Below are positions 1 to 43,314 of a DNA stretch of 43,314 nucleotides, piece by piece. The translations under genes and the position numbers were made by a program. Under the pieces are notes generated by a model. That model saw nothing but the letters and a program-made list of their open reading frames with translations. It did not search any database and was not told the DNA's origin. Location: positions 1 to 43,314 of IMG/VR virus record IMGVR_UViG_2713897325_000001, one strand, 5' to 3'. Numbering within the stretch: position 1 is the first letter of the stretch; the number at the start of each line of letters is the position of its first letter. The stretch comes from a virus.

Positions 1-276
1 GTGGCCAAGGGCTTTGTAAAGGTCCTTGCGGATCTGCAGAGCGCTGGATTTGTGGACGGTCGCAGTCATGCCGAGCGAATGCTCGATCTGATCGAGGCTG
101 CGCTCGAAAAGCGTATTCCCAAGGATCAGCAGAGTTACGAAATTGACGGCATGCGCCTCGACCGTATTCCGATCGAGCGTCTCGAGGCCCTGCGCACGCG
201 TTACCGCCGAGAGGTGGCCAGCGCCAGACGTAAGGGCTCGCCGTTCGGTCGCTATATTCGCGTGAGGTTACGGTAA
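1..276 (+). CDS. gpW-like head-tail joining (head completion) protein, possibly 5'-truncated by the window edge
   Basis: Stop TAA 274-276 overlaps the portal ATG (TAATG). The segment SYEIDGMRLDRIPIERLEALRTRYRRE plus the basic tail fits the lambda gpW family pattern. It lies directly upstream of a lambda-family portal, as W-B does in lambda. The ORF begins at base 1 (GTG), so the true start is uncertain. Confidence 0.6.
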   Translation: MAKGFVKVLADLQSAGFVDGRSHAERMLDLIEAALEKRIPKDQQSYEIDGMRLDRIPIERLEALRTRYRREVASARRKGSPFGRYIRVRLR

Positions 277-1817
277 TGGGGTTTTTCAGTGCTTTGCTGG
301 GCCTGCGCGTGCGGCCTGCGGCTGCAGCGCCGCGCGCAGAGCCAGCCCTTGGCCTTGACGTCGCGGCTTCACCTGGTCGGCAACGATCGTTTCAGATGGC
401 ACGCCACGGGCGGTTAACGTCGAGCTGGACGGGCCGCACCGCTTACGGTGATGCAAACCAACAGATTTACGCTGACCACGTTGCATTGACGGCCAGAGCT
501 CGCGAGCAGTCGATTAACAACGGCTACGCCAAGCGTTTTTACCGCCTGCTAAAGCAGAACATCGTCGGTTCGAAGGGCGTTCAGCTCATGTCGAAAGCCG
601 TATTGCCTGACGGCAAGCCTGACAGGGCGACCCGTCGCCTGATCGAGCTCGAGTTCTGGAAGTGGTGCAAGCGCGGCAATTGCGACGTGACGAGAAAGCT
701 GTCGTTCTGGATGTTCCAGCGGTTATGGGTCGAGACTTTGGCCCGTGACGGTGAGGTCATGGTCAGGATCGTTCGCAACTTTCCGAACCGCTGGGGGTTT
801 GCGCTGCAGATCCTTGAGGTTGATCGGCTCGACATTACGCTCAATCAAGAGCTGAGCAATGGCAATCGGGTGCGGATGGGTGTCGAGTTCGATGCCTGGG
901 AGGCGCCTGTCGCTTACTGGCTGCTCAAGGCCCATCCGGGCGACGTCTGGCAGAGCCGCGCGGAAGAAAAATACGACCGCATTCCGGTCGGGGAATTGCG
1001 CCATAGTTTCGACCCTTGGCGCCCGCATCAGGCTCGGGGGTTCACTTGGACGCACGCCTCGGCGCTGGAGCTGCATCACCTGGGCGAATACCGCAATTCT
1101 GAAATGGTTGCGGCCGAGCAGGGCGCGAAGATTACCGGCGTTTACGAGCAGGATGCAGAGTTCGTCGAAGACCCCGGCGCTGACGGGGATGACGGCGAGC
1201 TCGACGAAGTCGTCGAGGCTGGTAGCAACAAGCTGTTGCCCTACGGCGTCAAGTGGAAGCCTTACACCAACACGCACCCATCATCGAACTTTGCGCCGTT
1301 TACGAAGGCTGGTCTGCGCGGCGTAGCTGCCGGTTTCGGGCCTAGTTACAACAAGCTTGCGCACGATCTTGAGGGCGTCAGCTTCTCGTCGATGCGTTCA
1401 GGCGAGCTCGACGATCGCGACTTCTACAAGGACGGTCAGCAACTTCTGATCGATGAGCTGCTCGAGCTCGTCGGGGAAACCTGGCTCGATATGGCGCTGC
1501 TCAAGGGAGTGATCAAGCTTCCGCCGCGCAACTTCCATCTGTACGGCGACCTTGAATGGGCGCCCCGCGGTTGGGACTGGGTGGACCCGACAAAGGACTC
1601 CAAAGCGGCAACAGAGTCGATTGCCAACCGCACCAAAACGCGCGGCGACTACATCCGGCAGACCGGCCGAGATCCCGACGAGGTATTTGCCGAAATGGCA
1701 GAGGAAGAGGCGCGCTTGCGCGAACTCGGCCTGTCGTTCAACGCACCTCCGACGGTCGCGCAAGCCCAGCCCCAAACGGACGAAAAAGATGACGATAAAG
1801 ACGAAGACGCCGACTGA
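276..1817 (+). CDS. Phage portal protein, lambda (gpB) family
   Basis: 513-aa ORF with the size, position and sequence pattern of lambda-family portals (REQSINNGYAKRFYRLLKQNIVGSKG...) and an acidic C-terminal tail. It is followed by a protease-capsid gene. Confidence 0.88.
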   Translation: MGFFSALLGLRVRPAAAAPRAEPALGLDVAASPGRQRSFQMARHGRLTSSWTGRTAYGDANQQIYADHVALTARAREQSINNGYAKRFYRLLKQNIVGSKGVQLMSKAVLPDGKPDRATRRLIELEFWKWCKRGNCDVTRKLSFWMFQRLWVETLARDGEVMVRIVRNFPNRWGFALQILEVDRLDITLNQELSNGNRVRMGVEFDAWEAPVAYWLLKAHPGDVWQSRAEEKYDRIPVGELRHSFDPWRPHQARGFTWTHASALELHHLGEYRNSEMVAAEQGAKITGVYEQDAEFVEDPGADGDDGELDEVVEAGSNKLLPYGVKWKPYTNTHPSSNFAPFTKAGLRGVAAGFGPSYNKLAHDLEGVSFSSMRSGELDDRDFYKDGQQLLIDELLELVGETWLDMALLKGVIKLPPRNFHLYGDLEWAPRGWDWVDPTKDSKAATESIANRTKTRGDYIRQTGRDPDEVFAEMAEEEARLRELGLSFNAPPTVAQAQPQTDEKDDDKDEDAD

Positions 1818-3648
1818 CCCGGCGCCTGACTTCCTGCGCGAGATCGGAGGAAAAACCCTGCAGCGTGCAATGGCCGTGGACCTCTCGACACTCAATGTCG
1901 AGGCCCGGACTGTTGAGGTTGCGGTTTCCAGCGAATACCCGGTCAGGCGCTGGTTCGGTATGGAGATCCTCGACCACTCGACAGAGTCGGTAATGCTGGA
2001 TCGCCTCAACTCTGGCGCACCGCTGCTCGACATGCACGACCGTTGGGGTCAGATCGGCGTTGTAGAAAGGGCCTGGCTCGACGATGACCGAAAGTTGCGT
2101 GCCCTTGTGCGCTTCTCCAAGGGTCAAGGCGCCAGTGAGGTTTGGGAGGACGTTGTCGACGGTATTCGCAGGAATATCTCAGTCGGCTATGACCCTCAGG
2201 ACGCCCAGCTCGAGCGCACCGAGGGTGATCTCAAGTACTACCGCATCACCCGGTGGGAGCCCTGCGAGGTTTCCATCGTTTCAATCCCGGCTGACCCGAC
2301 TGTCGGGGTGGGCCGCTCTTTACCCGAAAACATTGTGAGCGAGCCCGCTCTTCAAGGACCTGTAATGTCGAAAGAAAACACCACTGTTGTACCTGATGCT
2401 GCAGTAATCATCGCCGCCGAACGTCAGCGCTCGGCGGACATCATGTCGCTTTGCGAGCGTCACGGCGTTGCACCGCTGGCTCAGTCCTCGATCAATGAGG
2501 GTCTGACTGTTGATCAGGTGCGCGCCAAGATCCTCGACGGTATCAACCCGAGCGCGACCCCGCGCGGCCCTGAAAACGAGCAGCGTAGCGGCGACCTGCC
2601 AAAATTCACCATTGACGTGTCTGCGCGTGGCCTGGGCTTGAACGCGAAAGAACAAGGCAGTTATTCGTTGATGCGAGCGCTCAATGCGTCCGCCAATGGT
2701 GACTGGAAAGACGCGGGCCTCGAGCGCGAGGTGTCGATCGCCATCGCCACTAGCCTGGGCAAGGAAGCGCGCGGCATCTATGTGCCTCATGACTTGCTCG
2801 CCCAGCGCGCAGGCATGACAAACACGCCTGGTGCAGGTGCAGAGCTGGTTTCTACCGATCTGCGCACCGATCAGTTCGTCGACATGGTTCGTAATAAGGC
2901 GGTGTTCGGCGCATTGGGTGCTCGCATCTTGGGCGGCCTGCAGGGCGACGTCGATATCCCGAAGAAAGTGGCTGGCGCCAATTTCTACTGGATCGCTGAA
3001 AACGGTACGGTCCAGCTCTCGAAAATGGACCTGACCACGCTGAACCTGAAAAACCGCACCATTGCCGGCGCGATTCCGGTGTCTCGCAAGCTGCGCAAGC
3101 AAAGTTCGATGAGCATCGAGCAGTTGATCGTTTCTGACCTGGTCAACGGTATCGCGGTTGCGCTCGACTACGCCGGCCTGTACGGCACTGGTGAGGATAA
3201 CCAGCCGCTGGGTCTGTTCAATCAGACAGGCGTGCCTGCGATTCCATACGGCGCATCGGGTATCACCTTCGGCGAACTGGTCGACATGGAAACGAAGGTT
3301 GCGACCTTCAATGCCGACGTCGGTGCGCTCAAGTACCTGACCAGCGTTACCCAGCGCGGCTATGCGAAAAAGACCAAGGAAGACCCGGACGGCGCGGACT
3401 CCACGAAAATCTGGCTGCGCAACGAGGTCAACGGCGCACCGGCTCTGGCATCCAATCAGGTCAAGGATGGTCAGTGGGCTTTCGGCGACTGGTCGCAAGC
3501 CATGATCGGCATGTGGGGTGCGCTGGATCTCAAGCCCGACCCTTACGCGATGGCTGATAGCGACGGCCTGGTCGTTCGTGTGTTCCAGGACGCTGACTTC
3601 GGTTTCCGTAACCTGAGCAGCTTCTGCATCGCCCGTAAAACCGGTTAA
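1789..3648 (+). CDS. Prohead protease (HK97/S78-like) fused to HK97-fold major capsid protein
   Basis: The open frame runs 1552..3648. I chose ATG 1789 (MTIKTKTP...) because it overlaps the portal end by only 29 nt. The N-terminal ~190 aa (RTVEVAVSSEYPVRRW...ISVGY...CEVSIVSIPADP) looks like an HK97-family prohead protease. The C-terminal ~400 aa (YSLMRAL...GAELVSTDL...IPVSRKL...LDYAGLYGTG) looks like an HK97-family major capsid protein. An in-frame internal ATG at 2365 carries an AAGGA Shine-Dalgarno. Confidence 0.8.
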   Translation: MTIKTKTPTDPAPDFLREIGGKTLQRAMAVDLSTLNVEARTVEVAVSSEYPVRRWFGMEILDHSTESVMLDRLNSGAPLLDMHDRWGQIGVVERAWLDDDRKLRALVRFSKGQGASEVWEDVVDGIRRNISVGYDPQDAQLERTEGDLKYYRITRWEPCEVSIVSIPADPTVGVGRSLPENIVSEPALQGPVMSKENTTVVPDAAVIIAAERQRSADIMSLCERHGVAPLAQSSINEGLTVDQVRAKILDGINPSATPRGPENEQRSGDLPKFTIDVSARGLGLNAKEQGSYSLMRALNASANGDWKDAGLEREVSIAIATSLGKEARGIYVPHDLLAQRAGMTNTPGAGAELVSTDLRTDQFVDMVRNKAVFGALGARILGGLQGDVDIPKKVAGANFYWIAENGTVQLSKMDLTTLNLKNRTIAGAIPVSRKLRKQSSMSIEQLIVSDLVNGIAVALDYAGLYGTGEDNQPLGLFNQTGVPAIPYGASGITFGELVDMETKVATFNADVGALKYLTSVTQRGYAKKTKEDPDGADSTKIWLRNEVNGAPALASNQVKDGQWAFGDWSQAMIGMWGALDLKPDPYAMADSDGLVVRVFQDADFGFRNLSSFCIARKTG

Positions 3649-3672
3649 AGCGAACCTTAGCGGGCAGGTGCT

Positions 3673-3696
3673 GGGGGCTTAGGCCCCCTTTTTTAT
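3673..3696 (+). terminator. Rho-independent terminator after the capsid gene
   Basis: GGGGGC-ttag-GCCCCC stem-loop followed by TTTTTTATT. Confidence 0.75.
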
Positions 3697-3719
3697 TCAC
3701 TAAATTCTGAGGTGATCAG

Positions 3720-4154
3720 ATGAGCGATTTGGTTTTGGCAGTGGGGTTTTTAGTCGTAGCCCTGCATGAATTCTGGCGCAAGGGTGAGGCCGATGCTGTG
3801 TCGGTCGGTGAGATTATCGAGGTCACTCGCGCCGAGCGTAACAGTCTTGTTTCGAGCCACGTTGCCCGTGACGCGACCGACGCTGAGATCGCCGAGTTTC
3901 GCGGTACTCCATTGCCTGACGAGGTGTTGCCCGATGCAGGCGAAGCAATTGCAGCCCTCGAGACTGCGCAAGCCGAACTCAAGGCGGTGGAAACTGAGCG
4001 CGATACGCTGCAGGGTCAGGTTCAGTCGCTCACTGCCGAAAAGGACGACTTGAGCAAGGCGGTCAGCGAATTCAGCGATGAAATCGACAATCTCAAGGCT
4101 GCAAACGCCGTCCAGGCGAAAGCGCTCGAGGCCAAGAAAGCAGCCGCGAAATGA
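3720..4154 (+). CDS. Hypothetical protein with a hydrophobic N-terminus and a long coiled-coil
   Basis: GAGGTG Shine-Dalgarno about 6 nt upstream of the ATG. 144 aa: N-terminal LVLAVGFLVVAL, then heptad-like AELKAVETERDTLQGQVQSLTAEKDDL and an Ala/Lys-rich tail. Stop overlaps the next start (ATGA). Confidence 0.6.
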   Translation: MSDLVLAVGFLVVALHEFWRKGEADAVSVGEIIEVTRAERNSLVSSHVARDATDAEIAEFRGTPLPDEVLPDAGEAIAALETAQAELKAVETERDTLQGQVQSLTAEKDDLSKAVSEFSDEIDNLKAANAVQAKALEAKKAAAK

Positions 4155-4534
4155 TCGGTGACGACGACTTCGAGTCGTTCTATGACCCTGACGAATTCGG
4201 CGGGGTTGTGACCGTTCATGAGCAGGGGAAGGCGCCGCGCGACGTGCCTGGCATCTTCGGCAAGCCTGTGGCCCGTGGTGGTGTGTTCCGGGCAGGTATC
4301 GACCCTGGCGCTGCTCAGGTGCGTGCTGCGCCGGATCAGTTGCAGTTTCAAATGGCGAACAGTTCCGTGCCTAAGCCGTTCCTGTCGGTCAAGGTGGTGG
4401 CCAACGGAAAGGCCTATCTGATAGCAGACGTTGAGCCTCTCGGCCGGTTTCGGTCGTTGGTCACGATGACGCCGGACGGCGGTCGGGCCGGCTCCGATAG
4501 TGGGGAGCTCGGGAAATGGGCGGTTTTGAGCTGA
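4151..4534 (+). CDS. Head-tail joining protein, lambda FII-like
   Basis: 127 aa. The pattern FESFYDPDEFG..VTV...G...DVPGIFGKP.......P.......D.......V..NGKAYLIADVEP.G....LV parallels lambda gpFII. It sits between the capsid gene and a Z-like gene, as in lambda. Confidence 0.55.
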   Translation: MIGDDDFESFYDPDEFGGVVTVHEQGKAPRDVPGIFGKPVARGGVFRAGIDPGAAQVRAAPDQLQFQMANSSVPKPFLSVKVVANGKAYLIADVEPLGRFRSLVTMTPDGGRAGSDSGELGKWAVLS

Positions 4535-5040
4535 GGTTTCCAACCAGTGGCTGGGCAGAAGTTGAGGCAATGGTTGCCAAGGCCCCAAAGCTGCTGGATC
4601 TGGCGGCAGCCAGGGCGCTACGCAAAACAGCGCAATGGTTGCGGACTCACAGCTCGCGCGAGATCGCGAAAGAGTTGAAGATCACGCAAAGCCCGCTGCG
4701 CCATCGCTACAACGTTTACAGCCAATCCACGGCCGGCGAGGTAAAGCTCTGGGTAGGTTTGCAGCCGCTTAGTGTTCACTGGCTCGGCAAGCCTAAAGCA
4801 ACCTCGACCGGCGTCTCGGTTGGCCATCGCGAATACGCCGACGCGTTTATCTCGCCAATGAAGACCAAGCATCAGCTCGTTTTTCGGCGCAAAGGGCGCG
4901 AGCGACTTCCTGTCGAGCTGGTTCGTGAGGACTGGGCCGACGAGGGTATCGGCGCGCTTGAGCGCTGGGAAAAGCGTGCGATGCAGCGTTTCGTCGAAAT
5001 TTTTGAAAGTGAGGCTTCGAATGTCTTTGCGTCCGCTTGA
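4516..5040 (+). CDS. Tail completion protein, lambda gpZ-like (minor tail Z family)
   Basis: 174 aa. The layout AAARALRKTAQWLRTHSSREIAKELKI...VKLWVGLQPLSV..LGK...GVSVG...ADAFI...VFRRKGRERLPVELV parallels lambda gpZ. The gene order FII-Z is conserved. Confidence 0.5.
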   Translation: MGGFELRFPTSGWAEVEAMVAKAPKLLDLAAARALRKTAQWLRTHSSREIAKELKITQSPLRHRYNVYSQSTAGEVKLWVGLQPLSVHWLGKPKATSTGVSVGHREYADAFISPMKTKHQLVFRRKGRERLPVELVREDWADEGIGALERWEKRAMQRFVEIFESEASNVFASA

Positions 5041-5530
5041 TAAGGTTTCAGACCTGTTTTTTGCGATCGGTGATGCGATACAGGCTGCGCGCCTTGGTGT
5101 TTCAGTGGGCAACTACGACGACTTCGAGGGCTTGATCGGTGATGCGCAGGTGCTGATCGAGTTTGAACGCACCTCGCCGGGTTCGCGCAACAACGACGGC
5201 AAGCTTGTACACACCGTTACCGTGACGCTGCATGCAGTGGTGTCGCGGGCGCGCAAGTTTTCCTCTATCGAGGCTGCCAACTTGACCACTGTCCTCGAGC
5301 GCCTGGCCACCGATAACCGCTGGGGTTTCGGTCGGCATGCGGATATCCCGCAAAACATGCGCTCGGGGCCTTCGATTTTTCAGAGAGGCGCAAAGGGGTA
5401 CGACGCTTGGGGCTGCACTTTCGTGCAAAGCCTGGCTATCGGTCCTGAACGCCCTATGCCTGACCCTGGCACCGGCCGTCGTCCGCCTGTGGGCGATGAC
5501 GAGCCTATGATCTGGCAGGTTAACCCGTAG
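5021..5530 (+). CDS. Hypothetical virion (neck or tail-completion) protein
   Basis: The open frame starts at 4925. I chose ATG 5021 (MSLRPLDK...) because it overlaps the previous gene by only 20 nt. It is co-oriented within the morphogenesis operon. No family was recognised. Confidence 0.55.
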   Translation: MSLRPLDKVSDLFFAIGDAIQAARLGVSVGNYDDFEGLIGDAQVLIEFERTSPGSRNNDGKLVHTVTVTLHAVVSRARKFSSIEAANLTTVLERLATDNRWGFGRHADIPQNMRSGPSIFQRGAKGYDAWGCTFVQSLAIGPERPMPDPGTGRRPPVGDDEPMIWQVNP

Positions 5531-5538
5531 GAGCGCCC

Positions 5539-6159
5539 ATGTTTCTCGCATTCGTTCGCAACATGCTCGAGCCGTATCGTGAGCAGCTCGCGGCGCTTGA
5601 AACGGCCGTCGATGATCTGCGGCGCCGCGCCGAAAATCAGGGTCGCATGGGGGTGGTTCATGAGGTCGACGCACCTGGTGGCCTGGTCAAGATCAAGCAC
5701 GGCGACAATGTGACGCCGTGGATCAAGGTCATGCAGCCAGCGTCGGGCGACATTCGCGAAACGCGCGTGCCTACGGTTGGCGAGCAATCGCTTCTGGTGA
5801 ACTACGGCGGCGGGGATGGCAGCGCGCACTCGATCGCGCTTTGCGGCCTCGCCTCAAATACGTTCCCCCCGGTGTCTGATCGTGCCGAGCTGCATCGACG
5901 GGTTTACCCGGACGGGACCGAGCAGAGTTATGACCACGCAAGCCACGCCCTGGACTGGAAAAACGGCCCGACGACCGTGAAGGCGGATCAGTCGAGCATC
6001 GAGCTGATGTGCGGTGCGTCTGGCATCAAGATCGACGCTGCAGGCGTTCAACTGATCGGCCTGAAAGTCAGGCACAACGATGTCAGCATCGGCCTTGATC
6101 ACACGCATGACGACACGGCTCCGCTGGCGGGCGCCAAGTCAGGGTTGGTGACGCCGTGA
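5539..6159 (+). CDS. Baseplate assembly protein V (P2 gpV-like spike/hub)
   Basis: AGGAGC Shine-Dalgarno. Contains RMGVVHEVDAPGGLVKIKHGDNVTPWIKVMQPASGDIRETRVPTVGEQSLLVNYGGGD, typical of the gpV family. Followed by W, J and I homologues in P2 order. Confidence 0.88.
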   Translation: MFLAFVRNMLEPYREQLAALETAVDDLRRRAENQGRMGVVHEVDAPGGLVKIKHGDNVTPWIKVMQPASGDIRETRVPTVGEQSLLVNYGGGDGSAHSIALCGLASNTFPPVSDRAELHRRVYPDGTEQSYDHASHALDWKNGPTTVKADQSSIELMCGASGIKIDAAGVQLIGLKVRHNDVSIGLDHTHDDTAPLAGAKSGLVTP

Positions 6160-6488
6160 TCGGCATCAATGGAAGCACTTTTGAGACGGTGGACGATTGG
6201 GGCCAGTTCGTGCAGCGCGCCGCACGGGCGCTGACAACCCCGATCGGCACCCGTCAGAAACGGCCGCTGTATGGCTGCAAGGCCACGACACGGCTCTCGG
6301 CCAATATGAACGACTCGCTGCTGATCCTTATTCAATCGGACTGCGCCGAGGCGTTTTACAACGCTGCCAATGGTATTGACGACTTTGTGCCTGGAACCGT
6401 GCTCGCCCAGCGAGGCGAACAGGGCGTCGTCGTTCGCCTGGCCGGTGTTTGGAATAACCGCAAAATGACCTTTGAGGTGCAGTTGTGA
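6156..6488 (+). CDS. Baseplate protein W (P2 gpW / T4 gp25 family)
   Basis: 110 aa. The pattern VQRAARALTTPIGTRQKRPLYGC fits GPW/gp25. Start and stop are both coupled to neighbouring genes. Confidence 0.85.
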   Translation: MIGINGSTFETVDDWGQFVQRAARALTTPIGTRQKRPLYGCKATTRLSANMNDSLLILIQSDCAEAFYNAANGIDDFVPGTVLAQRGEQGVVVRLAGVWNNRKMTFEVQL

Positions 6489-7483
6489 CAACCATGCTCA
6501 TACCTGGCCTCAATCAATTGGCCGAGCCTGAAATCGTTAAGGTTGAGGATTACGAGGCGCTGCTCGCTGAATTCAAGGCTGAGCTCGTTTCGTATGTTCA
6601 GCCCCGTGATCCAGAAATGGCGGCCCGTGTCGCTGTTGCCATCGAAAACAGTAGCGAGCTCGCTACGTTGATGATGGAAGTGTTCACCGTTCGCCTGCAG
6701 ACGCACGAACGTAAATACAACACCCGCATAAAGCAAATGCTTGCATGGTGGGCAACCGGCTCGAACCTCGGCGCGCGAGCTGCAGACATGGGCCTCGAGC
6801 GCAGGGTCATATCAGAAGGCGACCCGAGCGCGTTCCCGGTTGTTCCGCCCGTCGAGGAAAGCGACGAAGAGTTACGGTTGCGTTACTACATTGCGCCCCA
6901 TGCGCCGGCAGCAGGTTCTCGCCTGCAGTACCGGCGCGAGGCGCTGACGCTCGGTGAGCGCGCTACGGTGTCCGTTGAGGCGCCAGAGCCCGGAAAAGTC
7001 GTGGTGACGTACACGTTCGGATCTGATGCGTTCGCGGCCAAGGTCAAGGACGCAAACGGTCGTCGAACTGGACCGGGGCAGGTGGCCGTAACGGTCCTCG
7101 GCCGCGAAGGGGACGGCACGCCGAGCGAGGATCTGCTCAATGCAACCCGCGCGCACTTTGCCCGCGACGACGTAAGGCCTGAGACGGATCTCGTTACGGT
7201 GCAGGGCGCGCAGATCGTGCGCTACAAGATCCGGGCTATTGCCTACATCAATGCCGGGCCTGACTCAGGCCTGACAAAGACGGCTGCAGAGGCCGCCATG
7301 CGCGCCTACGCGACGTCACGACACCGACTTGAGGGCTACGTCGATCCGGCATGGATTGACGCAGGACTGATCTCTGCCGGGGCCGAGCGCCTTACCCGGA
7401 TCGAGCCTTTGGCGCCGATTGAGTGTGCAGCGCATCAGGCGCCGTACTGTGAGTCTGTCGAGGTCGAGGTTAGGGTCTTATGA
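6485..7483 (+). CDS. Baseplate protein J (P2 gpJ family)
   Basis: 332 aa with a Baseplate_J-like sequence, in the P2 order V-W-J-I. Start and stop overlap the neighbouring genes. Confidence 0.85.
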   Translation: MTTMLIPGLNQLAEPEIVKVEDYEALLAEFKAELVSYVQPRDPEMAARVAVAIENSSELATLMMEVFTVRLQTHERKYNTRIKQMLAWWATGSNLGARAADMGLERRVISEGDPSAFPVVPPVEESDEELRLRYYIAPHAPAAGSRLQYRREALTLGERATVSVEAPEPGKVVVTYTFGSDAFAAKVKDANGRRTGPGQVAVTVLGREGDGTPSEDLLNATRAHFARDDVRPETDLVTVQGAQIVRYKIRAIAYINAGPDSGLTKTAAEAAMRAYATSRHRLEGYVDPAWIDAGLISAGAERLTRIEPLAPIECAAHQAPYCESVEVEVRVL

Positions 7484-8100
7484 CTGATTACACGGTGCTG
7501 CCGCCAAATGCTTCTGTCGTGGAGCGCGGCCTCGATCTGGCGTTTGGCAGGCTGCTCGACCGGATAGAGCCGCCGTTCCCCGATCTGATGGACCCACTTA
7601 AAACCCCGGTTGATTTTCTGCCCTACCTGGCTGCTGATCGCGGCGTAACGGAATGGAATAGCGCGGCGCCCGAGGCTGAGAAGCGGCTCACGGTCGCGCT
7701 GGCCTGGCCGACCAAGCGCCTGGCCGGCACGCGCAGGGCGCTCGAGAACGCGATTCTTGGGTTGCAACTGACGCCCGATGTAACCGCCTGGTATGAGCAG
7801 ACGCCCCTCGGTCAGCCGTACACATTTACCGTTCGTGCGTTCGCCGATAAGCCGTACAGCGAAGAGATCAACGCGCGGCTTGATCGGCGGATTGGTGAGG
7901 CGAAAAGCGAAAGGGACGTGCTTGCGGTTTCAATCGGTTTAAGCGTCTCCGGGACTCATTACGTAGGCGCCGCGACGGTAGGCGGCGAGCTAACCACAAT
8001 CTATCCGTTTGAGCTTGAAGGGCTCGATGTGTCGTCGCCTCTGTACATGGCTGCTGGCCTGTATTCGGTTGAAAAGACAACCCTTCGTCCGCTGGAGTGA
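7480..8100 (+). CDS. Tail protein I (P2 gpI family)
   Basis: The N-terminus VLPPNASVVERGLDLAFGRLL...LMDPLKTPVDFLPYLAADRGV..W matches the P2 gpI signature. Confidence 0.85.
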   Translation: MTDYTVLPPNASVVERGLDLAFGRLLDRIEPPFPDLMDPLKTPVDFLPYLAADRGVTEWNSAAPEAEKRLTVALAWPTKRLAGTRRALENAILGLQLTPDVTAWYEQTPLGQPYTFTVRAFADKPYSEEINARLDRRIGEAKSERDVLAVSIGLSVSGTHYVGAATVGGELTTIYPFELEGLDVSSPLYMAAGLYSVEKTTLRPLE

Positions 8101-10367
8101 ACATGTCTGAATTTTACACGCTGTTAACCAATGGCGGCCTCGCATACGAGACGCTGTGCAAGGCCAACGGAACGCCTATCAAGCTGACGCATCTATCCGT
8201 CGGCGACGGCGGCGGTTCGGTGTACAACCCGGATGCCACGGCCAAGGCATTGCGCCGCGAGGTATGGCGTGGCCCGATCAATGCCCTGATGCAGGATGCC
8301 AAAAACCCGAGCTGGCTGGTGGCTGAGCAGACGCTGCCGGACGACGTCGGTGGCTGGTACGTGCGCGAGGCCGGTATCTGGACTGATACGGGCATTCTCT
8401 ATGCGGTGATCAAGTACCCGGAGTCCTTCAAGCCGGTTATCAGCTCGGGGTCTGGAAAAGAGTTTTACCTGCGGGCCATTTTTGAAACCAGCAACGCCGC
8501 CAACGTCGTGCTGGCGATCGATGACACGATCGTTAAGGCGACGCGAGCATGGGTTGTCGACTACGTGGCCAACGAGCTGGCCAGGCTGGATGCAAAGAAG
8601 TCAGTTCGGGCGGCTACTACCGGCCCTATTGTTCTGAGCGGTGCGCAGACGGTCGACGGCGTTCCGGTTGTTGCCGGTGACAGCGTCGGTGTTTTCTTCC
8701 AGGCAAACGCAGCCGCCAATGGTATTTATGTCGTGGCGAACGGTGCCTGGTCGCGCCGCTCTGACGCGGATCTGAGCGTCGAGGTAACGCCTAACCTGCT
8801 GGTCAGTGTCGAGGAAGGTGCCAAGTACGCCGATACGCTCTGGCAGTTGACGACGAATGCGCCGATTGTCTTGGACACTACAGCGCTCGCCTTCGAGCAG
8901 ATCGCCGGGCCGAACGGTGTTCTGCCTGGCTCGTATCGTCAAGTTACGGTGGATCGTCGAGGCCTGGTGGTTGCGGGTTTCAACCCGACCACGCTGGGCG
9001 GGTACGGCATCGCCGATGCTTACAGCAAGAGCGAGATCGATGCGCGGGTCGGGACGCTGCAGGCCAAGCTTGGCTTTACTCCCGTGCAGCAGGGCACCGG
9101 CACGGGCCAGTTGAACAACCTGATTAAGATCGGCTGGTCAGGGGGTGCGATCAAGGCGACCGTAGATAACTCCGACATGGGGAATCTTTGGTACTCGGGT
9201 AACTTTGACCCGGCCACAAAGGCGAACGTTGGTAGCACGTTGTTTGCCTACGGAATCACCGATGCCTATACCAAGGCAGAAACCGATGCACGAGATGCGG
9301 CTCGCCCACTTGCGGACAGCATTACGAATATAGGGTTTGCGGGTAATGACCCGGCTTCGCCTTATATGCGACGCACCGCTGATAACGCTGTGTACCTGCT
9401 ACAGTCAAAACTGCAATACACGCCTGTTCAGCAAGGAACTGGAATAGGTCAACTTTCGAACGTTATTAAGATCGGATATTCGCAGCCGGGTAAGGTCAAG
9501 TTAACGGTCGATAATTCCGACTTCGGAACAATCTGGACGTCCGGGAACTTTGACCCTGAGTCAAAGGCGAACGTCGGCACCACGCTATTCTCTTATGGCA
9601 TTGTTGATGCTTACACGAAAGGTGATGTTTATACCAAGGCAGAAACCGATGCGCGAGACGCGGCTCGCCCGCTTGCAGACAGCATCACGCATGTCGGGTT
9701 TGCAGCTAACGATCCTACCCAGCCTTACATGCGGCGCGCCAATGACGCAACCGTGTACTTTCTGCAGTCGAGACTTCCGTACACGCCTGTGCAGCAGGGG
9801 ACCGGCGCAGGACAGACGAGCAACCTTGTCAAAATAGGGTGGTCGTCGGGCGGGCTAAAGGCTGCTGTCGATAACACCGATTTGGGCACGCTCTGGTATT
9901 CGGGAAACTTCGACCCGACCAAAAAGGCGAACGTCGGTACTACGTTGTTTTCTTACGGCATTACCGATGCGTATACCAAGAGTGAAACCGATGCTCGGGT
10001 TAACTCTCGCCCTATTGCTGACTCAATAACGCATGTTGGCCTTGCCGCTAATGACATTACTGCGCCTTATCTTCGGCGTGCGTCCGATGCTGCGGTTTAT
10101 TTTTTGGTCAGTGATCTGAACCTTGGGCAAAAGATTGCGAACTTGGGCCTTACTGGCGTTGGGCAATATGCGTTTGCGCGAGTAATTAACGCATACGGAA
10201 ACTCGATTAACCAAGGCACGTCAGTACCGGGCTCTAACCTTCTTTTCAGCTCTACTGCTGTAGGCGACGGCACAAGCGGTAACTCGGGCACTATCGGTAT
10301 AGGTGTTTGGCGCGCCCAAGGTGCTTTTAACAATACAGAGCGCACGCTCTTTCAACGAATCCAGTAG
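8097..10367 (+). CDS. Tail fibre protein (P2 gpH-like N-terminus, repeat-containing shaft)
   Basis: The N-terminal ~120 aa (SEFYTLLTNGGLAYE...KLTHLSVGDGGG...WYVREAGIWTDTGILYAV) is the conserved baseplate-attachment domain of P2-type fibres. Start is GTG 8097 (GTGA overlap with gpI) or ATG 8103. Confidence 0.88.
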   Translation: MNMSEFYTLLTNGGLAYETLCKANGTPIKLTHLSVGDGGGSVYNPDATAKALRREVWRGPINALMQDAKNPSWLVAEQTLPDDVGGWYVREAGIWTDTGILYAVIKYPESFKPVISSGSGKEFYLRAIFETSNAANVVLAIDDTIVKATRAWVVDYVANELARLDAKKSVRAATTGPIVLSGAQTVDGVPVVAGDSVGVFFQANAAANGIYVVANGAWSRRSDADLSVEVTPNLLVSVEEGAKYADTLWQLTTNAPIVLDTTALAFEQIAGPNGVLPGSYRQVTVDRRGLVVAGFNPTTLGGYGIADAYSKSEIDARVGTLQAKLGFTPVQQGTGTGQLNNLIKIGWSGGAIKATVDNSDMGNLWYSGNFDPATKANVGSTLFAYGITDAYTKAETDARDAARPLADSITNIGFAGNDPASPYMRRTADNAVYLLQSKLQYTPVQQGTGIGQLSNVIKIGYSQPGKVKLTVDNSDFGTIWTSGNFDPESKANVGTTLFSYGIVDAYTKGDVYTKAETDARDAARPLADSITHVGFAANDPTQPYMRRANDATVYFLQSRLPYTPVQQGTGAGQTSNLVKIGWSSGGLKAAVDNTDLGTLWYSGNFDPTKKANVGTTLFSYGITDAYTKSETDARVNSRPIADSITHVGLAANDITAPYLRRASDAAVYFLVSDLNLGQKIANLGLTGVGQYAFARVINAYGNSINQGTSVPGSNLLFSSTAVGDGTSGNSGTIGIGVWRAQGAFNNTERTLFQRIQ
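8991..10121 (+). repeat. Three and a half tandem ~114-121-aa repeats inside the tail fibre gene
   Basis: The unit TPVQQGTG.GQ.sN.IKIGws.g..K..VDNsD.G.lWySGNFDP..KANVG.TLF.YGI.DAYTK.ETDAR...RP.ADSIT..G.A.ND...PY.RR..D..VY.L starts at fibre residues 328, 442 and 563. A partial copy lies at about residue 299. The DNA copies have diverged. Confidence 0.85.
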
Positions 10368-10375
10368 GTTAAAAC

Positions 10376-10912
10376 ATGTCCAAAGTATTAAGCGCTCGCA
10401 ACCCGCACTGGTCGACCCCGGCTCGCACTACCATCGAACTGATGGTGGCTTTCGAGGGGATGGTCGACGTTTATGGTGAATTGCCGTTCACGGCATCCCC
10501 TCACGACCCCGAGGCGCACGGCGTTGATCTGTACGAGCGAGCCCTTGCGGGTGAGTTCGGGCCGGTTCAAGACACGCCGCTTGAGCTGGTGCGCGTGCAG
10601 GTCATGTGCGCGCGCGGCGACCGCTCTGCGGCGGCGACCGCTCGCATTGATGCGCTGGTCAATCAGTACGAGGAGCTGCTCGACGCCGTAGCGCTGAATA
10701 TGGCGACCGATGCCCAGCTCGCGGCCATGCCTGCGCTCAAGGCTGAGATCGACGCACAGCGTCTGTATCGCGTGCAGCTCGGCCAGCTCGACACGAAGCC
10801 TGGCTACCCGCTGGAATTCGAATGGCCGGTGCCGCCTGCCGTTCCGTTCGTGTACGAACCGCCAGCGCCTGAAACTGCTGCAGAGACCGGCGAAACCGAG
10901 CAGAAAAAGTAA
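10376..10912 (+). CDS. Tail fibre assembly chaperone (P2 gpG-like)
   Basis: 178 aa immediately downstream of the fibre gene. The C-terminal segment LAAMPALKAEIDAQRLYRVQLGQLDTKPGYPLEFEWPVPP fits the W..YR..L......WP..P pattern of tail-fibre assembly proteins. Confidence 0.75.
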   Translation: MSKVLSARNPHWSTPARTTIELMVAFEGMVDVYGELPFTASPHDPEAHGVDLYERALAGEFGPVQDTPLELVRVQVMCARGDRSAAATARIDALVNQYEELLDAVALNMATDAQLAAMPALKAEIDAQRLYRVQLGQLDTKPGYPLEFEWPVPPAVPFVYEPPAPETAAETGETEQKK

Positions 10913-10945
10913 CCGCTTCGCCCCCTTCATCTGACAACCCCCAAG

Positions 10946-10967
10946 AGCCGCACTGCGGCTTTTTTTG
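10946..10967 (+). terminator. Rho-independent terminator after the fibre module
   Basis: AGCCGCA-c-TGCGGCT stem followed by TTTTTTGT. Confidence 0.7.
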
Positions 10968-10985
10968 TGCCTGGAGATTCACGCA

Positions 10986-11198
10986 ATGGCCGACACCCTG
11001 CGCCAGAAATACACCGTATTGGTTCCGTTCCCGAAAGGCGGTGGCCACTACTCCCGCAAAGGCGAGGAGCTCGAGCTCCTCGACGTTCAAGCGCAGCAGC
11101 TCGAGGCCGCTGGCCGTATCAAGCTGACTGCTGAGATCGCCGCCGAGGCCGCGTCTGCTGCTCAGACGGCCAAGAAACCCACTGTAAAGGCTGACTAA
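10986..11198 (+). CDS. Small hypothetical protein preceding the sheath gene
   Basis: ATG 10986 with a GGAG about 10 nt upstream; the track's 10965 start is a GTG inside the terminator T-tract. 70 aa. It occupies the position of the small gp38-like (DUF2635-type) proteins that precede sheath genes in some myoviruses, but that similarity is weak. Confidence 0.5.
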   Translation: MADTLRQKYTVLVPFPKGGGHYSRKGEELELLDVQAQQLEAAGRIKLTAEIAAEAASAAQTAKKPTVKAD

Positions 11199-11201
11199 GC
11201 A

Positions 11202-12371
11202 ATGGCAGAAGTAACGAATTTCGAGCACAACGGCGTCACGTTCAATATCACCGAGTCGCCGGACCCTATGGGCGCTCTCGGCCAGAACGTAATTGGCCTG
11301 GTAGGCACTGCGCCAAACGCCGGTCTGGGCATTCCGCTCAATTCCCCGTTTCGCATCAGCAGTGACGGCGCGGCCAACCTGCTGGACCCTACGGGCACCG
11401 AGGCCGGTACGCTGTATCTGGTCGTGAAAAACATCCTCAAGGTCGTGAAGTGCCCGATCTACGTCGTTGTCGTCGAGAAGGGCGCTACGGCGGCCGACAC
11501 GCTCAACAATGTGTTGGGCGGCGTAGACGTGGCGTCGGGTCAGATCACGGGTATCGCGGCGCTGGCTACCGCGCCCGAGGTGCCGACGATCATCGGTGCG
11601 CCTGGCTTCTCGGATCAGCAGGCGGTTTACAGCGAGTTGGCCAGCTTGGCCAAGCGCATCTTTTGCCGCGCGGTCTGTGACGGCAAGGACGTAACCGTTG
11701 CTGATCAGGTCAAGAACAGCCAGGCAATCGGTGGTGCTGACGTCGGCTATGACCGCTGCTACTTCGTTCACCAGATGCCCGCCGTTTATTCGAAGGCGGC
11801 AAAAGGGAACGTATTCCTGCCGCCGTCGAGCCTGGCTATCGCGGCGCTGGCCGCCGTTAAGCCGTGGGAGAGCCCCGGCAATCAGGTCACCTACGCTGCG
11901 GACGTCTCGCGCGTCGTCGAGTACAACATTCTCGACAAGGCTACCGAAGGCGACCTGCTGAACCGCTACGGCTTCGGCTATTACGCGCGCACCACGATGG
12001 GCGGTTTCTCCCTGATCGGTAACCGAACCATTACCGGCAAGTTCATCAGTTACGTCGGGCTCGAGGATGCGCTCGCCCGTAAGTTGATGGCCGCTGCGCA
12101 GATCGTCATGTCGCGCAACCTGACCATGTCGTTCATGAAACAGGAAGTCGAAAAAATCGACGCCTGGCTGCAGACGCTGGTCGCTGACGAAACCATTCCG
12201 GGCGGCAGCGTGTACCTCGATCCCGATTTGAACAGTGCTGAGCACTACAAAAACGGCACCTGGTACATCGTGGTCGACTACGGCCGCTACGCCCCGAACG
12301 AGCACATGGTCTACAAGCTGAACGCTAGTGACTCGATCATCGAAGAATTCCTGAACGAGGTGTTGAAGTAA
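11202..12371 (+). CDS. Contractile tail sheath protein (P2 FI family)
   Basis: 389 aa with a typical FI-like N-terminus (GV.FN..ES......G..VIGLVGTAP) and C-terminal domain, followed by a coupled tube gene. Confidence 0.9.
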   Translation: MAEVTNFEHNGVTFNITESPDPMGALGQNVIGLVGTAPNAGLGIPLNSPFRISSDGAANLLDPTGTEAGTLYLVVKNILKVVKCPIYVVVVEKGATAADTLNNVLGGVDVASGQITGIAALATAPEVPTIIGAPGFSDQQAVYSELASLAKRIFCRAVCDGKDVTVADQVKNSQAIGGADVGYDRCYFVHQMPAVYSKAAKGNVFLPPSSLAIAALAAVKPWESPGNQVTYAADVSRVVEYNILDKATEGDLLNRYGFGYYARTTMGGFSLIGNRTITGKFISYVGLEDALARKLMAAAQIVMSRNLTMSFMKQEVEKIDAWLQTLVADETIPGGSVYLDPDLNSAEHYKNGTWYIVVDYGRYAPNEHMVYKLNASDSIIEEFLNEVLK

Positions 12372-12877
12372 TGTTTACGAACCGTGTAAGGCAGGTTATT
12401 ACCGCCACGCTCCAGGGTTTCCCGCTGATGGCCACCATCGACGAGTTTGATCCGCCTCCGATCGAATTCGAAATGGAAGGCATGCGCGGCGGCCGCTTTC
12501 TCGAGGAAGAGCAGGCGACCGGCATGAAGGCCATGACGGCGAAGATCACGCTGCAGGGCGTTGGTCTGCCGATCTTTCTGGCGATGGGCGCGACGCAGGG
12601 TCAGACGGTGTCTCTGACGGTCAACGAGGCCGGTGTCGATCAGGACGATAACGAGTGGTTCGCGAACCATATCTGCATCGGCAAGCTGAAAAAGATCGAA
12701 GAGAAAACGGTCAAAATGAAAGACAAGCCGGTCACCGTTATGGAGATCGCGCTGCGCATCTACAAGCGCCTTGAGTCGGGCGTTACCGTTGTCGATGTTG
12801 ATACCCGCACACAGCGAATCATCATCAACGGCGACGACATTCTGAAAGGCTCTCGCCGCTTGGCCCTGATGGCCTAA
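12371..12877 (+). CDS. Tail tube protein (P2 FII family)
   Basis: 168 aa with a TAATG start overlap with the sheath gene. Segments FDPPPIEFEMEGMRGGRF, LQGVG and VDVDTRTQRIIINGDD parallel P2 FII. Confidence 0.88.
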   Translation: MFTNRVRQVITATLQGFPLMATIDEFDPPPIEFEMEGMRGGRFLEEEQATGMKAMTAKITLQGVGLPIFLAMGATQGQTVSLTVNEAGVDQDDNEWFANHICIGKLKKIEEKTVKMKDKPVTVMEIALRIYKRLESGVTVVDVDTRTQRIIINGDDILKGSRRLALMA

Positions 12878-12892
12878 CCGCCCCACTTTTAA

Positions 12893-12917
12893 AGCCGCCT
12901 CCGGGCGGCTTTTTGTT
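12893..12917 (+). terminator. Rho-independent terminator after the tube gene
   Basis: AGCCGCC-tccg-GGCGGCT stem followed by TTTTGTTG. Confidence 0.7.
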
Positions 12918-12934
12918 GCTCAAGGAAAAGTAAA

Positions 12935-13555
12935 ATGACCGCTCCGACTACCAAAAAGCCCCGCGCCAAAAGCCGCAAGCCTTGGGTAATGCCCACGCAT
13001 AAGCTGTGCTTTCCGATCACTGTCGACGCCGACGAAGGCGGCGAGTCGACGATCACTGAGATCGTGCTGCGCCCTTTCAGCGTGATCGAGCACCGCAAGG
13101 CGCTGGCCACGGTGAGCGATGACGTCGAGGCGCAGTTTGAGGCCCTTCTCGCACTGGCTACCGGCTATGACGAGGACGTGATCGACAAGATCAAGCGGCC
13201 TGACTTCGTGTCCCTCGGCGCGATCCTGAACGACTACATCAAGCTTCCCGCAAGTTTCTATCTGGAACGGTTGCCAGAAGATCCAGACGTCGTACCGTTG
13301 CTGGTTCCGATAAAGGGTGTGATGGGTCAGATCACCAGTTTGACGCTCGAGGTTCCGGCGCTCAAAGCGACGAAGATCATGCAGAAAATGAAGGGTGATT
13401 ATGAGCCTGCCGACTTCATCAGCGCGCACTGTGCCGGCCTGAGCGTGACCGAGATCCACATGCTGAGCTGCCCGGACTGGACGCAGCTACAGGAACGGGT
13501 GGACAGTTTTTTAAACAAACCGGCGGACTACTTTCAGACCGCGACATCGAAGTAA
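12935..13555 (+). CDS. Tail assembly chaperone (P2 gpE-like), apparently two tandem chaperone domains
   Basis: AAGGAAAAG Shine-Dalgarno. It lies between the tube and tape-measure genes. The two halves (about residues 20-105 and 115-195) both follow the gpE-type pattern (short beta segment ITEIVLRP / ITSLTLEVP ... tG....i..l...D......f). Confidence 0.75.
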   Translation: MTAPTTKKPRAKSRKPWVMPTHKLCFPITVDADEGGESTITEIVLRPFSVIEHRKALATVSDDVEAQFEALLALATGYDEDVIDKIKRPDFVSLGAILNDYIKLPASFYLERLPEDPDVVPLLVPIKGVMGQITSLTLEVPALKATKIMQKMKGDYEPADFISAHCAGLSVTEIHMLSCPDWTQLQERVDSFLNKPADYFQTATSK

Positions 13556-13677
13556 TACTCGATGTGGTTCCGCTGGTGTACCACGTCAGCGAGTCCGAGA
13601 TTCTGGAGTGGGACGCCGAAAAAGCGATGCGTCGGTATGAGCTGGCCATCGCTCGGCTGGGCGCTAAAAAAGGTTAA
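12935..13677 (+). CDS. Tail chaperone E+E' fusion made by a -1 programmed frameshift at 13507-13513
   Basis: The zero-frame codons AGT TTT TTA contain the slippery heptamer T TTT TTA. The -1 frame is open from there to TAA 13675-13677. It encodes ...KQTGGLLSDRDIEVILDVVPLVYHVSESEILEWDAEKAMRRYELAIARLGAKKG, which resembles the conserved P2 gpE' extension. Confidence 0.7.
13507..13513 (+). promoter_or_regulatory. -1 ribosomal frameshift slippery heptamer T TTT TTA
   Basis: An X XXY YYZ motif in the correct phase (codon phase verified from ATG 12935) near the 3' end of the gpE-like gene, upstream of the tape measure gene. Confidence 0.7.
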
Positions 13678-13687
13678 GGGGTGAGCT

Positions 13688-16600
13688 GTGGCAGAACAGA
13701 AATATTCGCTGCGGCTGGCCGCCGTTGATGCGTACACCAGCACGTTCGGGGACTTCTCGAAAAAGACGGCCAAAATCAACGAAGGCATGCGTGAGCAGCG
13801 GGCCGAGATCGACCGGCTTAACCGCGCCGCGCGATCGGCGGATGGTTTCGACAAGCTGTCGGAAAAGGTCGTCAAGACGAAGGCCGCGCTGCAGGCTGCT
13901 CGCCTCGAGCAGAACCGTCTCGGTCGCGAGCAGAAAGCGGCCGCTGTGAAAGTTCAAGAGCTCAACCAGCAGCACGCCGAGGCGAGCGCAAGGCTGAGCA
14001 AACTGTCGGCCTCGAGTCAGGCGAGCACCGCGCAGATCCGCGCCGCTCGAGTTGAGACGACGCGCCTTGCGCGGGATCTCAAAAGCGCGTCGGCCGACAT
14101 GGGCAAGCTCGATACAGCGCAGGACAAGGCCTCGGCCAGCGTCAAGACGTTGAGCGCTGCGCAGCGGGCCGAACGCAACGAGCTCAAGAGTCTGCAGAGC
14201 GCGTTAAAGGGTGCAGGCGTCGACACCGGCAAGCTCGCCAGTGAGCAGAAGCGGCTCAAGACTGAGACTGCGGCCGCGAACAACGCTCTGCAGGCCCAGC
14301 AGGCGAAGCTCAAGGCTGTGCAGGGCGCTCAGTCGAAGATTGACGGCAACCGGGGCAAGCGCGCGGAGTTGCGCGGGCAGATGGTCGAGACGGCGGCGAT
14401 GGCTTATGTCGCAACTCGGCCGATCAACCATGCGATGGATATGCAGACGTCGATGGCTGACGTCGGCAAGGTGATCAACTTCGGCGAGGGTGAGCGCGAG
14501 GCGATGGCCTCGGCCAACTTGAAGCTGGCCAGCGACCGGATGATCGCCTCGTCGGGTATGACCGCGATCGATCTCGCAAAGATCGAGTACGCGGCCGGCC
14601 AGTCGGGCATTGGTAACGATGTCAAAAACAAAGACGGCACGGTCGACCAGAAGGGTAAGCAAGCCGCGATCATGGATTTCACGCGCGACGCGGCGATCAT
14701 GGGTGCTGCATTCGATATCGGTGCGCAGGAAGCCGGCGAAACTATGGCGGGCTGGCGGGCGTCGATGAACCTGAACCGGGCGCAAACGCTCGATCTGGCC
14801 GACTCGACGAACTATCTCGGCAACAGTTTCAACGCTACGGCCTCTGACATTGCGTCTGTCGTGAAACGTTACGGTGCCGTGGGCAAGGCTTCGGGTATGT
14901 CGCCGGAGCAGACAGCGGCGCTCTCGGCGGCCTTCCTCAACCCCGGCACGGAAAAGGAAATCGCCGGTACTGGCTTCAAAAACTTCACTGCAGCGCTGAC
15001 CAAAGGCCAGGCCGCGACCAAGGGGCAAAAGGAAGCCTGGAAGGATCTCGGCTTTGATCCGGTCGACCTGTCGCGAGACATGCAGAAAAACGCGCCTGAC
15101 ACGATCATGCGCGTTTTGAAGGCGATCAAGCAGCAGCCAGTCGCAGAACAGGCCGCCGTGGCCACTGAGCTTTTCGGTTCGGAATCCATCGGTGCAATTC
15201 AACCGCTGCTGCAGAACCTTGGCGAGGTGCAGCGCGCGTTCGACATGGTCAAGGATAAGAGCAAGTACGCGACGTCAGCACTCGGCGCGAATGGCTCGAT
15301 GATGCAGGAAGCGGCCGGCGTGGCGAATACGTCGCGCACCGGCTGGAATAGCTTCACGGCGCGTCTGACGCGTCTGTCTACCGTTATCGGCACCGCAATG
15401 CTGCCCGCTGTCGATGCAGTGCTTGCGCCGTTGGGTAAGGTCGTCGACATGATCGCGGACGCGGCCGAGGCTTTTCCGGGCGTGACGTCGGCGATCGCAA
15501 TTGGTGTCGCCGGCCTGGTCGCGGCGAAGGTTGCAATAACAGGTCTTAAATTCGGCGGGCTATTGCTTGGCCAGGGTCTGAACAAGGGCGGGCTGTTGCG
15601 TGCGAAGCTCGGCGGCGCCGGCAGTCCTGATCGCACTGCTGCGTCGGCCGATCGCGCAAGCAAGGCTGTGGCCAGGCTCAATTCGAACCTTGACCGGCTC
15701 GGTGGCCAGCGAGGCGCTGGTGGGCCTCGCATCACGCCGCGTGCGGCAGGTGCTGCGCGTACTGCCGGCGCGGCGAATCGGTCAACGCGACGTCGTGAGA
15801 GTCGTGCGGCTCGGGCTGCAGTCAGACGTTCGGCTCGCAGTCCGGCCGCACGTATTACGCCGGTAGTGTCGCCAACGCCAGCACCGGCGCCGGCCGCTGG
15901 GTCTCGCTTTGCGGGCTCCAGGGCGAGGATAGCTGCAGCGGCGGCCGCCACTACAGCGGCTGCGGCTGCTGGGTCCGCTATGGCGTCTGGCGGCTCGTCT
16001 ATCGGGTTTTCTGGTGCAGGTCACGTCAGCGCAAGGGGTGGGCTTCCTGCGGCCCCTGACGCGCTTATCCGGCCTGCAGCGGCTTCTGCTGCTGCAGCTC
16101 CGGTGGTGCGGCTTGTTGCACCTGGTGCATCTGGTGCGCCAGGCGCGACGTCGGTCGTCCAGGCCGCGCGCCAGGCTGCTCCGATTGCGACGAGTGCTGC
16201 ACCTGCCGCAATTGCTGCAGCAGCTCCAGTCGCGAGCCAAGCGGCGTCGACCATGTCGGCGGCTATCGATCCTGTGGCGAGCGAAGCTGCAGCGGTGACG
16301 GCTGCGGCGGTGAAGGCTGACCCACCTGCGTGGGTCGGCGCTGTTGAGACGCTGGCCGAGTCGTGGCCAGCCGCCGACGATGAGCCTGGGCACGATCCTG
16401 CAGGCGGCCCGCCTGGTGGCCCGCATCCGCCCGGTGGGCGCCGTGCGAAGCTGAAAAGGATGGGCAAAAAGGGTGCTGCAGCGCTTATGCAGGCGGCGCC
16501 AGCGCTGCTCTCTGCGGGCATGAGTCAGGCCGGTGACGAGGGATCAAGCACGGCCGAGGTGGGCGCTTCTGTCGGGTCGGCCGGTGGCTCTATGGCCGGC

Positions 16601-17002
16601 GCATGGGCTGGCGCGCAGTTGGGCGCCACGATCGGTACGTTTATTTTGCCTGGTGTGGGGACTGCCATCGGCGGCGCCCTGGGCGGCTTGGCGGGCGGGT
16701 TTGCGGGCGGCGAGGTCGGCGACTGGCTCGGCGACAAGATTGGCGGATGGTTCAGCGAAGACAAGTTGAGTCCTCCCGATCAGGTCGCAAGCGACCTGGC
16801 TGCGGGCGGGATCTCGGAGTCAAAAAACACGACGTTTGCGCCGAGTATCACGATTCAGCCGAGCGGTGATCCGGCTTATGACAAGGGCATGGCGGATAAA
16901 ATCATGGAGCGAATCAGGGCTGAGTTTCAGTCGATGATGCTTGGCGGCGACTCGTCGCTCGGGCAGCGCCGTAGTTCTTCTTTGACCGATGGGGGTAGTT
17001 GA
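13688..17002 (+). CDS. Tail tape measure protein
   Basis: 1104 aa with a GTG start preceded by AAGGGG. The N-terminal third is coiled-coil, the central part is a TMP-like helical region, then come an Ala/Pro/Arg/Gly low-complexity block and a C-terminal glycine-zipper. It sits between the chaperone and gpU as in P2. Confidence 0.9.
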   Translation: MAEQKYSLRLAAVDAYTSTFGDFSKKTAKINEGMREQRAEIDRLNRAARSADGFDKLSEKVVKTKAALQAARLEQNRLGREQKAAAVKVQELNQQHAEASARLSKLSASSQASTAQIRAARVETTRLARDLKSASADMGKLDTAQDKASASVKTLSAAQRAERNELKSLQSALKGAGVDTGKLASEQKRLKTETAAANNALQAQQAKLKAVQGAQSKIDGNRGKRAELRGQMVETAAMAYVATRPINHAMDMQTSMADVGKVINFGEGEREAMASANLKLASDRMIASSGMTAIDLAKIEYAAGQSGIGNDVKNKDGTVDQKGKQAAIMDFTRDAAIMGAAFDIGAQEAGETMAGWRASMNLNRAQTLDLADSTNYLGNSFNATASDIASVVKRYGAVGKASGMSPEQTAALSAAFLNPGTEKEIAGTGFKNFTAALTKGQAATKGQKEAWKDLGFDPVDLSRDMQKNAPDTIMRVLKAIKQQPVAEQAAVATELFGSESIGAIQPLLQNLGEVQRAFDMVKDKSKYATSALGANGSMMQEAAGVANTSRTGWNSFTARLTRLSTVIGTAMLPAVDAVLAPLGKVVDMIADAAEAFPGVTSAIAIGVAGLVAAKVAITGLKFGGLLLGQGLNKGGLLRAKLGGAGSPDRTAASADRASKAVARLNSNLDRLGGQRGAGGPRITPRAAGAARTAGAANRSTRRRESRAARAAVRRSARSPAARITPVVSPTPAPAPAAGSRFAGSRARIAAAAAATTAAAAAGSAMASGGSSIGFSGAGHVSARGGLPAAPDALIRPAAASAAAAPVVRLVAPGASGAPGATSVVQAARQAAPIATSAAPAAIAAAAPVASQAASTMSAAIDPVASEAAAVTAAAVKADPPAWVGAVETLAESWPAADDEPGHDPAGGPPGGPHPPGGRRAKLKRMGKKGAAALMQAAPALLSAGMSQAGDEGSSTAEVGASVGSAGGSMAGAWAGAQLGATIGTFILPGVGTAIGGALGGLAGGFAGGEVGDWLGDKIGGWFSEDKLSPPDQVASDLAAGGISESKNTTFAPSITIQPSGDPAYDKGMADKIMERIRAEFQSMMLGGDSSLGQRRSSSLTDGGS

Positions 17003-17379
17003 TGTCGCAGCAAATGGCGCTCGGGGAGTTCGTGTTCGGCCTGTCGAGCGATTTCCCCTATGACACGCTCGATCGCAAGACGACGGGCGGATGGGTCAGT
17101 CTGGATATCATCAGCAGCAAGCCGCGCTCACACCAGACCGGGCAGGGCCTCGAGACTCTGCGCCTGCAGGGGAAAGCGCAATGGGCTGCAGGAATGGCCC
17201 GCGTTGAGGCTTTGCGCTCGATGGCGAACGCGCGGGTGCCTTACATGCTCGTCGACGGCATCGGCCGTGTGTGGGGGCGCTGGCGTATCAACTCGGTCGA
17301 CGAGTCGCAGAAACGCACTGTGGACGACGGGACCGCGACTCTGCTCGAGTGGACGCTCGAGCTTGAGGAATTTTTCTGA
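17002..17379 (+). CDS. Tail protein U (P2 gpU family)
   Basis: ATG 17002 overlaps the TMP stop (TGATG); an alternative TTG start is at 16999. MSQQMALGEFVFG...LRLQG......G......L..M......Y.LVDG.G...G.W.I.SV.E parallels P2 gpU. Confidence 0.85.
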   Translation: MSQQMALGEFVFGLSSDFPYDTLDRKTTGGWVSLDIISSKPRSHQTGQGLETLRLQGKAQWAAGMARVEALRSMANARVPYMLVDGIGRVWGRWRINSVDESQKRTVDDGTATLLEWTLELEEFF

Positions 17380-17591
17380 TGCGCACAGTGCTTTCTATCG
17401 CAGGTGATACCGCAAACATCCTGCTCTATCGCGAGACGGGCAGGTCTGACGACGAGGCCGAGGCTGCTTTCTGGCTTTTGAATCCGGGCCTCGCTGAGCA
17501 TGGGGCCGCTCTGCCGTCAGGCGTGCGGGTAAACCTGCCGGAGCTCGACAAAAAGCCGGCCGTTTCTACACGCGCCAGCGCCTGGGATTAA
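17379..17591 (+). CDS. Tail protein X (P2 gpX family)
   Basis: 70 aa with a TGATG start overlap. GDTANILLYRETGRSDDEAEAAFWLLNPGLAEHGAALPSGVRVNLPE fits the gpX pattern. Confidence 0.8.
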   Translation: MRTVLSIAGDTANILLYRETGRSDDEAEAAFWLLNPGLAEHGAALPSGVRVNLPELDKKPAVSTRASAWD

Positions 17592-17601
17592 TGGGGGAGT
17601 T

Positions 17602-18615
17602 ATGACGCTTGGATTTACGCCGCTTGTCCGCGTGACGGGCGCAAATGCGGATCTGATAAATTCGCGCCTGGTCGACTGGGAGCACGTCGACGCTGCAGGT
17701 ATCGAATCGGATTCGCTAAAGCTGACGATCAACATTGAGGGCCTCGACGGTTTGCCGAGCCCGGACGGGAAAATCGGGCTGCAGGTTGGGTATGCAGAGA
17801 CAGGGCTCGTCGACGTCGGCGAGTTCACGATTAAGGACACGAAGCCCCAGCTATTCCCGGCCCTGCTGACCATCGTCGCCACGGCCGCGCCGTTCAAGGT
17901 GGCCGACGATACGAAGTTCAAAGAGCGTCGGTCGGCTTCCTACGGTCCGACCACGCTTGGCGCAGTCTTTCGAGAGCTCACGGGAAAGCACGGATTCTCC
18001 CCGCGAATTTCGCCTGAGTTGGATGCGCTGGTTATCGACCACGTCGACCAGACGAACGAGACGGATATGGGGTTTCTGACCCGGATATCTGACAAGTACG
18101 ACGCTGTTACGAAACCGGTCAATGACCTGTATGTCATGGGGCGCCGGGGCGAGCTCAAGTCGCTGTCGGGCAAGGCGGCGCCGACCGTGGTCCTTTCGGT
18201 CACGAAGGGCGCCAGGCCCGACGAGCGATCGTTTATCAATGCCACGCTCGACGAGAATAGCCGCGTCAAGTTCAAGGGCTGCAAAACGACCTGGTGGGAT
18301 GGCGCCAAGGCCGAAGAGTGTACGGTTGAGACGGGCACGGAGCCGTTCAAGCGTGACCGCCAGCGCTATCAGAACGAGGCCGAGGCAAAGGCTGCGGGTG
18401 AGGGCGCGTCGCGCAAGCTCAAGCGCGAGTCAAGGCAGGTCACAATTGACTGTCCGGGTAACCCGCTGCTGCAGGCCGAGGGTGTTGTCATTCTCGACGG
18501 CACTTGGCCGTCGTACATGCAAGGCGCCTGGTCTATCGACAAGGCCACGGCCTCGGGCTCGCGCCAGCAAAGTTACCGCTGCCGGGTCGTTGCAACCCTT
18601 CCTGTTGACGATTGA
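17602..18615 (+). CDS. Tail / late control protein D (P2 gpD family)
   Basis: 337 aa with a GGGGAG Shine-Dalgarno. It is the last gene of the U-X-D block as in P2, with a gpD-like sequence (SDSLKLTI....G......G....L..GY...G). Confidence 0.85.
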   Translation: MTLGFTPLVRVTGANADLINSRLVDWEHVDAAGIESDSLKLTINIEGLDGLPSPDGKIGLQVGYAETGLVDVGEFTIKDTKPQLFPALLTIVATAAPFKVADDTKFKERRSASYGPTTLGAVFRELTGKHGFSPRISPELDALVIDHVDQTNETDMGFLTRISDKYDAVTKPVNDLYVMGRRGELKSLSGKAAPTVVLSVTKGARPDERSFINATLDENSRVKFKGCKTTWWDGAKAEECTVETGTEPFKRDRQRYQNEAEAKAAGEGASRKLKRESRQVTIDCPGNPLLQAEGVVILDGTWPSYMQGAWSIDKATASGSRQQSYRCRVVATLPVDD

Positions 18616-18654
18616 AAAAGCCCCCACTGCCTAACGGCGGTGGGGGCTTTTTTT
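18615..18654. terminator. Bidirectional rho-independent terminator between convergent operons
   Basis: AAAAA-GCCCCCAC-(tgcctaacggcg)-GTGGGGGC-TTTTTTT. The A-run and T-run flanks let it function on both strands. Confidence 0.8.
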
Positions 18655-18665
18655 CGTTTCTGGCG

Positions 18666-19025
18666 TTACTGCGCGAACAGCTCGTCCGGCATGGTGGGCG
18701 GGTTCTGGTAGTCGGTCATTACGTTCGGTAGGTTCTGCAGGTCTACGCCGGTGCCCATACGGTTTATGACTTCCATTGCGGCACCATTGCCGGCTACCCA
18801 CATATCGCCGCGCTTGAGCCAGGCGCTGGCCGGCGCGTCGTTGGCCTTGTAGCGGCATGCGCCCCAGCGGCGCCCGTCGACTTTCTCGATCGAGCAGTTG
18901 ACCTTTAGGCCGACGCGATCGTTTACGCGCTCGAGCGCGTTGGCGTCTTTGTTGACCAGATCGTTTATGAATATCGCGAGTAGTGCTACAGCGGCGGCGC
19001 CGATGAGCAGGTGCTTGGCTTTCAT
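18666..19025 (-). CDS. Small signal-anchored/secreted hypothetical protein (moron-like)
   Basis: I chose the ATG preceded by AAGGAG (MKAKHLLIGAAAVALLAIF...) over the longer 19067 start. It has an N-terminal hydrophobic signal or anchor and two Cys residues, with no lipobox. Terminators flank it on both sides. Confidence 0.65.
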   Translation of the reverse strand: MKAKHLLIGAAAVALLAIFINDLVNKDANALERVNDRVGLKVNCSIEKVDGRRWGACRYKANDAPASAWLKRGDMWVAGNGAAMEVINRMGTGVDLQNLPNVMTDYQNPPTMPDELFAQ

Positions 19026-19065
19026 GCTGCGCGGATCTCCTTTTGGTTGAGGCGCGCAGGGTAGC

Positions 19066-19091
19066 AAAAAGCCCGCTGGGGCGGCGGGCTT
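19066..19091 (-). terminator. Rho-independent terminator after the methyltransferase gene
   Basis: On the - strand: GCCCGC-cgcccca-GCGGGC followed by TTTTTG. Confidence 0.6.
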
Positions 19092-19098
19092 GTGGGGT

Positions 19099-20022
19099 TT
19101 ATGCGGAAAGTTGAACTGCTCGGATGACTTGGTCGGCTGCTTTGGGCGGTACGGCGTTGCCGGCCATATGCACTGTTAGGCGATGATTATCCGGTCGGCG
19201 GGTGTCGGCCGGGAATGTCATGGCCTGTAGTACCTCGTCGGCGCTGACCATTCGCATCCTGTCGCCGTCGACCAGCGCCCAGCGATCGCGGGTTGTGATG
19301 GTTCCAATCGGCCGTTCGAGGCATCGCCCGGTCAGGCCTGAGCCTTTCCCGTAGTAGGGCATGATGAAGCGCTCGCCAAAACTCTTTCTGCCGTTCTCTA
19401 CGCGGCGCAGAGTAGCCTCGGCGCGCCCTGGGCGGATGATGGGTGACCACTTGCCGGCGTTGAAGTCTAGGAAGCTGGACGCGGGTACGTGCTGGTGTCT
19501 TGGGATCTGCAGCATTAGCGGGGCCTTGCTGCGAGTGCATACGAGAAATAATCGAACGCGGTGTTGCGGCACGCCGAGGTCGGCGCAGTCGAGAATGTGT
19601 GGTGCCAGTTGATATCCAAGCGCCCGCATCGCTTGCGACCACGCCGGGTAAAGTGTCCATCGGGTGAACTCGGGGACGTTTTCAATTATGGCTATTTCTG
19701 GTTTGTGGAACTCGAGCGCCGAGACTACAGCCCACGCGGTCGACCGTGATGCGTCGTGCTGGGGGTTGCCTGCTGTTTTTCCGCGAGCTCGAGTGTGGCC
19801 TTGGCAGCATGGAGCGGCCAGAAGCATGTCGTGGGCGGGAACCTTTGACCAGTCAGCCTGGTGCAGGTCTTGGCACACATGCATTGCTTGAGGGTGGTTT
19901 GCGGTGTGCCATTCGACAGCGGTCGGCCAGTGATTTGCAGCCCATAGGACTTCTACTCCTGCCATTTTTGCGCCTGACGTCCAGCCCCCGAGGCCTGCAA
20001 ACAAATCGACGGCGGTTGTCAT
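19099..20022 (-). CDS. DNA (cytosine-5)-methyltransferase, orphan
   Basis: Motif I DLFAGLGG; motif IV APCCQGHT (a variant of GPPCQxFS); motif VI IIENVPEF; motif VIII QHRVRLF; motif X AGNAVPP. I chose the ATG preceded by GGGGAG (MTTAVDLFAG...). The track's longer start at 20076 has no Shine-Dalgarno. Confidence 0.85.
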   Translation of the reverse strand: MTTAVDLFAGLGGWTSGAKMAGVEVLWAANHWPTAVEWHTANHPQAMHVCQDLHQADWSKVPAHDMLLAAPCCQGHTRARGKTAGNPQHDASRSTAWAVVSALEFHKPEIAIIENVPEFTRWTLYPAWSQAMRALGYQLAPHILDCADLGVPQHRVRLFLVCTRSKAPLMLQIPRHQHVPASSFLDFNAGKWSPIIRPGRAEATLRRVENGRKSFGERFIMPYYGKGSGLTGRCLERPIGTITTRDRWALVDGDRMRMVSADEVLQAMTFPADTRRPDNHRLTVHMAGNAVPPKAADQVIRAVQLSA

Positions 20023-20174
20023 GCTGATGGCTCCCCTATCATTCGTAGGAAGCCGTTCCAGGCGATCAGGCTGCATTCGCGTGAGAGATATGCCTCAACA
20101 AGCGCACGGTTTGCTGGGTCTGCTGCTTCGCGCAGGCTGAGGCCGCGCGCTGTGGTATAGTCCTTTTTGGACAT
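20019..20174 (-). CDS. 51-aa hypothetical ORF translationally coupled (ATGA) to the methyltransferase
   Basis: Hand translation gives MSKKDYTTARGLSLREAADPANRALVEAYLSRECSLIAWNGFLRMIGEPSA. A GGGGA Shine-Dalgarno lies 6 nt upstream, and the stop overlaps the methylase ATG. It is too short to appear in the ORF track. Confidence 0.45.
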   Translation of the reverse strand: MSKKDYTTARGLSLREAADPANRALVEAYLSRECSLIAWNGFLRMIGEPSA

Positions 20175-20203
20175 GATCATTCCCCAAGGTTTTATCGGTC
20201 CTG

Positions 20204-20231
20204 CCTGGCAGCGGTCGCACCCGCTGTCAGG
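20204..20231 (-). other. Strong intergenic hairpin between the par operon and the methylase operon (no U-tract)
   Basis: CCTGACAGCGG-gtgcga-CCGCTGCCAGG: an 11-bp stem with one mismatch. The function (attenuator, processing site or protein site) is unknown. Confidence 0.4.
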
Positions 20232-20240
20232 CCCCTTTCT

Positions 20241-20552
20241 TCACTTCAGTGATTCCAGTCGGCGACGCAATTCCTCCTTATCCTCGACTTCGAAATGCCC
20301 CTTTCCTTGCTCGTACTTTTTGAACAGGTCGTCTAGCGCTTCAATGATCAGATATTTGACCGGAACGTTATCGGCCGACATGCTTTTTATGTCGTTCGTG
20401 CCCCGGTGATACCTGACCGGCACGATAGCTTTTAGCTGCTTCTCCTCGGTTGACTCGGTGATCACTGCGCGCCGAGCCTTTTCGACGTGTGGCTCAACTG
20501 GTGCTGCTGGCCCGCGCCCTGGGCGGGTTGTGCTGAGTGCCGTCTCTTTCAT
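20241..20552 (-). CDS. Small partition partner of ParA, putative ribbon-helix-helix centromere-binding protein (ParG-like)
   Basis: 103 aa with an ATGA overlap onto the parA stop. A disordered N-terminus is followed by LKAIVPVRY (beta), HRGTNDIKSMSADN (helix 1) and VKYLIIEALDDLFKKYE (helix 2), as in type Ib CBPs such as ParG. Confidence 0.6.
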   Translation of the reverse strand: MKETALSTTRPGRGPAAPVEPHVEKARRAVITESTEEKQLKAIVPVRYHRGTNDIKSMSADNVPVKYLIIEALDDLFKKYEQGKGHFEVEDKEELRRRLESLK

Positions 20553-21196
20553 TTGTCGAGCTCCATAAGTTCAAGCGTAAGCGCTTCGATTTCTAGGCGC
20601 GCCTCGTCGTCAGCGGCCAGATCCATGACGCTGTTGCCTTGCGCGATTCCCTTTCCATACGCAACGCGCTGGTGCGTCTGTGTTGTTGTGAGAGGTAGTT
20701 CGTAGTTGAGCAGTGCCTTCTGCGCGTCGCGCTCGAGGATGGTCCCTGCGATGGCTCTGGCGATCATTAGCACGGCCTTTGGCGTGCCGCCTGTAACTTC
20801 CTGTCGGTCCTTTACCAGTTGGACCATATCGGCGGTCGCCCAAATGTCGTACTGGCTTGGCTGCACGGGAATGATCACCAGGTCGGACACTTTTACAGCG
20901 TCGGACGTCAGCGTACTTATCTGCGGGATGCCGTCGATTATTACGTAGTCGTATCCGCTCGATATCCTCGGTAGGTCGCGTTTCAGTGTCTCCCGCATGA
21001 TCACGCAGGGGATCAGTGTCGCGGTGTCTGCGCGGGACGTAGCCCAGTCGGTTGCGGAGCCTTGGCGGCCGTCGAGGTCAACGAGAAGCACGCTCTTTTT
21101 GTGCTTGTCGGCCAGGCAGCAGGCGACGTTCGTTGCGGTCGTCGTCTTGGTCGTGCCGCCTTTTTGGTTCTGAATTGTCCAGATTCTTGCTGCCAT
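20549..21196 (-). CDS. parA: Partition ATPase ParA, type Ib (small, no N-terminal HTH)
   Basis: 215 aa with the deviant Walker A motif IQNQKGGTTKTTTATNVA, plus LLVDLDGRQGS and IIDGIP motifs. GAGG Shine-Dalgarno 8 nt upstream. Confidence 0.9.
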   Translation of the reverse strand: MAARIWTIQNQKGGTTKTTTATNVACCLADKHKKSVLLVDLDGRQGSATDWATSRADTATLIPCVIMRETLKRDLPRISSGYDYVIIDGIPQISTLTSDAVKVSDLVIIPVQPSQYDIWATADMVQLVKDRQEVTGGTPKAVLMIARAIAGTILERDAQKALLNYELPLTTTQTHQRVAYGKGIAQGNSVMDLAADDEARLEIEALTLELMELDK

Positions 21197-21226
21197 GATT
21201 GAGGCCTCGCAGTGATTGAGAGCGTG

Positions 21227-21255
21227 AATATACGTACAAATGTACCTTTGTACAA
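21227..21255 (-). promoter_or_regulatory. Putative sigma70 promoter of the parA operon
   Basis: Read on the coding strand: TTGTAC, a 17-nt spacer, then TATATT, about 30 nt upstream of the parA ATG. Confidence 0.55.
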
Positions 21256-21280
21256 TAGGTCATAAGGGCAAAGGTACAAA
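21234..21280. promoter_or_regulatory. Cluster of TTTGTAC/GTACAAA heptads overlapping the par promoter (candidate operator/centromere)
   Basis: Four GTAC cores within 44 bp. TGTACCTTTG and its complement CAAAGGTACA form a 10-bp inverted repeat 18 bp apart, and further TTGTAC copies form the -35 element. Confidence 0.5.
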
Positions 21281-21591
21281 ACAAGCAGCGCGAAGCGCCA
21301 TCCTTTAAAGCGACCTTGTCCCTGCGGCGGGCGTCGTCCTTTCTCAATGTGCCCGAAAGCCCCTGCAGATGGGGCTTGCACGCCCTATGCATCCTAGTAA
21401 GGACCGCGCCGGTCCTTTGGGCGTATGTCCCTTCAAGCCCCTCTCTGGCCTTGGCCGACCTTACAGCTTTCCATTTCCTATTTTCTGTCGCCGAAAGGCA
21501 TTACCAGACCAAGGGGCACTATGACATAGGGTCATTGGTGTATGTCATTCACCCCTAACCCATTCCCACATACATCCAAAGCCCAAGCCCA

Positions 21592-21637
21592 GCATGCACC
21601 CCTTGCCCTTGCGCAAGCAAGGGTCAGGGGTGCATGC
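21592..21637. repeat. Secondary imperfect palindrome flanking the axis (mirror of 21678..21723)
   Basis: GCATGCACCCCTGACCCTTGC / GCAAGGGCAAGGGGTGCATGC arms of 21 nt with 2 mismatches, around the CTTGCGCAAG core. Contains the palindrome GTGCATGCAC. Confidence 0.7.
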
Positions 21638-21644
21638 ACTGTGT

Positions 21645-21670
21645 CCCCATTCTATACGTATAGAATGGGG
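21645..21670. other. Palindrome axis: putative protelomerase target / hairpin telomere core
   Basis: CCCCATTCTATAC|GTATAGAATGGGG. The CTATACGTATAG centre flanked by ATGG is, as I recall them, like the phiHAP-1/VP882 (..CATACTATACGTATAGTATG..) and N15 (CCATTATACGCGCGTATAATGG) tel sites. Confidence 0.6.
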
Positions 21671-21677
21671 ACACAGT

Positions 21678-21723
21678 GCATGCACCCCTGACCCTTGCTT
21701 GCGCAAGGGCAAGGGGTGCATGC
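21678..21723. repeat. Secondary imperfect palindrome flanking the axis
   Basis: 21-nt arms at 21678-21698 and 21703-21723 with 2 mismatches and loop TTGC. GGGGTGCATGC recurs as GGGGTGAATG at about 21761. Confidence 0.7.
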
Positions 21724-22034
21724 TGGGCTTGGGCTTTGGATGTATGTGGGAATGGGTTAGGGGTGAATGACATACACCAATGACCCTATGTCATAGTGCC
21801 CCTTGGTCTGGTAATGCCTTTCGGCGACAGAAAATAGGAAATGGAAAGCTGTAAGGTCGGCCAAGGCCAGAGAGGGGCTTGAAGGGACATACGCCCAAAG
21901 GACCGGCGCGGTCCTTACTAGGATGCATAGGGCGTGCAAGCCCCATCTGCAGGGGCTTTCGGGCACATTGAGAAAGGACGACGCCCGCCGCAGGGACAAG
22001 GTCGCTTTAAAGGATGGCGCTTCGCGCTGCTTGT

Positions 22035-22081
22035 TTTGTACCTTTGCCCTTATGACCTATTGTACAAAGGTACATTTGTAC
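22035..22081. promoter_or_regulatory. TTTGTAC heptad cluster (candidate par operator/centromere), arm 2 copy
   Basis: Exact mirror of 21234..21280. Confidence 0.5.
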
Positions 22082-22088
22082 GTATATT
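22060..22088 (+). promoter_or_regulatory. Putative sigma70 promoter of the parA operon, arm 2 copy
   Basis: TTGTAC (22060-22065), 17 nt, TATATT (22083-22088). Mirror of 21227..21255. Confidence 0.55.
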
Positions 22089-22118
22089 CACGCTCTCAAT
22101 CACTGCGAGGCCTCAATC

Positions 22119-22766
22119 ATGGCAGCAAGAATCTGGACAATTCAGAACCAAAAAGGCGGCACGACCAAGACGACGACCGCAACGAACGTCGCCTGCTGCC
22201 TGGCCGACAAGCACAAAAAGAGCGTGCTTCTCGTTGACCTCGACGGCCGCCAAGGCTCCGCAACCGACTGGGCTACGTCCCGCGCAGACACCGCGACACT
22301 GATCCCCTGCGTGATCATGCGGGAGACACTGAAACGCGACCTACCGAGGATATCGAGCGGATACGACTACGTAATAATCGACGGCATCCCGCAGATAAGT
22401 ACGCTGACGTCCGACGCTGTAAAAGTGTCCGACCTGGTGATCATTCCCGTGCAGCCAAGCCAGTACGACATTTGGGCGACCGCCGATATGGTCCAACTGG
22501 TAAAGGACCGACAGGAAGTTACAGGCGGCACGCCAAAGGCCGTGCTAATGATCGCCAGAGCCATCGCAGGGACCATCCTCGAGCGCGACGCGCAGAAGGC
22601 ACTGCTCAACTACGAACTACCTCTCACAACAACACAGACGCACCAGCGCGTTGCGTATGGAAAGGGAATCGCGCAAGGCAACAGCGTCATGGATCTGGCC
22701 GCTGACGACGAGGCGCGCCTAGAAATCGAAGCGCTTACGCTTGAACTTATGGAGCTCGACAAATGA
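22119..22766 (+). CDS. parA: Partition ATPase ParA, type Ib (arm 2 copy)
   Basis: Exact mirror of 20549..21196; identical protein in the ORF track. Confidence 0.9.
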   Translation: MAARIWTIQNQKGGTTKTTTATNVACCLADKHKKSVLLVDLDGRQGSATDWATSRADTATLIPCVIMRETLKRDLPRISSGYDYVIIDGIPQISTLTSDAVKVSDLVIIPVQPSQYDIWATADMVQLVKDRQEVTGGTPKAVLMIARAIAGTILERDAQKALLNYELPLTTTQTHQRVAYGKGIAQGNSVMDLAADDEARLEIEALTLELMELDK

Positions 22767-23074
22767 AAGAGACGGCACTCAGCACAACCCGCCCAGGGCG
22801 CGGGCCAGCAGCACCAGTTGAGCCACACGTCGAAAAGGCTCGGCGCGCAGTGATCACCGAGTCAACCGAGGAGAAGCAGCTAAAAGCTATCGTGCCGGTC
22901 AGGTATCACCGGGGCACGAACGACATAAAAAGCATGTCGGCCGATAACGTTCCGGTCAAATATCTGATCATTGAAGCGCTAGACGACCTGTTCAAAAAGT
23001 ACGAGCAAGGAAAGGGGCATTTCGAAGTCGAGGATAAGGAGGAATTGCGTCGCCGACTGGAATCACTGAAGTGA
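22763..23074 (+). CDS. ParG-like RHH partition partner (arm 2 copy)
   Basis: Exact mirror of 20241..20552. Confidence 0.6.
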   Translation: MKETALSTTRPGRGPAAPVEPHVEKARRAVITESTEEKQLKAIVPVRYHRGTNDIKSMSADNVPVKYLIIEALDDLFKKYEQGKGHFEVEDKEELRRRLESLK

Positions 23075-23083
23075 AGAAAGGGG

Positions 23084-23111
23084 CCTGACAGCGGGTGCGA
23101 CCGCTGCCAGG
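23084..23111 (+). other. Intergenic hairpin (arm 2 copy)
   Basis: Exact mirror of 20204..20231. Confidence 0.4.
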
Positions 23112-23140
23112 CAGGACCGATAAAACCTTGGGGAATGATC

Positions 23141-23296
23141 ATGTCCAAAAAGGACTATACCACAGCGCGCGGCCTCAGCCTGCGCGAAGCAGCAGACCCA
23201 GCAAACCGTGCGCTTGTTGAGGCATATCTCTCACGCGAATGCAGCCTGATCGCCTGGAACGGCTTCCTACGAATGATAGGGGAGCCATCAGCATGA
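23141..23296 (+). CDS. 51-aa ORF coupled to the methyltransferase (arm 2 copy)
   Basis: Exact mirror of 20019..20174. Translated by hand from this strand. Confidence 0.45.
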   Translation: MSKKDYTTARGLSLREAADPANRALVEAYLSRECSLIAWNGFLRMIGEPSA

Positions 23297-24216
23297 CAAC
23301 CGCCGTCGATTTGTTTGCAGGCCTCGGGGGCTGGACGTCAGGCGCAAAAATGGCAGGAGTAGAAGTCCTATGGGCTGCAAATCACTGGCCGACCGCTGTC
23401 GAATGGCACACCGCAAACCACCCTCAAGCAATGCATGTGTGCCAAGACCTGCACCAGGCTGACTGGTCAAAGGTTCCCGCCCACGACATGCTTCTGGCCG
23501 CTCCATGCTGCCAAGGCCACACTCGAGCTCGCGGAAAAACAGCAGGCAACCCCCAGCACGACGCATCACGGTCGACCGCGTGGGCTGTAGTCTCGGCGCT
23601 CGAGTTCCACAAACCAGAAATAGCCATAATTGAAAACGTCCCCGAGTTCACCCGATGGACACTTTACCCGGCGTGGTCGCAAGCGATGCGGGCGCTTGGA
23701 TATCAACTGGCACCACACATTCTCGACTGCGCCGACCTCGGCGTGCCGCAACACCGCGTTCGATTATTTCTCGTATGCACTCGCAGCAAGGCCCCGCTAA
23801 TGCTGCAGATCCCAAGACACCAGCACGTACCCGCGTCCAGCTTCCTAGACTTCAACGCCGGCAAGTGGTCACCCATCATCCGCCCAGGGCGCGCCGAGGC
23901 TACTCTGCGCCGCGTAGAGAACGGCAGAAAGAGTTTTGGCGAGCGCTTCATCATGCCCTACTACGGGAAAGGCTCAGGCCTGACCGGGCGATGCCTCGAA
24001 CGGCCGATTGGAACCATCACAACCCGCGATCGCTGGGCGCTGGTCGACGGCGACAGGATGCGAATGGTCAGCGCCGACGAGGTACTACAGGCCATGACAT
24101 TCCCGGCCGACACCCGCCGACCGGATAATCATCGCCTAACAGTGCATATGGCCGGCAACGCCGTACCGCCCAAAGCAGCCGACCAAGTCATCCGAGCAGT
24201 TCAACTTTCCGCATAA
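23293..24216 (+). CDS. DNA (cytosine-5)-methyltransferase, orphan (arm 2 copy)
   Basis: Exact mirror of 19099..20022. Confidence 0.85.
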   Translation: MTTAVDLFAGLGGWTSGAKMAGVEVLWAANHWPTAVEWHTANHPQAMHVCQDLHQADWSKVPAHDMLLAAPCCQGHTRARGKTAGNPQHDASRSTAWAVVSALEFHKPEIAIIENVPEFTRWTLYPAWSQAMRALGYQLAPHILDCADLGVPQHRVRLFLVCTRSKAPLMLQIPRHQHVPASSFLDFNAGKWSPIIRPGRAEATLRRVENGRKSFGERFIMPYYGKGSGLTGRCLERPIGTITTRDRWALVDGDRMRMVSADEVLQAMTFPADTRRPDNHRLTVHMAGNAVPPKAADQVIRAVQLSA

Positions 24217-24223
24217 ACCCCAC

Positions 24224-24249
24224 AAGCCCGCCGCCCCAGCGGGCTTTTT
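24224..24249 (+). terminator. Terminator after the methyltransferase (arm 2 copy)
   Basis: Exact mirror of 19066..19091. Confidence 0.6.
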
Positions 24250-24289
24250 GCTACCCTGCGCGCCTCAACCAAAAGGAGATCCGCGCAGC

Positions 24290-24649
24290 ATGAAAGCCAA
24301 GCACCTGCTCATCGGCGCCGCCGCTGTAGCACTACTCGCGATATTCATAAACGATCTGGTCAACAAAGACGCCAACGCGCTCGAGCGCGTAAACGATCGC
24401 GTCGGCCTAAAGGTCAACTGCTCGATCGAGAAAGTCGACGGGCGCCGCTGGGGCGCATGCCGCTACAAGGCCAACGACGCGCCGGCCAGCGCCTGGCTCA
24501 AGCGCGGCGATATGTGGGTAGCCGGCAATGGTGCCGCAATGGAAGTCATAAACCGTATGGGCACCGGCGTAGACCTGCAGAACCTACCGAACGTAATGAC
24601 CGACTACCAGAACCCGCCCACCATGCCGGACGAGCTGTTCGCGCAGTAA
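24290..24649 (+). CDS. Small signal-anchored/secreted hypothetical protein (arm 2 copy)
   Basis: Exact mirror of 18666..19025. Confidence 0.65.
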   Translation: MKAKHLLIGAAAVALLAIFINDLVNKDANALERVNDRVGLKVNCSIEKVDGRRWGACRYKANDAPASAWLKRGDMWVAGNGAAMEVINRMGTGVDLQNLPNVMTDYQNPPTMPDELFAQ

Positions 24650-24660
24650 CGCCAGAAACG

Positions 24661-24700
24661 AAAAAAAGCCCCCACCGCCGTTAGGCAGTGGGGGCTTTTT
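24661..24700. terminator. Bidirectional terminator (arm 2 copy)
   Basis: Exact mirror of 18615..18654. Confidence 0.8.
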
Positions 24701-25713
24701 CAATCGTCAACAGGAAGGGTTGCAACGACCCGGCAGCGGTAACTTTGCTGGCGCGAGCCCGAGGCCGTGGCCTTGTCGATAGACCAGGCGCCTTGCATGT
24801 ACGACGGCCAAGTGCCGTCGAGAATGACAACACCCTCGGCCTGCAGCAGCGGGTTACCCGGACAGTCAATTGTGACCTGCCTTGACTCGCGCTTGAGCTT
24901 GCGCGACGCGCCCTCACCCGCAGCCTTTGCCTCGGCCTCGTTCTGATAGCGCTGGCGGTCACGCTTGAACGGCTCCGTGCCCGTCTCAACCGTACACTCT
25001 TCGGCCTTGGCGCCATCCCACCAGGTCGTTTTGCAGCCCTTGAACTTGACGCGGCTATTCTCGTCGAGCGTGGCATTGATAAACGATCGCTCGTCGGGCC
25101 TGGCGCCCTTCGTGACCGAAAGGACCACGGTCGGCGCCGCCTTGCCCGACAGCGACTTGAGCTCGCCCCGGCGCCCCATGACATACAGGTCATTGACCGG
25201 TTTCGTAACAGCGTCGTACTTGTCAGATATCCGGGTCAGAAACCCCATATCCGTCTCGTTCGTCTGGTCGACGTGGTCGATAACCAGCGCATCCAACTCA
25301 GGCGAAATTCGCGGGGAGAATCCGTGCTTTCCCGTGAGCTCTCGAAAGACTGCGCCAAGCGTGGTCGGACCGTAGGAAGCCGACCGACGCTCTTTGAACT
25401 TCGTATCGTCGGCCACCTTGAACGGCGCGGCCGTGGCGACGATGGTCAGCAGGGCCGGGAATAGCTGGGGCTTCGTGTCCTTAATCGTGAACTCGCCGAC
25501 GTCGACGAGCCCTGTCTCTGCATACCCAACCTGCAGCCCGATTTTCCCGTCCGGGCTCGGCAAACCGTCGAGGCCCTCAATGTTGATCGTCAGCTTTAGC
25601 GAATCCGATTCGATACCTGCAGCGTCGACGTGCTCCCAGTCGACCAGGCGCGAATTTATCAGATCCGCATTTGCGCCCGTCACGCGGACAAGCGGCGTAA
25701 ATCCAAGCGTCAT
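24700..25713 (-). CDS. Tail / late control protein D (arm 2 copy)
   Basis: Exact mirror of 17602..18615. Confidence 0.85.
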   Translation of the reverse strand: MTLGFTPLVRVTGANADLINSRLVDWEHVDAAGIESDSLKLTINIEGLDGLPSPDGKIGLQVGYAETGLVDVGEFTIKDTKPQLFPALLTIVATAAPFKVADDTKFKERRSASYGPTTLGAVFRELTGKHGFSPRISPELDALVIDHVDQTNETDMGFLTRISDKYDAVTKPVNDLYVMGRRGELKSLSGKAAPTVVLSVTKGARPDERSFINATLDENSRVKFKGCKTTWWDGAKAEECTVETGTEPFKRDRQRYQNEAEAKAAGEGASRKLKRESRQVTIDCPGNPLLQAEGVVILDGTWPSYMQGAWSIDKATASGSRQQSYRCRVVATLPVDD

Positions 25714-25723
25714 AACTCCCCCA

Positions 25724-25936
25724 TTAATCCCAGGCGCTGGCGCGTGTAGAAACGGCCGGCTTTTTGTCGAGCTCCGGCAGGTTTACCCGCACGCCTGACG
25801 GCAGAGCGGCCCCATGCTCAGCGAGGCCCGGATTCAAAAGCCAGAAAGCAGCCTCGGCCTCGTCGTCAGACCTGCCCGTCTCGCGATAGAGCAGGATGTT
25901 TGCGGTATCACCTGCGATAGAAAGCACTGTGCGCAT
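25724..25936 (-). CDS. Tail protein X (arm 2 copy)
   Basis: Exact mirror of 17379..17591. Confidence 0.8.
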   Translation of the reverse strand: MRTVLSIAGDTANILLYRETGRSDDEAEAAFWLLNPGLAEHGAALPSGVRVNLPELDKKPAVSTRASAWD

Positions 25937-26313
25937 CAGAAAAATTCCTCAAGCTCGAGCGTCCACTCGAGCAGAGTCGCGGTCCCGTCGTCCACAGTGC
26001 GTTTCTGCGACTCGTCGACCGAGTTGATACGCCAGCGCCCCCACACACGGCCGATGCCGTCGACGAGCATGTAAGGCACCCGCGCGTTCGCCATCGAGCG
26101 CAAAGCCTCAACGCGGGCCATTCCTGCAGCCCATTGCGCTTTCCCCTGCAGGCGCAGAGTCTCGAGGCCCTGCCCGGTCTGGTGTGAGCGCGGCTTGCTG
26201 CTGATGATATCCAGACTGACCCATCCGCCCGTCGTCTTGCGATCGAGCGTGTCATAGGGGAAATCGCTCGACAGGCCGAACACGAACTCCCCGAGCGCCA
26301 TTTGCTGCGACAT
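25936..26313 (-). CDS. Tail protein U (arm 2 copy)
   Basis: Exact mirror of 17002..17379. Confidence 0.85.
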   Translation of the reverse strand: MSQQMALGEFVFGLSSDFPYDTLDRKTTGGWVSLDIISSKPRSHQTGQGLETLRLQGKAQWAAGMARVEALRSMANARVPYMLVDGIGRVWGRWRINSVDESQKRTVDDGTATLLEWTLELEEFF

Positions 26314-29300
26314 CAACTACCCCCATCGGTCAAAGAAGAACTACGGCGCTGCCCGAGCGACGAGTCGCCGCCAAGCATCATCGACTGAAACTCAGCCCTG
26401 ATTCGCTCCATGATTTTATCCGCCATGCCCTTGTCATAAGCCGGATCACCGCTCGGCTGAATCGTGATACTCGGCGCAAACGTCGTGTTTTTTGACTCCG
26501 AGATCCCGCCCGCAGCCAGGTCGCTTGCGACCTGATCGGGAGGACTCAACTTGTCTTCGCTGAACCATCCGCCAATCTTGTCGCCGAGCCAGTCGCCGAC
26601 CTCGCCGCCCGCAAACCCGCCCGCCAAGCCGCCCAGGGCGCCGCCGATGGCAGTCCCCACACCAGGCAAAATAAACGTACCGATCGTGGCGCCCAACTGC
26701 GCGCCAGCCCATGCGCCGGCCATAGAGCCACCGGCCGACCCGACAGAAGCGCCCACCTCGGCCGTGCTTGATCCCTCGTCACCGGCCTGACTCATGCCCG
26801 CAGAGAGCAGCGCTGGCGCCGCCTGCATAAGCGCTGCAGCACCCTTTTTGCCCATCCTTTTCAGCTTCGCACGGCGCCCACCGGGCGGATGCGGGCCACC
26901 AGGCGGGCCGCCTGCAGGATCGTGCCCAGGCTCATCGTCGGCGGCTGGCCACGACTCGGCCAGCGTCTCAACAGCGCCGACCCACGCAGGTGGGTCAGCC
27001 TTCACCGCCGCAGCCGTCACCGCTGCAGCTTCGCTCGCCACAGGATCGATAGCCGCCGACATGGTCGACGCCGCTTGGCTCGCGACTGGAGCTGCTGCAG
27101 CAATTGCGGCAGGTGCAGCACTCGTCGCAATCGGAGCAGCCTGGCGCGCGGCCTGGACGACCGACGTCGCGCCTGGCGCACCAGATGCACCAGGTGCAAC
27201 AAGCCGCACCACCGGAGCTGCAGCAGCAGAAGCCGCTGCAGGCCGGATAAGCGCGTCAGGGGCCGCAGGAAGCCCACCCCTTGCGCTGACGTGACCTGCA
27301 CCAGAAAACCCGATAGACGAGCCGCCAGACGCCATAGCGGACCCAGCAGCCGCAGCCGCTGTAGTGGCGGCCGCCGCTGCAGCTATCCTCGCCCTGGAGC
27401 CCGCAAAGCGAGACCCAGCGGCCGGCGCCGGTGCTGGCGTTGGCGACACTACCGGCGTAATACGTGCGGCCGGACTGCGAGCCGAACGTCTGACTGCAGC
27501 CCGAGCCGCACGACTCTCACGACGTCGCGTTGACCGATTCGCCGCGCCGGCAGTACGCGCAGCACCTGCCGCACGCGGCGTGATGCGAGGCCCACCAGCG
27601 CCTCGCTGGCCACCGAGCCGGTCAAGGTTCGAATTGAGCCTGGCCACAGCCTTGCTTGCGCGATCGGCCGACGCAGCAGTGCGATCAGGACTGCCGGCGC
27701 CGCCGAGCTTCGCACGCAACAGCCCGCCCTTGTTCAGACCCTGGCCAAGCAATAGCCCGCCGAATTTAAGACCTGTTATTGCAACCTTCGCCGCGACCAG
27801 GCCGGCGACACCAATTGCGATCGCCGACGTCACGCCCGGAAAAGCCTCGGCCGCGTCCGCGATCATGTCGACGACCTTACCCAACGGCGCAAGCACTGCA
27901 TCGACAGCGGGCAGCATTGCGGTGCCGATAACGGTAGACAGACGCGTCAGACGCGCCGTGAAGCTATTCCAGCCGGTGCGCGACGTATTCGCCACGCCGG
28001 CCGCTTCCTGCATCATCGAGCCATTCGCGCCGAGTGCTGACGTCGCGTACTTGCTCTTATCCTTGACCATGTCGAACGCGCGCTGCACCTCGCCAAGGTT
28101 CTGCAGCAGCGGTTGAATTGCACCGATGGATTCCGAACCGAAAAGCTCAGTGGCCACGGCGGCCTGTTCTGCGACTGGCTGCTGCTTGATCGCCTTCAAA
28201 ACGCGCATGATCGTGTCAGGCGCGTTTTTCTGCATGTCTCGCGACAGGTCGACCGGATCAAAGCCGAGATCCTTCCAGGCTTCCTTTTGCCCCTTGGTCG
28301 CGGCCTGGCCTTTGGTCAGCGCTGCAGTGAAGTTTTTGAAGCCAGTACCGGCGATTTCCTTTTCCGTGCCGGGGTTGAGGAAGGCCGCCGAGAGCGCCGC
28401 TGTCTGCTCCGGCGACATACCCGAAGCCTTGCCCACGGCACCGTAACGTTTCACGACAGACGCAATGTCAGAGGCCGTAGCGTTGAAACTGTTGCCGAGA
28501 TAGTTCGTCGAGTCGGCCAGATCGAGCGTTTGCGCCCGGTTCAGGTTCATCGACGCCCGCCAGCCCGCCATAGTTTCGCCGGCTTCCTGCGCACCGATAT
28601 CGAATGCAGCACCCATGATCGCCGCGTCGCGCGTGAAATCCATGATCGCGGCTTGCTTACCCTTCTGGTCGACCGTGCCGTCTTTGTTTTTGACATCGTT
28701 ACCAATGCCCGACTGGCCGGCCGCGTACTCGATCTTTGCGAGATCGATCGCGGTCATACCCGACGAGGCGATCATCCGGTCGCTGGCCAGCTTCAAGTTG
28801 GCCGAGGCCATCGCCTCGCGCTCACCCTCGCCGAAGTTGATCACCTTGCCGACGTCAGCCATCGACGTCTGCATATCCATCGCATGGTTGATCGGCCGAG
28901 TTGCGACATAAGCCATCGCCGCCGTCTCGACCATCTGCCCGCGCAACTCCGCGCGCTTGCCCCGGTTGCCGTCAATCTTCGACTGAGCGCCCTGCACAGC
29001 CTTGAGCTTCGCCTGCTGGGCCTGCAGAGCGTTGTTCGCGGCCGCAGTCTCAGTCTTGAGCCGCTTCTGCTCACTGGCGAGCTTGCCGGTGTCGACGCCT
29101 GCACCCTTTAACGCGCTCTGCAGACTCTTGAGCTCGTTGCGTTCGGCCCGCTGCGCAGCGCTCAACGTCTTGACGCTGGCCGAGGCCTTGTCCTGCGCTG
29201 TATCGAGCTTGCCCATGTCGGCCGACGCGCTTTTGAGATCCCGCGCAAGGCGCGTCGTCTCAACTCGAGCGGCGCGGATCTGCGCGGTGCTCGCCTGACT

Positions 29301-29627
29301 CGAGGCCGACAGTTTGCTCAGCCTTGCGCTCGCCTCGGCGTGCTGCTGGTTGAGCTCTTGAACTTTCACAGCGGCCGCTTTCTGCTCGCGACCGAGACGG
29401 TTCTGCTCGAGGCGAGCAGCCTGCAGCGCGGCCTTCGTCTTGACGACCTTTTCCGACAGCTTGTCGAAACCATCCGCCGATCGCGCGGCGCGGTTAAGCC
29501 GGTCGATCTCGGCCCGCTGCTCACGCATGCCTTCGTTGATTTTGGCCGTCTTTTTCGAGAAGTCCCCGAACGTGCTGGTGTACGCATCAACGGCGGCCAG
29601 CCGCAGCGAATATTTCTGTTCTGCCAC
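26313..29627 (-). CDS. Tail tape measure protein (arm 2 copy)
   Basis: Exact mirror of 13688..17002. Confidence 0.9.
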   Translation of the reverse strand: MAEQKYSLRLAAVDAYTSTFGDFSKKTAKINEGMREQRAEIDRLNRAARSADGFDKLSEKVVKTKAALQAARLEQNRLGREQKAAAVKVQELNQQHAEASARLSKLSASSQASTAQIRAARVETTRLARDLKSASADMGKLDTAQDKASASVKTLSAAQRAERNELKSLQSALKGAGVDTGKLASEQKRLKTETAAANNALQAQQAKLKAVQGAQSKIDGNRGKRAELRGQMVETAAMAYVATRPINHAMDMQTSMADVGKVINFGEGEREAMASANLKLASDRMIASSGMTAIDLAKIEYAAGQSGIGNDVKNKDGTVDQKGKQAAIMDFTRDAAIMGAAFDIGAQEAGETMAGWRASMNLNRAQTLDLADSTNYLGNSFNATASDIASVVKRYGAVGKASGMSPEQTAALSAAFLNPGTEKEIAGTGFKNFTAALTKGQAATKGQKEAWKDLGFDPVDLSRDMQKNAPDTIMRVLKAIKQQPVAEQAAVATELFGSESIGAIQPLLQNLGEVQRAFDMVKDKSKYATSALGANGSMMQEAAGVANTSRTGWNSFTARLTRLSTVIGTAMLPAVDAVLAPLGKVVDMIADAAEAFPGVTSAIAIGVAGLVAAKVAITGLKFGGLLLGQGLNKGGLLRAKLGGAGSPDRTAASADRASKAVARLNSNLDRLGGQRGAGGPRITPRAAGAARTAGAANRSTRRRESRAARAAVRRSARSPAARITPVVSPTPAPAPAAGSRFAGSRARIAAAAAATTAAAAAGSAMASGGSSIGFSGAGHVSARGGLPAAPDALIRPAAASAAAAPVVRLVAPGASGAPGATSVVQAARQAAPIATSAAPAAIAAAAPVASQAASTMSAAIDPVASEAAAVTAAAVKADPPAWVGAVETLAESWPAADDEPGHDPAGGPPGGPHPPGGRRAKLKRMGKKGAAALMQAAPALLSAGMSQAGDEGSSTAEVGASVGSAGGSMAGAWAGAQLGATIGTFILPGVGTAIGGALGGLAGGFAGGEVGDWLGDKIGGWFSEDKLSPPDQVASDLAAGGISESKNTTFAPSITIQPSGDPAYDKGMADKIMERIRAEFQSMMLGGDSSLGQRRSSSLTDGGS

Positions 29628-29637
29628 AGCTCACCCC

Positions 29638-30380
29638 TTAACCTTTTTTAGCGCCCAGCCGAGCGATGGCCAGCTCATACCGACGCATCGCTTTTTCGGC
29701 GTCCCACTCCAGAATCTCGGACTCGCTGACGTGGTACACCAGCGGAACCACATCGAGTATTACTTCGATGTCGCGGTCTGAAAGTAGTCCGCCGGTTTGT
29801 TTAAAAAACTGTCCACCCGTTCCTGTAGCTGCGTCCAGTCCGGGCAGCTCAGCATGTGGATCTCGGTCACGCTCAGGCCGGCACAGTGCGCGCTGATGAA
29901 GTCGGCAGGCTCATAATCACCCTTCATTTTCTGCATGATCTTCGTCGCTTTGAGCGCCGGAACCTCGAGCGTCAAACTGGTGATCTGACCCATCACACCC
30001 TTTATCGGAACCAGCAACGGTACGACGTCTGGATCTTCTGGCAACCGTTCCAGATAGAAACTTGCGGGAAGCTTGATGTAGTCGTTCAGGATCGCGCCGA
30101 GGGACACGAAGTCAGGCCGCTTGATCTTGTCGATCACGTCCTCGTCATAGCCGGTAGCCAGTGCGAGAAGGGCCTCAAACTGCGCCTCGACGTCATCGCT
30201 CACCGTGGCCAGCGCCTTGCGGTGCTCGATCACGCTGAAAGGGCGCAGCACGATCTCAGTGATCGTCGACTCGCCGCCTTCGTCGGCGTCGACAGTGATC
30301 GGAAAGCACAGCTTATGCGTGGGCATTACCCAAGGCTTGCGGCTTTTGGCGCGGGGCTTTTTGGTAGTCGGAGCGGTCAT
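29638..30380 (-). CDS. Tail chaperone E+E' -1 frameshift product (arm 2 copy)
   Basis: Exact mirror of 12935..13677. Confidence 0.7.
29760..30380 (-). CDS. Tail assembly chaperone gpE-like, tandem-domain (arm 2 copy)
   Basis: Exact mirror of 12935..13555. Confidence 0.75.
   Translation of the reverse strand: MTAPTTKKPRAKSRKPWVMPTHKLCFPITVDADEGGESTITEIVLRPFSVIEHRKALATVSDDVEAQFEALLALATGYDEDVIDKIKRPDFVSLGAILNDYIKLPASFYLERLPEDPDVVPLLVPIKGVMGQITSLTLEVPALKATKIMQKMKGDYEPADFISAHCAGLSVTEIHMLSCPDWTQLQERVDSFLNKPADYFQTATSK
29802..29808 (-). promoter_or_regulatory. -1 frameshift slippery heptamer (arm 2 copy)
   Basis: Exact mirror of 13507..13513. Confidence 0.7.
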
Positions 30381-30397
30381 TTTACTTTTCCTTGAGC

Positions 30398-30422
30398 AAC
30401 AAAAAGCCGCCCGGAGGCGGCT
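30398..30422 (-). terminator. Terminator after the tube gene (arm 2 copy)
   Basis: Exact mirror of 12893..12917. Confidence 0.7.
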
Positions 30423-30437
30423 TTAAAAGTGGGGCGG

Positions 30438-30944
30438 TTAGGCCATCAGGGCCAAGCGGCGAGAGCCTTTCAGAATGTCGTCGCCGTTGATGATGATTCG
30501 CTGTGTGCGGGTATCAACATCGACAACGGTAACGCCCGACTCAAGGCGCTTGTAGATGCGCAGCGCGATCTCCATAACGGTGACCGGCTTGTCTTTCATT
30601 TTGACCGTTTTCTCTTCGATCTTTTTCAGCTTGCCGATGCAGATATGGTTCGCGAACCACTCGTTATCGTCCTGATCGACACCGGCCTCGTTGACCGTCA
30701 GAGACACCGTCTGACCCTGCGTCGCGCCCATCGCCAGAAAGATCGGCAGACCAACGCCCTGCAGCGTGATCTTCGCCGTCATGGCCTTCATGCCGGTCGC
30801 CTGCTCTTCCTCGAGAAAGCGGCCGCCGCGCATGCCTTCCATTTCGAATTCGATCGGAGGCGGATCAAACTCGTCGATGGTGGCCATCAGCGGGAAACCC
30901 TGGAGCGTGGCGGTAATAACCTGCCTTACACGGTTCGTAAACAT
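30438..30944 (-). CDS. Tail tube protein (arm 2 copy)
   Basis: Exact mirror of 12371..12877. Confidence 0.88.
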   Translation of the reverse strand: MFTNRVRQVITATLQGFPLMATIDEFDPPPIEFEMEGMRGGRFLEEEQATGMKAMTAKITLQGVGLPIFLAMGATQGQTVSLTVNEAGVDQDDNEWFANHICIGKLKKIEEKTVKMKDKPVTVMEIALRIYKRLESGVTVVDVDTRTQRIIINGDDILKGSRRLALMA

Positions 30945-32113
30945 TACTTCAACACCTCGTTCAGGAATTCTTCGATGATCGAGTCACTAGCGTTCAGCTT
31001 GTAGACCATGTGCTCGTTCGGGGCGTAGCGGCCGTAGTCGACCACGATGTACCAGGTGCCGTTTTTGTAGTGCTCAGCACTGTTCAAATCGGGATCGAGG
31101 TACACGCTGCCGCCCGGAATGGTTTCGTCAGCGACCAGCGTCTGCAGCCAGGCGTCGATTTTTTCGACTTCCTGTTTCATGAACGACATGGTCAGGTTGC
31201 GCGACATGACGATCTGCGCAGCGGCCATCAACTTACGGGCGAGCGCATCCTCGAGCCCGACGTAACTGATGAACTTGCCGGTAATGGTTCGGTTACCGAT
31301 CAGGGAGAAACCGCCCATCGTGGTGCGCGCGTAATAGCCGAAGCCGTAGCGGTTCAGCAGGTCGCCTTCGGTAGCCTTGTCGAGAATGTTGTACTCGACG
31401 ACGCGCGAGACGTCCGCAGCGTAGGTGACCTGATTGCCGGGGCTCTCCCACGGCTTAACGGCGGCCAGCGCCGCGATAGCCAGGCTCGACGGCGGCAGGA
31501 ATACGTTCCCTTTTGCCGCCTTCGAATAAACGGCGGGCATCTGGTGAACGAAGTAGCAGCGGTCATAGCCGACGTCAGCACCACCGATTGCCTGGCTGTT
31601 CTTGACCTGATCAGCAACGGTTACGTCCTTGCCGTCACAGACCGCGCGGCAAAAGATGCGCTTGGCCAAGCTGGCCAACTCGCTGTAAACCGCCTGCTGA
31701 TCCGAGAAGCCAGGCGCACCGATGATCGTCGGCACCTCGGGCGCGGTAGCCAGCGCCGCGATACCCGTGATCTGACCCGACGCCACGTCTACGCCGCCCA
31801 ACACATTGTTGAGCGTGTCGGCCGCCGTAGCGCCCTTCTCGACGACAACGACGTAGATCGGGCACTTCACGACCTTGAGGATGTTTTTCACGACCAGATA
31901 CAGCGTACCGGCCTCGGTGCCCGTAGGGTCCAGCAGGTTGGCCGCGCCGTCACTGCTGATGCGAAACGGGGAATTGAGCGGAATGCCCAGACCGGCGTTT
32001 GGCGCAGTGCCTACCAGGCCAATTACGTTCTGGCCGAGAGCGCCCATAGGGTCCGGCGACTCGGTGATATTGAACGTGACGCCGTTGTGCTCGAAATTCG
32101 TTACTTCTGCCAT
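30944..32113 (-). CDS. Tail sheath protein (arm 2 copy)
   Basis: Exact mirror of 11202..12371. Confidence 0.9.
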   Translation of the reverse strand: MAEVTNFEHNGVTFNITESPDPMGALGQNVIGLVGTAPNAGLGIPLNSPFRISSDGAANLLDPTGTEAGTLYLVVKNILKVVKCPIYVVVVEKGATAADTLNNVLGGVDVASGQITGIAALATAPEVPTIIGAPGFSDQQAVYSELASLAKRIFCRAVCDGKDVTVADQVKNSQAIGGADVGYDRCYFVHQMPAVYSKAAKGNVFLPPSSLAIAALAAVKPWESPGNQVTYAADVSRVVEYNILDKATEGDLLNRYGFGYYARTTMGGFSLIGNRTITGKFISYVGLEDALARKLMAAAQIVMSRNLTMSFMKQEVEKIDAWLQTLVADETIPGGSVYLDPDLNSAEHYKNGTWYIVVDYGRYAPNEHMVYKLNASDSIIEEFLNEVLK

Positions 32114-32116
32114 TGC

Positions 32117-32329
32117 TTAGTCAGCCTTTACAGTGGGTTTCTTGGCCGTCTGAGCAGCAGACGCGGCCTCGGCGGCGATCTCAGCAGTCAGCTTGATACG
32201 GCCAGCGGCCTCGAGCTGCTGCGCTTGAACGTCGAGGAGCTCGAGCTCCTCGCCTTTGCGGGAGTAGTGGCCACCGCCTTTCGGGAACGGAACCAATACG
32301 GTGTATTTCTGGCGCAGGGTGTCGGCCAT
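32117..32329 (-). CDS. Small hypothetical protein preceding the sheath gene (arm 2 copy)
   Basis: Exact mirror of 10986..11198. Confidence 0.5.
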   Translation of the reverse strand: MADTLRQKYTVLVPFPKGGGHYSRKGEELELLDVQAQQLEAAGRIKLTAEIAAEAASAAQTAKKPTVKAD

Positions 32330-32347
32330 TGCGTGAATCTCCAGGCA

Positions 32348-32369
32348 CAAAAAAAGCCGCAGTGCGGCT
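32348..32369 (-). terminator. Terminator after the fibre module (arm 2 copy)
   Basis: Exact mirror of 10946..10967. Confidence 0.7.
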
Positions 32370-32402
32370 CTTGGGGGTTGTCAGATGAAGGGGGCGAAGC
32401 GG

Positions 32403-32939
32403 TTACTTTTTCTGCTCGGTTTCGCCGGTCTCTGCAGCAGTTTCAGGCGCTGGCGGTTCGTACACGAACGGAACGGCAGGCGGCACCGGCCATTCGAATT
32501 CCAGCGGGTAGCCAGGCTTCGTGTCGAGCTGGCCGAGCTGCACGCGATACAGACGCTGTGCGTCGATCTCAGCCTTGAGCGCAGGCATGGCCGCGAGCTG
32601 GGCATCGGTCGCCATATTCAGCGCTACGGCGTCGAGCAGCTCCTCGTACTGATTGACCAGCGCATCAATGCGAGCGGTCGCCGCCGCAGAGCGGTCGCCG
32701 CGCGCGCACATGACCTGCACGCGCACCAGCTCAAGCGGCGTGTCTTGAACCGGCCCGAACTCACCCGCAAGGGCTCGCTCGTACAGATCAACGCCGTGCG
32801 CCTCGGGGTCGTGAGGGGATGCCGTGAACGGCAATTCACCATAAACGTCGACCATCCCCTCGAAAGCCACCATCAGTTCGATGGTAGTGCGAGCCGGGGT
32901 CGACCAGTGCGGGTTGCGAGCGCTTAATACTTTGGACAT
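32403..32939 (-). CDS. Tail fibre assembly chaperone (arm 2 copy)
   Basis: Exact mirror of 10376..10912. Confidence 0.75.
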   Translation of the reverse strand: MSKVLSARNPHWSTPARTTIELMVAFEGMVDVYGELPFTASPHDPEAHGVDLYERALAGEFGPVQDTPLELVRVQVMCARGDRSAAATARIDALVNQYEELLDAVALNMATDAQLAAMPALKAEIDAQRLYRVQLGQLDTKPGYPLEFEWPVPPAVPFVYEPPAPETAAETGETEQKK

Positions 32940-32947
32940 GTTTTAAC

Positions 32948-35218
32948 CTACTGGATTCGTTGAAAGAGCGTGCGCTCTGTATTGTTAAAAGCACCTTGGG
33001 CGCGCCAAACACCTATACCGATAGTGCCCGAGTTACCGCTTGTGCCGTCGCCTACAGCAGTAGAGCTGAAAAGAAGGTTAGAGCCCGGTACTGACGTGCC
33101 TTGGTTAATCGAGTTTCCGTATGCGTTAATTACTCGCGCAAACGCATATTGCCCAACGCCAGTAAGGCCCAAGTTCGCAATCTTTTGCCCAAGGTTCAGA
33201 TCACTGACCAAAAAATAAACCGCAGCATCGGACGCACGCCGAAGATAAGGCGCAGTAATGTCATTAGCGGCAAGGCCAACATGCGTTATTGAGTCAGCAA
33301 TAGGGCGAGAGTTAACCCGAGCATCGGTTTCACTCTTGGTATACGCATCGGTAATGCCGTAAGAAAACAACGTAGTACCGACGTTCGCCTTTTTGGTCGG
33401 GTCGAAGTTTCCCGAATACCAGAGCGTGCCCAAATCGGTGTTATCGACAGCAGCCTTTAGCCCGCCCGACGACCACCCTATTTTGACAAGGTTGCTCGTC
33501 TGTCCTGCGCCGGTCCCCTGCTGCACAGGCGTGTACGGAAGTCTCGACTGCAGAAAGTACACGGTTGCGTCATTGGCGCGCCGCATGTAAGGCTGGGTAG
33601 GATCGTTAGCTGCAAACCCGACATGCGTGATGCTGTCTGCAAGCGGGCGAGCCGCGTCTCGCGCATCGGTTTCTGCCTTGGTATAAACATCACCTTTCGT
33701 GTAAGCATCAACAATGCCATAAGAGAATAGCGTGGTGCCGACGTTCGCCTTTGACTCAGGGTCAAAGTTCCCGGACGTCCAGATTGTTCCGAAGTCGGAA
33801 TTATCGACCGTTAACTTGACCTTACCCGGCTGCGAATATCCGATCTTAATAACGTTCGAAAGTTGACCTATTCCAGTTCCTTGCTGAACAGGCGTGTATT
33901 GCAGTTTTGACTGTAGCAGGTACACAGCGTTATCAGCGGTGCGTCGCATATAAGGCGAAGCCGGGTCATTACCCGCAAACCCTATATTCGTAATGCTGTC
34001 CGCAAGTGGGCGAGCCGCATCTCGTGCATCGGTTTCTGCCTTGGTATAGGCATCGGTGATTCCGTAGGCAAACAACGTGCTACCAACGTTCGCCTTTGTG
34101 GCCGGGTCAAAGTTACCCGAGTACCAAAGATTCCCCATGTCGGAGTTATCTACGGTCGCCTTGATCGCACCCCCTGACCAGCCGATCTTAATCAGGTTGT
34201 TCAACTGGCCCGTGCCGGTGCCCTGCTGCACGGGAGTAAAGCCAAGCTTGGCCTGCAGCGTCCCGACCCGCGCATCGATCTCGCTCTTGCTGTAAGCATC
34301 GGCGATGCCGTACCCGCCCAGCGTGGTCGGGTTGAAACCCGCAACCACCAGGCCTCGACGATCCACCGTAACTTGACGATACGAGCCAGGCAGAACACCG
34401 TTCGGCCCGGCGATCTGCTCGAAGGCGAGCGCTGTAGTGTCCAAGACAATCGGCGCATTCGTCGTCAACTGCCAGAGCGTATCGGCGTACTTGGCACCTT
34501 CCTCGACACTGACCAGCAGGTTAGGCGTTACCTCGACGCTCAGATCCGCGTCAGAGCGGCGCGACCAGGCACCGTTCGCCACGACATAAATACCATTGGC
34601 GGCTGCGTTTGCCTGGAAGAAAACACCGACGCTGTCACCGGCAACAACCGGAACGCCGTCGACCGTCTGCGCACCGCTCAGAACAATAGGGCCGGTAGTA
34701 GCCGCCCGAACTGACTTCTTTGCATCCAGCCTGGCCAGCTCGTTGGCCACGTAGTCGACAACCCATGCTCGCGTCGCCTTAACGATCGTGTCATCGATCG
34801 CCAGCACGACGTTGGCGGCGTTGCTGGTTTCAAAAATGGCCCGCAGGTAAAACTCTTTTCCAGACCCCGAGCTGATAACCGGCTTGAAGGACTCCGGGTA
34901 CTTGATCACCGCATAGAGAATGCCCGTATCAGTCCAGATACCGGCCTCGCGCACGTACCAGCCACCGACGTCGTCCGGCAGCGTCTGCTCAGCCACCAGC
35001 CAGCTCGGGTTTTTGGCATCCTGCATCAGGGCATTGATCGGGCCACGCCATACCTCGCGGCGCAATGCCTTGGCCGTGGCATCCGGGTTGTACACCGAAC
35101 CGCCGCCGTCGCCGACGGATAGATGCGTCAGCTTGATAGGCGTTCCGTTGGCCTTGCACAGCGTCTCGTATGCGAGGCCGCCATTGGTTAACAGCGTGTA
35201 AAATTCAGACATGTTCAC
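32948..35218 (-). CDS. Tail fibre protein (arm 2 copy)
   Basis: Exact mirror of 8097..10367. Confidence 0.88.
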   Translation of the reverse strand: MNMSEFYTLLTNGGLAYETLCKANGTPIKLTHLSVGDGGGSVYNPDATAKALRREVWRGPINALMQDAKNPSWLVAEQTLPDDVGGWYVREAGIWTDTGILYAVIKYPESFKPVISSGSGKEFYLRAIFETSNAANVVLAIDDTIVKATRAWVVDYVANELARLDAKKSVRAATTGPIVLSGAQTVDGVPVVAGDSVGVFFQANAAANGIYVVANGAWSRRSDADLSVEVTPNLLVSVEEGAKYADTLWQLTTNAPIVLDTTALAFEQIAGPNGVLPGSYRQVTVDRRGLVVAGFNPTTLGGYGIADAYSKSEIDARVGTLQAKLGFTPVQQGTGTGQLNNLIKIGWSGGAIKATVDNSDMGNLWYSGNFDPATKANVGSTLFAYGITDAYTKAETDARDAARPLADSITNIGFAGNDPASPYMRRTADNAVYLLQSKLQYTPVQQGTGIGQLSNVIKIGYSQPGKVKLTVDNSDFGTIWTSGNFDPESKANVGTTLFSYGIVDAYTKGDVYTKAETDARDAARPLADSITHVGFAANDPTQPYMRRANDATVYFLQSRLPYTPVQQGTGAGQTSNLVKIGWSSGGLKAAVDNTDLGTLWYSGNFDPTKKANVGTTLFSYGITDAYTKSETDARVNSRPIADSITHVGLAANDITAPYLRRASDAAVYFLVSDLNLGQKIANLGLTGVGQYAFARVINAYGNSINQGTSVPGSNLLFSSTAVGDGTSGNSGTIGIGVWRAQGAFNNTERTLFQRIQ
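33194..34324 (-). repeat. Tandem ~114-121-aa repeats inside the tail fibre gene (arm 2 copy)
   Basis: Exact mirror of 8991..10121. Confidence 0.85.
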
Positions 35219-35835
35219 TCCAGCGGACGAAGGGTTGTCTTTTCAACCGAATACAGGCCAGCAGCCATGTACAGAGGCGACGACACATCGAGCCCTTCAA
35301 GCTCAAACGGATAGATTGTGGTTAGCTCGCCGCCTACCGTCGCGGCGCCTACGTAATGAGTCCCGGAGACGCTTAAACCGATTGAAACCGCAAGCACGTC
35401 CCTTTCGCTTTTCGCCTCACCAATCCGCCGATCAAGCCGCGCGTTGATCTCTTCGCTGTACGGCTTATCGGCGAACGCACGAACGGTAAATGTGTACGGC
35501 TGACCGAGGGGCGTCTGCTCATACCAGGCGGTTACATCGGGCGTCAGTTGCAACCCAAGAATCGCGTTCTCGAGCGCCCTGCGCGTGCCGGCCAGGCGCT
35601 TGGTCGGCCAGGCCAGCGCGACCGTGAGCCGCTTCTCAGCCTCGGGCGCCGCGCTATTCCATTCCGTTACGCCGCGATCAGCAGCCAGGTAGGGCAGAAA
35701 ATCAACCGGGGTTTTAAGTGGGTCCATCAGATCGGGGAACGGCGGCTCTATCCGGTCGAGCAGCCTGCCAAACGCCAGATCGAGGCCGCGCTCCACGACA
35801 GAAGCATTTGGCGGCAGCACCGTGTAATCAGTCAT
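35215..35835 (-). CDS. Tail protein I (arm 2 copy)
   Basis: Exact mirror of 7480..8100. Confidence 0.85.
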   Translation of the reverse strand: MTDYTVLPPNASVVERGLDLAFGRLLDRIEPPFPDLMDPLKTPVDFLPYLAADRGVTEWNSAAPEAEKRLTVALAWPTKRLAGTRRALENAILGLQLTPDVTAWYEQTPLGQPYTFTVRAFADKPYSEEINARLDRRIGEAKSERDVLAVSIGLSVSGTHYVGAATVGGELTTIYPFELEGLDVSSPLYMAAGLYSVEKTTLRPLE

Positions 35836-36830
35836 AAGACCCTAACCTCGACCTCGACAGACTCACAGTACGGCGCCTGATGCGCTGCACACTCAATCGG
35901 CGCCAAAGGCTCGATCCGGGTAAGGCGCTCGGCCCCGGCAGAGATCAGTCCTGCGTCAATCCATGCCGGATCGACGTAGCCCTCAAGTCGGTGTCGTGAC
36001 GTCGCGTAGGCGCGCATGGCGGCCTCTGCAGCCGTCTTTGTCAGGCCTGAGTCAGGCCCGGCATTGATGTAGGCAATAGCCCGGATCTTGTAGCGCACGA
36101 TCTGCGCGCCCTGCACCGTAACGAGATCCGTCTCAGGCCTTACGTCGTCGCGGGCAAAGTGCGCGCGGGTTGCATTGAGCAGATCCTCGCTCGGCGTGCC
36201 GTCCCCTTCGCGGCCGAGGACCGTTACGGCCACCTGCCCCGGTCCAGTTCGACGACCGTTTGCGTCCTTGACCTTGGCCGCGAACGCATCAGATCCGAAC
36301 GTGTACGTCACCACGACTTTTCCGGGCTCTGGCGCCTCAACGGACACCGTAGCGCGCTCACCGAGCGTCAGCGCCTCGCGCCGGTACTGCAGGCGAGAAC
36401 CTGCTGCCGGCGCATGGGGCGCAATGTAGTAACGCAACCGTAACTCTTCGTCGCTTTCCTCGACGGGCGGAACAACCGGGAACGCGCTCGGGTCGCCTTC
36501 TGATATGACCCTGCGCTCGAGGCCCATGTCTGCAGCTCGCGCGCCGAGGTTCGAGCCGGTTGCCCACCATGCAAGCATTTGCTTTATGCGGGTGTTGTAT
36601 TTACGTTCGTGCGTCTGCAGGCGAACGGTGAACACTTCCATCATCAACGTAGCGAGCTCGCTACTGTTTTCGATGGCAACAGCGACACGGGCCGCCATTT
36701 CTGGATCACGGGGCTGAACATACGAAACGAGCTCAGCCTTGAATTCAGCGAGCAGCGCCTCGTAATCCTCAACCTTAACGATTTCAGGCTCGGCCAATTG
36801 ATTGAGGCCAGGTATGAGCATGGTTGTCAC
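35832..36830 (-). CDS. Baseplate protein J (arm 2 copy)
   Basis: Exact mirror of 6485..7483. Confidence 0.85.
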   Translation of the reverse strand: MTTMLIPGLNQLAEPEIVKVEDYEALLAEFKAELVSYVQPRDPEMAARVAVAIENSSELATLMMEVFTVRLQTHERKYNTRIKQMLAWWATGSNLGARAADMGLERRVISEGDPSAFPVVPPVEESDEELRLRYYIAPHAPAAGSRLQYRREALTLGERATVSVEAPEPGKVVVTYTFGSDAFAAKVKDANGRRTGPGQVAVTVLGREGDGTPSEDLLNATRAHFARDDVRPETDLVTVQGAQIVRYKIRAIAYINAGPDSGLTKTAAEAAMRAYATSRHRLEGYVDPAWIDAGLISAGAERLTRIEPLAPIECAAHQAPYCESVEVEVRVL

Positions 36831-37159
36831 AACTGCACCTCAAAGGTCATTTTGCGGTTATTCCAAACACCGGCCAGGCGAACGACGACGCCCTGTTCGC
36901 CTCGCTGGGCGAGCACGGTTCCAGGCACAAAGTCGTCAATACCATTGGCAGCGTTGTAAAACGCCTCGGCGCAGTCCGATTGAATAAGGATCAGCAGCGA
37001 GTCGTTCATATTGGCCGAGAGCCGTGTCGTGGCCTTGCAGCCATACAGCGGCCGTTTCTGACGGGTGCCGATCGGGGTTGTCAGCGCCCGTGCGGCGCGC
37101 TGCACGAACTGGCCCCAATCGTCCACCGTCTCAAAAGTGCTTCCATTGATGCCGATCAC
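36827..37159 (-). CDS. Baseplate protein W / gp25 family (arm 2 copy)
   Basis: Exact mirror of 6156..6488. Confidence 0.85.
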   Translation of the reverse strand: MIGINGSTFETVDDWGQFVQRAARALTTPIGTRQKRPLYGCKATTRLSANMNDSLLILIQSDCAEAFYNAANGIDDFVPGTVLAQRGEQGVVVRLAGVWNNRKMTFEVQL

Positions 37160-37776
37160 GGCGTCACCAACCCTGACTTGGCGCCCGCCAGCGGAGCCGT
37201 GTCGTCATGCGTGTGATCAAGGCCGATGCTGACATCGTTGTGCCTGACTTTCAGGCCGATCAGTTGAACGCCTGCAGCGTCGATCTTGATGCCAGACGCA
37301 CCGCACATCAGCTCGATGCTCGACTGATCCGCCTTCACGGTCGTCGGGCCGTTTTTCCAGTCCAGGGCGTGGCTTGCGTGGTCATAACTCTGCTCGGTCC
37401 CGTCCGGGTAAACCCGTCGATGCAGCTCGGCACGATCAGACACCGGGGGGAACGTATTTGAGGCGAGGCCGCAAAGCGCGATCGAGTGCGCGCTGCCATC
37501 CCCGCCGCCGTAGTTCACCAGAAGCGATTGCTCGCCAACCGTAGGCACGCGCGTTTCGCGAATGTCGCCCGACGCTGGCTGCATGACCTTGATCCACGGC
37601 GTCACATTGTCGCCGTGCTTGATCTTGACCAGGCCACCAGGTGCGTCGACCTCATGAACCACCCCCATGCGACCCTGATTTTCGGCGCGGCGCCGCAGAT
37701 CATCGACGGCCGTTTCAAGCGCCGCGAGCTGCTCACGATACGGCTCGAGCATGTTGCGAACGAATGCGAGAAACAT
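37156..37776 (-). CDS. Baseplate assembly protein V (arm 2 copy)
   Basis: Exact mirror of 5539..6159. Confidence 0.88.
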   Translation of the reverse strand: MFLAFVRNMLEPYREQLAALETAVDDLRRRAENQGRMGVVHEVDAPGGLVKIKHGDNVTPWIKVMQPASGDIRETRVPTVGEQSLLVNYGGGDGSAHSIALCGLASNTFPPVSDRAELHRRVYPDGTEQSYDHASHALDWKNGPTTVKADQSSIELMCGASGIKIDAAGVQLIGLKVRHNDVSIGLDHTHDDTAPLAGAKSGLVTP

Positions 37777-37784
37777 GGGCGCTC

Positions 37785-38294
37785 CTACGGGTTAACCTGC
37801 CAGATCATAGGCTCGTCATCGCCCACAGGCGGACGACGGCCGGTGCCAGGGTCAGGCATAGGGCGTTCAGGACCGATAGCCAGGCTTTGCACGAAAGTGC
37901 AGCCCCAAGCGTCGTACCCCTTTGCGCCTCTCTGAAAAATCGAAGGCCCCGAGCGCATGTTTTGCGGGATATCCGCATGCCGACCGAAACCCCAGCGGTT
38001 ATCGGTGGCCAGGCGCTCGAGGACAGTGGTCAAGTTGGCAGCCTCGATAGAGGAAAACTTGCGCGCCCGCGACACCACTGCATGCAGCGTCACGGTAACG
38101 GTGTGTACAAGCTTGCCGTCGTTGTTGCGCGAACCCGGCGAGGTGCGTTCAAACTCGATCAGCACCTGCGCATCACCGATCAAGCCCTCGAAGTCGTCGT
38201 AGTTGCCCACTGAAACACCAAGGCGCGCAGCCTGTATCGCATCACCGATCGCAAAAAACAGGTCTGAAACCTTATCAAGCGGACGCAAAGACAT
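37785..38294 (-). CDS. Hypothetical virion protein (arm 2 copy)
   Basis: Exact mirror of 5021..5530. Confidence 0.55.
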   Translation of the reverse strand: MSLRPLDKVSDLFFAIGDAIQAARLGVSVGNYDDFEGLIGDAQVLIEFERTSPGSRNNDGKLVHTVTVTLHAVVSRARKFSSIEAANLTTVLERLATDNRWGFGRHADIPQNMRSGPSIFQRGAKGYDAWGCTFVQSLAIGPERPMPDPGTGRRPPVGDDEPMIWQVNP

Positions 38295-38799
38295 TCGAAG
38301 CCTCACTTTCAAAAATTTCGACGAAACGCTGCATCGCACGCTTTTCCCAGCGCTCAAGCGCGCCGATACCCTCGTCGGCCCAGTCCTCACGAACCAGCTC
38401 GACAGGAAGTCGCTCGCGCCCTTTGCGCCGAAAAACGAGCTGATGCTTGGTCTTCATTGGCGAGATAAACGCGTCGGCGTATTCGCGATGGCCAACCGAG
38501 ACGCCGGTCGAGGTTGCTTTAGGCTTGCCGAGCCAGTGAACACTAAGCGGCTGCAAACCTACCCAGAGCTTTACCTCGCCGGCCGTGGATTGGCTGTAAA
38601 CGTTGTAGCGATGGCGCAGCGGGCTTTGCGTGATCTTCAACTCTTTCGCGATCTCGCGCGAGCTGTGAGTCCGCAACCATTGCGCTGTTTTGCGTAGCGC
38701 CCTGGCTGCCGCCAGATCCAGCAGCTTTGGGGCCTTGGCAACCATTGCCTCAACTTCTGCCCAGCCACTGGTTGGAAACCTCAGCTCAAAACCGCCCAT
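38275..38799 (-). CDS. Tail completion protein, gpZ-like (arm 2 copy)
   Basis: Exact mirror of 4516..5040. Confidence 0.5.
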   Translation of the reverse strand: MGGFELRFPTSGWAEVEAMVAKAPKLLDLAAARALRKTAQWLRTHSSREIAKELKITQSPLRHRYNVYSQSTAGEVKLWVGLQPLSVHWLGKPKATSTGVSVGHREYADAFISPMKTKHQLVFRRKGRERLPVELVREDWADEGIGALERWEKRAMQRFVEIFESEASNVFASA

Positions 38800-39164
38800 T
38801 TCCCGAGCTCCCCACTATCGGAGCCGGCCCGACCGCCGTCCGGCGTCATCGTGACCAACGACCGAAACCGGCCGAGAGGCTCAACGTCTGCTATCAGATA
38901 GGCCTTTCCGTTGGCCACCACCTTGACCGACAGGAACGGCTTAGGCACGGAACTGTTCGCCATTTGAAACTGCAACTGATCCGGCGCAGCACGCACCTGA
39001 GCAGCGCCAGGGTCGATACCTGCCCGGAACACACCACCACGGGCCACAGGCTTGCCGAAGATGCCAGGCACGTCGCGCGGCGCCTTCCCCTGCTCATGAA
39101 CGGTCACAACCCCGCCGAATTCGTCAGGGTCATAGAACGACTCGAAGTCGTCGTCACCGATCAT
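38781..39164 (-). CDS. Head-tail joining protein, FII-like (arm 2 copy)
   Basis: Exact mirror of 4151..4534. Confidence 0.55.
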   Translation of the reverse strand: MIGDDDFESFYDPDEFGGVVTVHEQGKAPRDVPGIFGKPVARGGVFRAGIDPGAAQVRAAPDQLQFQMANSSVPKPFLSVKVVANGKAYLIADVEPLGRFRSLVTMTPDGGRAGSDSGELGKWAVLS

Positions 39165-39595
39165 TTCGCGGCTGCTTTCTTGGCCTCGAGCGCTTTCGCC
39201 TGGACGGCGTTTGCAGCCTTGAGATTGTCGATTTCATCGCTGAATTCGCTGACCGCCTTGCTCAAGTCGTCCTTTTCGGCAGTGAGCGACTGAACCTGAC
39301 CCTGCAGCGTATCGCGCTCAGTTTCCACCGCCTTGAGTTCGGCTTGCGCAGTCTCGAGGGCTGCAATTGCTTCGCCTGCATCGGGCAACACCTCGTCAGG
39401 CAATGGAGTACCGCGAAACTCGGCGATCTCAGCGTCGGTCGCGTCACGGGCAACGTGGCTCGAAACAAGACTGTTACGCTCGGCGCGAGTGACCTCGATA
39501 ATCTCACCGACCGACACAGCATCGGCCTCACCCTTGCGCCAGAATTCATGCAGGGCTACGACTAAAAACCCCACTGCCAAAACCAAATCGCTCAT
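39161..39595 (-). CDS. Hypothetical hydrophobic-N-terminus coiled-coil protein (arm 2 copy)
   Basis: Exact mirror of 3720..4154. Confidence 0.6.
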   Translation of the reverse strand: MSDLVLAVGFLVVALHEFWRKGEADAVSVGEIIEVTRAERNSLVSSHVARDATDAEIAEFRGTPLPDEVLPDAGEAIAALETAQAELKAVETERDTLQGQVQSLTAEKDDLSKAVSEFSDEIDNLKAANAVQAKALEAKKAAAK

Positions 39596-39618
39596 CTGAT
39601 CACCTCAGAATTTAGTGA

Positions 39619-39642
39619 ATAAAAAAGGGGGCCTAAGCCCCC
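39619..39642 (-). terminator. Terminator after the capsid gene (arm 2 copy)
   Basis: Exact mirror of 3673..3696. Confidence 0.75.
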
Positions 39643-39666
39643 AGCACCTGCCCGCTAAGGTTCGCT

Positions 39667-41526
39667 TTAACCGGTTTTACGGGCGATGCAGAAGCTGCTC
39701 AGGTTACGGAAACCGAAGTCAGCGTCCTGGAACACACGAACGACCAGGCCGTCGCTATCAGCCATCGCGTAAGGGTCGGGCTTGAGATCCAGCGCACCCC
39801 ACATGCCGATCATGGCTTGCGACCAGTCGCCGAAAGCCCACTGACCATCCTTGACCTGATTGGATGCCAGAGCCGGTGCGCCGTTGACCTCGTTGCGCAG
39901 CCAGATTTTCGTGGAGTCCGCGCCGTCCGGGTCTTCCTTGGTCTTTTTCGCATAGCCGCGCTGGGTAACGCTGGTCAGGTACTTGAGCGCACCGACGTCG
40001 GCATTGAAGGTCGCAACCTTCGTTTCCATGTCGACCAGTTCGCCGAAGGTGATACCCGATGCGCCGTATGGAATCGCAGGCACGCCTGTCTGATTGAACA
40101 GACCCAGCGGCTGGTTATCCTCACCAGTGCCGTACAGGCCGGCGTAGTCGAGCGCAACCGCGATACCGTTGACCAGGTCAGAAACGATCAACTGCTCGAT
40201 GCTCATCGAACTTTGCTTGCGCAGCTTGCGAGACACCGGAATCGCGCCGGCAATGGTGCGGTTTTTCAGGTTCAGCGTGGTCAGGTCCATTTTCGAGAGC
40301 TGGACCGTACCGTTTTCAGCGATCCAGTAGAAATTGGCGCCAGCCACTTTCTTCGGGATATCGACGTCGCCCTGCAGGCCGCCCAAGATGCGAGCACCCA
40401 ATGCGCCGAACACCGCCTTATTACGAACCATGTCGACGAACTGATCGGTGCGCAGATCGGTAGAAACCAGCTCTGCACCTGCACCAGGCGTGTTTGTCAT
40501 GCCTGCGCGCTGGGCGAGCAAGTCATGAGGCACATAGATGCCGCGCGCTTCCTTGCCCAGGCTAGTGGCGATGGCGATCGACACCTCGCGCTCGAGGCCC
40601 GCGTCTTTCCAGTCACCATTGGCGGACGCATTGAGCGCTCGCATCAACGAATAACTGCCTTGTTCTTTCGCGTTCAAGCCCAGGCCACGCGCAGACACGT
40701 CAATGGTGAATTTTGGCAGGTCGCCGCTACGCTGCTCGTTTTCAGGGCCGCGCGGGGTCGCGCTCGGGTTGATACCGTCGAGGATCTTGGCGCGCACCTG
40801 ATCAACAGTCAGACCCTCATTGATCGAGGACTGAGCCAGCGGTGCAACGCCGTGACGCTCGCAAAGCGACATGATGTCCGCCGAGCGCTGACGTTCGGCG
40901 GCGATGATTACTGCAGCATCAGGTACAACAGTGGTGTTTTCTTTCGACATTACAGGTCCTTGAAGAGCGGGCTCGCTCACAATGTTTTCGGGTAAAGAGC
41001 GGCCCACCCCGACAGTCGGGTCAGCCGGGATTGAAACGATGGAAACCTCGCAGGGCTCCCACCGGGTGATGCGGTAGTACTTGAGATCACCCTCGGTGCG
41101 CTCGAGCTGGGCGTCCTGAGGGTCATAGCCGACTGAGATATTCCTGCGAATACCGTCGACAACGTCCTCCCAAACCTCACTGGCGCCTTGACCCTTGGAG
41201 AAGCGCACAAGGGCACGCAACTTTCGGTCATCGTCGAGCCAGGCCCTTTCTACAACGCCGATCTGACCCCAACGGTCGTGCATGTCGAGCAGCGGTGCGC
41301 CAGAGTTGAGGCGATCCAGCATTACCGACTCTGTCGAGTGGTCGAGGATCTCCATACCGAACCAGCGCCTGACCGGGTATTCGCTGGAAACCGCAACCTC
41401 AACAGTCCGGGCCTCGACATTGAGTGTCGAGAGGTCCACGGCCATTGCACGCTGCAGGGTTTTTCCTCCGATCTCGCGCAGGAAGTCAGGCGCCGGGTCA
41501 GTCGGCGTCTTCGTCTTTATCGTCAT
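39667..41526 (-). CDS. Prohead protease - major capsid protein fusion (arm 2 copy)
   Basis: Exact mirror of 1789..3648. Confidence 0.8.
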   Translation of the reverse strand: MTIKTKTPTDPAPDFLREIGGKTLQRAMAVDLSTLNVEARTVEVAVSSEYPVRRWFGMEILDHSTESVMLDRLNSGAPLLDMHDRWGQIGVVERAWLDDDRKLRALVRFSKGQGASEVWEDVVDGIRRNISVGYDPQDAQLERTEGDLKYYRITRWEPCEVSIVSIPADPTVGVGRSLPENIVSEPALQGPVMSKENTTVVPDAAVIIAAERQRSADIMSLCERHGVAPLAQSSINEGLTVDQVRAKILDGINPSATPRGPENEQRSGDLPKFTIDVSARGLGLNAKEQGSYSLMRALNASANGDWKDAGLEREVSIAIATSLGKEARGIYVPHDLLAQRAGMTNTPGAGAELVSTDLRTDQFVDMVRNKAVFGALGARILGGLQGDVDIPKKVAGANFYWIAENGTVQLSKMDLTTLNLKNRTIAGAIPVSRKLRKQSSMSIEQLIVSDLVNGIAVALDYAGLYGTGEDNQPLGLFNQTGVPAIPYGASGITFGELVDMETKVATFNADVGALKYLTSVTQRGYAKKTKEDPDGADSTKIWLRNEVNGAPALASNQVKDGQWAFGDWSQAMIGMWGALDLKPDPYAMADSDGLVVRVFQDADFGFRNLSSFCIARKTG

Positions 41527-43039
41527 CTTTTTCGTCCGTTTGGGGCTGGGCTTGCGCGACCGTCGGAGGTGCGTTGAACGACAGGCCGAGTTCGCGCAAG
41601 CGCGCCTCTTCCTCTGCCATTTCGGCAAATACCTCGTCGGGATCTCGGCCGGTCTGCCGGATGTAGTCGCCGCGCGTTTTGGTGCGGTTGGCAATCGACT
41701 CTGTTGCCGCTTTGGAGTCCTTTGTCGGGTCCACCCAGTCCCAACCGCGGGGCGCCCATTCAAGGTCGCCGTACAGATGGAAGTTGCGCGGCGGAAGCTT
41801 GATCACTCCCTTGAGCAGCGCCATATCGAGCCAGGTTTCCCCGACGAGCTCGAGCAGCTCATCGATCAGAAGTTGCTGACCGTCCTTGTAGAAGTCGCGA
41901 TCGTCGAGCTCGCCTGAACGCATCGACGAGAAGCTGACGCCCTCAAGATCGTGCGCAAGCTTGTTGTAACTAGGCCCGAAACCGGCAGCTACGCCGCGCA
42001 GACCAGCCTTCGTAAACGGCGCAAAGTTCGATGATGGGTGCGTGTTGGTGTAAGGCTTCCACTTGACGCCGTAGGGCAACAGCTTGTTGCTACCAGCCTC
42101 GACGACTTCGTCGAGCTCGCCGTCATCCCCGTCAGCGCCGGGGTCTTCGACGAACTCTGCATCCTGCTCGTAAACGCCGGTAATCTTCGCGCCCTGCTCG
42201 GCCGCAACCATTTCAGAATTGCGGTATTCGCCCAGGTGATGCAGCTCCAGCGCCGAGGCGTGCGTCCAAGTGAACCCCCGAGCCTGATGCGGGCGCCAAG
42301 GGTCGAAACTATGGCGCAATTCCCCGACCGGAATGCGGTCGTATTTTTCTTCCGCGCGGCTCTGCCAGACGTCGCCCGGATGGGCCTTGAGCAGCCAGTA
42401 AGCGACAGGCGCCTCCCAGGCATCGAACTCGACACCCATCCGCACCCGATTGCCATTGCTCAGCTCTTGATTGAGCGTAATGTCGAGCCGATCAACCTCA
42501 AGGATCTGCAGCGCAAACCCCCAGCGGTTCGGAAAGTTGCGAACGATCCTGACCATGACCTCACCGTCACGGGCCAAAGTCTCGACCCATAACCGCTGGA
42601 ACATCCAGAACGACAGCTTTCTCGTCACGTCGCAATTGCCGCGCTTGCACCACTTCCAGAACTCGAGCTCGATCAGGCGACGGGTCGCCCTGTCAGGCTT
42701 GCCGTCAGGCAATACGGCTTTCGACATGAGCTGAACGCCCTTCGAACCGACGATGTTCTGCTTTAGCAGGCGGTAAAAACGCTTGGCGTAGCCGTTGTTA
42801 ATCGACTGCTCGCGAGCTCTGGCCGTCAATGCAACGTGGTCAGCGTAAATCTGTTGGTTTGCATCACCGTAAGCGGTGCGGCCCGTCCAGCTCGACGTTA
42901 ACCGCCCGTGGCGTGCCATCTGAAACGATCGTTGCCGACCAGGTGAAGCCGCGACGTCAAGGCCAAGGGCTGGCTCTGCGCGCGGCGCTGCAGCCGCAGG
43001 CCGCACGCGCAGGCCCAGCAAAGCACTGAAAAACCCCAT
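41498..43039 (-). CDS. Portal protein, lambda family (arm 2 copy)
   Basis: Exact mirror of 276..1817. Confidence 0.88.
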   Translation of the reverse strand: MGFFSALLGLRVRPAAAAPRAEPALGLDVAASPGRQRSFQMARHGRLTSSWTGRTAYGDANQQIYADHVALTARAREQSINNGYAKRFYRLLKQNIVGSKGVQLMSKAVLPDGKPDRATRRLIELEFWKWCKRGNCDVTRKLSFWMFQRLWVETLARDGEVMVRIVRNFPNRWGFALQILEVDRLDITLNQELSNGNRVRMGVEFDAWEAPVAYWLLKAHPGDVWQSRAEEKYDRIPVGELRHSFDPWRPHQARGFTWTHASALELHHLGEYRNSEMVAAEQGAKITGVYEQDAEFVEDPGADGDDGELDEVVEAGSNKLLPYGVKWKPYTNTHPSSNFAPFTKAGLRGVAAGFGPSYNKLAHDLEGVSFSSMRSGELDDRDFYKDGQQLLIDELLELVGETWLDMALLKGVIKLPPRNFHLYGDLEWAPRGWDWVDPTKDSKAATESIANRTKTRGDYIRQTGRDPDEVFAEMAEEEARLRELGLSFNAPPTVAQAQPQTDEKDDDKDEDAD

Positions 43040-43314
43040 TACCGTAACCTCACGCGAATATAGCGACCGAACGGCGAGCCCTTACGTCTGGCGCTGGCCA
43101 CCTCTCGGCGGTAACGCGTGCGCAGGGCCTCGAGACGCTCGATCGGAATACGGTCGAGGCGCATGCCGTCAATTTCGTAACTCTGCTGATCCTTGGGAAT
43201 ACGCTTTTCGAGCGCAGCCTCGATCAGATCGAGCATTCGCTCGGCATGACTGCGACCGTCCACAAATCCAGCGCTCTGCAGATCCGCAAGGACCTTTACA
43301 AAGCCCTTGGCCAC
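43039..43314 (-). CDS. gpW-like head-tail joining protein, possibly truncated by the window edge (arm 2 copy)
   Basis: Exact mirror of 1..276. Confidence 0.6.
   Translation of the reverse strand: MAKGFVKVLADLQSAGFVDGRSHAERMLDLIEAALEKRIPKDQQSYEIDGMRLDRIPIERLEALRTRYRREVASARRKGSPFGRYIRVRLR

Follow-up and report, generated by a model that had tools for sequence, protein, structure and literature searches.

Telomere phages are linear plasmid-prophages that end in hairpins, and include N15, PY54, phiKO2, VP882 and phiHAP-1. Their myovirus type is represented by the isolated phages phiHAP-1 (Halomonas) and VP882 (Vibrio) of the genus Hapunavirus. The genes of these two run from head-tail joining to gpD, followed by a methylase/cargo region, a leftward parA, a tel palindrome and a rightward protelomerase gene. 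HMP1, a close relative of phiHAP-1, is a linear plasmid by restriction digestion and has an inverted repeat between parA and telN (PMC9170930). N15, the model telomere phage, infects Escherichia and is a lambda-like siphovirus in which ParB and ParA read away from one side of the cut site and the protelomerase gene from the other; degenerate repeats flank its core (PMC12624138). Hairpin telomeres also leave a documented assembly signature in Borrelia, where terminal inverse duplications of 5–18 kb occur (bioRxiv 10.1101/2025.07.18.665644). In this “hairpin wraparound”, contigs pass the closed telomere and continue for kilobases as the reverse complement, with the inversion point marking the true end. 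Pseudomonas telomere phages have already been reported, in passing only (PMC12042878).

The window (the whole 43,314-nt stretch of viral DNA that was analysed) has the gene order of phiHAP-1 and VP882 and folds back on itself at a tel site. It very likely records, in sequence, a single hairpin telomere with a covalently closed tip, from a linear plasmid-prophage that is hapunavirus-like (phiHAP-1/VP882-type) and P2-tailed. The most likely host of the phage is Pseudomonas. The palindrome is no new genome architecture. Both the signature and the phage type are already known.

A perfect palindrome centred on a tel core

The window is its own reverse complement over its full length, with 0 mismatches, and its symmetry axis lies between C21657 and G21658. 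An earlier note on this DNA, made from the sequence alone, had described it as one perfect palindrome about this axis, and alignment to the reverse complement gives identity at every position. Base counts (A = T = 8662; G = C = 12995) agree with perfect self-complementarity, and GC skew and AT skew mirror about the axis. Chance origin of a 43-kb perfect palindrome is impossible. The unique sequence amounts to 21,657 bp. The arms and the features near the axis are as follows.

1–21657, plus strand: unique arm, that half of a linear phage-plasmid which carries the virion-structural and partition genes, up to the presumed hairpin tip
21658–43314, minus strand: mirror arm, the exact reverse complement of 1–21657, with outer ends exactly mirrored
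21197–21300, no strand: region upstream of parA with TGTAC-rich inverted repeats (I3, I5)
21546–21636, mirrored at 21679–21769, three copies on the minus and one on the plus strand: subterminal array of a 16-nt motif, GGGNNNNGGNTGNATG, spaced 23–28 nt apart (inverted repeat I1)
21630–21640, mirrored at 21675–21685, no strand: palindromic box GTGCATGCAC (GGTGTATACACC in relatives), from an alignment of 30 sites
21645–21670, no strand: tel core, a 26-bp perfect palindrome, CCCCATTCTATAC/GTATAGAATGGGG, with the turn or resolution centre at 21657/21658 (slash)

Both outer ends fall within a gene and mirror each other exactly, and the second arm is therefore the same data written twice. Position 1 is an assembly break and no biological end. 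The mirror arm is either the opposite strand after the hairpin turn or one graph edge walked backwards, and it carries no independent information. Since the symmetry of the contig was made by the assembler, its long second arm is no independent proof of reads that extend far past the turn. None of about 80 related short-read contigs folds back over more than 63 nt, which makes the window an unusual assembler outcome.

The axis is the exact centre of the tel core, and a single strand of the core folds to a perfect hairpin with a 4-nt tip, ACGT. A short AT-rich palindrome at the axis had been pointed out before; it is TATAC/GTATA, which resembles a tel site. The surroundings had been called non-coding and repeat-rich, and they consist of a 461-nt stretch in which the inverted repeats are now located. 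The spacer between palindromic box and core varies from 4 to 6 nt across the 30 aligned sites. A pattern search of the window with GGGNNNNGGNTGNATG gives 8 matches where chance predicts 0.05, none of them farther than 111 nt from the axis, although this enrichment is inflated because the motif was derived from the window itself. Independent support comes from the P. corrugata, P. aeruginosa and phiHAP-1 records, in which the motif occurs only beside telomeres. By analogy with the L1–L3/R1–R3 repeats of N15, the 16-nt repeats are candidate accessory protelomerase binding sites. Tandem Repeats Finder did not report an array near the axis, because the subterminal repeats, which were found by repeat and pattern searches, are too degenerate and alternate in orientation. 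The region upstream of parA is near-identical in the P. aeruginosa record and is a candidate operator or centromere.

Gene content of the unique arm

The arm carries, in order, a head-tail joining fragment, portal, P2-type tail, gpD, C5 methylase, ParB-like gene and ParA.

1–276, plus strand: C-terminal 91 codons of a head-tail joining protein gene (phiHAP-1 gp03 homologues), cut by the contig end
276–18615, plus strand: structural operon, identified by Pfam and by synteny with annotated records
19099–20076, minus strand: C-5 cytosine DNA methyltransferase (Pfam PF00145, E = 3e-36)
20241–20552, minus strand: small ParB-like partition partner of 103 aa, directly downstream of parA, a position kept in all relatives
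20549–21196, minus strand: ParA partition ATPase (Pfam AAA_31, CbiA, MipZ)

The structural operon encodes a portal, an S78 protease-capsid fusion, baseplate proteins V/W/J/I, tail fibre, sheath, tube, chaperone, tape measure, gpU, gpX and gpD. The truncated first gene is 63–65% identical to the C-terminal part of phiHAP-1 gp03 homologues, and the intact gene in phiHAP-1 has 516 nt. The two partition genes make up the plasmid partition cassette that had been noted beside the axis; the ParB-like gene has no Pfam match, and the ParA start codon is 461 nt from the axis. The methylase is a cargo gene for which no counterpart was found in phiHAP-1 or in three Pseudomonas records described below. No protelomerase (Tel) or RepA homologue was detected in the window, even at E ≤ 10. 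The contig ends 21.7 kb from the axis, however, and every complete relative has its Tel gene either at the opposite end of the linear DNA or directly beyond the uncut site. All complete relatives also have an N15-type RepA next to Tel, and the element sampled here presumably encodes both. Missing from the contig are roughly 16–18 kb with the terminase, lysis, Q, repressor, RepA and protelomerase genes.

Comparison with phiHAP-1, VP882, N15 and Borrelia

Collinear phiHAP-1 homologues exist for 20 of the 24 window ORFs, at 29–63% amino acid identity, and the hapunavirus-like structural module (lambda-family portal, protease-capsid fusion, P2-type baseplate, sheath, tube, tape measure and gpD) is present in the same order. 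At the ParA–Tel position, phiHAP-1 and VP882 have CCCATACTATAC/GTATAGTATGGG, which matches the window in register at 11/13 half-core positions; for phiHAP-1 the match extends to 21/28 positions. The tel core differs from theirs by one change per half-site, T instead of A at −7. The protelomerase of the Pseudomonas relatives is 56% identical to that of phiHAP-1 and 48% to that of VP882. Arm proteins compared with phiHAP-1 and VP882 are 35–63% identical. The window differs from both phages in host clade (Pseudomonas/Stutzerimonas, 60% G+C), in its C5 methylase and in a distinct tail-fibre module. It also holds one arm only, written twice, rather than a genome.

The local order of N15 is that of the window's relatives, and its ParA-to-axis distance is 487 nt compared with 461 nt in the window. 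Of the half-core positions of N15 telRL, 9/13 match the window, and a CCCATT motif stands at equal register from the axis, whereas the core centre is CGCG in N15 and AC/GT here. The phages differ in type, N15 being lambda-like and the window P2-tailed, and the N15 protelomerase is only distantly related to Pseudomonas Tel. A search with Pseudomonas Tel returned 5 Escherichia phage records, with N15 not named among the matches listed; enterobacterial matches cover 55–64% of the query at about 33% identity. On the best reading, the telomere in the window is the ParA-proximal one, or telR in N15 terms. Two statements of the earlier note must be corrected on this point: the sop genes (ParA/ParB) of N15 adjoin the telR half-site and not telL, and the dimer that it named telL-telL would correspond to telR-telR. 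The Borrelia wraparound shares the phenomenon with the window; the replicon and its resolvase (ResT) differ, and the duplication involves a terminal segment only, whereas that of the window spans the whole contig.

Pseudomonas and Stutzerimonas relatives

Megablast of the arm against 50,697 phage records gave no match, and relatives surfaced only in a plasmid collection. The arm has 75–78% nucleotide identity to Pseudomonas phage-plasmids over parts of its length and is collinear with Pseudomonas elements at about 50–93% amino acid identity; ParA has 92–94% identity to its counterparts in related elements. A look-up for proteins exactly matching the window ParA found no record, the viral, genome and metagenome collections yielded no sequence identical to the window, and the closest of 56 sheath-anchored relatives that were checked for a near-identical genome has 81% sheath identity.

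In the collections, 25 loci have the tel core, placed either at contig ends or between ParA and Tel. These were fetched with the exact 26-bp core as pattern, which makes core conservation among them circular, so reliance is placed on relatives found by other routes. Two records found by arm similarity, and not via the tel core, are palindromic themselves. NZ_CP102178.1 (pPcorr-B21-055) is a perfect palindromic circle of 2 × 37,738 bp with 0 mismatches, and NZ_AP022474.1 (pSTW0522-72-1) is a near-perfect one. All 4 axes of these records carry the window's core. Each record has one axis close to ParA and a second close to a gene annotated as a telomere resolvase (Pfam ResT-TelK catalytic, stirrup and TelK_N domains), to which an N15-type RepA is adjacent. 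Together with pPHPALO418 (CP075795.1), these plasmids have the identical 26-bp core, a like subterminal architecture and ParA proteins 92–93% identical to that of the window. All three are complete (37.7–39.6 kb unique), encode Tel and RepA, and were deposited as circular. The first two have a read-around palindrome like that of the window, but at both ends; the window, in comparison with the three plasmids, is a partial contig wrapped around the ParA-proximal end only.

Other contigs document further states of the site. The uncut form, with parA and Tel diverging on either side of the core and a symmetry of only 13–37 bp, is seen in 9 related contigs. Four complete contigs of 36–39 kb have the core 14–73 nt from both ends. 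A sheath-anchored survey, independent of the core, places it 446–462 nt from the ParA start in 7/7 loci that reach far enough, the other 20 loci ending before the axis. Contig Ga0247725_1000346, from a relative, contains genuine fold-back reads at this telomere: its overhang mirrors its own arm for 26 nt past the palindrome common to both ends.

Origin of the palindrome

A hairpin telomere would account for the window as follows. Among phages of this family, the palindromic tel between parA and the protelomerase gene is cut by protelomerase, and each half is resealed as a hairpin. The resulting prophage would be a linear duplex in which one hairpin lies some 460 bp from parA and the other some 200–250 bp from the protelomerase gene. 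A strand read toward the ParA-proximal tip would round the turn onto the complementary strand, and an assembler would consequently emit the arm followed by its reverse complement as a palindrome centred on tel. Such a fold-back is the signature expected of covalently closed hairpin ends. Physical closure of the end as a hairpin and protelomerase action at the tel site of the window are both predicted from sequence comparison. At the level of sequence, a hairpin, a replicated telR-telR junction and an assembly graph mis-traversed at the tel palindrome look alike. Among the three origins that the earlier note had proposed, a random artefact falls away; the hairpin and the replicated junction both stand, inseparable by sequence; and a narrower artefact, fold-back at tel itself, is left beside them. 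The preference of that note for hairpin or junction over a random breakpoint is borne out by the axis, which is the centre of the tel site that forms both ends of related protelomerase-encoding linear phage-plasmids.

It is unlikely that the palindrome stems from a replication intermediate, be it a circular head-to-head dimer or a partly replicated molecule, whose head-to-head telR-telR junction protelomerase had still to cut. The sequence of such a junction is identical to a telR hairpin read-around, and every sequence result fits it equally. The telRR and telLL sites that arise by replication are TelN substrates in the N15 literature (PMC12624138). One Borrelia study found no Illumina coverage across hairpin tips; if this held generally, only duplex junctions could supply short reads across the axis. 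Against this origin, N15-type prophages have hairpins in the steady state and form the junction only as a transient intermediate (PMC12624138). In two relatives, the long-read assemblies wrap both ends into a single double-length circle, as for a hairpin-capped monomer, but a circular head-to-head dimer gives the same circle, so these assemblies are indecisive.

A fold-back artefact seeded by the tel palindrome in uncut telRL DNA (virion or circularised), with no hairpin molecule sequenced, is quite unlikely. It could have arisen when a graph assembler with a k-mer shorter than the 58–74-bp palindrome left along the arm by which it had entered, or by polymerase snap-back during amplification, and these routes share the low probability of the artefact. 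Outer ends that are mirrored to the base within a gene, with 0 mismatches over 21.7 kb, are what one graph edge traversed twice would give. The ends of relatives share a palindrome of 14–37 nt per half, which is ambiguous at common k values, and the uncut telRL state is present in many samples. However, even with such an artefact the tel site at the axis would be genuine and belong to a telomere phage; the state sampled would change but not the biology. Fold-back beyond the shared palindrome is seen in the short-read contig of one relative, and wrap-around at both ends in two isolates, which argues that genuine read-around is common among these phages.

The probability is very low that the 43-kb palindrome is a real molecule, either an accumulating unresolved telR-telR species (under limiting protelomerase resolution) or a defective giant-palindrome derivative of the structural and partition arm. 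If true, the contig would report a replication intermediate captured in nature and not a hairpin read-around. A random chimeric fold-back (an inverted chimera from MDA or long reads) has a negligible probability, and so has an inverted duplication that evolved without any relation to telomeres: inverted chimeras are known to arise as library artefacts, and the perfect identity of the arms would fit an artefact, but a breakpoint that coincides to the base with the tel palindrome centre (random probability about 1 in 20,000) excludes a random one, and an evolved duplication should have a spacer or divergence, of which there is none.

Implications for sequence records and telomere phages

The value of the result is mostly practical and descriptive. 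With the hairpin read-around as the preferred origin, the telomere tip and tel architecture of Pseudomonas/Stutzerimonas telomere phages are fixed to the base: a 26-bp core, a variable spacer, a palindromic box and a 16-nt repeat array. This family comprises about 80 loci in the collections searched, with genomes of 36–40 kb. Every gene of the window is counted twice, and the contig should therefore be halved before downstream use. Inverted-terminal-repeat callers would score it as a complete 43-kb genome, whereas it covers only about 57% of a genome of roughly 38 kb. The two RefSeq “circular plasmids” portray linear hairpin replicons as palindromes of twice their length, and in a third Pseudomonas plasmid record the tel palindrome is collapsed and the protelomerase is not annotated. 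Elements with protelomerases only 54–81% identical to that of P. corrugata share an identical core, which suggests that co-resident telomere phages may cross-recognize each other's tel sites.

Palindrome and gene content of the arm

Comparison of the window with its own reverse complement gives identical bases at 43,314 of 43,314 positions, with the axis between C21657 and G21658 and base-composition skews mirrored across it. The earlier note's description of the whole window as one perfect palindrome about this axis is exact at every position. A palindrome of 43,314 nt cannot arise by chance. The window begins and ends within a gene, at positions that mirror each other to the base; it is therefore the assembler that produced the symmetry, by emitting one edge out and back, and the mirror arm (21658–43314) carries no added information. 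The arm itself (1–21657) has the following features.

Arm outer end, + strand: head-tail joining gene, last 91 codons, truncated by the contig end
Arm, + strand: lambda-family portal
Arm, + strand: S78 protease-capsid fusion
Arm, + strand: baseplate V/W/J/I, tail-collar fibre (8097–10912, together with the following ORF), sheath, tube and assembly chaperone
Arm, + strand: tape measure (13688–17002), gpU, gpX and gpD
Arm, after the plus-strand block, − strand: small membrane protein
19099–20076, − strand: C-5 cytosine methyltransferase
Arm, − strand: ParB-like gene, 103 aa
Start codon at 21196, − strand: ParA

Non-coding DNA fills the 461 nt between the start codon of ParA (21196) and the axis. 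Homologues of protelomerase and RepA were absent from the window, even at E ≤ 10.

Pseudomonas relatives deposited as circular plasmids

Megablast of the arm matched no phage record and returned three Pseudomonas "plasmids" that share the tail-to-ParA arm. In these the arm comes as close as a few hundred bases to the end of the record, and its proteins are ~50–93% identical to those of the window. The 75,476 bp of NZ_CP102178.1 (P. corrugata pPcorr-B21-055, a circular record as deposited) form a circle that is perfectly palindromic, without a single mismatch. Its two axes are a ParA-proximal one and one between two head-to-head annotated copies of a telomere resolvase, each adjoining an N15-type RepA. 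NZ_AP022474.1 (P. monteilii pSTW0522-72-1, 79,236 bp) is organized in the same way, except for 1–2-bp indels. Rather than circles, these two records represent linear phage-plasmids with hairpin ends, 37,738 and ~39,618 bp long, respectively; reading around both closed ends of a linear replicon would render its duplex as a double-length "circle". In NZ_AP022474.1 the inter-arm indels leave RepA intact in one arm and break it into two CDSs in the other.

The resolvase of these relatives has ResT-TelK catalytic, stirrup and TelK_N domains (Pfam), and is closest to the protelomerases of Halomonas phage phiHAP-1 (56%) and Vibrio phage VP882 (48%). In the third record, CP075795.1 (P. aeruginosa pPHPALO418, deposited as a 38,390-bp circle), a "hypothetical protein" (198–1799) with 72% identity to the P. 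corrugata telomere resolvase adjoins the junction at 38300–38330, which reads GGGTGTATA then TATACACCC and is without the ~42 bp innermost part of the tel palindrome, so that the palindrome looks collapsed. A useful by-product of this analysis is the finding that several publicly deposited "circular plasmids" should have been described as linear hairpin replicons.

The tel site at the axis

A 26-bp palindrome, CCCCATTCTATAC followed across the axis by GTATAGAATGGGG, is centred on the window axis and on all 4 axes of NZ_CP102178.1 and NZ_AP022474.1. This core is flanked by a 4–6-nt spacer of variable length and then by a palindromic box, GGTGTATACACC (GTGCATGCAC in the window). The exact 26-mer was found in 13 viral, 3 genome (Pseudomonas sp. 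286, Pseudomonas sp. HS-2 and Stutzerimonas kunmingensis) and 9 metagenome loci, in which two states can be recognized. In nine contigs the core is internal, between diverging parA and protelomerase genes with 13–37 bp of symmetry per side, and this is the uncut telRL-type form. In four complete 36–39 kb contigs it is terminal, 14–73 nt from both ends, with one end ParA-proximal and the opposite end Tel-proximal. Because these loci had been retrieved with the core itself, the test was repeated on 56 relatives retrieved by their tail sheath. In that set the core lies 446–462 nt from the ParA start in 7/7 loci that extend that far (461 nt in the window). A further 20 loci with ParA stop short of the axis, and no ParA-containing locus has another sequence at the core position. 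By its sequence, the window axis is a tel site. The resulting base-exact tel-site model for a Pseudomonas telomere-phage family is a further useful by-product.

Elements with protelomerases just 54–81% identical to that of P. corrugata have an identical core, and their spacers and flanking boxes vary, which hints at a catalytic-core site common to the elements, with flanks specific to each. Closest to the telomere flank of the window, and near-identical over ~75 nt, is UWFA01000197.1 (Pseudomonas sp. 286), a 294-nt contig that ends 26 nt beyond the axis; it suggests a Pseudomonas host with a very similar element whose telomere was assembled as an orphan fragment. In ML178810.1, a Pseudomonas sp. 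HS-2 scaffold, an N run adjoins the tel core and the RepA C-terminus occurs twice in direct orientation, ~4 kb apart; IMGVR_UViG_3300044878_000188 has an internal tel site and, at 50,880 bp, is well over the 36–40 kb of the family. Both could reflect a scaffolding problem or a contig that exceeds one genome length.

Comparison with characterized telomere phages

Telomere phages, tel sites and read-around palindromes are all previously known. Gene order in phiHAP-1 is as in the window arm, with proteins 35–63% identical, and continues with leftward ParA, an annotated repeat region, rightward protelomerase and leftward RepA. The ParA-Tel intergenic region of phiHAP-1 and VP882 contains CCCATACTATAC and, across the centre, GTATAGTATGGG, with a single difference from the window core in each half-site. 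Restriction analysis showed HMP1, which is closely related to phiHAP-1, to be a linear plasmid, and its parA and telN are separated by an inverted repeat (PMC9170930). In the N15 record, leftward ParB and ParA are followed by a 56-bp inverted repeat, cut at 24802/3, and rightward protelomerase; the distance from ParA to the cut is 487 nt. The published N15 telRL (PMC10100719) has 9/13 in-register matches to the window half-core, and its CCCATT is equally far from the axis as in the window. The earlier note placed the N15 sop genes next to telL; the sop-adjacent half-site is instead telR, and the ntelR oligo (PMC12624138) is identical to the left half of telRL in NC_001901, on the sop side.

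Each arm has four copies of the 16-nt motif GGGNNNNGGNTGNATG, in alternating orientation and all ≤111 nt from the axis. Across the whole window there are 8 matches versus 0.05 expected by chance, a statistic that is inflated because the motif was derived from the window. The motif is likewise restricted to the vicinity of the telomeres in the records of P. corrugata, P. aeruginosa and phiHAP-1. In N15, degenerate repeats (L1–L3/R1–R3) surround telO and are believed to bring in additional TelN (PMC12624138); by analogy, we infer that the 16-nt repeats are candidate accessory protelomerase binding sites.

Origin of the palindrome

The window is probably the ParA-proximal hairpin telomere of a linear telomere phage, read around the turn. 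Following infection or replication, protelomerase would cut the tel palindrome and reseal each half as a hairpin; the prophage would then be a linear duplex with parA by one tip and the protelomerase gene by the other, and a strand read toward the ParA-proximal tip would carry on into the complementary strand. As a single strand, 21540–21775 forms a perfect hairpin whose tip is the 4-nt ACGT. Borrelia long-read assemblies have the same signature as the mirrored arms of the window: terminal inverse duplications of 5–18 kb, which are trimmed at the inversion point, are an accepted mark of hairpin telomeres (10.1101/2025.07.18.665644). Ga0247725_1000346, a relative's contig assembled from short reads, has at its ParA end an overhang that mirrors the contig's own arm over 63 nt, reaching 26 nt past the 37-nt palindrome common to both ends; fold-back molecules at the ParA telomere were therefore really sequenced. 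Its Tel end has the overhang of an uncut telRL-type junction. Together, the two overhangs imply that the sample held resolved plus unresolved (or virion) forms.

A replicated telR-telR junction would be indistinguishable by sequence from a hairpin read-around and is the natural protelomerase substrate (PMC12624138); it is an unlikely source of the palindrome. Fold-back by an assembler or polymerase at an uncut tel palindrome exceeding the assembler k-mer is compatible with the sequence data and is unlikely. The axis coincides to the base with the tel centre of the family, which rules out both a random chimeric breakpoint and an inverted duplication of evolutionary origin. The same coincidence supports the preference in the earlier note for a hairpin or a replicated junction.

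Variable modules and repeats in the arm

The C-5 cytosine methyltransferase and a 178-aa ORF behind the tail fibre are without counterparts in phiHAP-1 and in the three Pseudomonas records, and, of these records, only that of P. corrugata matches the tail fibre (756 aa), covering 42% of the fibre length. These three look like variable cargo and host-range modules. By eye, the tail fibre protein has three to four ~100-aa internal repeats (GNFDP...KANVG.TLF.YGI.DAYTK.ETDAR). The tape measure (1104 aa) has a long central Ala/Pro/Gly-rich low-complexity region and can be aligned to homologues in relatives over only ~54%. Directly upstream of parA, at 21230–21280 (mirror 22035–22085), TGTAC-rich inverted repeats (GTACAAATGTACCTTTGTACAA ... 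CAAAGGTACAA) may be a parA operator or centromere; they are nearly unchanged in the P. aeruginosa record.

Follow-up and report, generated by a model that had tools for sequence, protein, structure and literature searches.

A phiHAP-1-like tel half-site as the very probable centre of a fold-back virus contig

What lies at the axis of a viral contig whose two halves are mirror images of one another? The window, i.e., the whole stretch of 43,314 nt that was analysed, is its own reverse complement: comparison of the entire window with itself gave two arms of 21,657 nt each with 0 mismatches, and the dyad axis (21657|21658) coincides with the exact midpoint. The original prediction held that this axis carries a protelomerase target of the phiHAP-1/VP882 kind, which is borne out by the sequence of the site, its position, the synteny of the adjoining genes and the context of a large family of related loci. 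The axis is very probably the centre of a tel (telRL) half-site of a Hapunavirus-like myovirus, the prophage of which would be a linear plasmid whose hairpin ends are covalently closed. The locus is a new example of the known phiHAP-1-like tel system, and the host of the phage is most probably Pseudomonas.

One phage arm read twice

Unique sequence is confined to positions 1..21657 (+ strand), which represent the "left" (virion and partition) arm of a Hapunavirus-like telomere phage and extend from the interior of the head-tail joining gene to the telomere. Positions 21658..43314 (− strand) are an exact reverse-complement copy which contributes no extra genome; they are most probably an assembly wrap-around via a hairpin or a replicated-telomere junction. 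The 43-kb contig thus holds 21.7 kb of real sequence, mirrored, and its length is double the true one. Since only 1-21657 is unique, each feature with a "mirror" is a single feature counted twice, and because the entire window is palindromic, neither the dyad symmetry at the axis nor the "mirror" copy of the 46-nt element described below is informative by itself. Megablast of the window arm against the phage collection returned no match; its relatives have diverged too far in nucleotide sequence, and protein and pattern searches were therefore used. The Logan contig SRR8452650_232 is 100% identical to window positions 1-11817 and, as a contig of the same phage, reaches just 3 kb further on the terminase side. 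An end of SRR8452650_232 located 15 nt past the axis would follow from arithmetic only (24683 − 3011 = 21657 + 15), and this estimate is weakened because exact protein look-ups failed, with none on record for the window ParA, gpD, tube or methyltransferase (both starts).

PHROG and Pfam matches on the arm comprise portal, protease-capsid, baseplate J, fibre, sheath, tape measure, gpD, C5 methyltransferase and ParA proteins. Collinearity with phiHAP-1 and VP882 (35-63% amino acid identity across the 24 ORFs compared) extends over the arm from the head-tail joining gene as far as parA, and the arm combines the collinear myovirus structural module with the telomere-adjacent partition module which characterizes the group. 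Tandem Repeats Finder detected no repeats in the tail-fibre gene. The partition gene parA (20549..21196, − strand; 215 aa) is transcribed away from the axis at a distance of 461 nt, and a promoter-like site precedes it at 21254-21227 (− strand). The best phage homologues of its product are those of phiHAP-1, MAR, VP882, VP58.5 and VHML (47-50% identity), all of them telomere myoviruses, and identity reaches 92-94% in the related loci L029, L031 and L037. A gene of 103 aa overlaps the end of parA (20241..20552, − strand; phrog_15913, no assigned function); its product is conserved downstream of parA in phiHAP-1 (41%), VP882 (39%) and VHML (42%), occurs as an identical copy on 13 contigs, and is likely a ParA partner or centromere-binding protein. 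Further from the axis, a C5 cytosine DNA methyltransferase cassette (19099..20076, − strand; the gene probably starting from M19, 19099-20022) is absent in relative L074 and present with one amino acid difference in L078.

The tel core and its family

The 24-bp tel core, CCCATTCTATAC|GTATAGAATGGG, occupies positions 21646..21669, with the dyad axis and predicted hairpin tip at 21657|21658, and includes the centre quoted in the original prediction (...GGGGTGCATGCACTGTGTCCCCATTCTATAC|GTATAGAATGGGGACACAGTGCATGCACCCC...). The axis falls to the base on the sole Hapunavirus-type tel core of the window, which has the form CCCAT(A/T)CTATAC|GTATAG(T/A)ATGGG. Each half-core agrees with both phiHAP-1 and VP882 at 11 of 12 positions, and each half-site with phiHAP-1 at 20 of 26; for a single fixed position, the corresponding P values are ~2e-6 and ~4e-8. 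The window half-site is nearer to that of phiHAP-1 (20/26) than is the half-site of VP882 (15/26). Carrying T instead of A at position 7, the window represents the ATTC variant, which makes up about half of the family, and its axis lies upstream of a divergent parA, as do the tel sites of phiHAP-1 and VP882.

The tel site of phiHAP-1 (Hapunavirus HAP1), known from its GenBank annotation and secondary citations, is a repeat_region at 26850-26948 which is centred at 26904|26905 between parA and the protelomerase gene. Its core departs from that of the window by one difference per half (ATAC as opposed to ATTC), GTGCAT is found at the same offset, a divergent parA adjoins the site, and GGGC...TGTATG-type repeats are present on both flanks, all in a myovirus of the same gene order. 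The two differ in the flanking motif (GGGGTGCATG-type in the window, CTATGTATG-type in phiHAP-1), in the spacer between parA and the axis (461 nt as opposed to 287 nt) and in the host (probably Pseudomonas as opposed to Halomonas), and the window comprises one arm only. The sites quoted in the original prediction were correct for phiHAP-1 (...CCCATACTATAC|GTATAGTATGGG... with CTGTGCATAC nearby) and for the core of VP882, where the same 24 bp occur at 26180-26203 in the layout parA, tel, protelomerase. VP882 lacks CTGTGCATAC, however, shows little likeness to the window beyond the core (14/30) and has a natural palindrome which is perfect over only 2 x 12 nt.

The more distant likeness to N15 that had been suggested holds to a modest degree. 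N15 shares the mechanism class, the layout (sopA/parA-like gene, telRL, telN) and CCCATT...AATGGG at an equal distance from the axis (8-9/12 for the N15 core CCCATTATACGC|GCGTATAATGG, with its annotated cut at 24802/3), whereas the central sequence differs (TACGCGCGTA vs. CTATACGTATAG), the repeat sequences are unrelated, and N15, a siphovirus, encodes a protelomerase that is only a remote relative. PY54 agrees with the window core at 7 of 12 positions, and the VHML/VP58.5 site, at 6 of 12, is unrelated. Beyond the core, a sub-palindrome, GGTGCATGCACT, spans 21629..21640 (positions 18-29 from the axis; mirror 21675-21686) and, in the sub-family to which the window belongs, recurs on either side of the axis at a fixed offset, the family consensus being GGTGYATRCACC. 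The 12-mer GGTGTA|TACACC is the sub-palindrome of the window's family. A VHML-type tel axis within this 12-mer was considered and rejected; the true centre in MAR and VP58.5 is GTCTAA|TTAGAC, and the VHML record lacks ~14 nt of each tip.

The same core was identified in 61 further loci (32 IMG/VR, 9 isolate-genome and 20 metagenome stretches), the isolate genomes being those of Pseudomonas, Stutzerimonas, Halomonas and Vreelandella. Wherever the flanks allow, the core is bordered by parA on one side and a protelomerase gene on the other, the latter arrangement being seen in more than 25 relatives whose sites are intact. The intact sites are palindromic for ~12-60 nt per half, after which the arms diverge; among close relatives, the palindrome is perfect for 12-46 nt and approximate for ~40-60 nt per half, and in L082, the closest intact site, it is perfect over only 2 x 12 nt. 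The fold-back makes the window itself palindromic over its entire length, so that natural palindrome lengths are taken from the intact sites of relatives; similarity between the window and relatives ends ~37 nt past the axis. Complete contigs of 38-39 kb carry the core at both ends, many family contigs break at it, short fold-backs are found at many family contig ends, and across dozens of independent assemblies, contigs fold back or break at this same axis.

Linear phage-plasmids of Pseudomonas (P. monteilii pSTW0522-72-1, NZ_AP022474.1; P. aeruginosa pPHPALO418, CP075795.1; P. corrugata pPcorr-B21-055) and Pseudomonas sp. isolate contigs (UWFI01000345.1, UUCZ01000026.1, UWFA01000197.1) share the ATTC-variant core, the motif array of the parA arm, the gene order and the fold-back axis. 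The plasmids are 69-79% identical to the window in nucleotide sequence, and the isolate contigs reach 93-98.9% over large parts. The Pseudomonas relatives are mosaic, with a portal-capsid module ~66% identical to that of L074 and a methyltransferase cassette that is either present or absent. Their database entries give circular plasmids and leave the tel sites unannotated; pSTW0522-72-1 is a 79-kb 2N mirror record with one axis between two parA copies and another between two protelomerase copies.

A search of the window by tblastn with the phiHAP-1 and L031 protelomerases gave only noise at E<=10, and no protelomerase gene is present. Its absence is what would be expected if the window represents a single arm of a linear prophage after resolution. 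The other arm of the relatives encodes a protelomerase, a RepA-type replication protein, a repressor, Q and lysis genes, and the L031 enzyme, which shares 53% identity with phiHAP-1 Tel, contains both the catalytic and the stirrup domain of ResT/TelK. Judging from these relatives, the protelomerase of the window's phage would likewise be encoded on the other arm, outside the window. The collections searched contained neither the cognate protelomerase nor the other arm of this phage: a homologous-protein search with the L082 protelomerase fragment returned only proteins of <=69% identity, a metagenome scan with the sub-family pattern, which includes the window's own site, gave 0 matches, and a scan with the general core pattern gave 20 loci, none of which is the window's phage.

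The TelN/TelK mechanism consists of staggered cuts, fold-back and rejoining of the strands (PMC10612081). By analogy, a protelomerase dimer would bind the palindromic site and introduce staggered cuts around the central TACGTA hexamer (21655..21660), and each strand would be rejoined to its own complement, yielding two hairpin telomeres. The stagger of the TelK cuts is 6 bp.

A mirrored array of 16-nt motifs

The 46-nt imperfect palindrome reported earlier on either side of the axis is real (21592..21637, with arms at 21592-21612/21617-21637; mirror 21678-21723, with arms at 21678-21698/21703-21723). The element consists of 21+4+21 nt with 90% complementarity, is predicted to fold strongly as single-stranded DNA (z = −6.2) and is conserved in the Pseudomonas relatives L038, L074, L076 and L082. 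Rather than a free-standing palindrome, it is composed of two inverted copies of a ~16-nt motif (GGGYnnnGGrTGnATG), namely copy 1, which points inward and lies in the tel half-site, and copy 2, which points outward. Altogether, five copies are arrayed over 21529..21636 (21529-21544(+), 21546-21561(−), 21569-21584(−), 21593-21608(−) and 21621-21636(+)), with centres ~121<, 105>, 82>, 57> and 29< nt from the axis and a mirror array at 21679-21786. The pattern GGGYNNNGGRTGNATG retrieves five copies per arm, all within 130 nt of the axis and none elsewhere in the window, i.e., 10 matches as opposed to 0.88 expected from a pattern which was drawn from these very copies. Since the pattern derives from the window, the independent test is provided by the relatives. 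Here, 13 loci with independent arms show 88 motif matches within 160 nt of the axis as opposed to 9 in 120 kb elsewhere, corresponding to a ~290-fold enrichment near the axis. The arrays of these relatives occupy both arms with mirror polarity, the inner copy lying ~22-37 nt inside each half-site and the outer copies extending to ~130 nt, and the window reproduces the offsets and polarity of the parA arm.

The proposed resemblance to the repeats flanking the tos site of N15 is supported in concept: a motif within the resolvase palindrome is accompanied by degenerate flanking copies placed symmetrically about the axis, and independent relatives carry the array on both arms in mirror polarity. 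In N15, the inner repeats L3/R3 lie in the palindrome, the degenerate outer repeats L1, L2, R1 and R2 bring the arrangement to ~310 bp, and TelN stays bound to the telomeres (PMC12624138). The window differs in that its first outer copy is inverted with respect to the inner one, which creates the local 46-nt dyad. By this analogy, the array most likely represents tos-like accessory binding sites, either for the protelomerase or for another telomere-bound protein, and these sites may assist resolution, cap the end, or both. For N15 itself, binding of the repeats by the protelomerase as an aid to resolution or protection is regarded as merely conceivable (PMC12624138), and the flanking inverted repeat of PY54/P840 is dispensable in vivo (PMC10612081).

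A further-reaching interpretation, which we consider doubtful, is that the mirror array, with its inner copy inward and outer copies outward, forms a telomere-capping platform, or that the 43-kb palindrome reflects abundant unresolved head-to-head dimers in vivo. Each hairpin end would then be loaded by the array with several protelomerases, or with a distinct protein that binds telomeres, as a shield against SbcCD-type nucleases, and the array of the tel arm would autoregulate the protelomerase promoter. If true, this would amount to a bacterial "shelterin-like" arrangement conserved in a large and environmentally widespread phage-plasmid family.

The motif array and the 46-nt palindrome might also serve partition instead of telomere resolution, as a centromere or operator bound by the 103-aa partner of ParA. 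The array does lie upstream of the parA/103-aa operon, and small ParA systems typically carry iterated centromere repeats upstream of parA (type Ib, e.g., TP228 parFGH). This role is nevertheless unlikely in view of the relatives, in which the motif is found on both arms, mirrored about the axis and including the region upstream of the protelomerase gene, and its innermost copy keeps a fixed offset within the telRL palindrome in all members. Furthermore, the promoter-like site of parA lies apart from the array, at ~400 nt from the axis, and the analogous L/R repeat layout of N15 is ascribed to TelN.

Origin of the fold-back and implications

Under the tel half-site assignment, the window would correspond to the parA-proximal arm read to the hairpin and back down the complementary strand, which would give the 2 x 21,657-nt palindrome; the templates may have been resolved hairpin ends or a head-to-head (telLL) junction from end replication. 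Hairpin wrap-arounds of 5-18 kb, with an inverted duplication centred on the tip, occur in Borrelia assemblies (bioRxiv 10.1101/2025.07.18.665644). The duplication in the window, in contrast, comprises the whole contig and is base-perfect, which suggests a graph path or polishing and not a raw long-read consensus.

Several other origins of the junction can be envisaged, two of which retain the tel site. As a variant of the main interpretation, it is possible, if somewhat unlikely, that the junction is a real telLL duplex from replication intermediates and not a reading of the hairpin tip, in which case the tel-site assignment would be unchanged. N15-type replication yields telLL and telRR junctions which are subsequently resolved by the protelomerase (PMC12624138; PMC10612081), duplex junctions are ordinary substrates for short-read sequencing while folded hairpins reportedly perform poorly, and short perfect fold-backs are common in the short-read assemblies of the family. 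Long-read assemblies clearly do read around hairpins, however, and sequence alone cannot separate telLL from hairpin read-through. The symmetric palindrome with 0 mismatches also suggests a path through a de Bruijn graph, which could arise at an intact long palindrome without hairpins. A genuine tel site could accordingly be combined with a 21.7-kb fold-back that is purely a graph artefact, the assembler leaving an intact telRL palindrome (>= k) along the reverse complement of the entry arm with no hairpin or dimer molecules involved. Base-identical arms of exactly equal length look as if built from the same graph nodes, the perfect palindromes of some relatives (2 x 37-46 nt) suffice to confuse a small k, many contigs just break at the core, and Illumina libraries of Borrelia are reported to be devoid of hairpin wrap-around coverage (bioRxiv 10.1101/2025.07.18.665644). 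We nonetheless regard a pure graph origin as improbable, more so than a telLL duplex. The palindrome of the intact L082 telRL is perfect over only 2 x 12 nt, yet L076, which has the same parA-side half, ends in a perfect 63-nt fold-back running through positions 13-17, which are asymmetric in L082. Similarly, L063 and L054, which lie on one contig, show a 63-nt fold-back as opposed to a natural palindrome of 37 nt, and an unbranched fold-back of 21.7 kb implies that no competing branch from the tel arm was present.

An axis without biological meaning, produced by a random inverted chimera (e.g., multiple-displacement amplification or a mis-join), would be consistent with the lack of a protelomerase in the window, and perfect palindromes that span a whole contig are indeed recognized as one type of assembly artefact. 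This origin is effectively refuted and its residual probability negligible: the axis matches, to the exact base, the midpoint of the window's only tel core (P ~2e-6), occupies the syntenic position beside parA, and is where dozens of independent assemblies likewise fold back or break.

For sequence collections, these results mean that gene counts, genome sizes and topology are wrong for fold-back records. Any contig that is its own reverse complement will trivially show "inverted terminal repeats" and could therefore be scored as a complete genome, and at least one "circular plasmid" in RefSeq/PLSDB (79 kb) displays this artefact in full. With regard to telomere biology, the comparison of ~60 sites defines a 24-bp core which is invariant apart from A or T at position 7, followed by a variable and often asymmetric spacer at 13-17, the GGTGYATRCACC sub-palindrome at 18-29, a GGCCC block and the mirrored 16-nt arrays. 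Minimal substrates, as well as tests of the accessory repeats, can be designed readily from this family architecture. The phiHAP-1/VP882 group thereby gains a well-defined tel site from a host of the Pseudomonas type and, presumably, a linear plasmid prophage.

The axis and the arm

The window is identical to its own reverse complement, with 0 mismatches over 43,314 nt, and the axis between 21657 and 21658 is its exact midpoint. The unique sequence is 1-21657 only, an information content of 21,657 nt. Since the whole window is self-complementary, symmetry about the axis and any "mirror" element are uninformative: the dyad and the second 46-nt palindrome named in the original prediction are present but carry no independent weight, and what can be tested is the sequence inside one arm and the position of the fold-back.

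In phiHAP-1, an annotated repeat_region (26850-26948) between the divergent parA and protelomerase genes is a 90-bp palindrome with the centre CCCATACTATAC|GTATAGTATGGG, and VP882 carries an identical 24-bp core at the same position. The window reads CCCATTCTATAC|GTATAGAATGGG at its axis, and the centre quoted originally is thus present. Counted outward from the axis per half-site, the window agrees with phiHAP-1 at 11/12 of the first nucleotides and at 20/26 over a longer stretch, and with VP882 at 11/12 and 14/30, the reference values between VP882 and phiHAP-1 being 12/12 and 15/26. The proposed likeness to these two tel sites therefore holds on alignment; it is modest for N15 (8-9/12; 10-12/30), PY54 gives 7/12 and 13/30, and the site of VP58.5 is unrelated (6/12; 11/30). 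N15, with the annotated cut site CCCATTATACGC|GCGTATAATGG, shares with phiHAP-1 the order of a parA-like gene, telRL and telN. No second such core match occurs anywhere in the window, and the chance of the match at the axis is ~2e-6 (12-mer) or ~4e-8 (26-mer), taken for one position because the fold-back point is a single fixed position. The comparisons support the original reading of the axis as a protelomerase target of the phiHAP-1/VP882 type, here the fold-back point of one arm of a probable linear plasmid prophage.

The left arm of telomere phages carries virion and partition genes, followed by telRL and then by telN and replication/regulatory genes (PMC10612081), and in HMP1 a 120-bp inverted repeat separates parA from telN (PMC9170930). 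In the window's arm, PHROG/Pfam matches delineate a myovirus structural module on the plus strand running towards the axis, comprising the C-terminus of a head-tail joining protein, portal, a protease-capsid fusion, baseplate V/W/J/I, tail fibre, sheath, tube, tape measure, gpU, gpX and gpD. Gene order is collinear with that of phiHAP-1 and VP882 across all 24 ORFs compared (35-63% amino acid identity). Further towards the axis follow, on the minus strand, a C5 cytosine methyltransferase gene, a 103-aa gene and parA (20549-21196), leaving ~460 nt of non-coding DNA before the axis. ParA finds its best phage homologues in exactly the known telomere myoviruses, namely phiHAP-1, vB_VpaM_MAR, VP882, VP58.5 and VHML (47-50% amino acid identity). 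A homology search of the window found no protelomerase gene, as expected for one arm of a resolved linear prophage.

In the capsid ORF (1552-3648) a prohead-protease domain (Peptidase_S78) at the N-terminus is joined to a major capsid domain of HK97 type, and phiHAP-1 and VP882 have the same fusion (phrog_617, phrog_4523). Within 9078-10078 of the tail-fibre gene (8097-10367), staggered off-diagonal BLAST matches to the isolate contig L074 (67-74% identity, offsets of ~340 and ~700 nt) indicate diverged internal repeats; PHROG matches to this gene are likewise split into several stretches, and Tandem Repeats Finder reported no repeats in it.

Relatives carrying the core

Scanning public collections for the core pattern CCATNCTATACGTATAGNATGG returned 32 stretches in IMG/VR, 9 in isolate genomes (Pseudomonas, Stutzerimonas, Halomonas, Vreelandella) and 20 in metagenomes; VP882/phiHAP-1-related telomere phages have previously been reported in Pseudomonas and Stutzerimonas (PMC12042878; PMC12802170). 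All relatives with flanks have parA on one side of the core and a protelomerase gene on the other; the protelomerase of one close relative (L031), which has catalytic and stirrup domains of the ResT/TelK kind, shares 53% identity with phiHAP-1 Tel. At intact sites the palindrome is perfect for ~12-46 nt and approximate for 40-60 nt per half, beyond which the arms differ; similarity between the window and such relatives ends ~37 nt past the axis.

In sequence, the tel sites of Vhmlvirus and Hapunavirus are unrelated, although ParA and its partner are common to both. The dyad centre of the Vhmlvirus site is GTCTAA|TTAGAC in MAR and VP58.5 (L003:2377-2464, L004:2377-2464). The VHML record (NC_004456.1) begins and ends at TACACCTGTG..., ~14 nt short of the dyad centre, so its deposited "terminal repeats" lack the hairpin tips. 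In the 95.8-kb scaffold ML178810.1 of Pseudomonas sp. HS-2 (loci L039, L040 and L044), tel cores adjoin runs of N, the parA arm ending at a core and the tel arm beginning at one; this scaffold appears to join contigs that had broken at the telomere.

Logan contig SRR8452650_232 (24,683 nt, run SRR8452650) matches window 1-11817 at 100% identity and is the window's phage assembled single-copy. It reaches 3 kb beyond the window start through the terminase genes, its own start lying ~250 nt before the small terminase gene, perhaps at cos; by arithmetic from its length, the other end would lie 15 nt past the axis, a distance equal to (k-1)/2 for k=31. Contigs of a Pseudomonas isolate series are mosaic relatives, given their uneven identity to the window (tail module 98.9%, parA-tel 93%, portal-capsid only ~66%; window 1314-3693, 4130-19103 and 19103-20031 compared with L074, UWFI01000345.1) and their differing methyltransferase cassettes, replaced in L074 and present with 1 aa difference in the related locus L078. 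Pseudomonas plasmids in PLSDB match the parA-tel region at 69-79% identity.

An iterated 16-nt motif beside the axis

The motif GGGYnnnGGrTGnATG occurs in five copies per arm, all <130 nt from the axis and none elsewhere in the window; the 10 matches, as opposed to 0.88 expected, are partly circular, the pattern being derived from these copies. In an independent test on 13 relatives with independent sequence in the two arms, 88 matches fall in the 4.1 kb less than 160 nt from the axis and 9 in the other 120 kb, on both arms and in mirror polarity. An inner copy centred ~29 nt from the axis points inward and the outer copies point outward, lying at ~57/81/104 nt in the parA arm and at ~74/102/144 nt in the tel arm; a frequent extra copy at 108-121 nt points inward. 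The window's copies at 29 and 121 nt (inward) and at 57, 82 and 105 nt (outward) match the parA-arm pattern.

The predicted imperfect 46-nt palindrome was found at 21592-21637 and 21678-21723 (21+4+21 nt, 90% complementary). Likened originally to the accessory repeats of N15 tos, it is not a free-standing element, consisting of motif copies 1 and 2. In N15, the 56-bp telRL contains L3/R3, degenerate L1/L2/R1/R2 copies bring the natural target to ~310 bp, and TelN is believed to stay on the ends and protect them (PMC12624138). The array as a whole parallels these L/R repeats, and a role as tos-like accessory or capping sites is therefore favoured, although such repeats need not be essential, since a flanking repeat of PY54/P840 was dispensable in vivo (PMC10612081). 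A partition centromere or operator for the 103-aa ParA partner is possible but less likely, as the array sits on both arms, its inner copy lies inside the telRL palindrome, and the promoter-like site of parA is ~400 nt from the axis.

In locus L001 (26995-27030) and in the half-sites on the tel-gene side of loci L011, L032, L015 and L034, a conserved GGGCTTGACGTGTA...GGTCTATAAA block (TTGACG, ~17 nt, TATAAA) upstream of the protelomerase gene, ~95-130 nt out from the axis, overlaps a motif copy. It looks like a tel promoter beneath the iterated sites, and the overlap suggests protelomerase autoregulation.

Fold-backs and doubled records

A hairpin-capped duplex is a single continuous strand, and assemblies can therefore pass round its tip, the probable origin of the window's palindrome. 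Many related contigs run past the same axis by 15-92 nt before they end, as perfect or near-perfect fold-backs (441 nt in the related locus L006), and the core stands at both ends of six contigs of ~36-39 kb. That the window's own fold-back is a de Bruijn graph artefact at an intact palindrome is retained as an improbable variant because its arms are base-perfect and exactly symmetric, as such a path would produce. Contig Ga0247725_1000346 (38,876 nt) starts with an intact telRL junction, perfectly palindromic for 37 nt, and ends in a 63-nt perfect fold-back of the parA arm, so that sample contained unresolved as well as resolved or replicated forms. Positions 13-17 are asymmetric (GGAGA vs TACAT) in L082, a very close relative with intact telRL, and isolate contig L076, with the same parA-side half, folds back perfectly through them. 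Both cases argue that resolved ends or replicated telLL junctions were really sequenced among the relatives, rather than mere graph ambiguity. The tel site is genuine even under the artefact, and the axis is its centre whichever origin applies.

Long-read assemblies of Borrelia are documented to contain inverse duplications at hairpin telomeres, 5-18 kb in size (bioRxiv 10.1101/2025.07.18.665644). P. monteilii pSTW0522-72-1 (NZ_AP022474.1; 79,236 bp; RefSeq/PLSDB), deposited as "circular", holds each gene twice in mirror order under a shared protein accession. Its axes follow bases 39259 and 78876; one lies between the parA copies, with a perfect arm of 36,555 nt, and the other between the protelomerase copies. 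The record is a complete 2N walk round a ~39.6 kb hairpin-ended linear prophage. The Pseudomonas "plasmids" NZ_CP115281.1, NZ_CP096940.1 and NZ_CP102178.1 (75-77 kb) each show 2-3 separate query matches and probably represent this artefact too. Full-length "inverted terminal repeats" are trivial in a contig like the window, which could be mis-scored as a complete genome.

The site is a further example of a known system, not a new kind. What is added here is that the contig is shown to be doubled, that the tel-site architecture is described family-wide, and that 2N artefact records are recognised in public plasmid databases.
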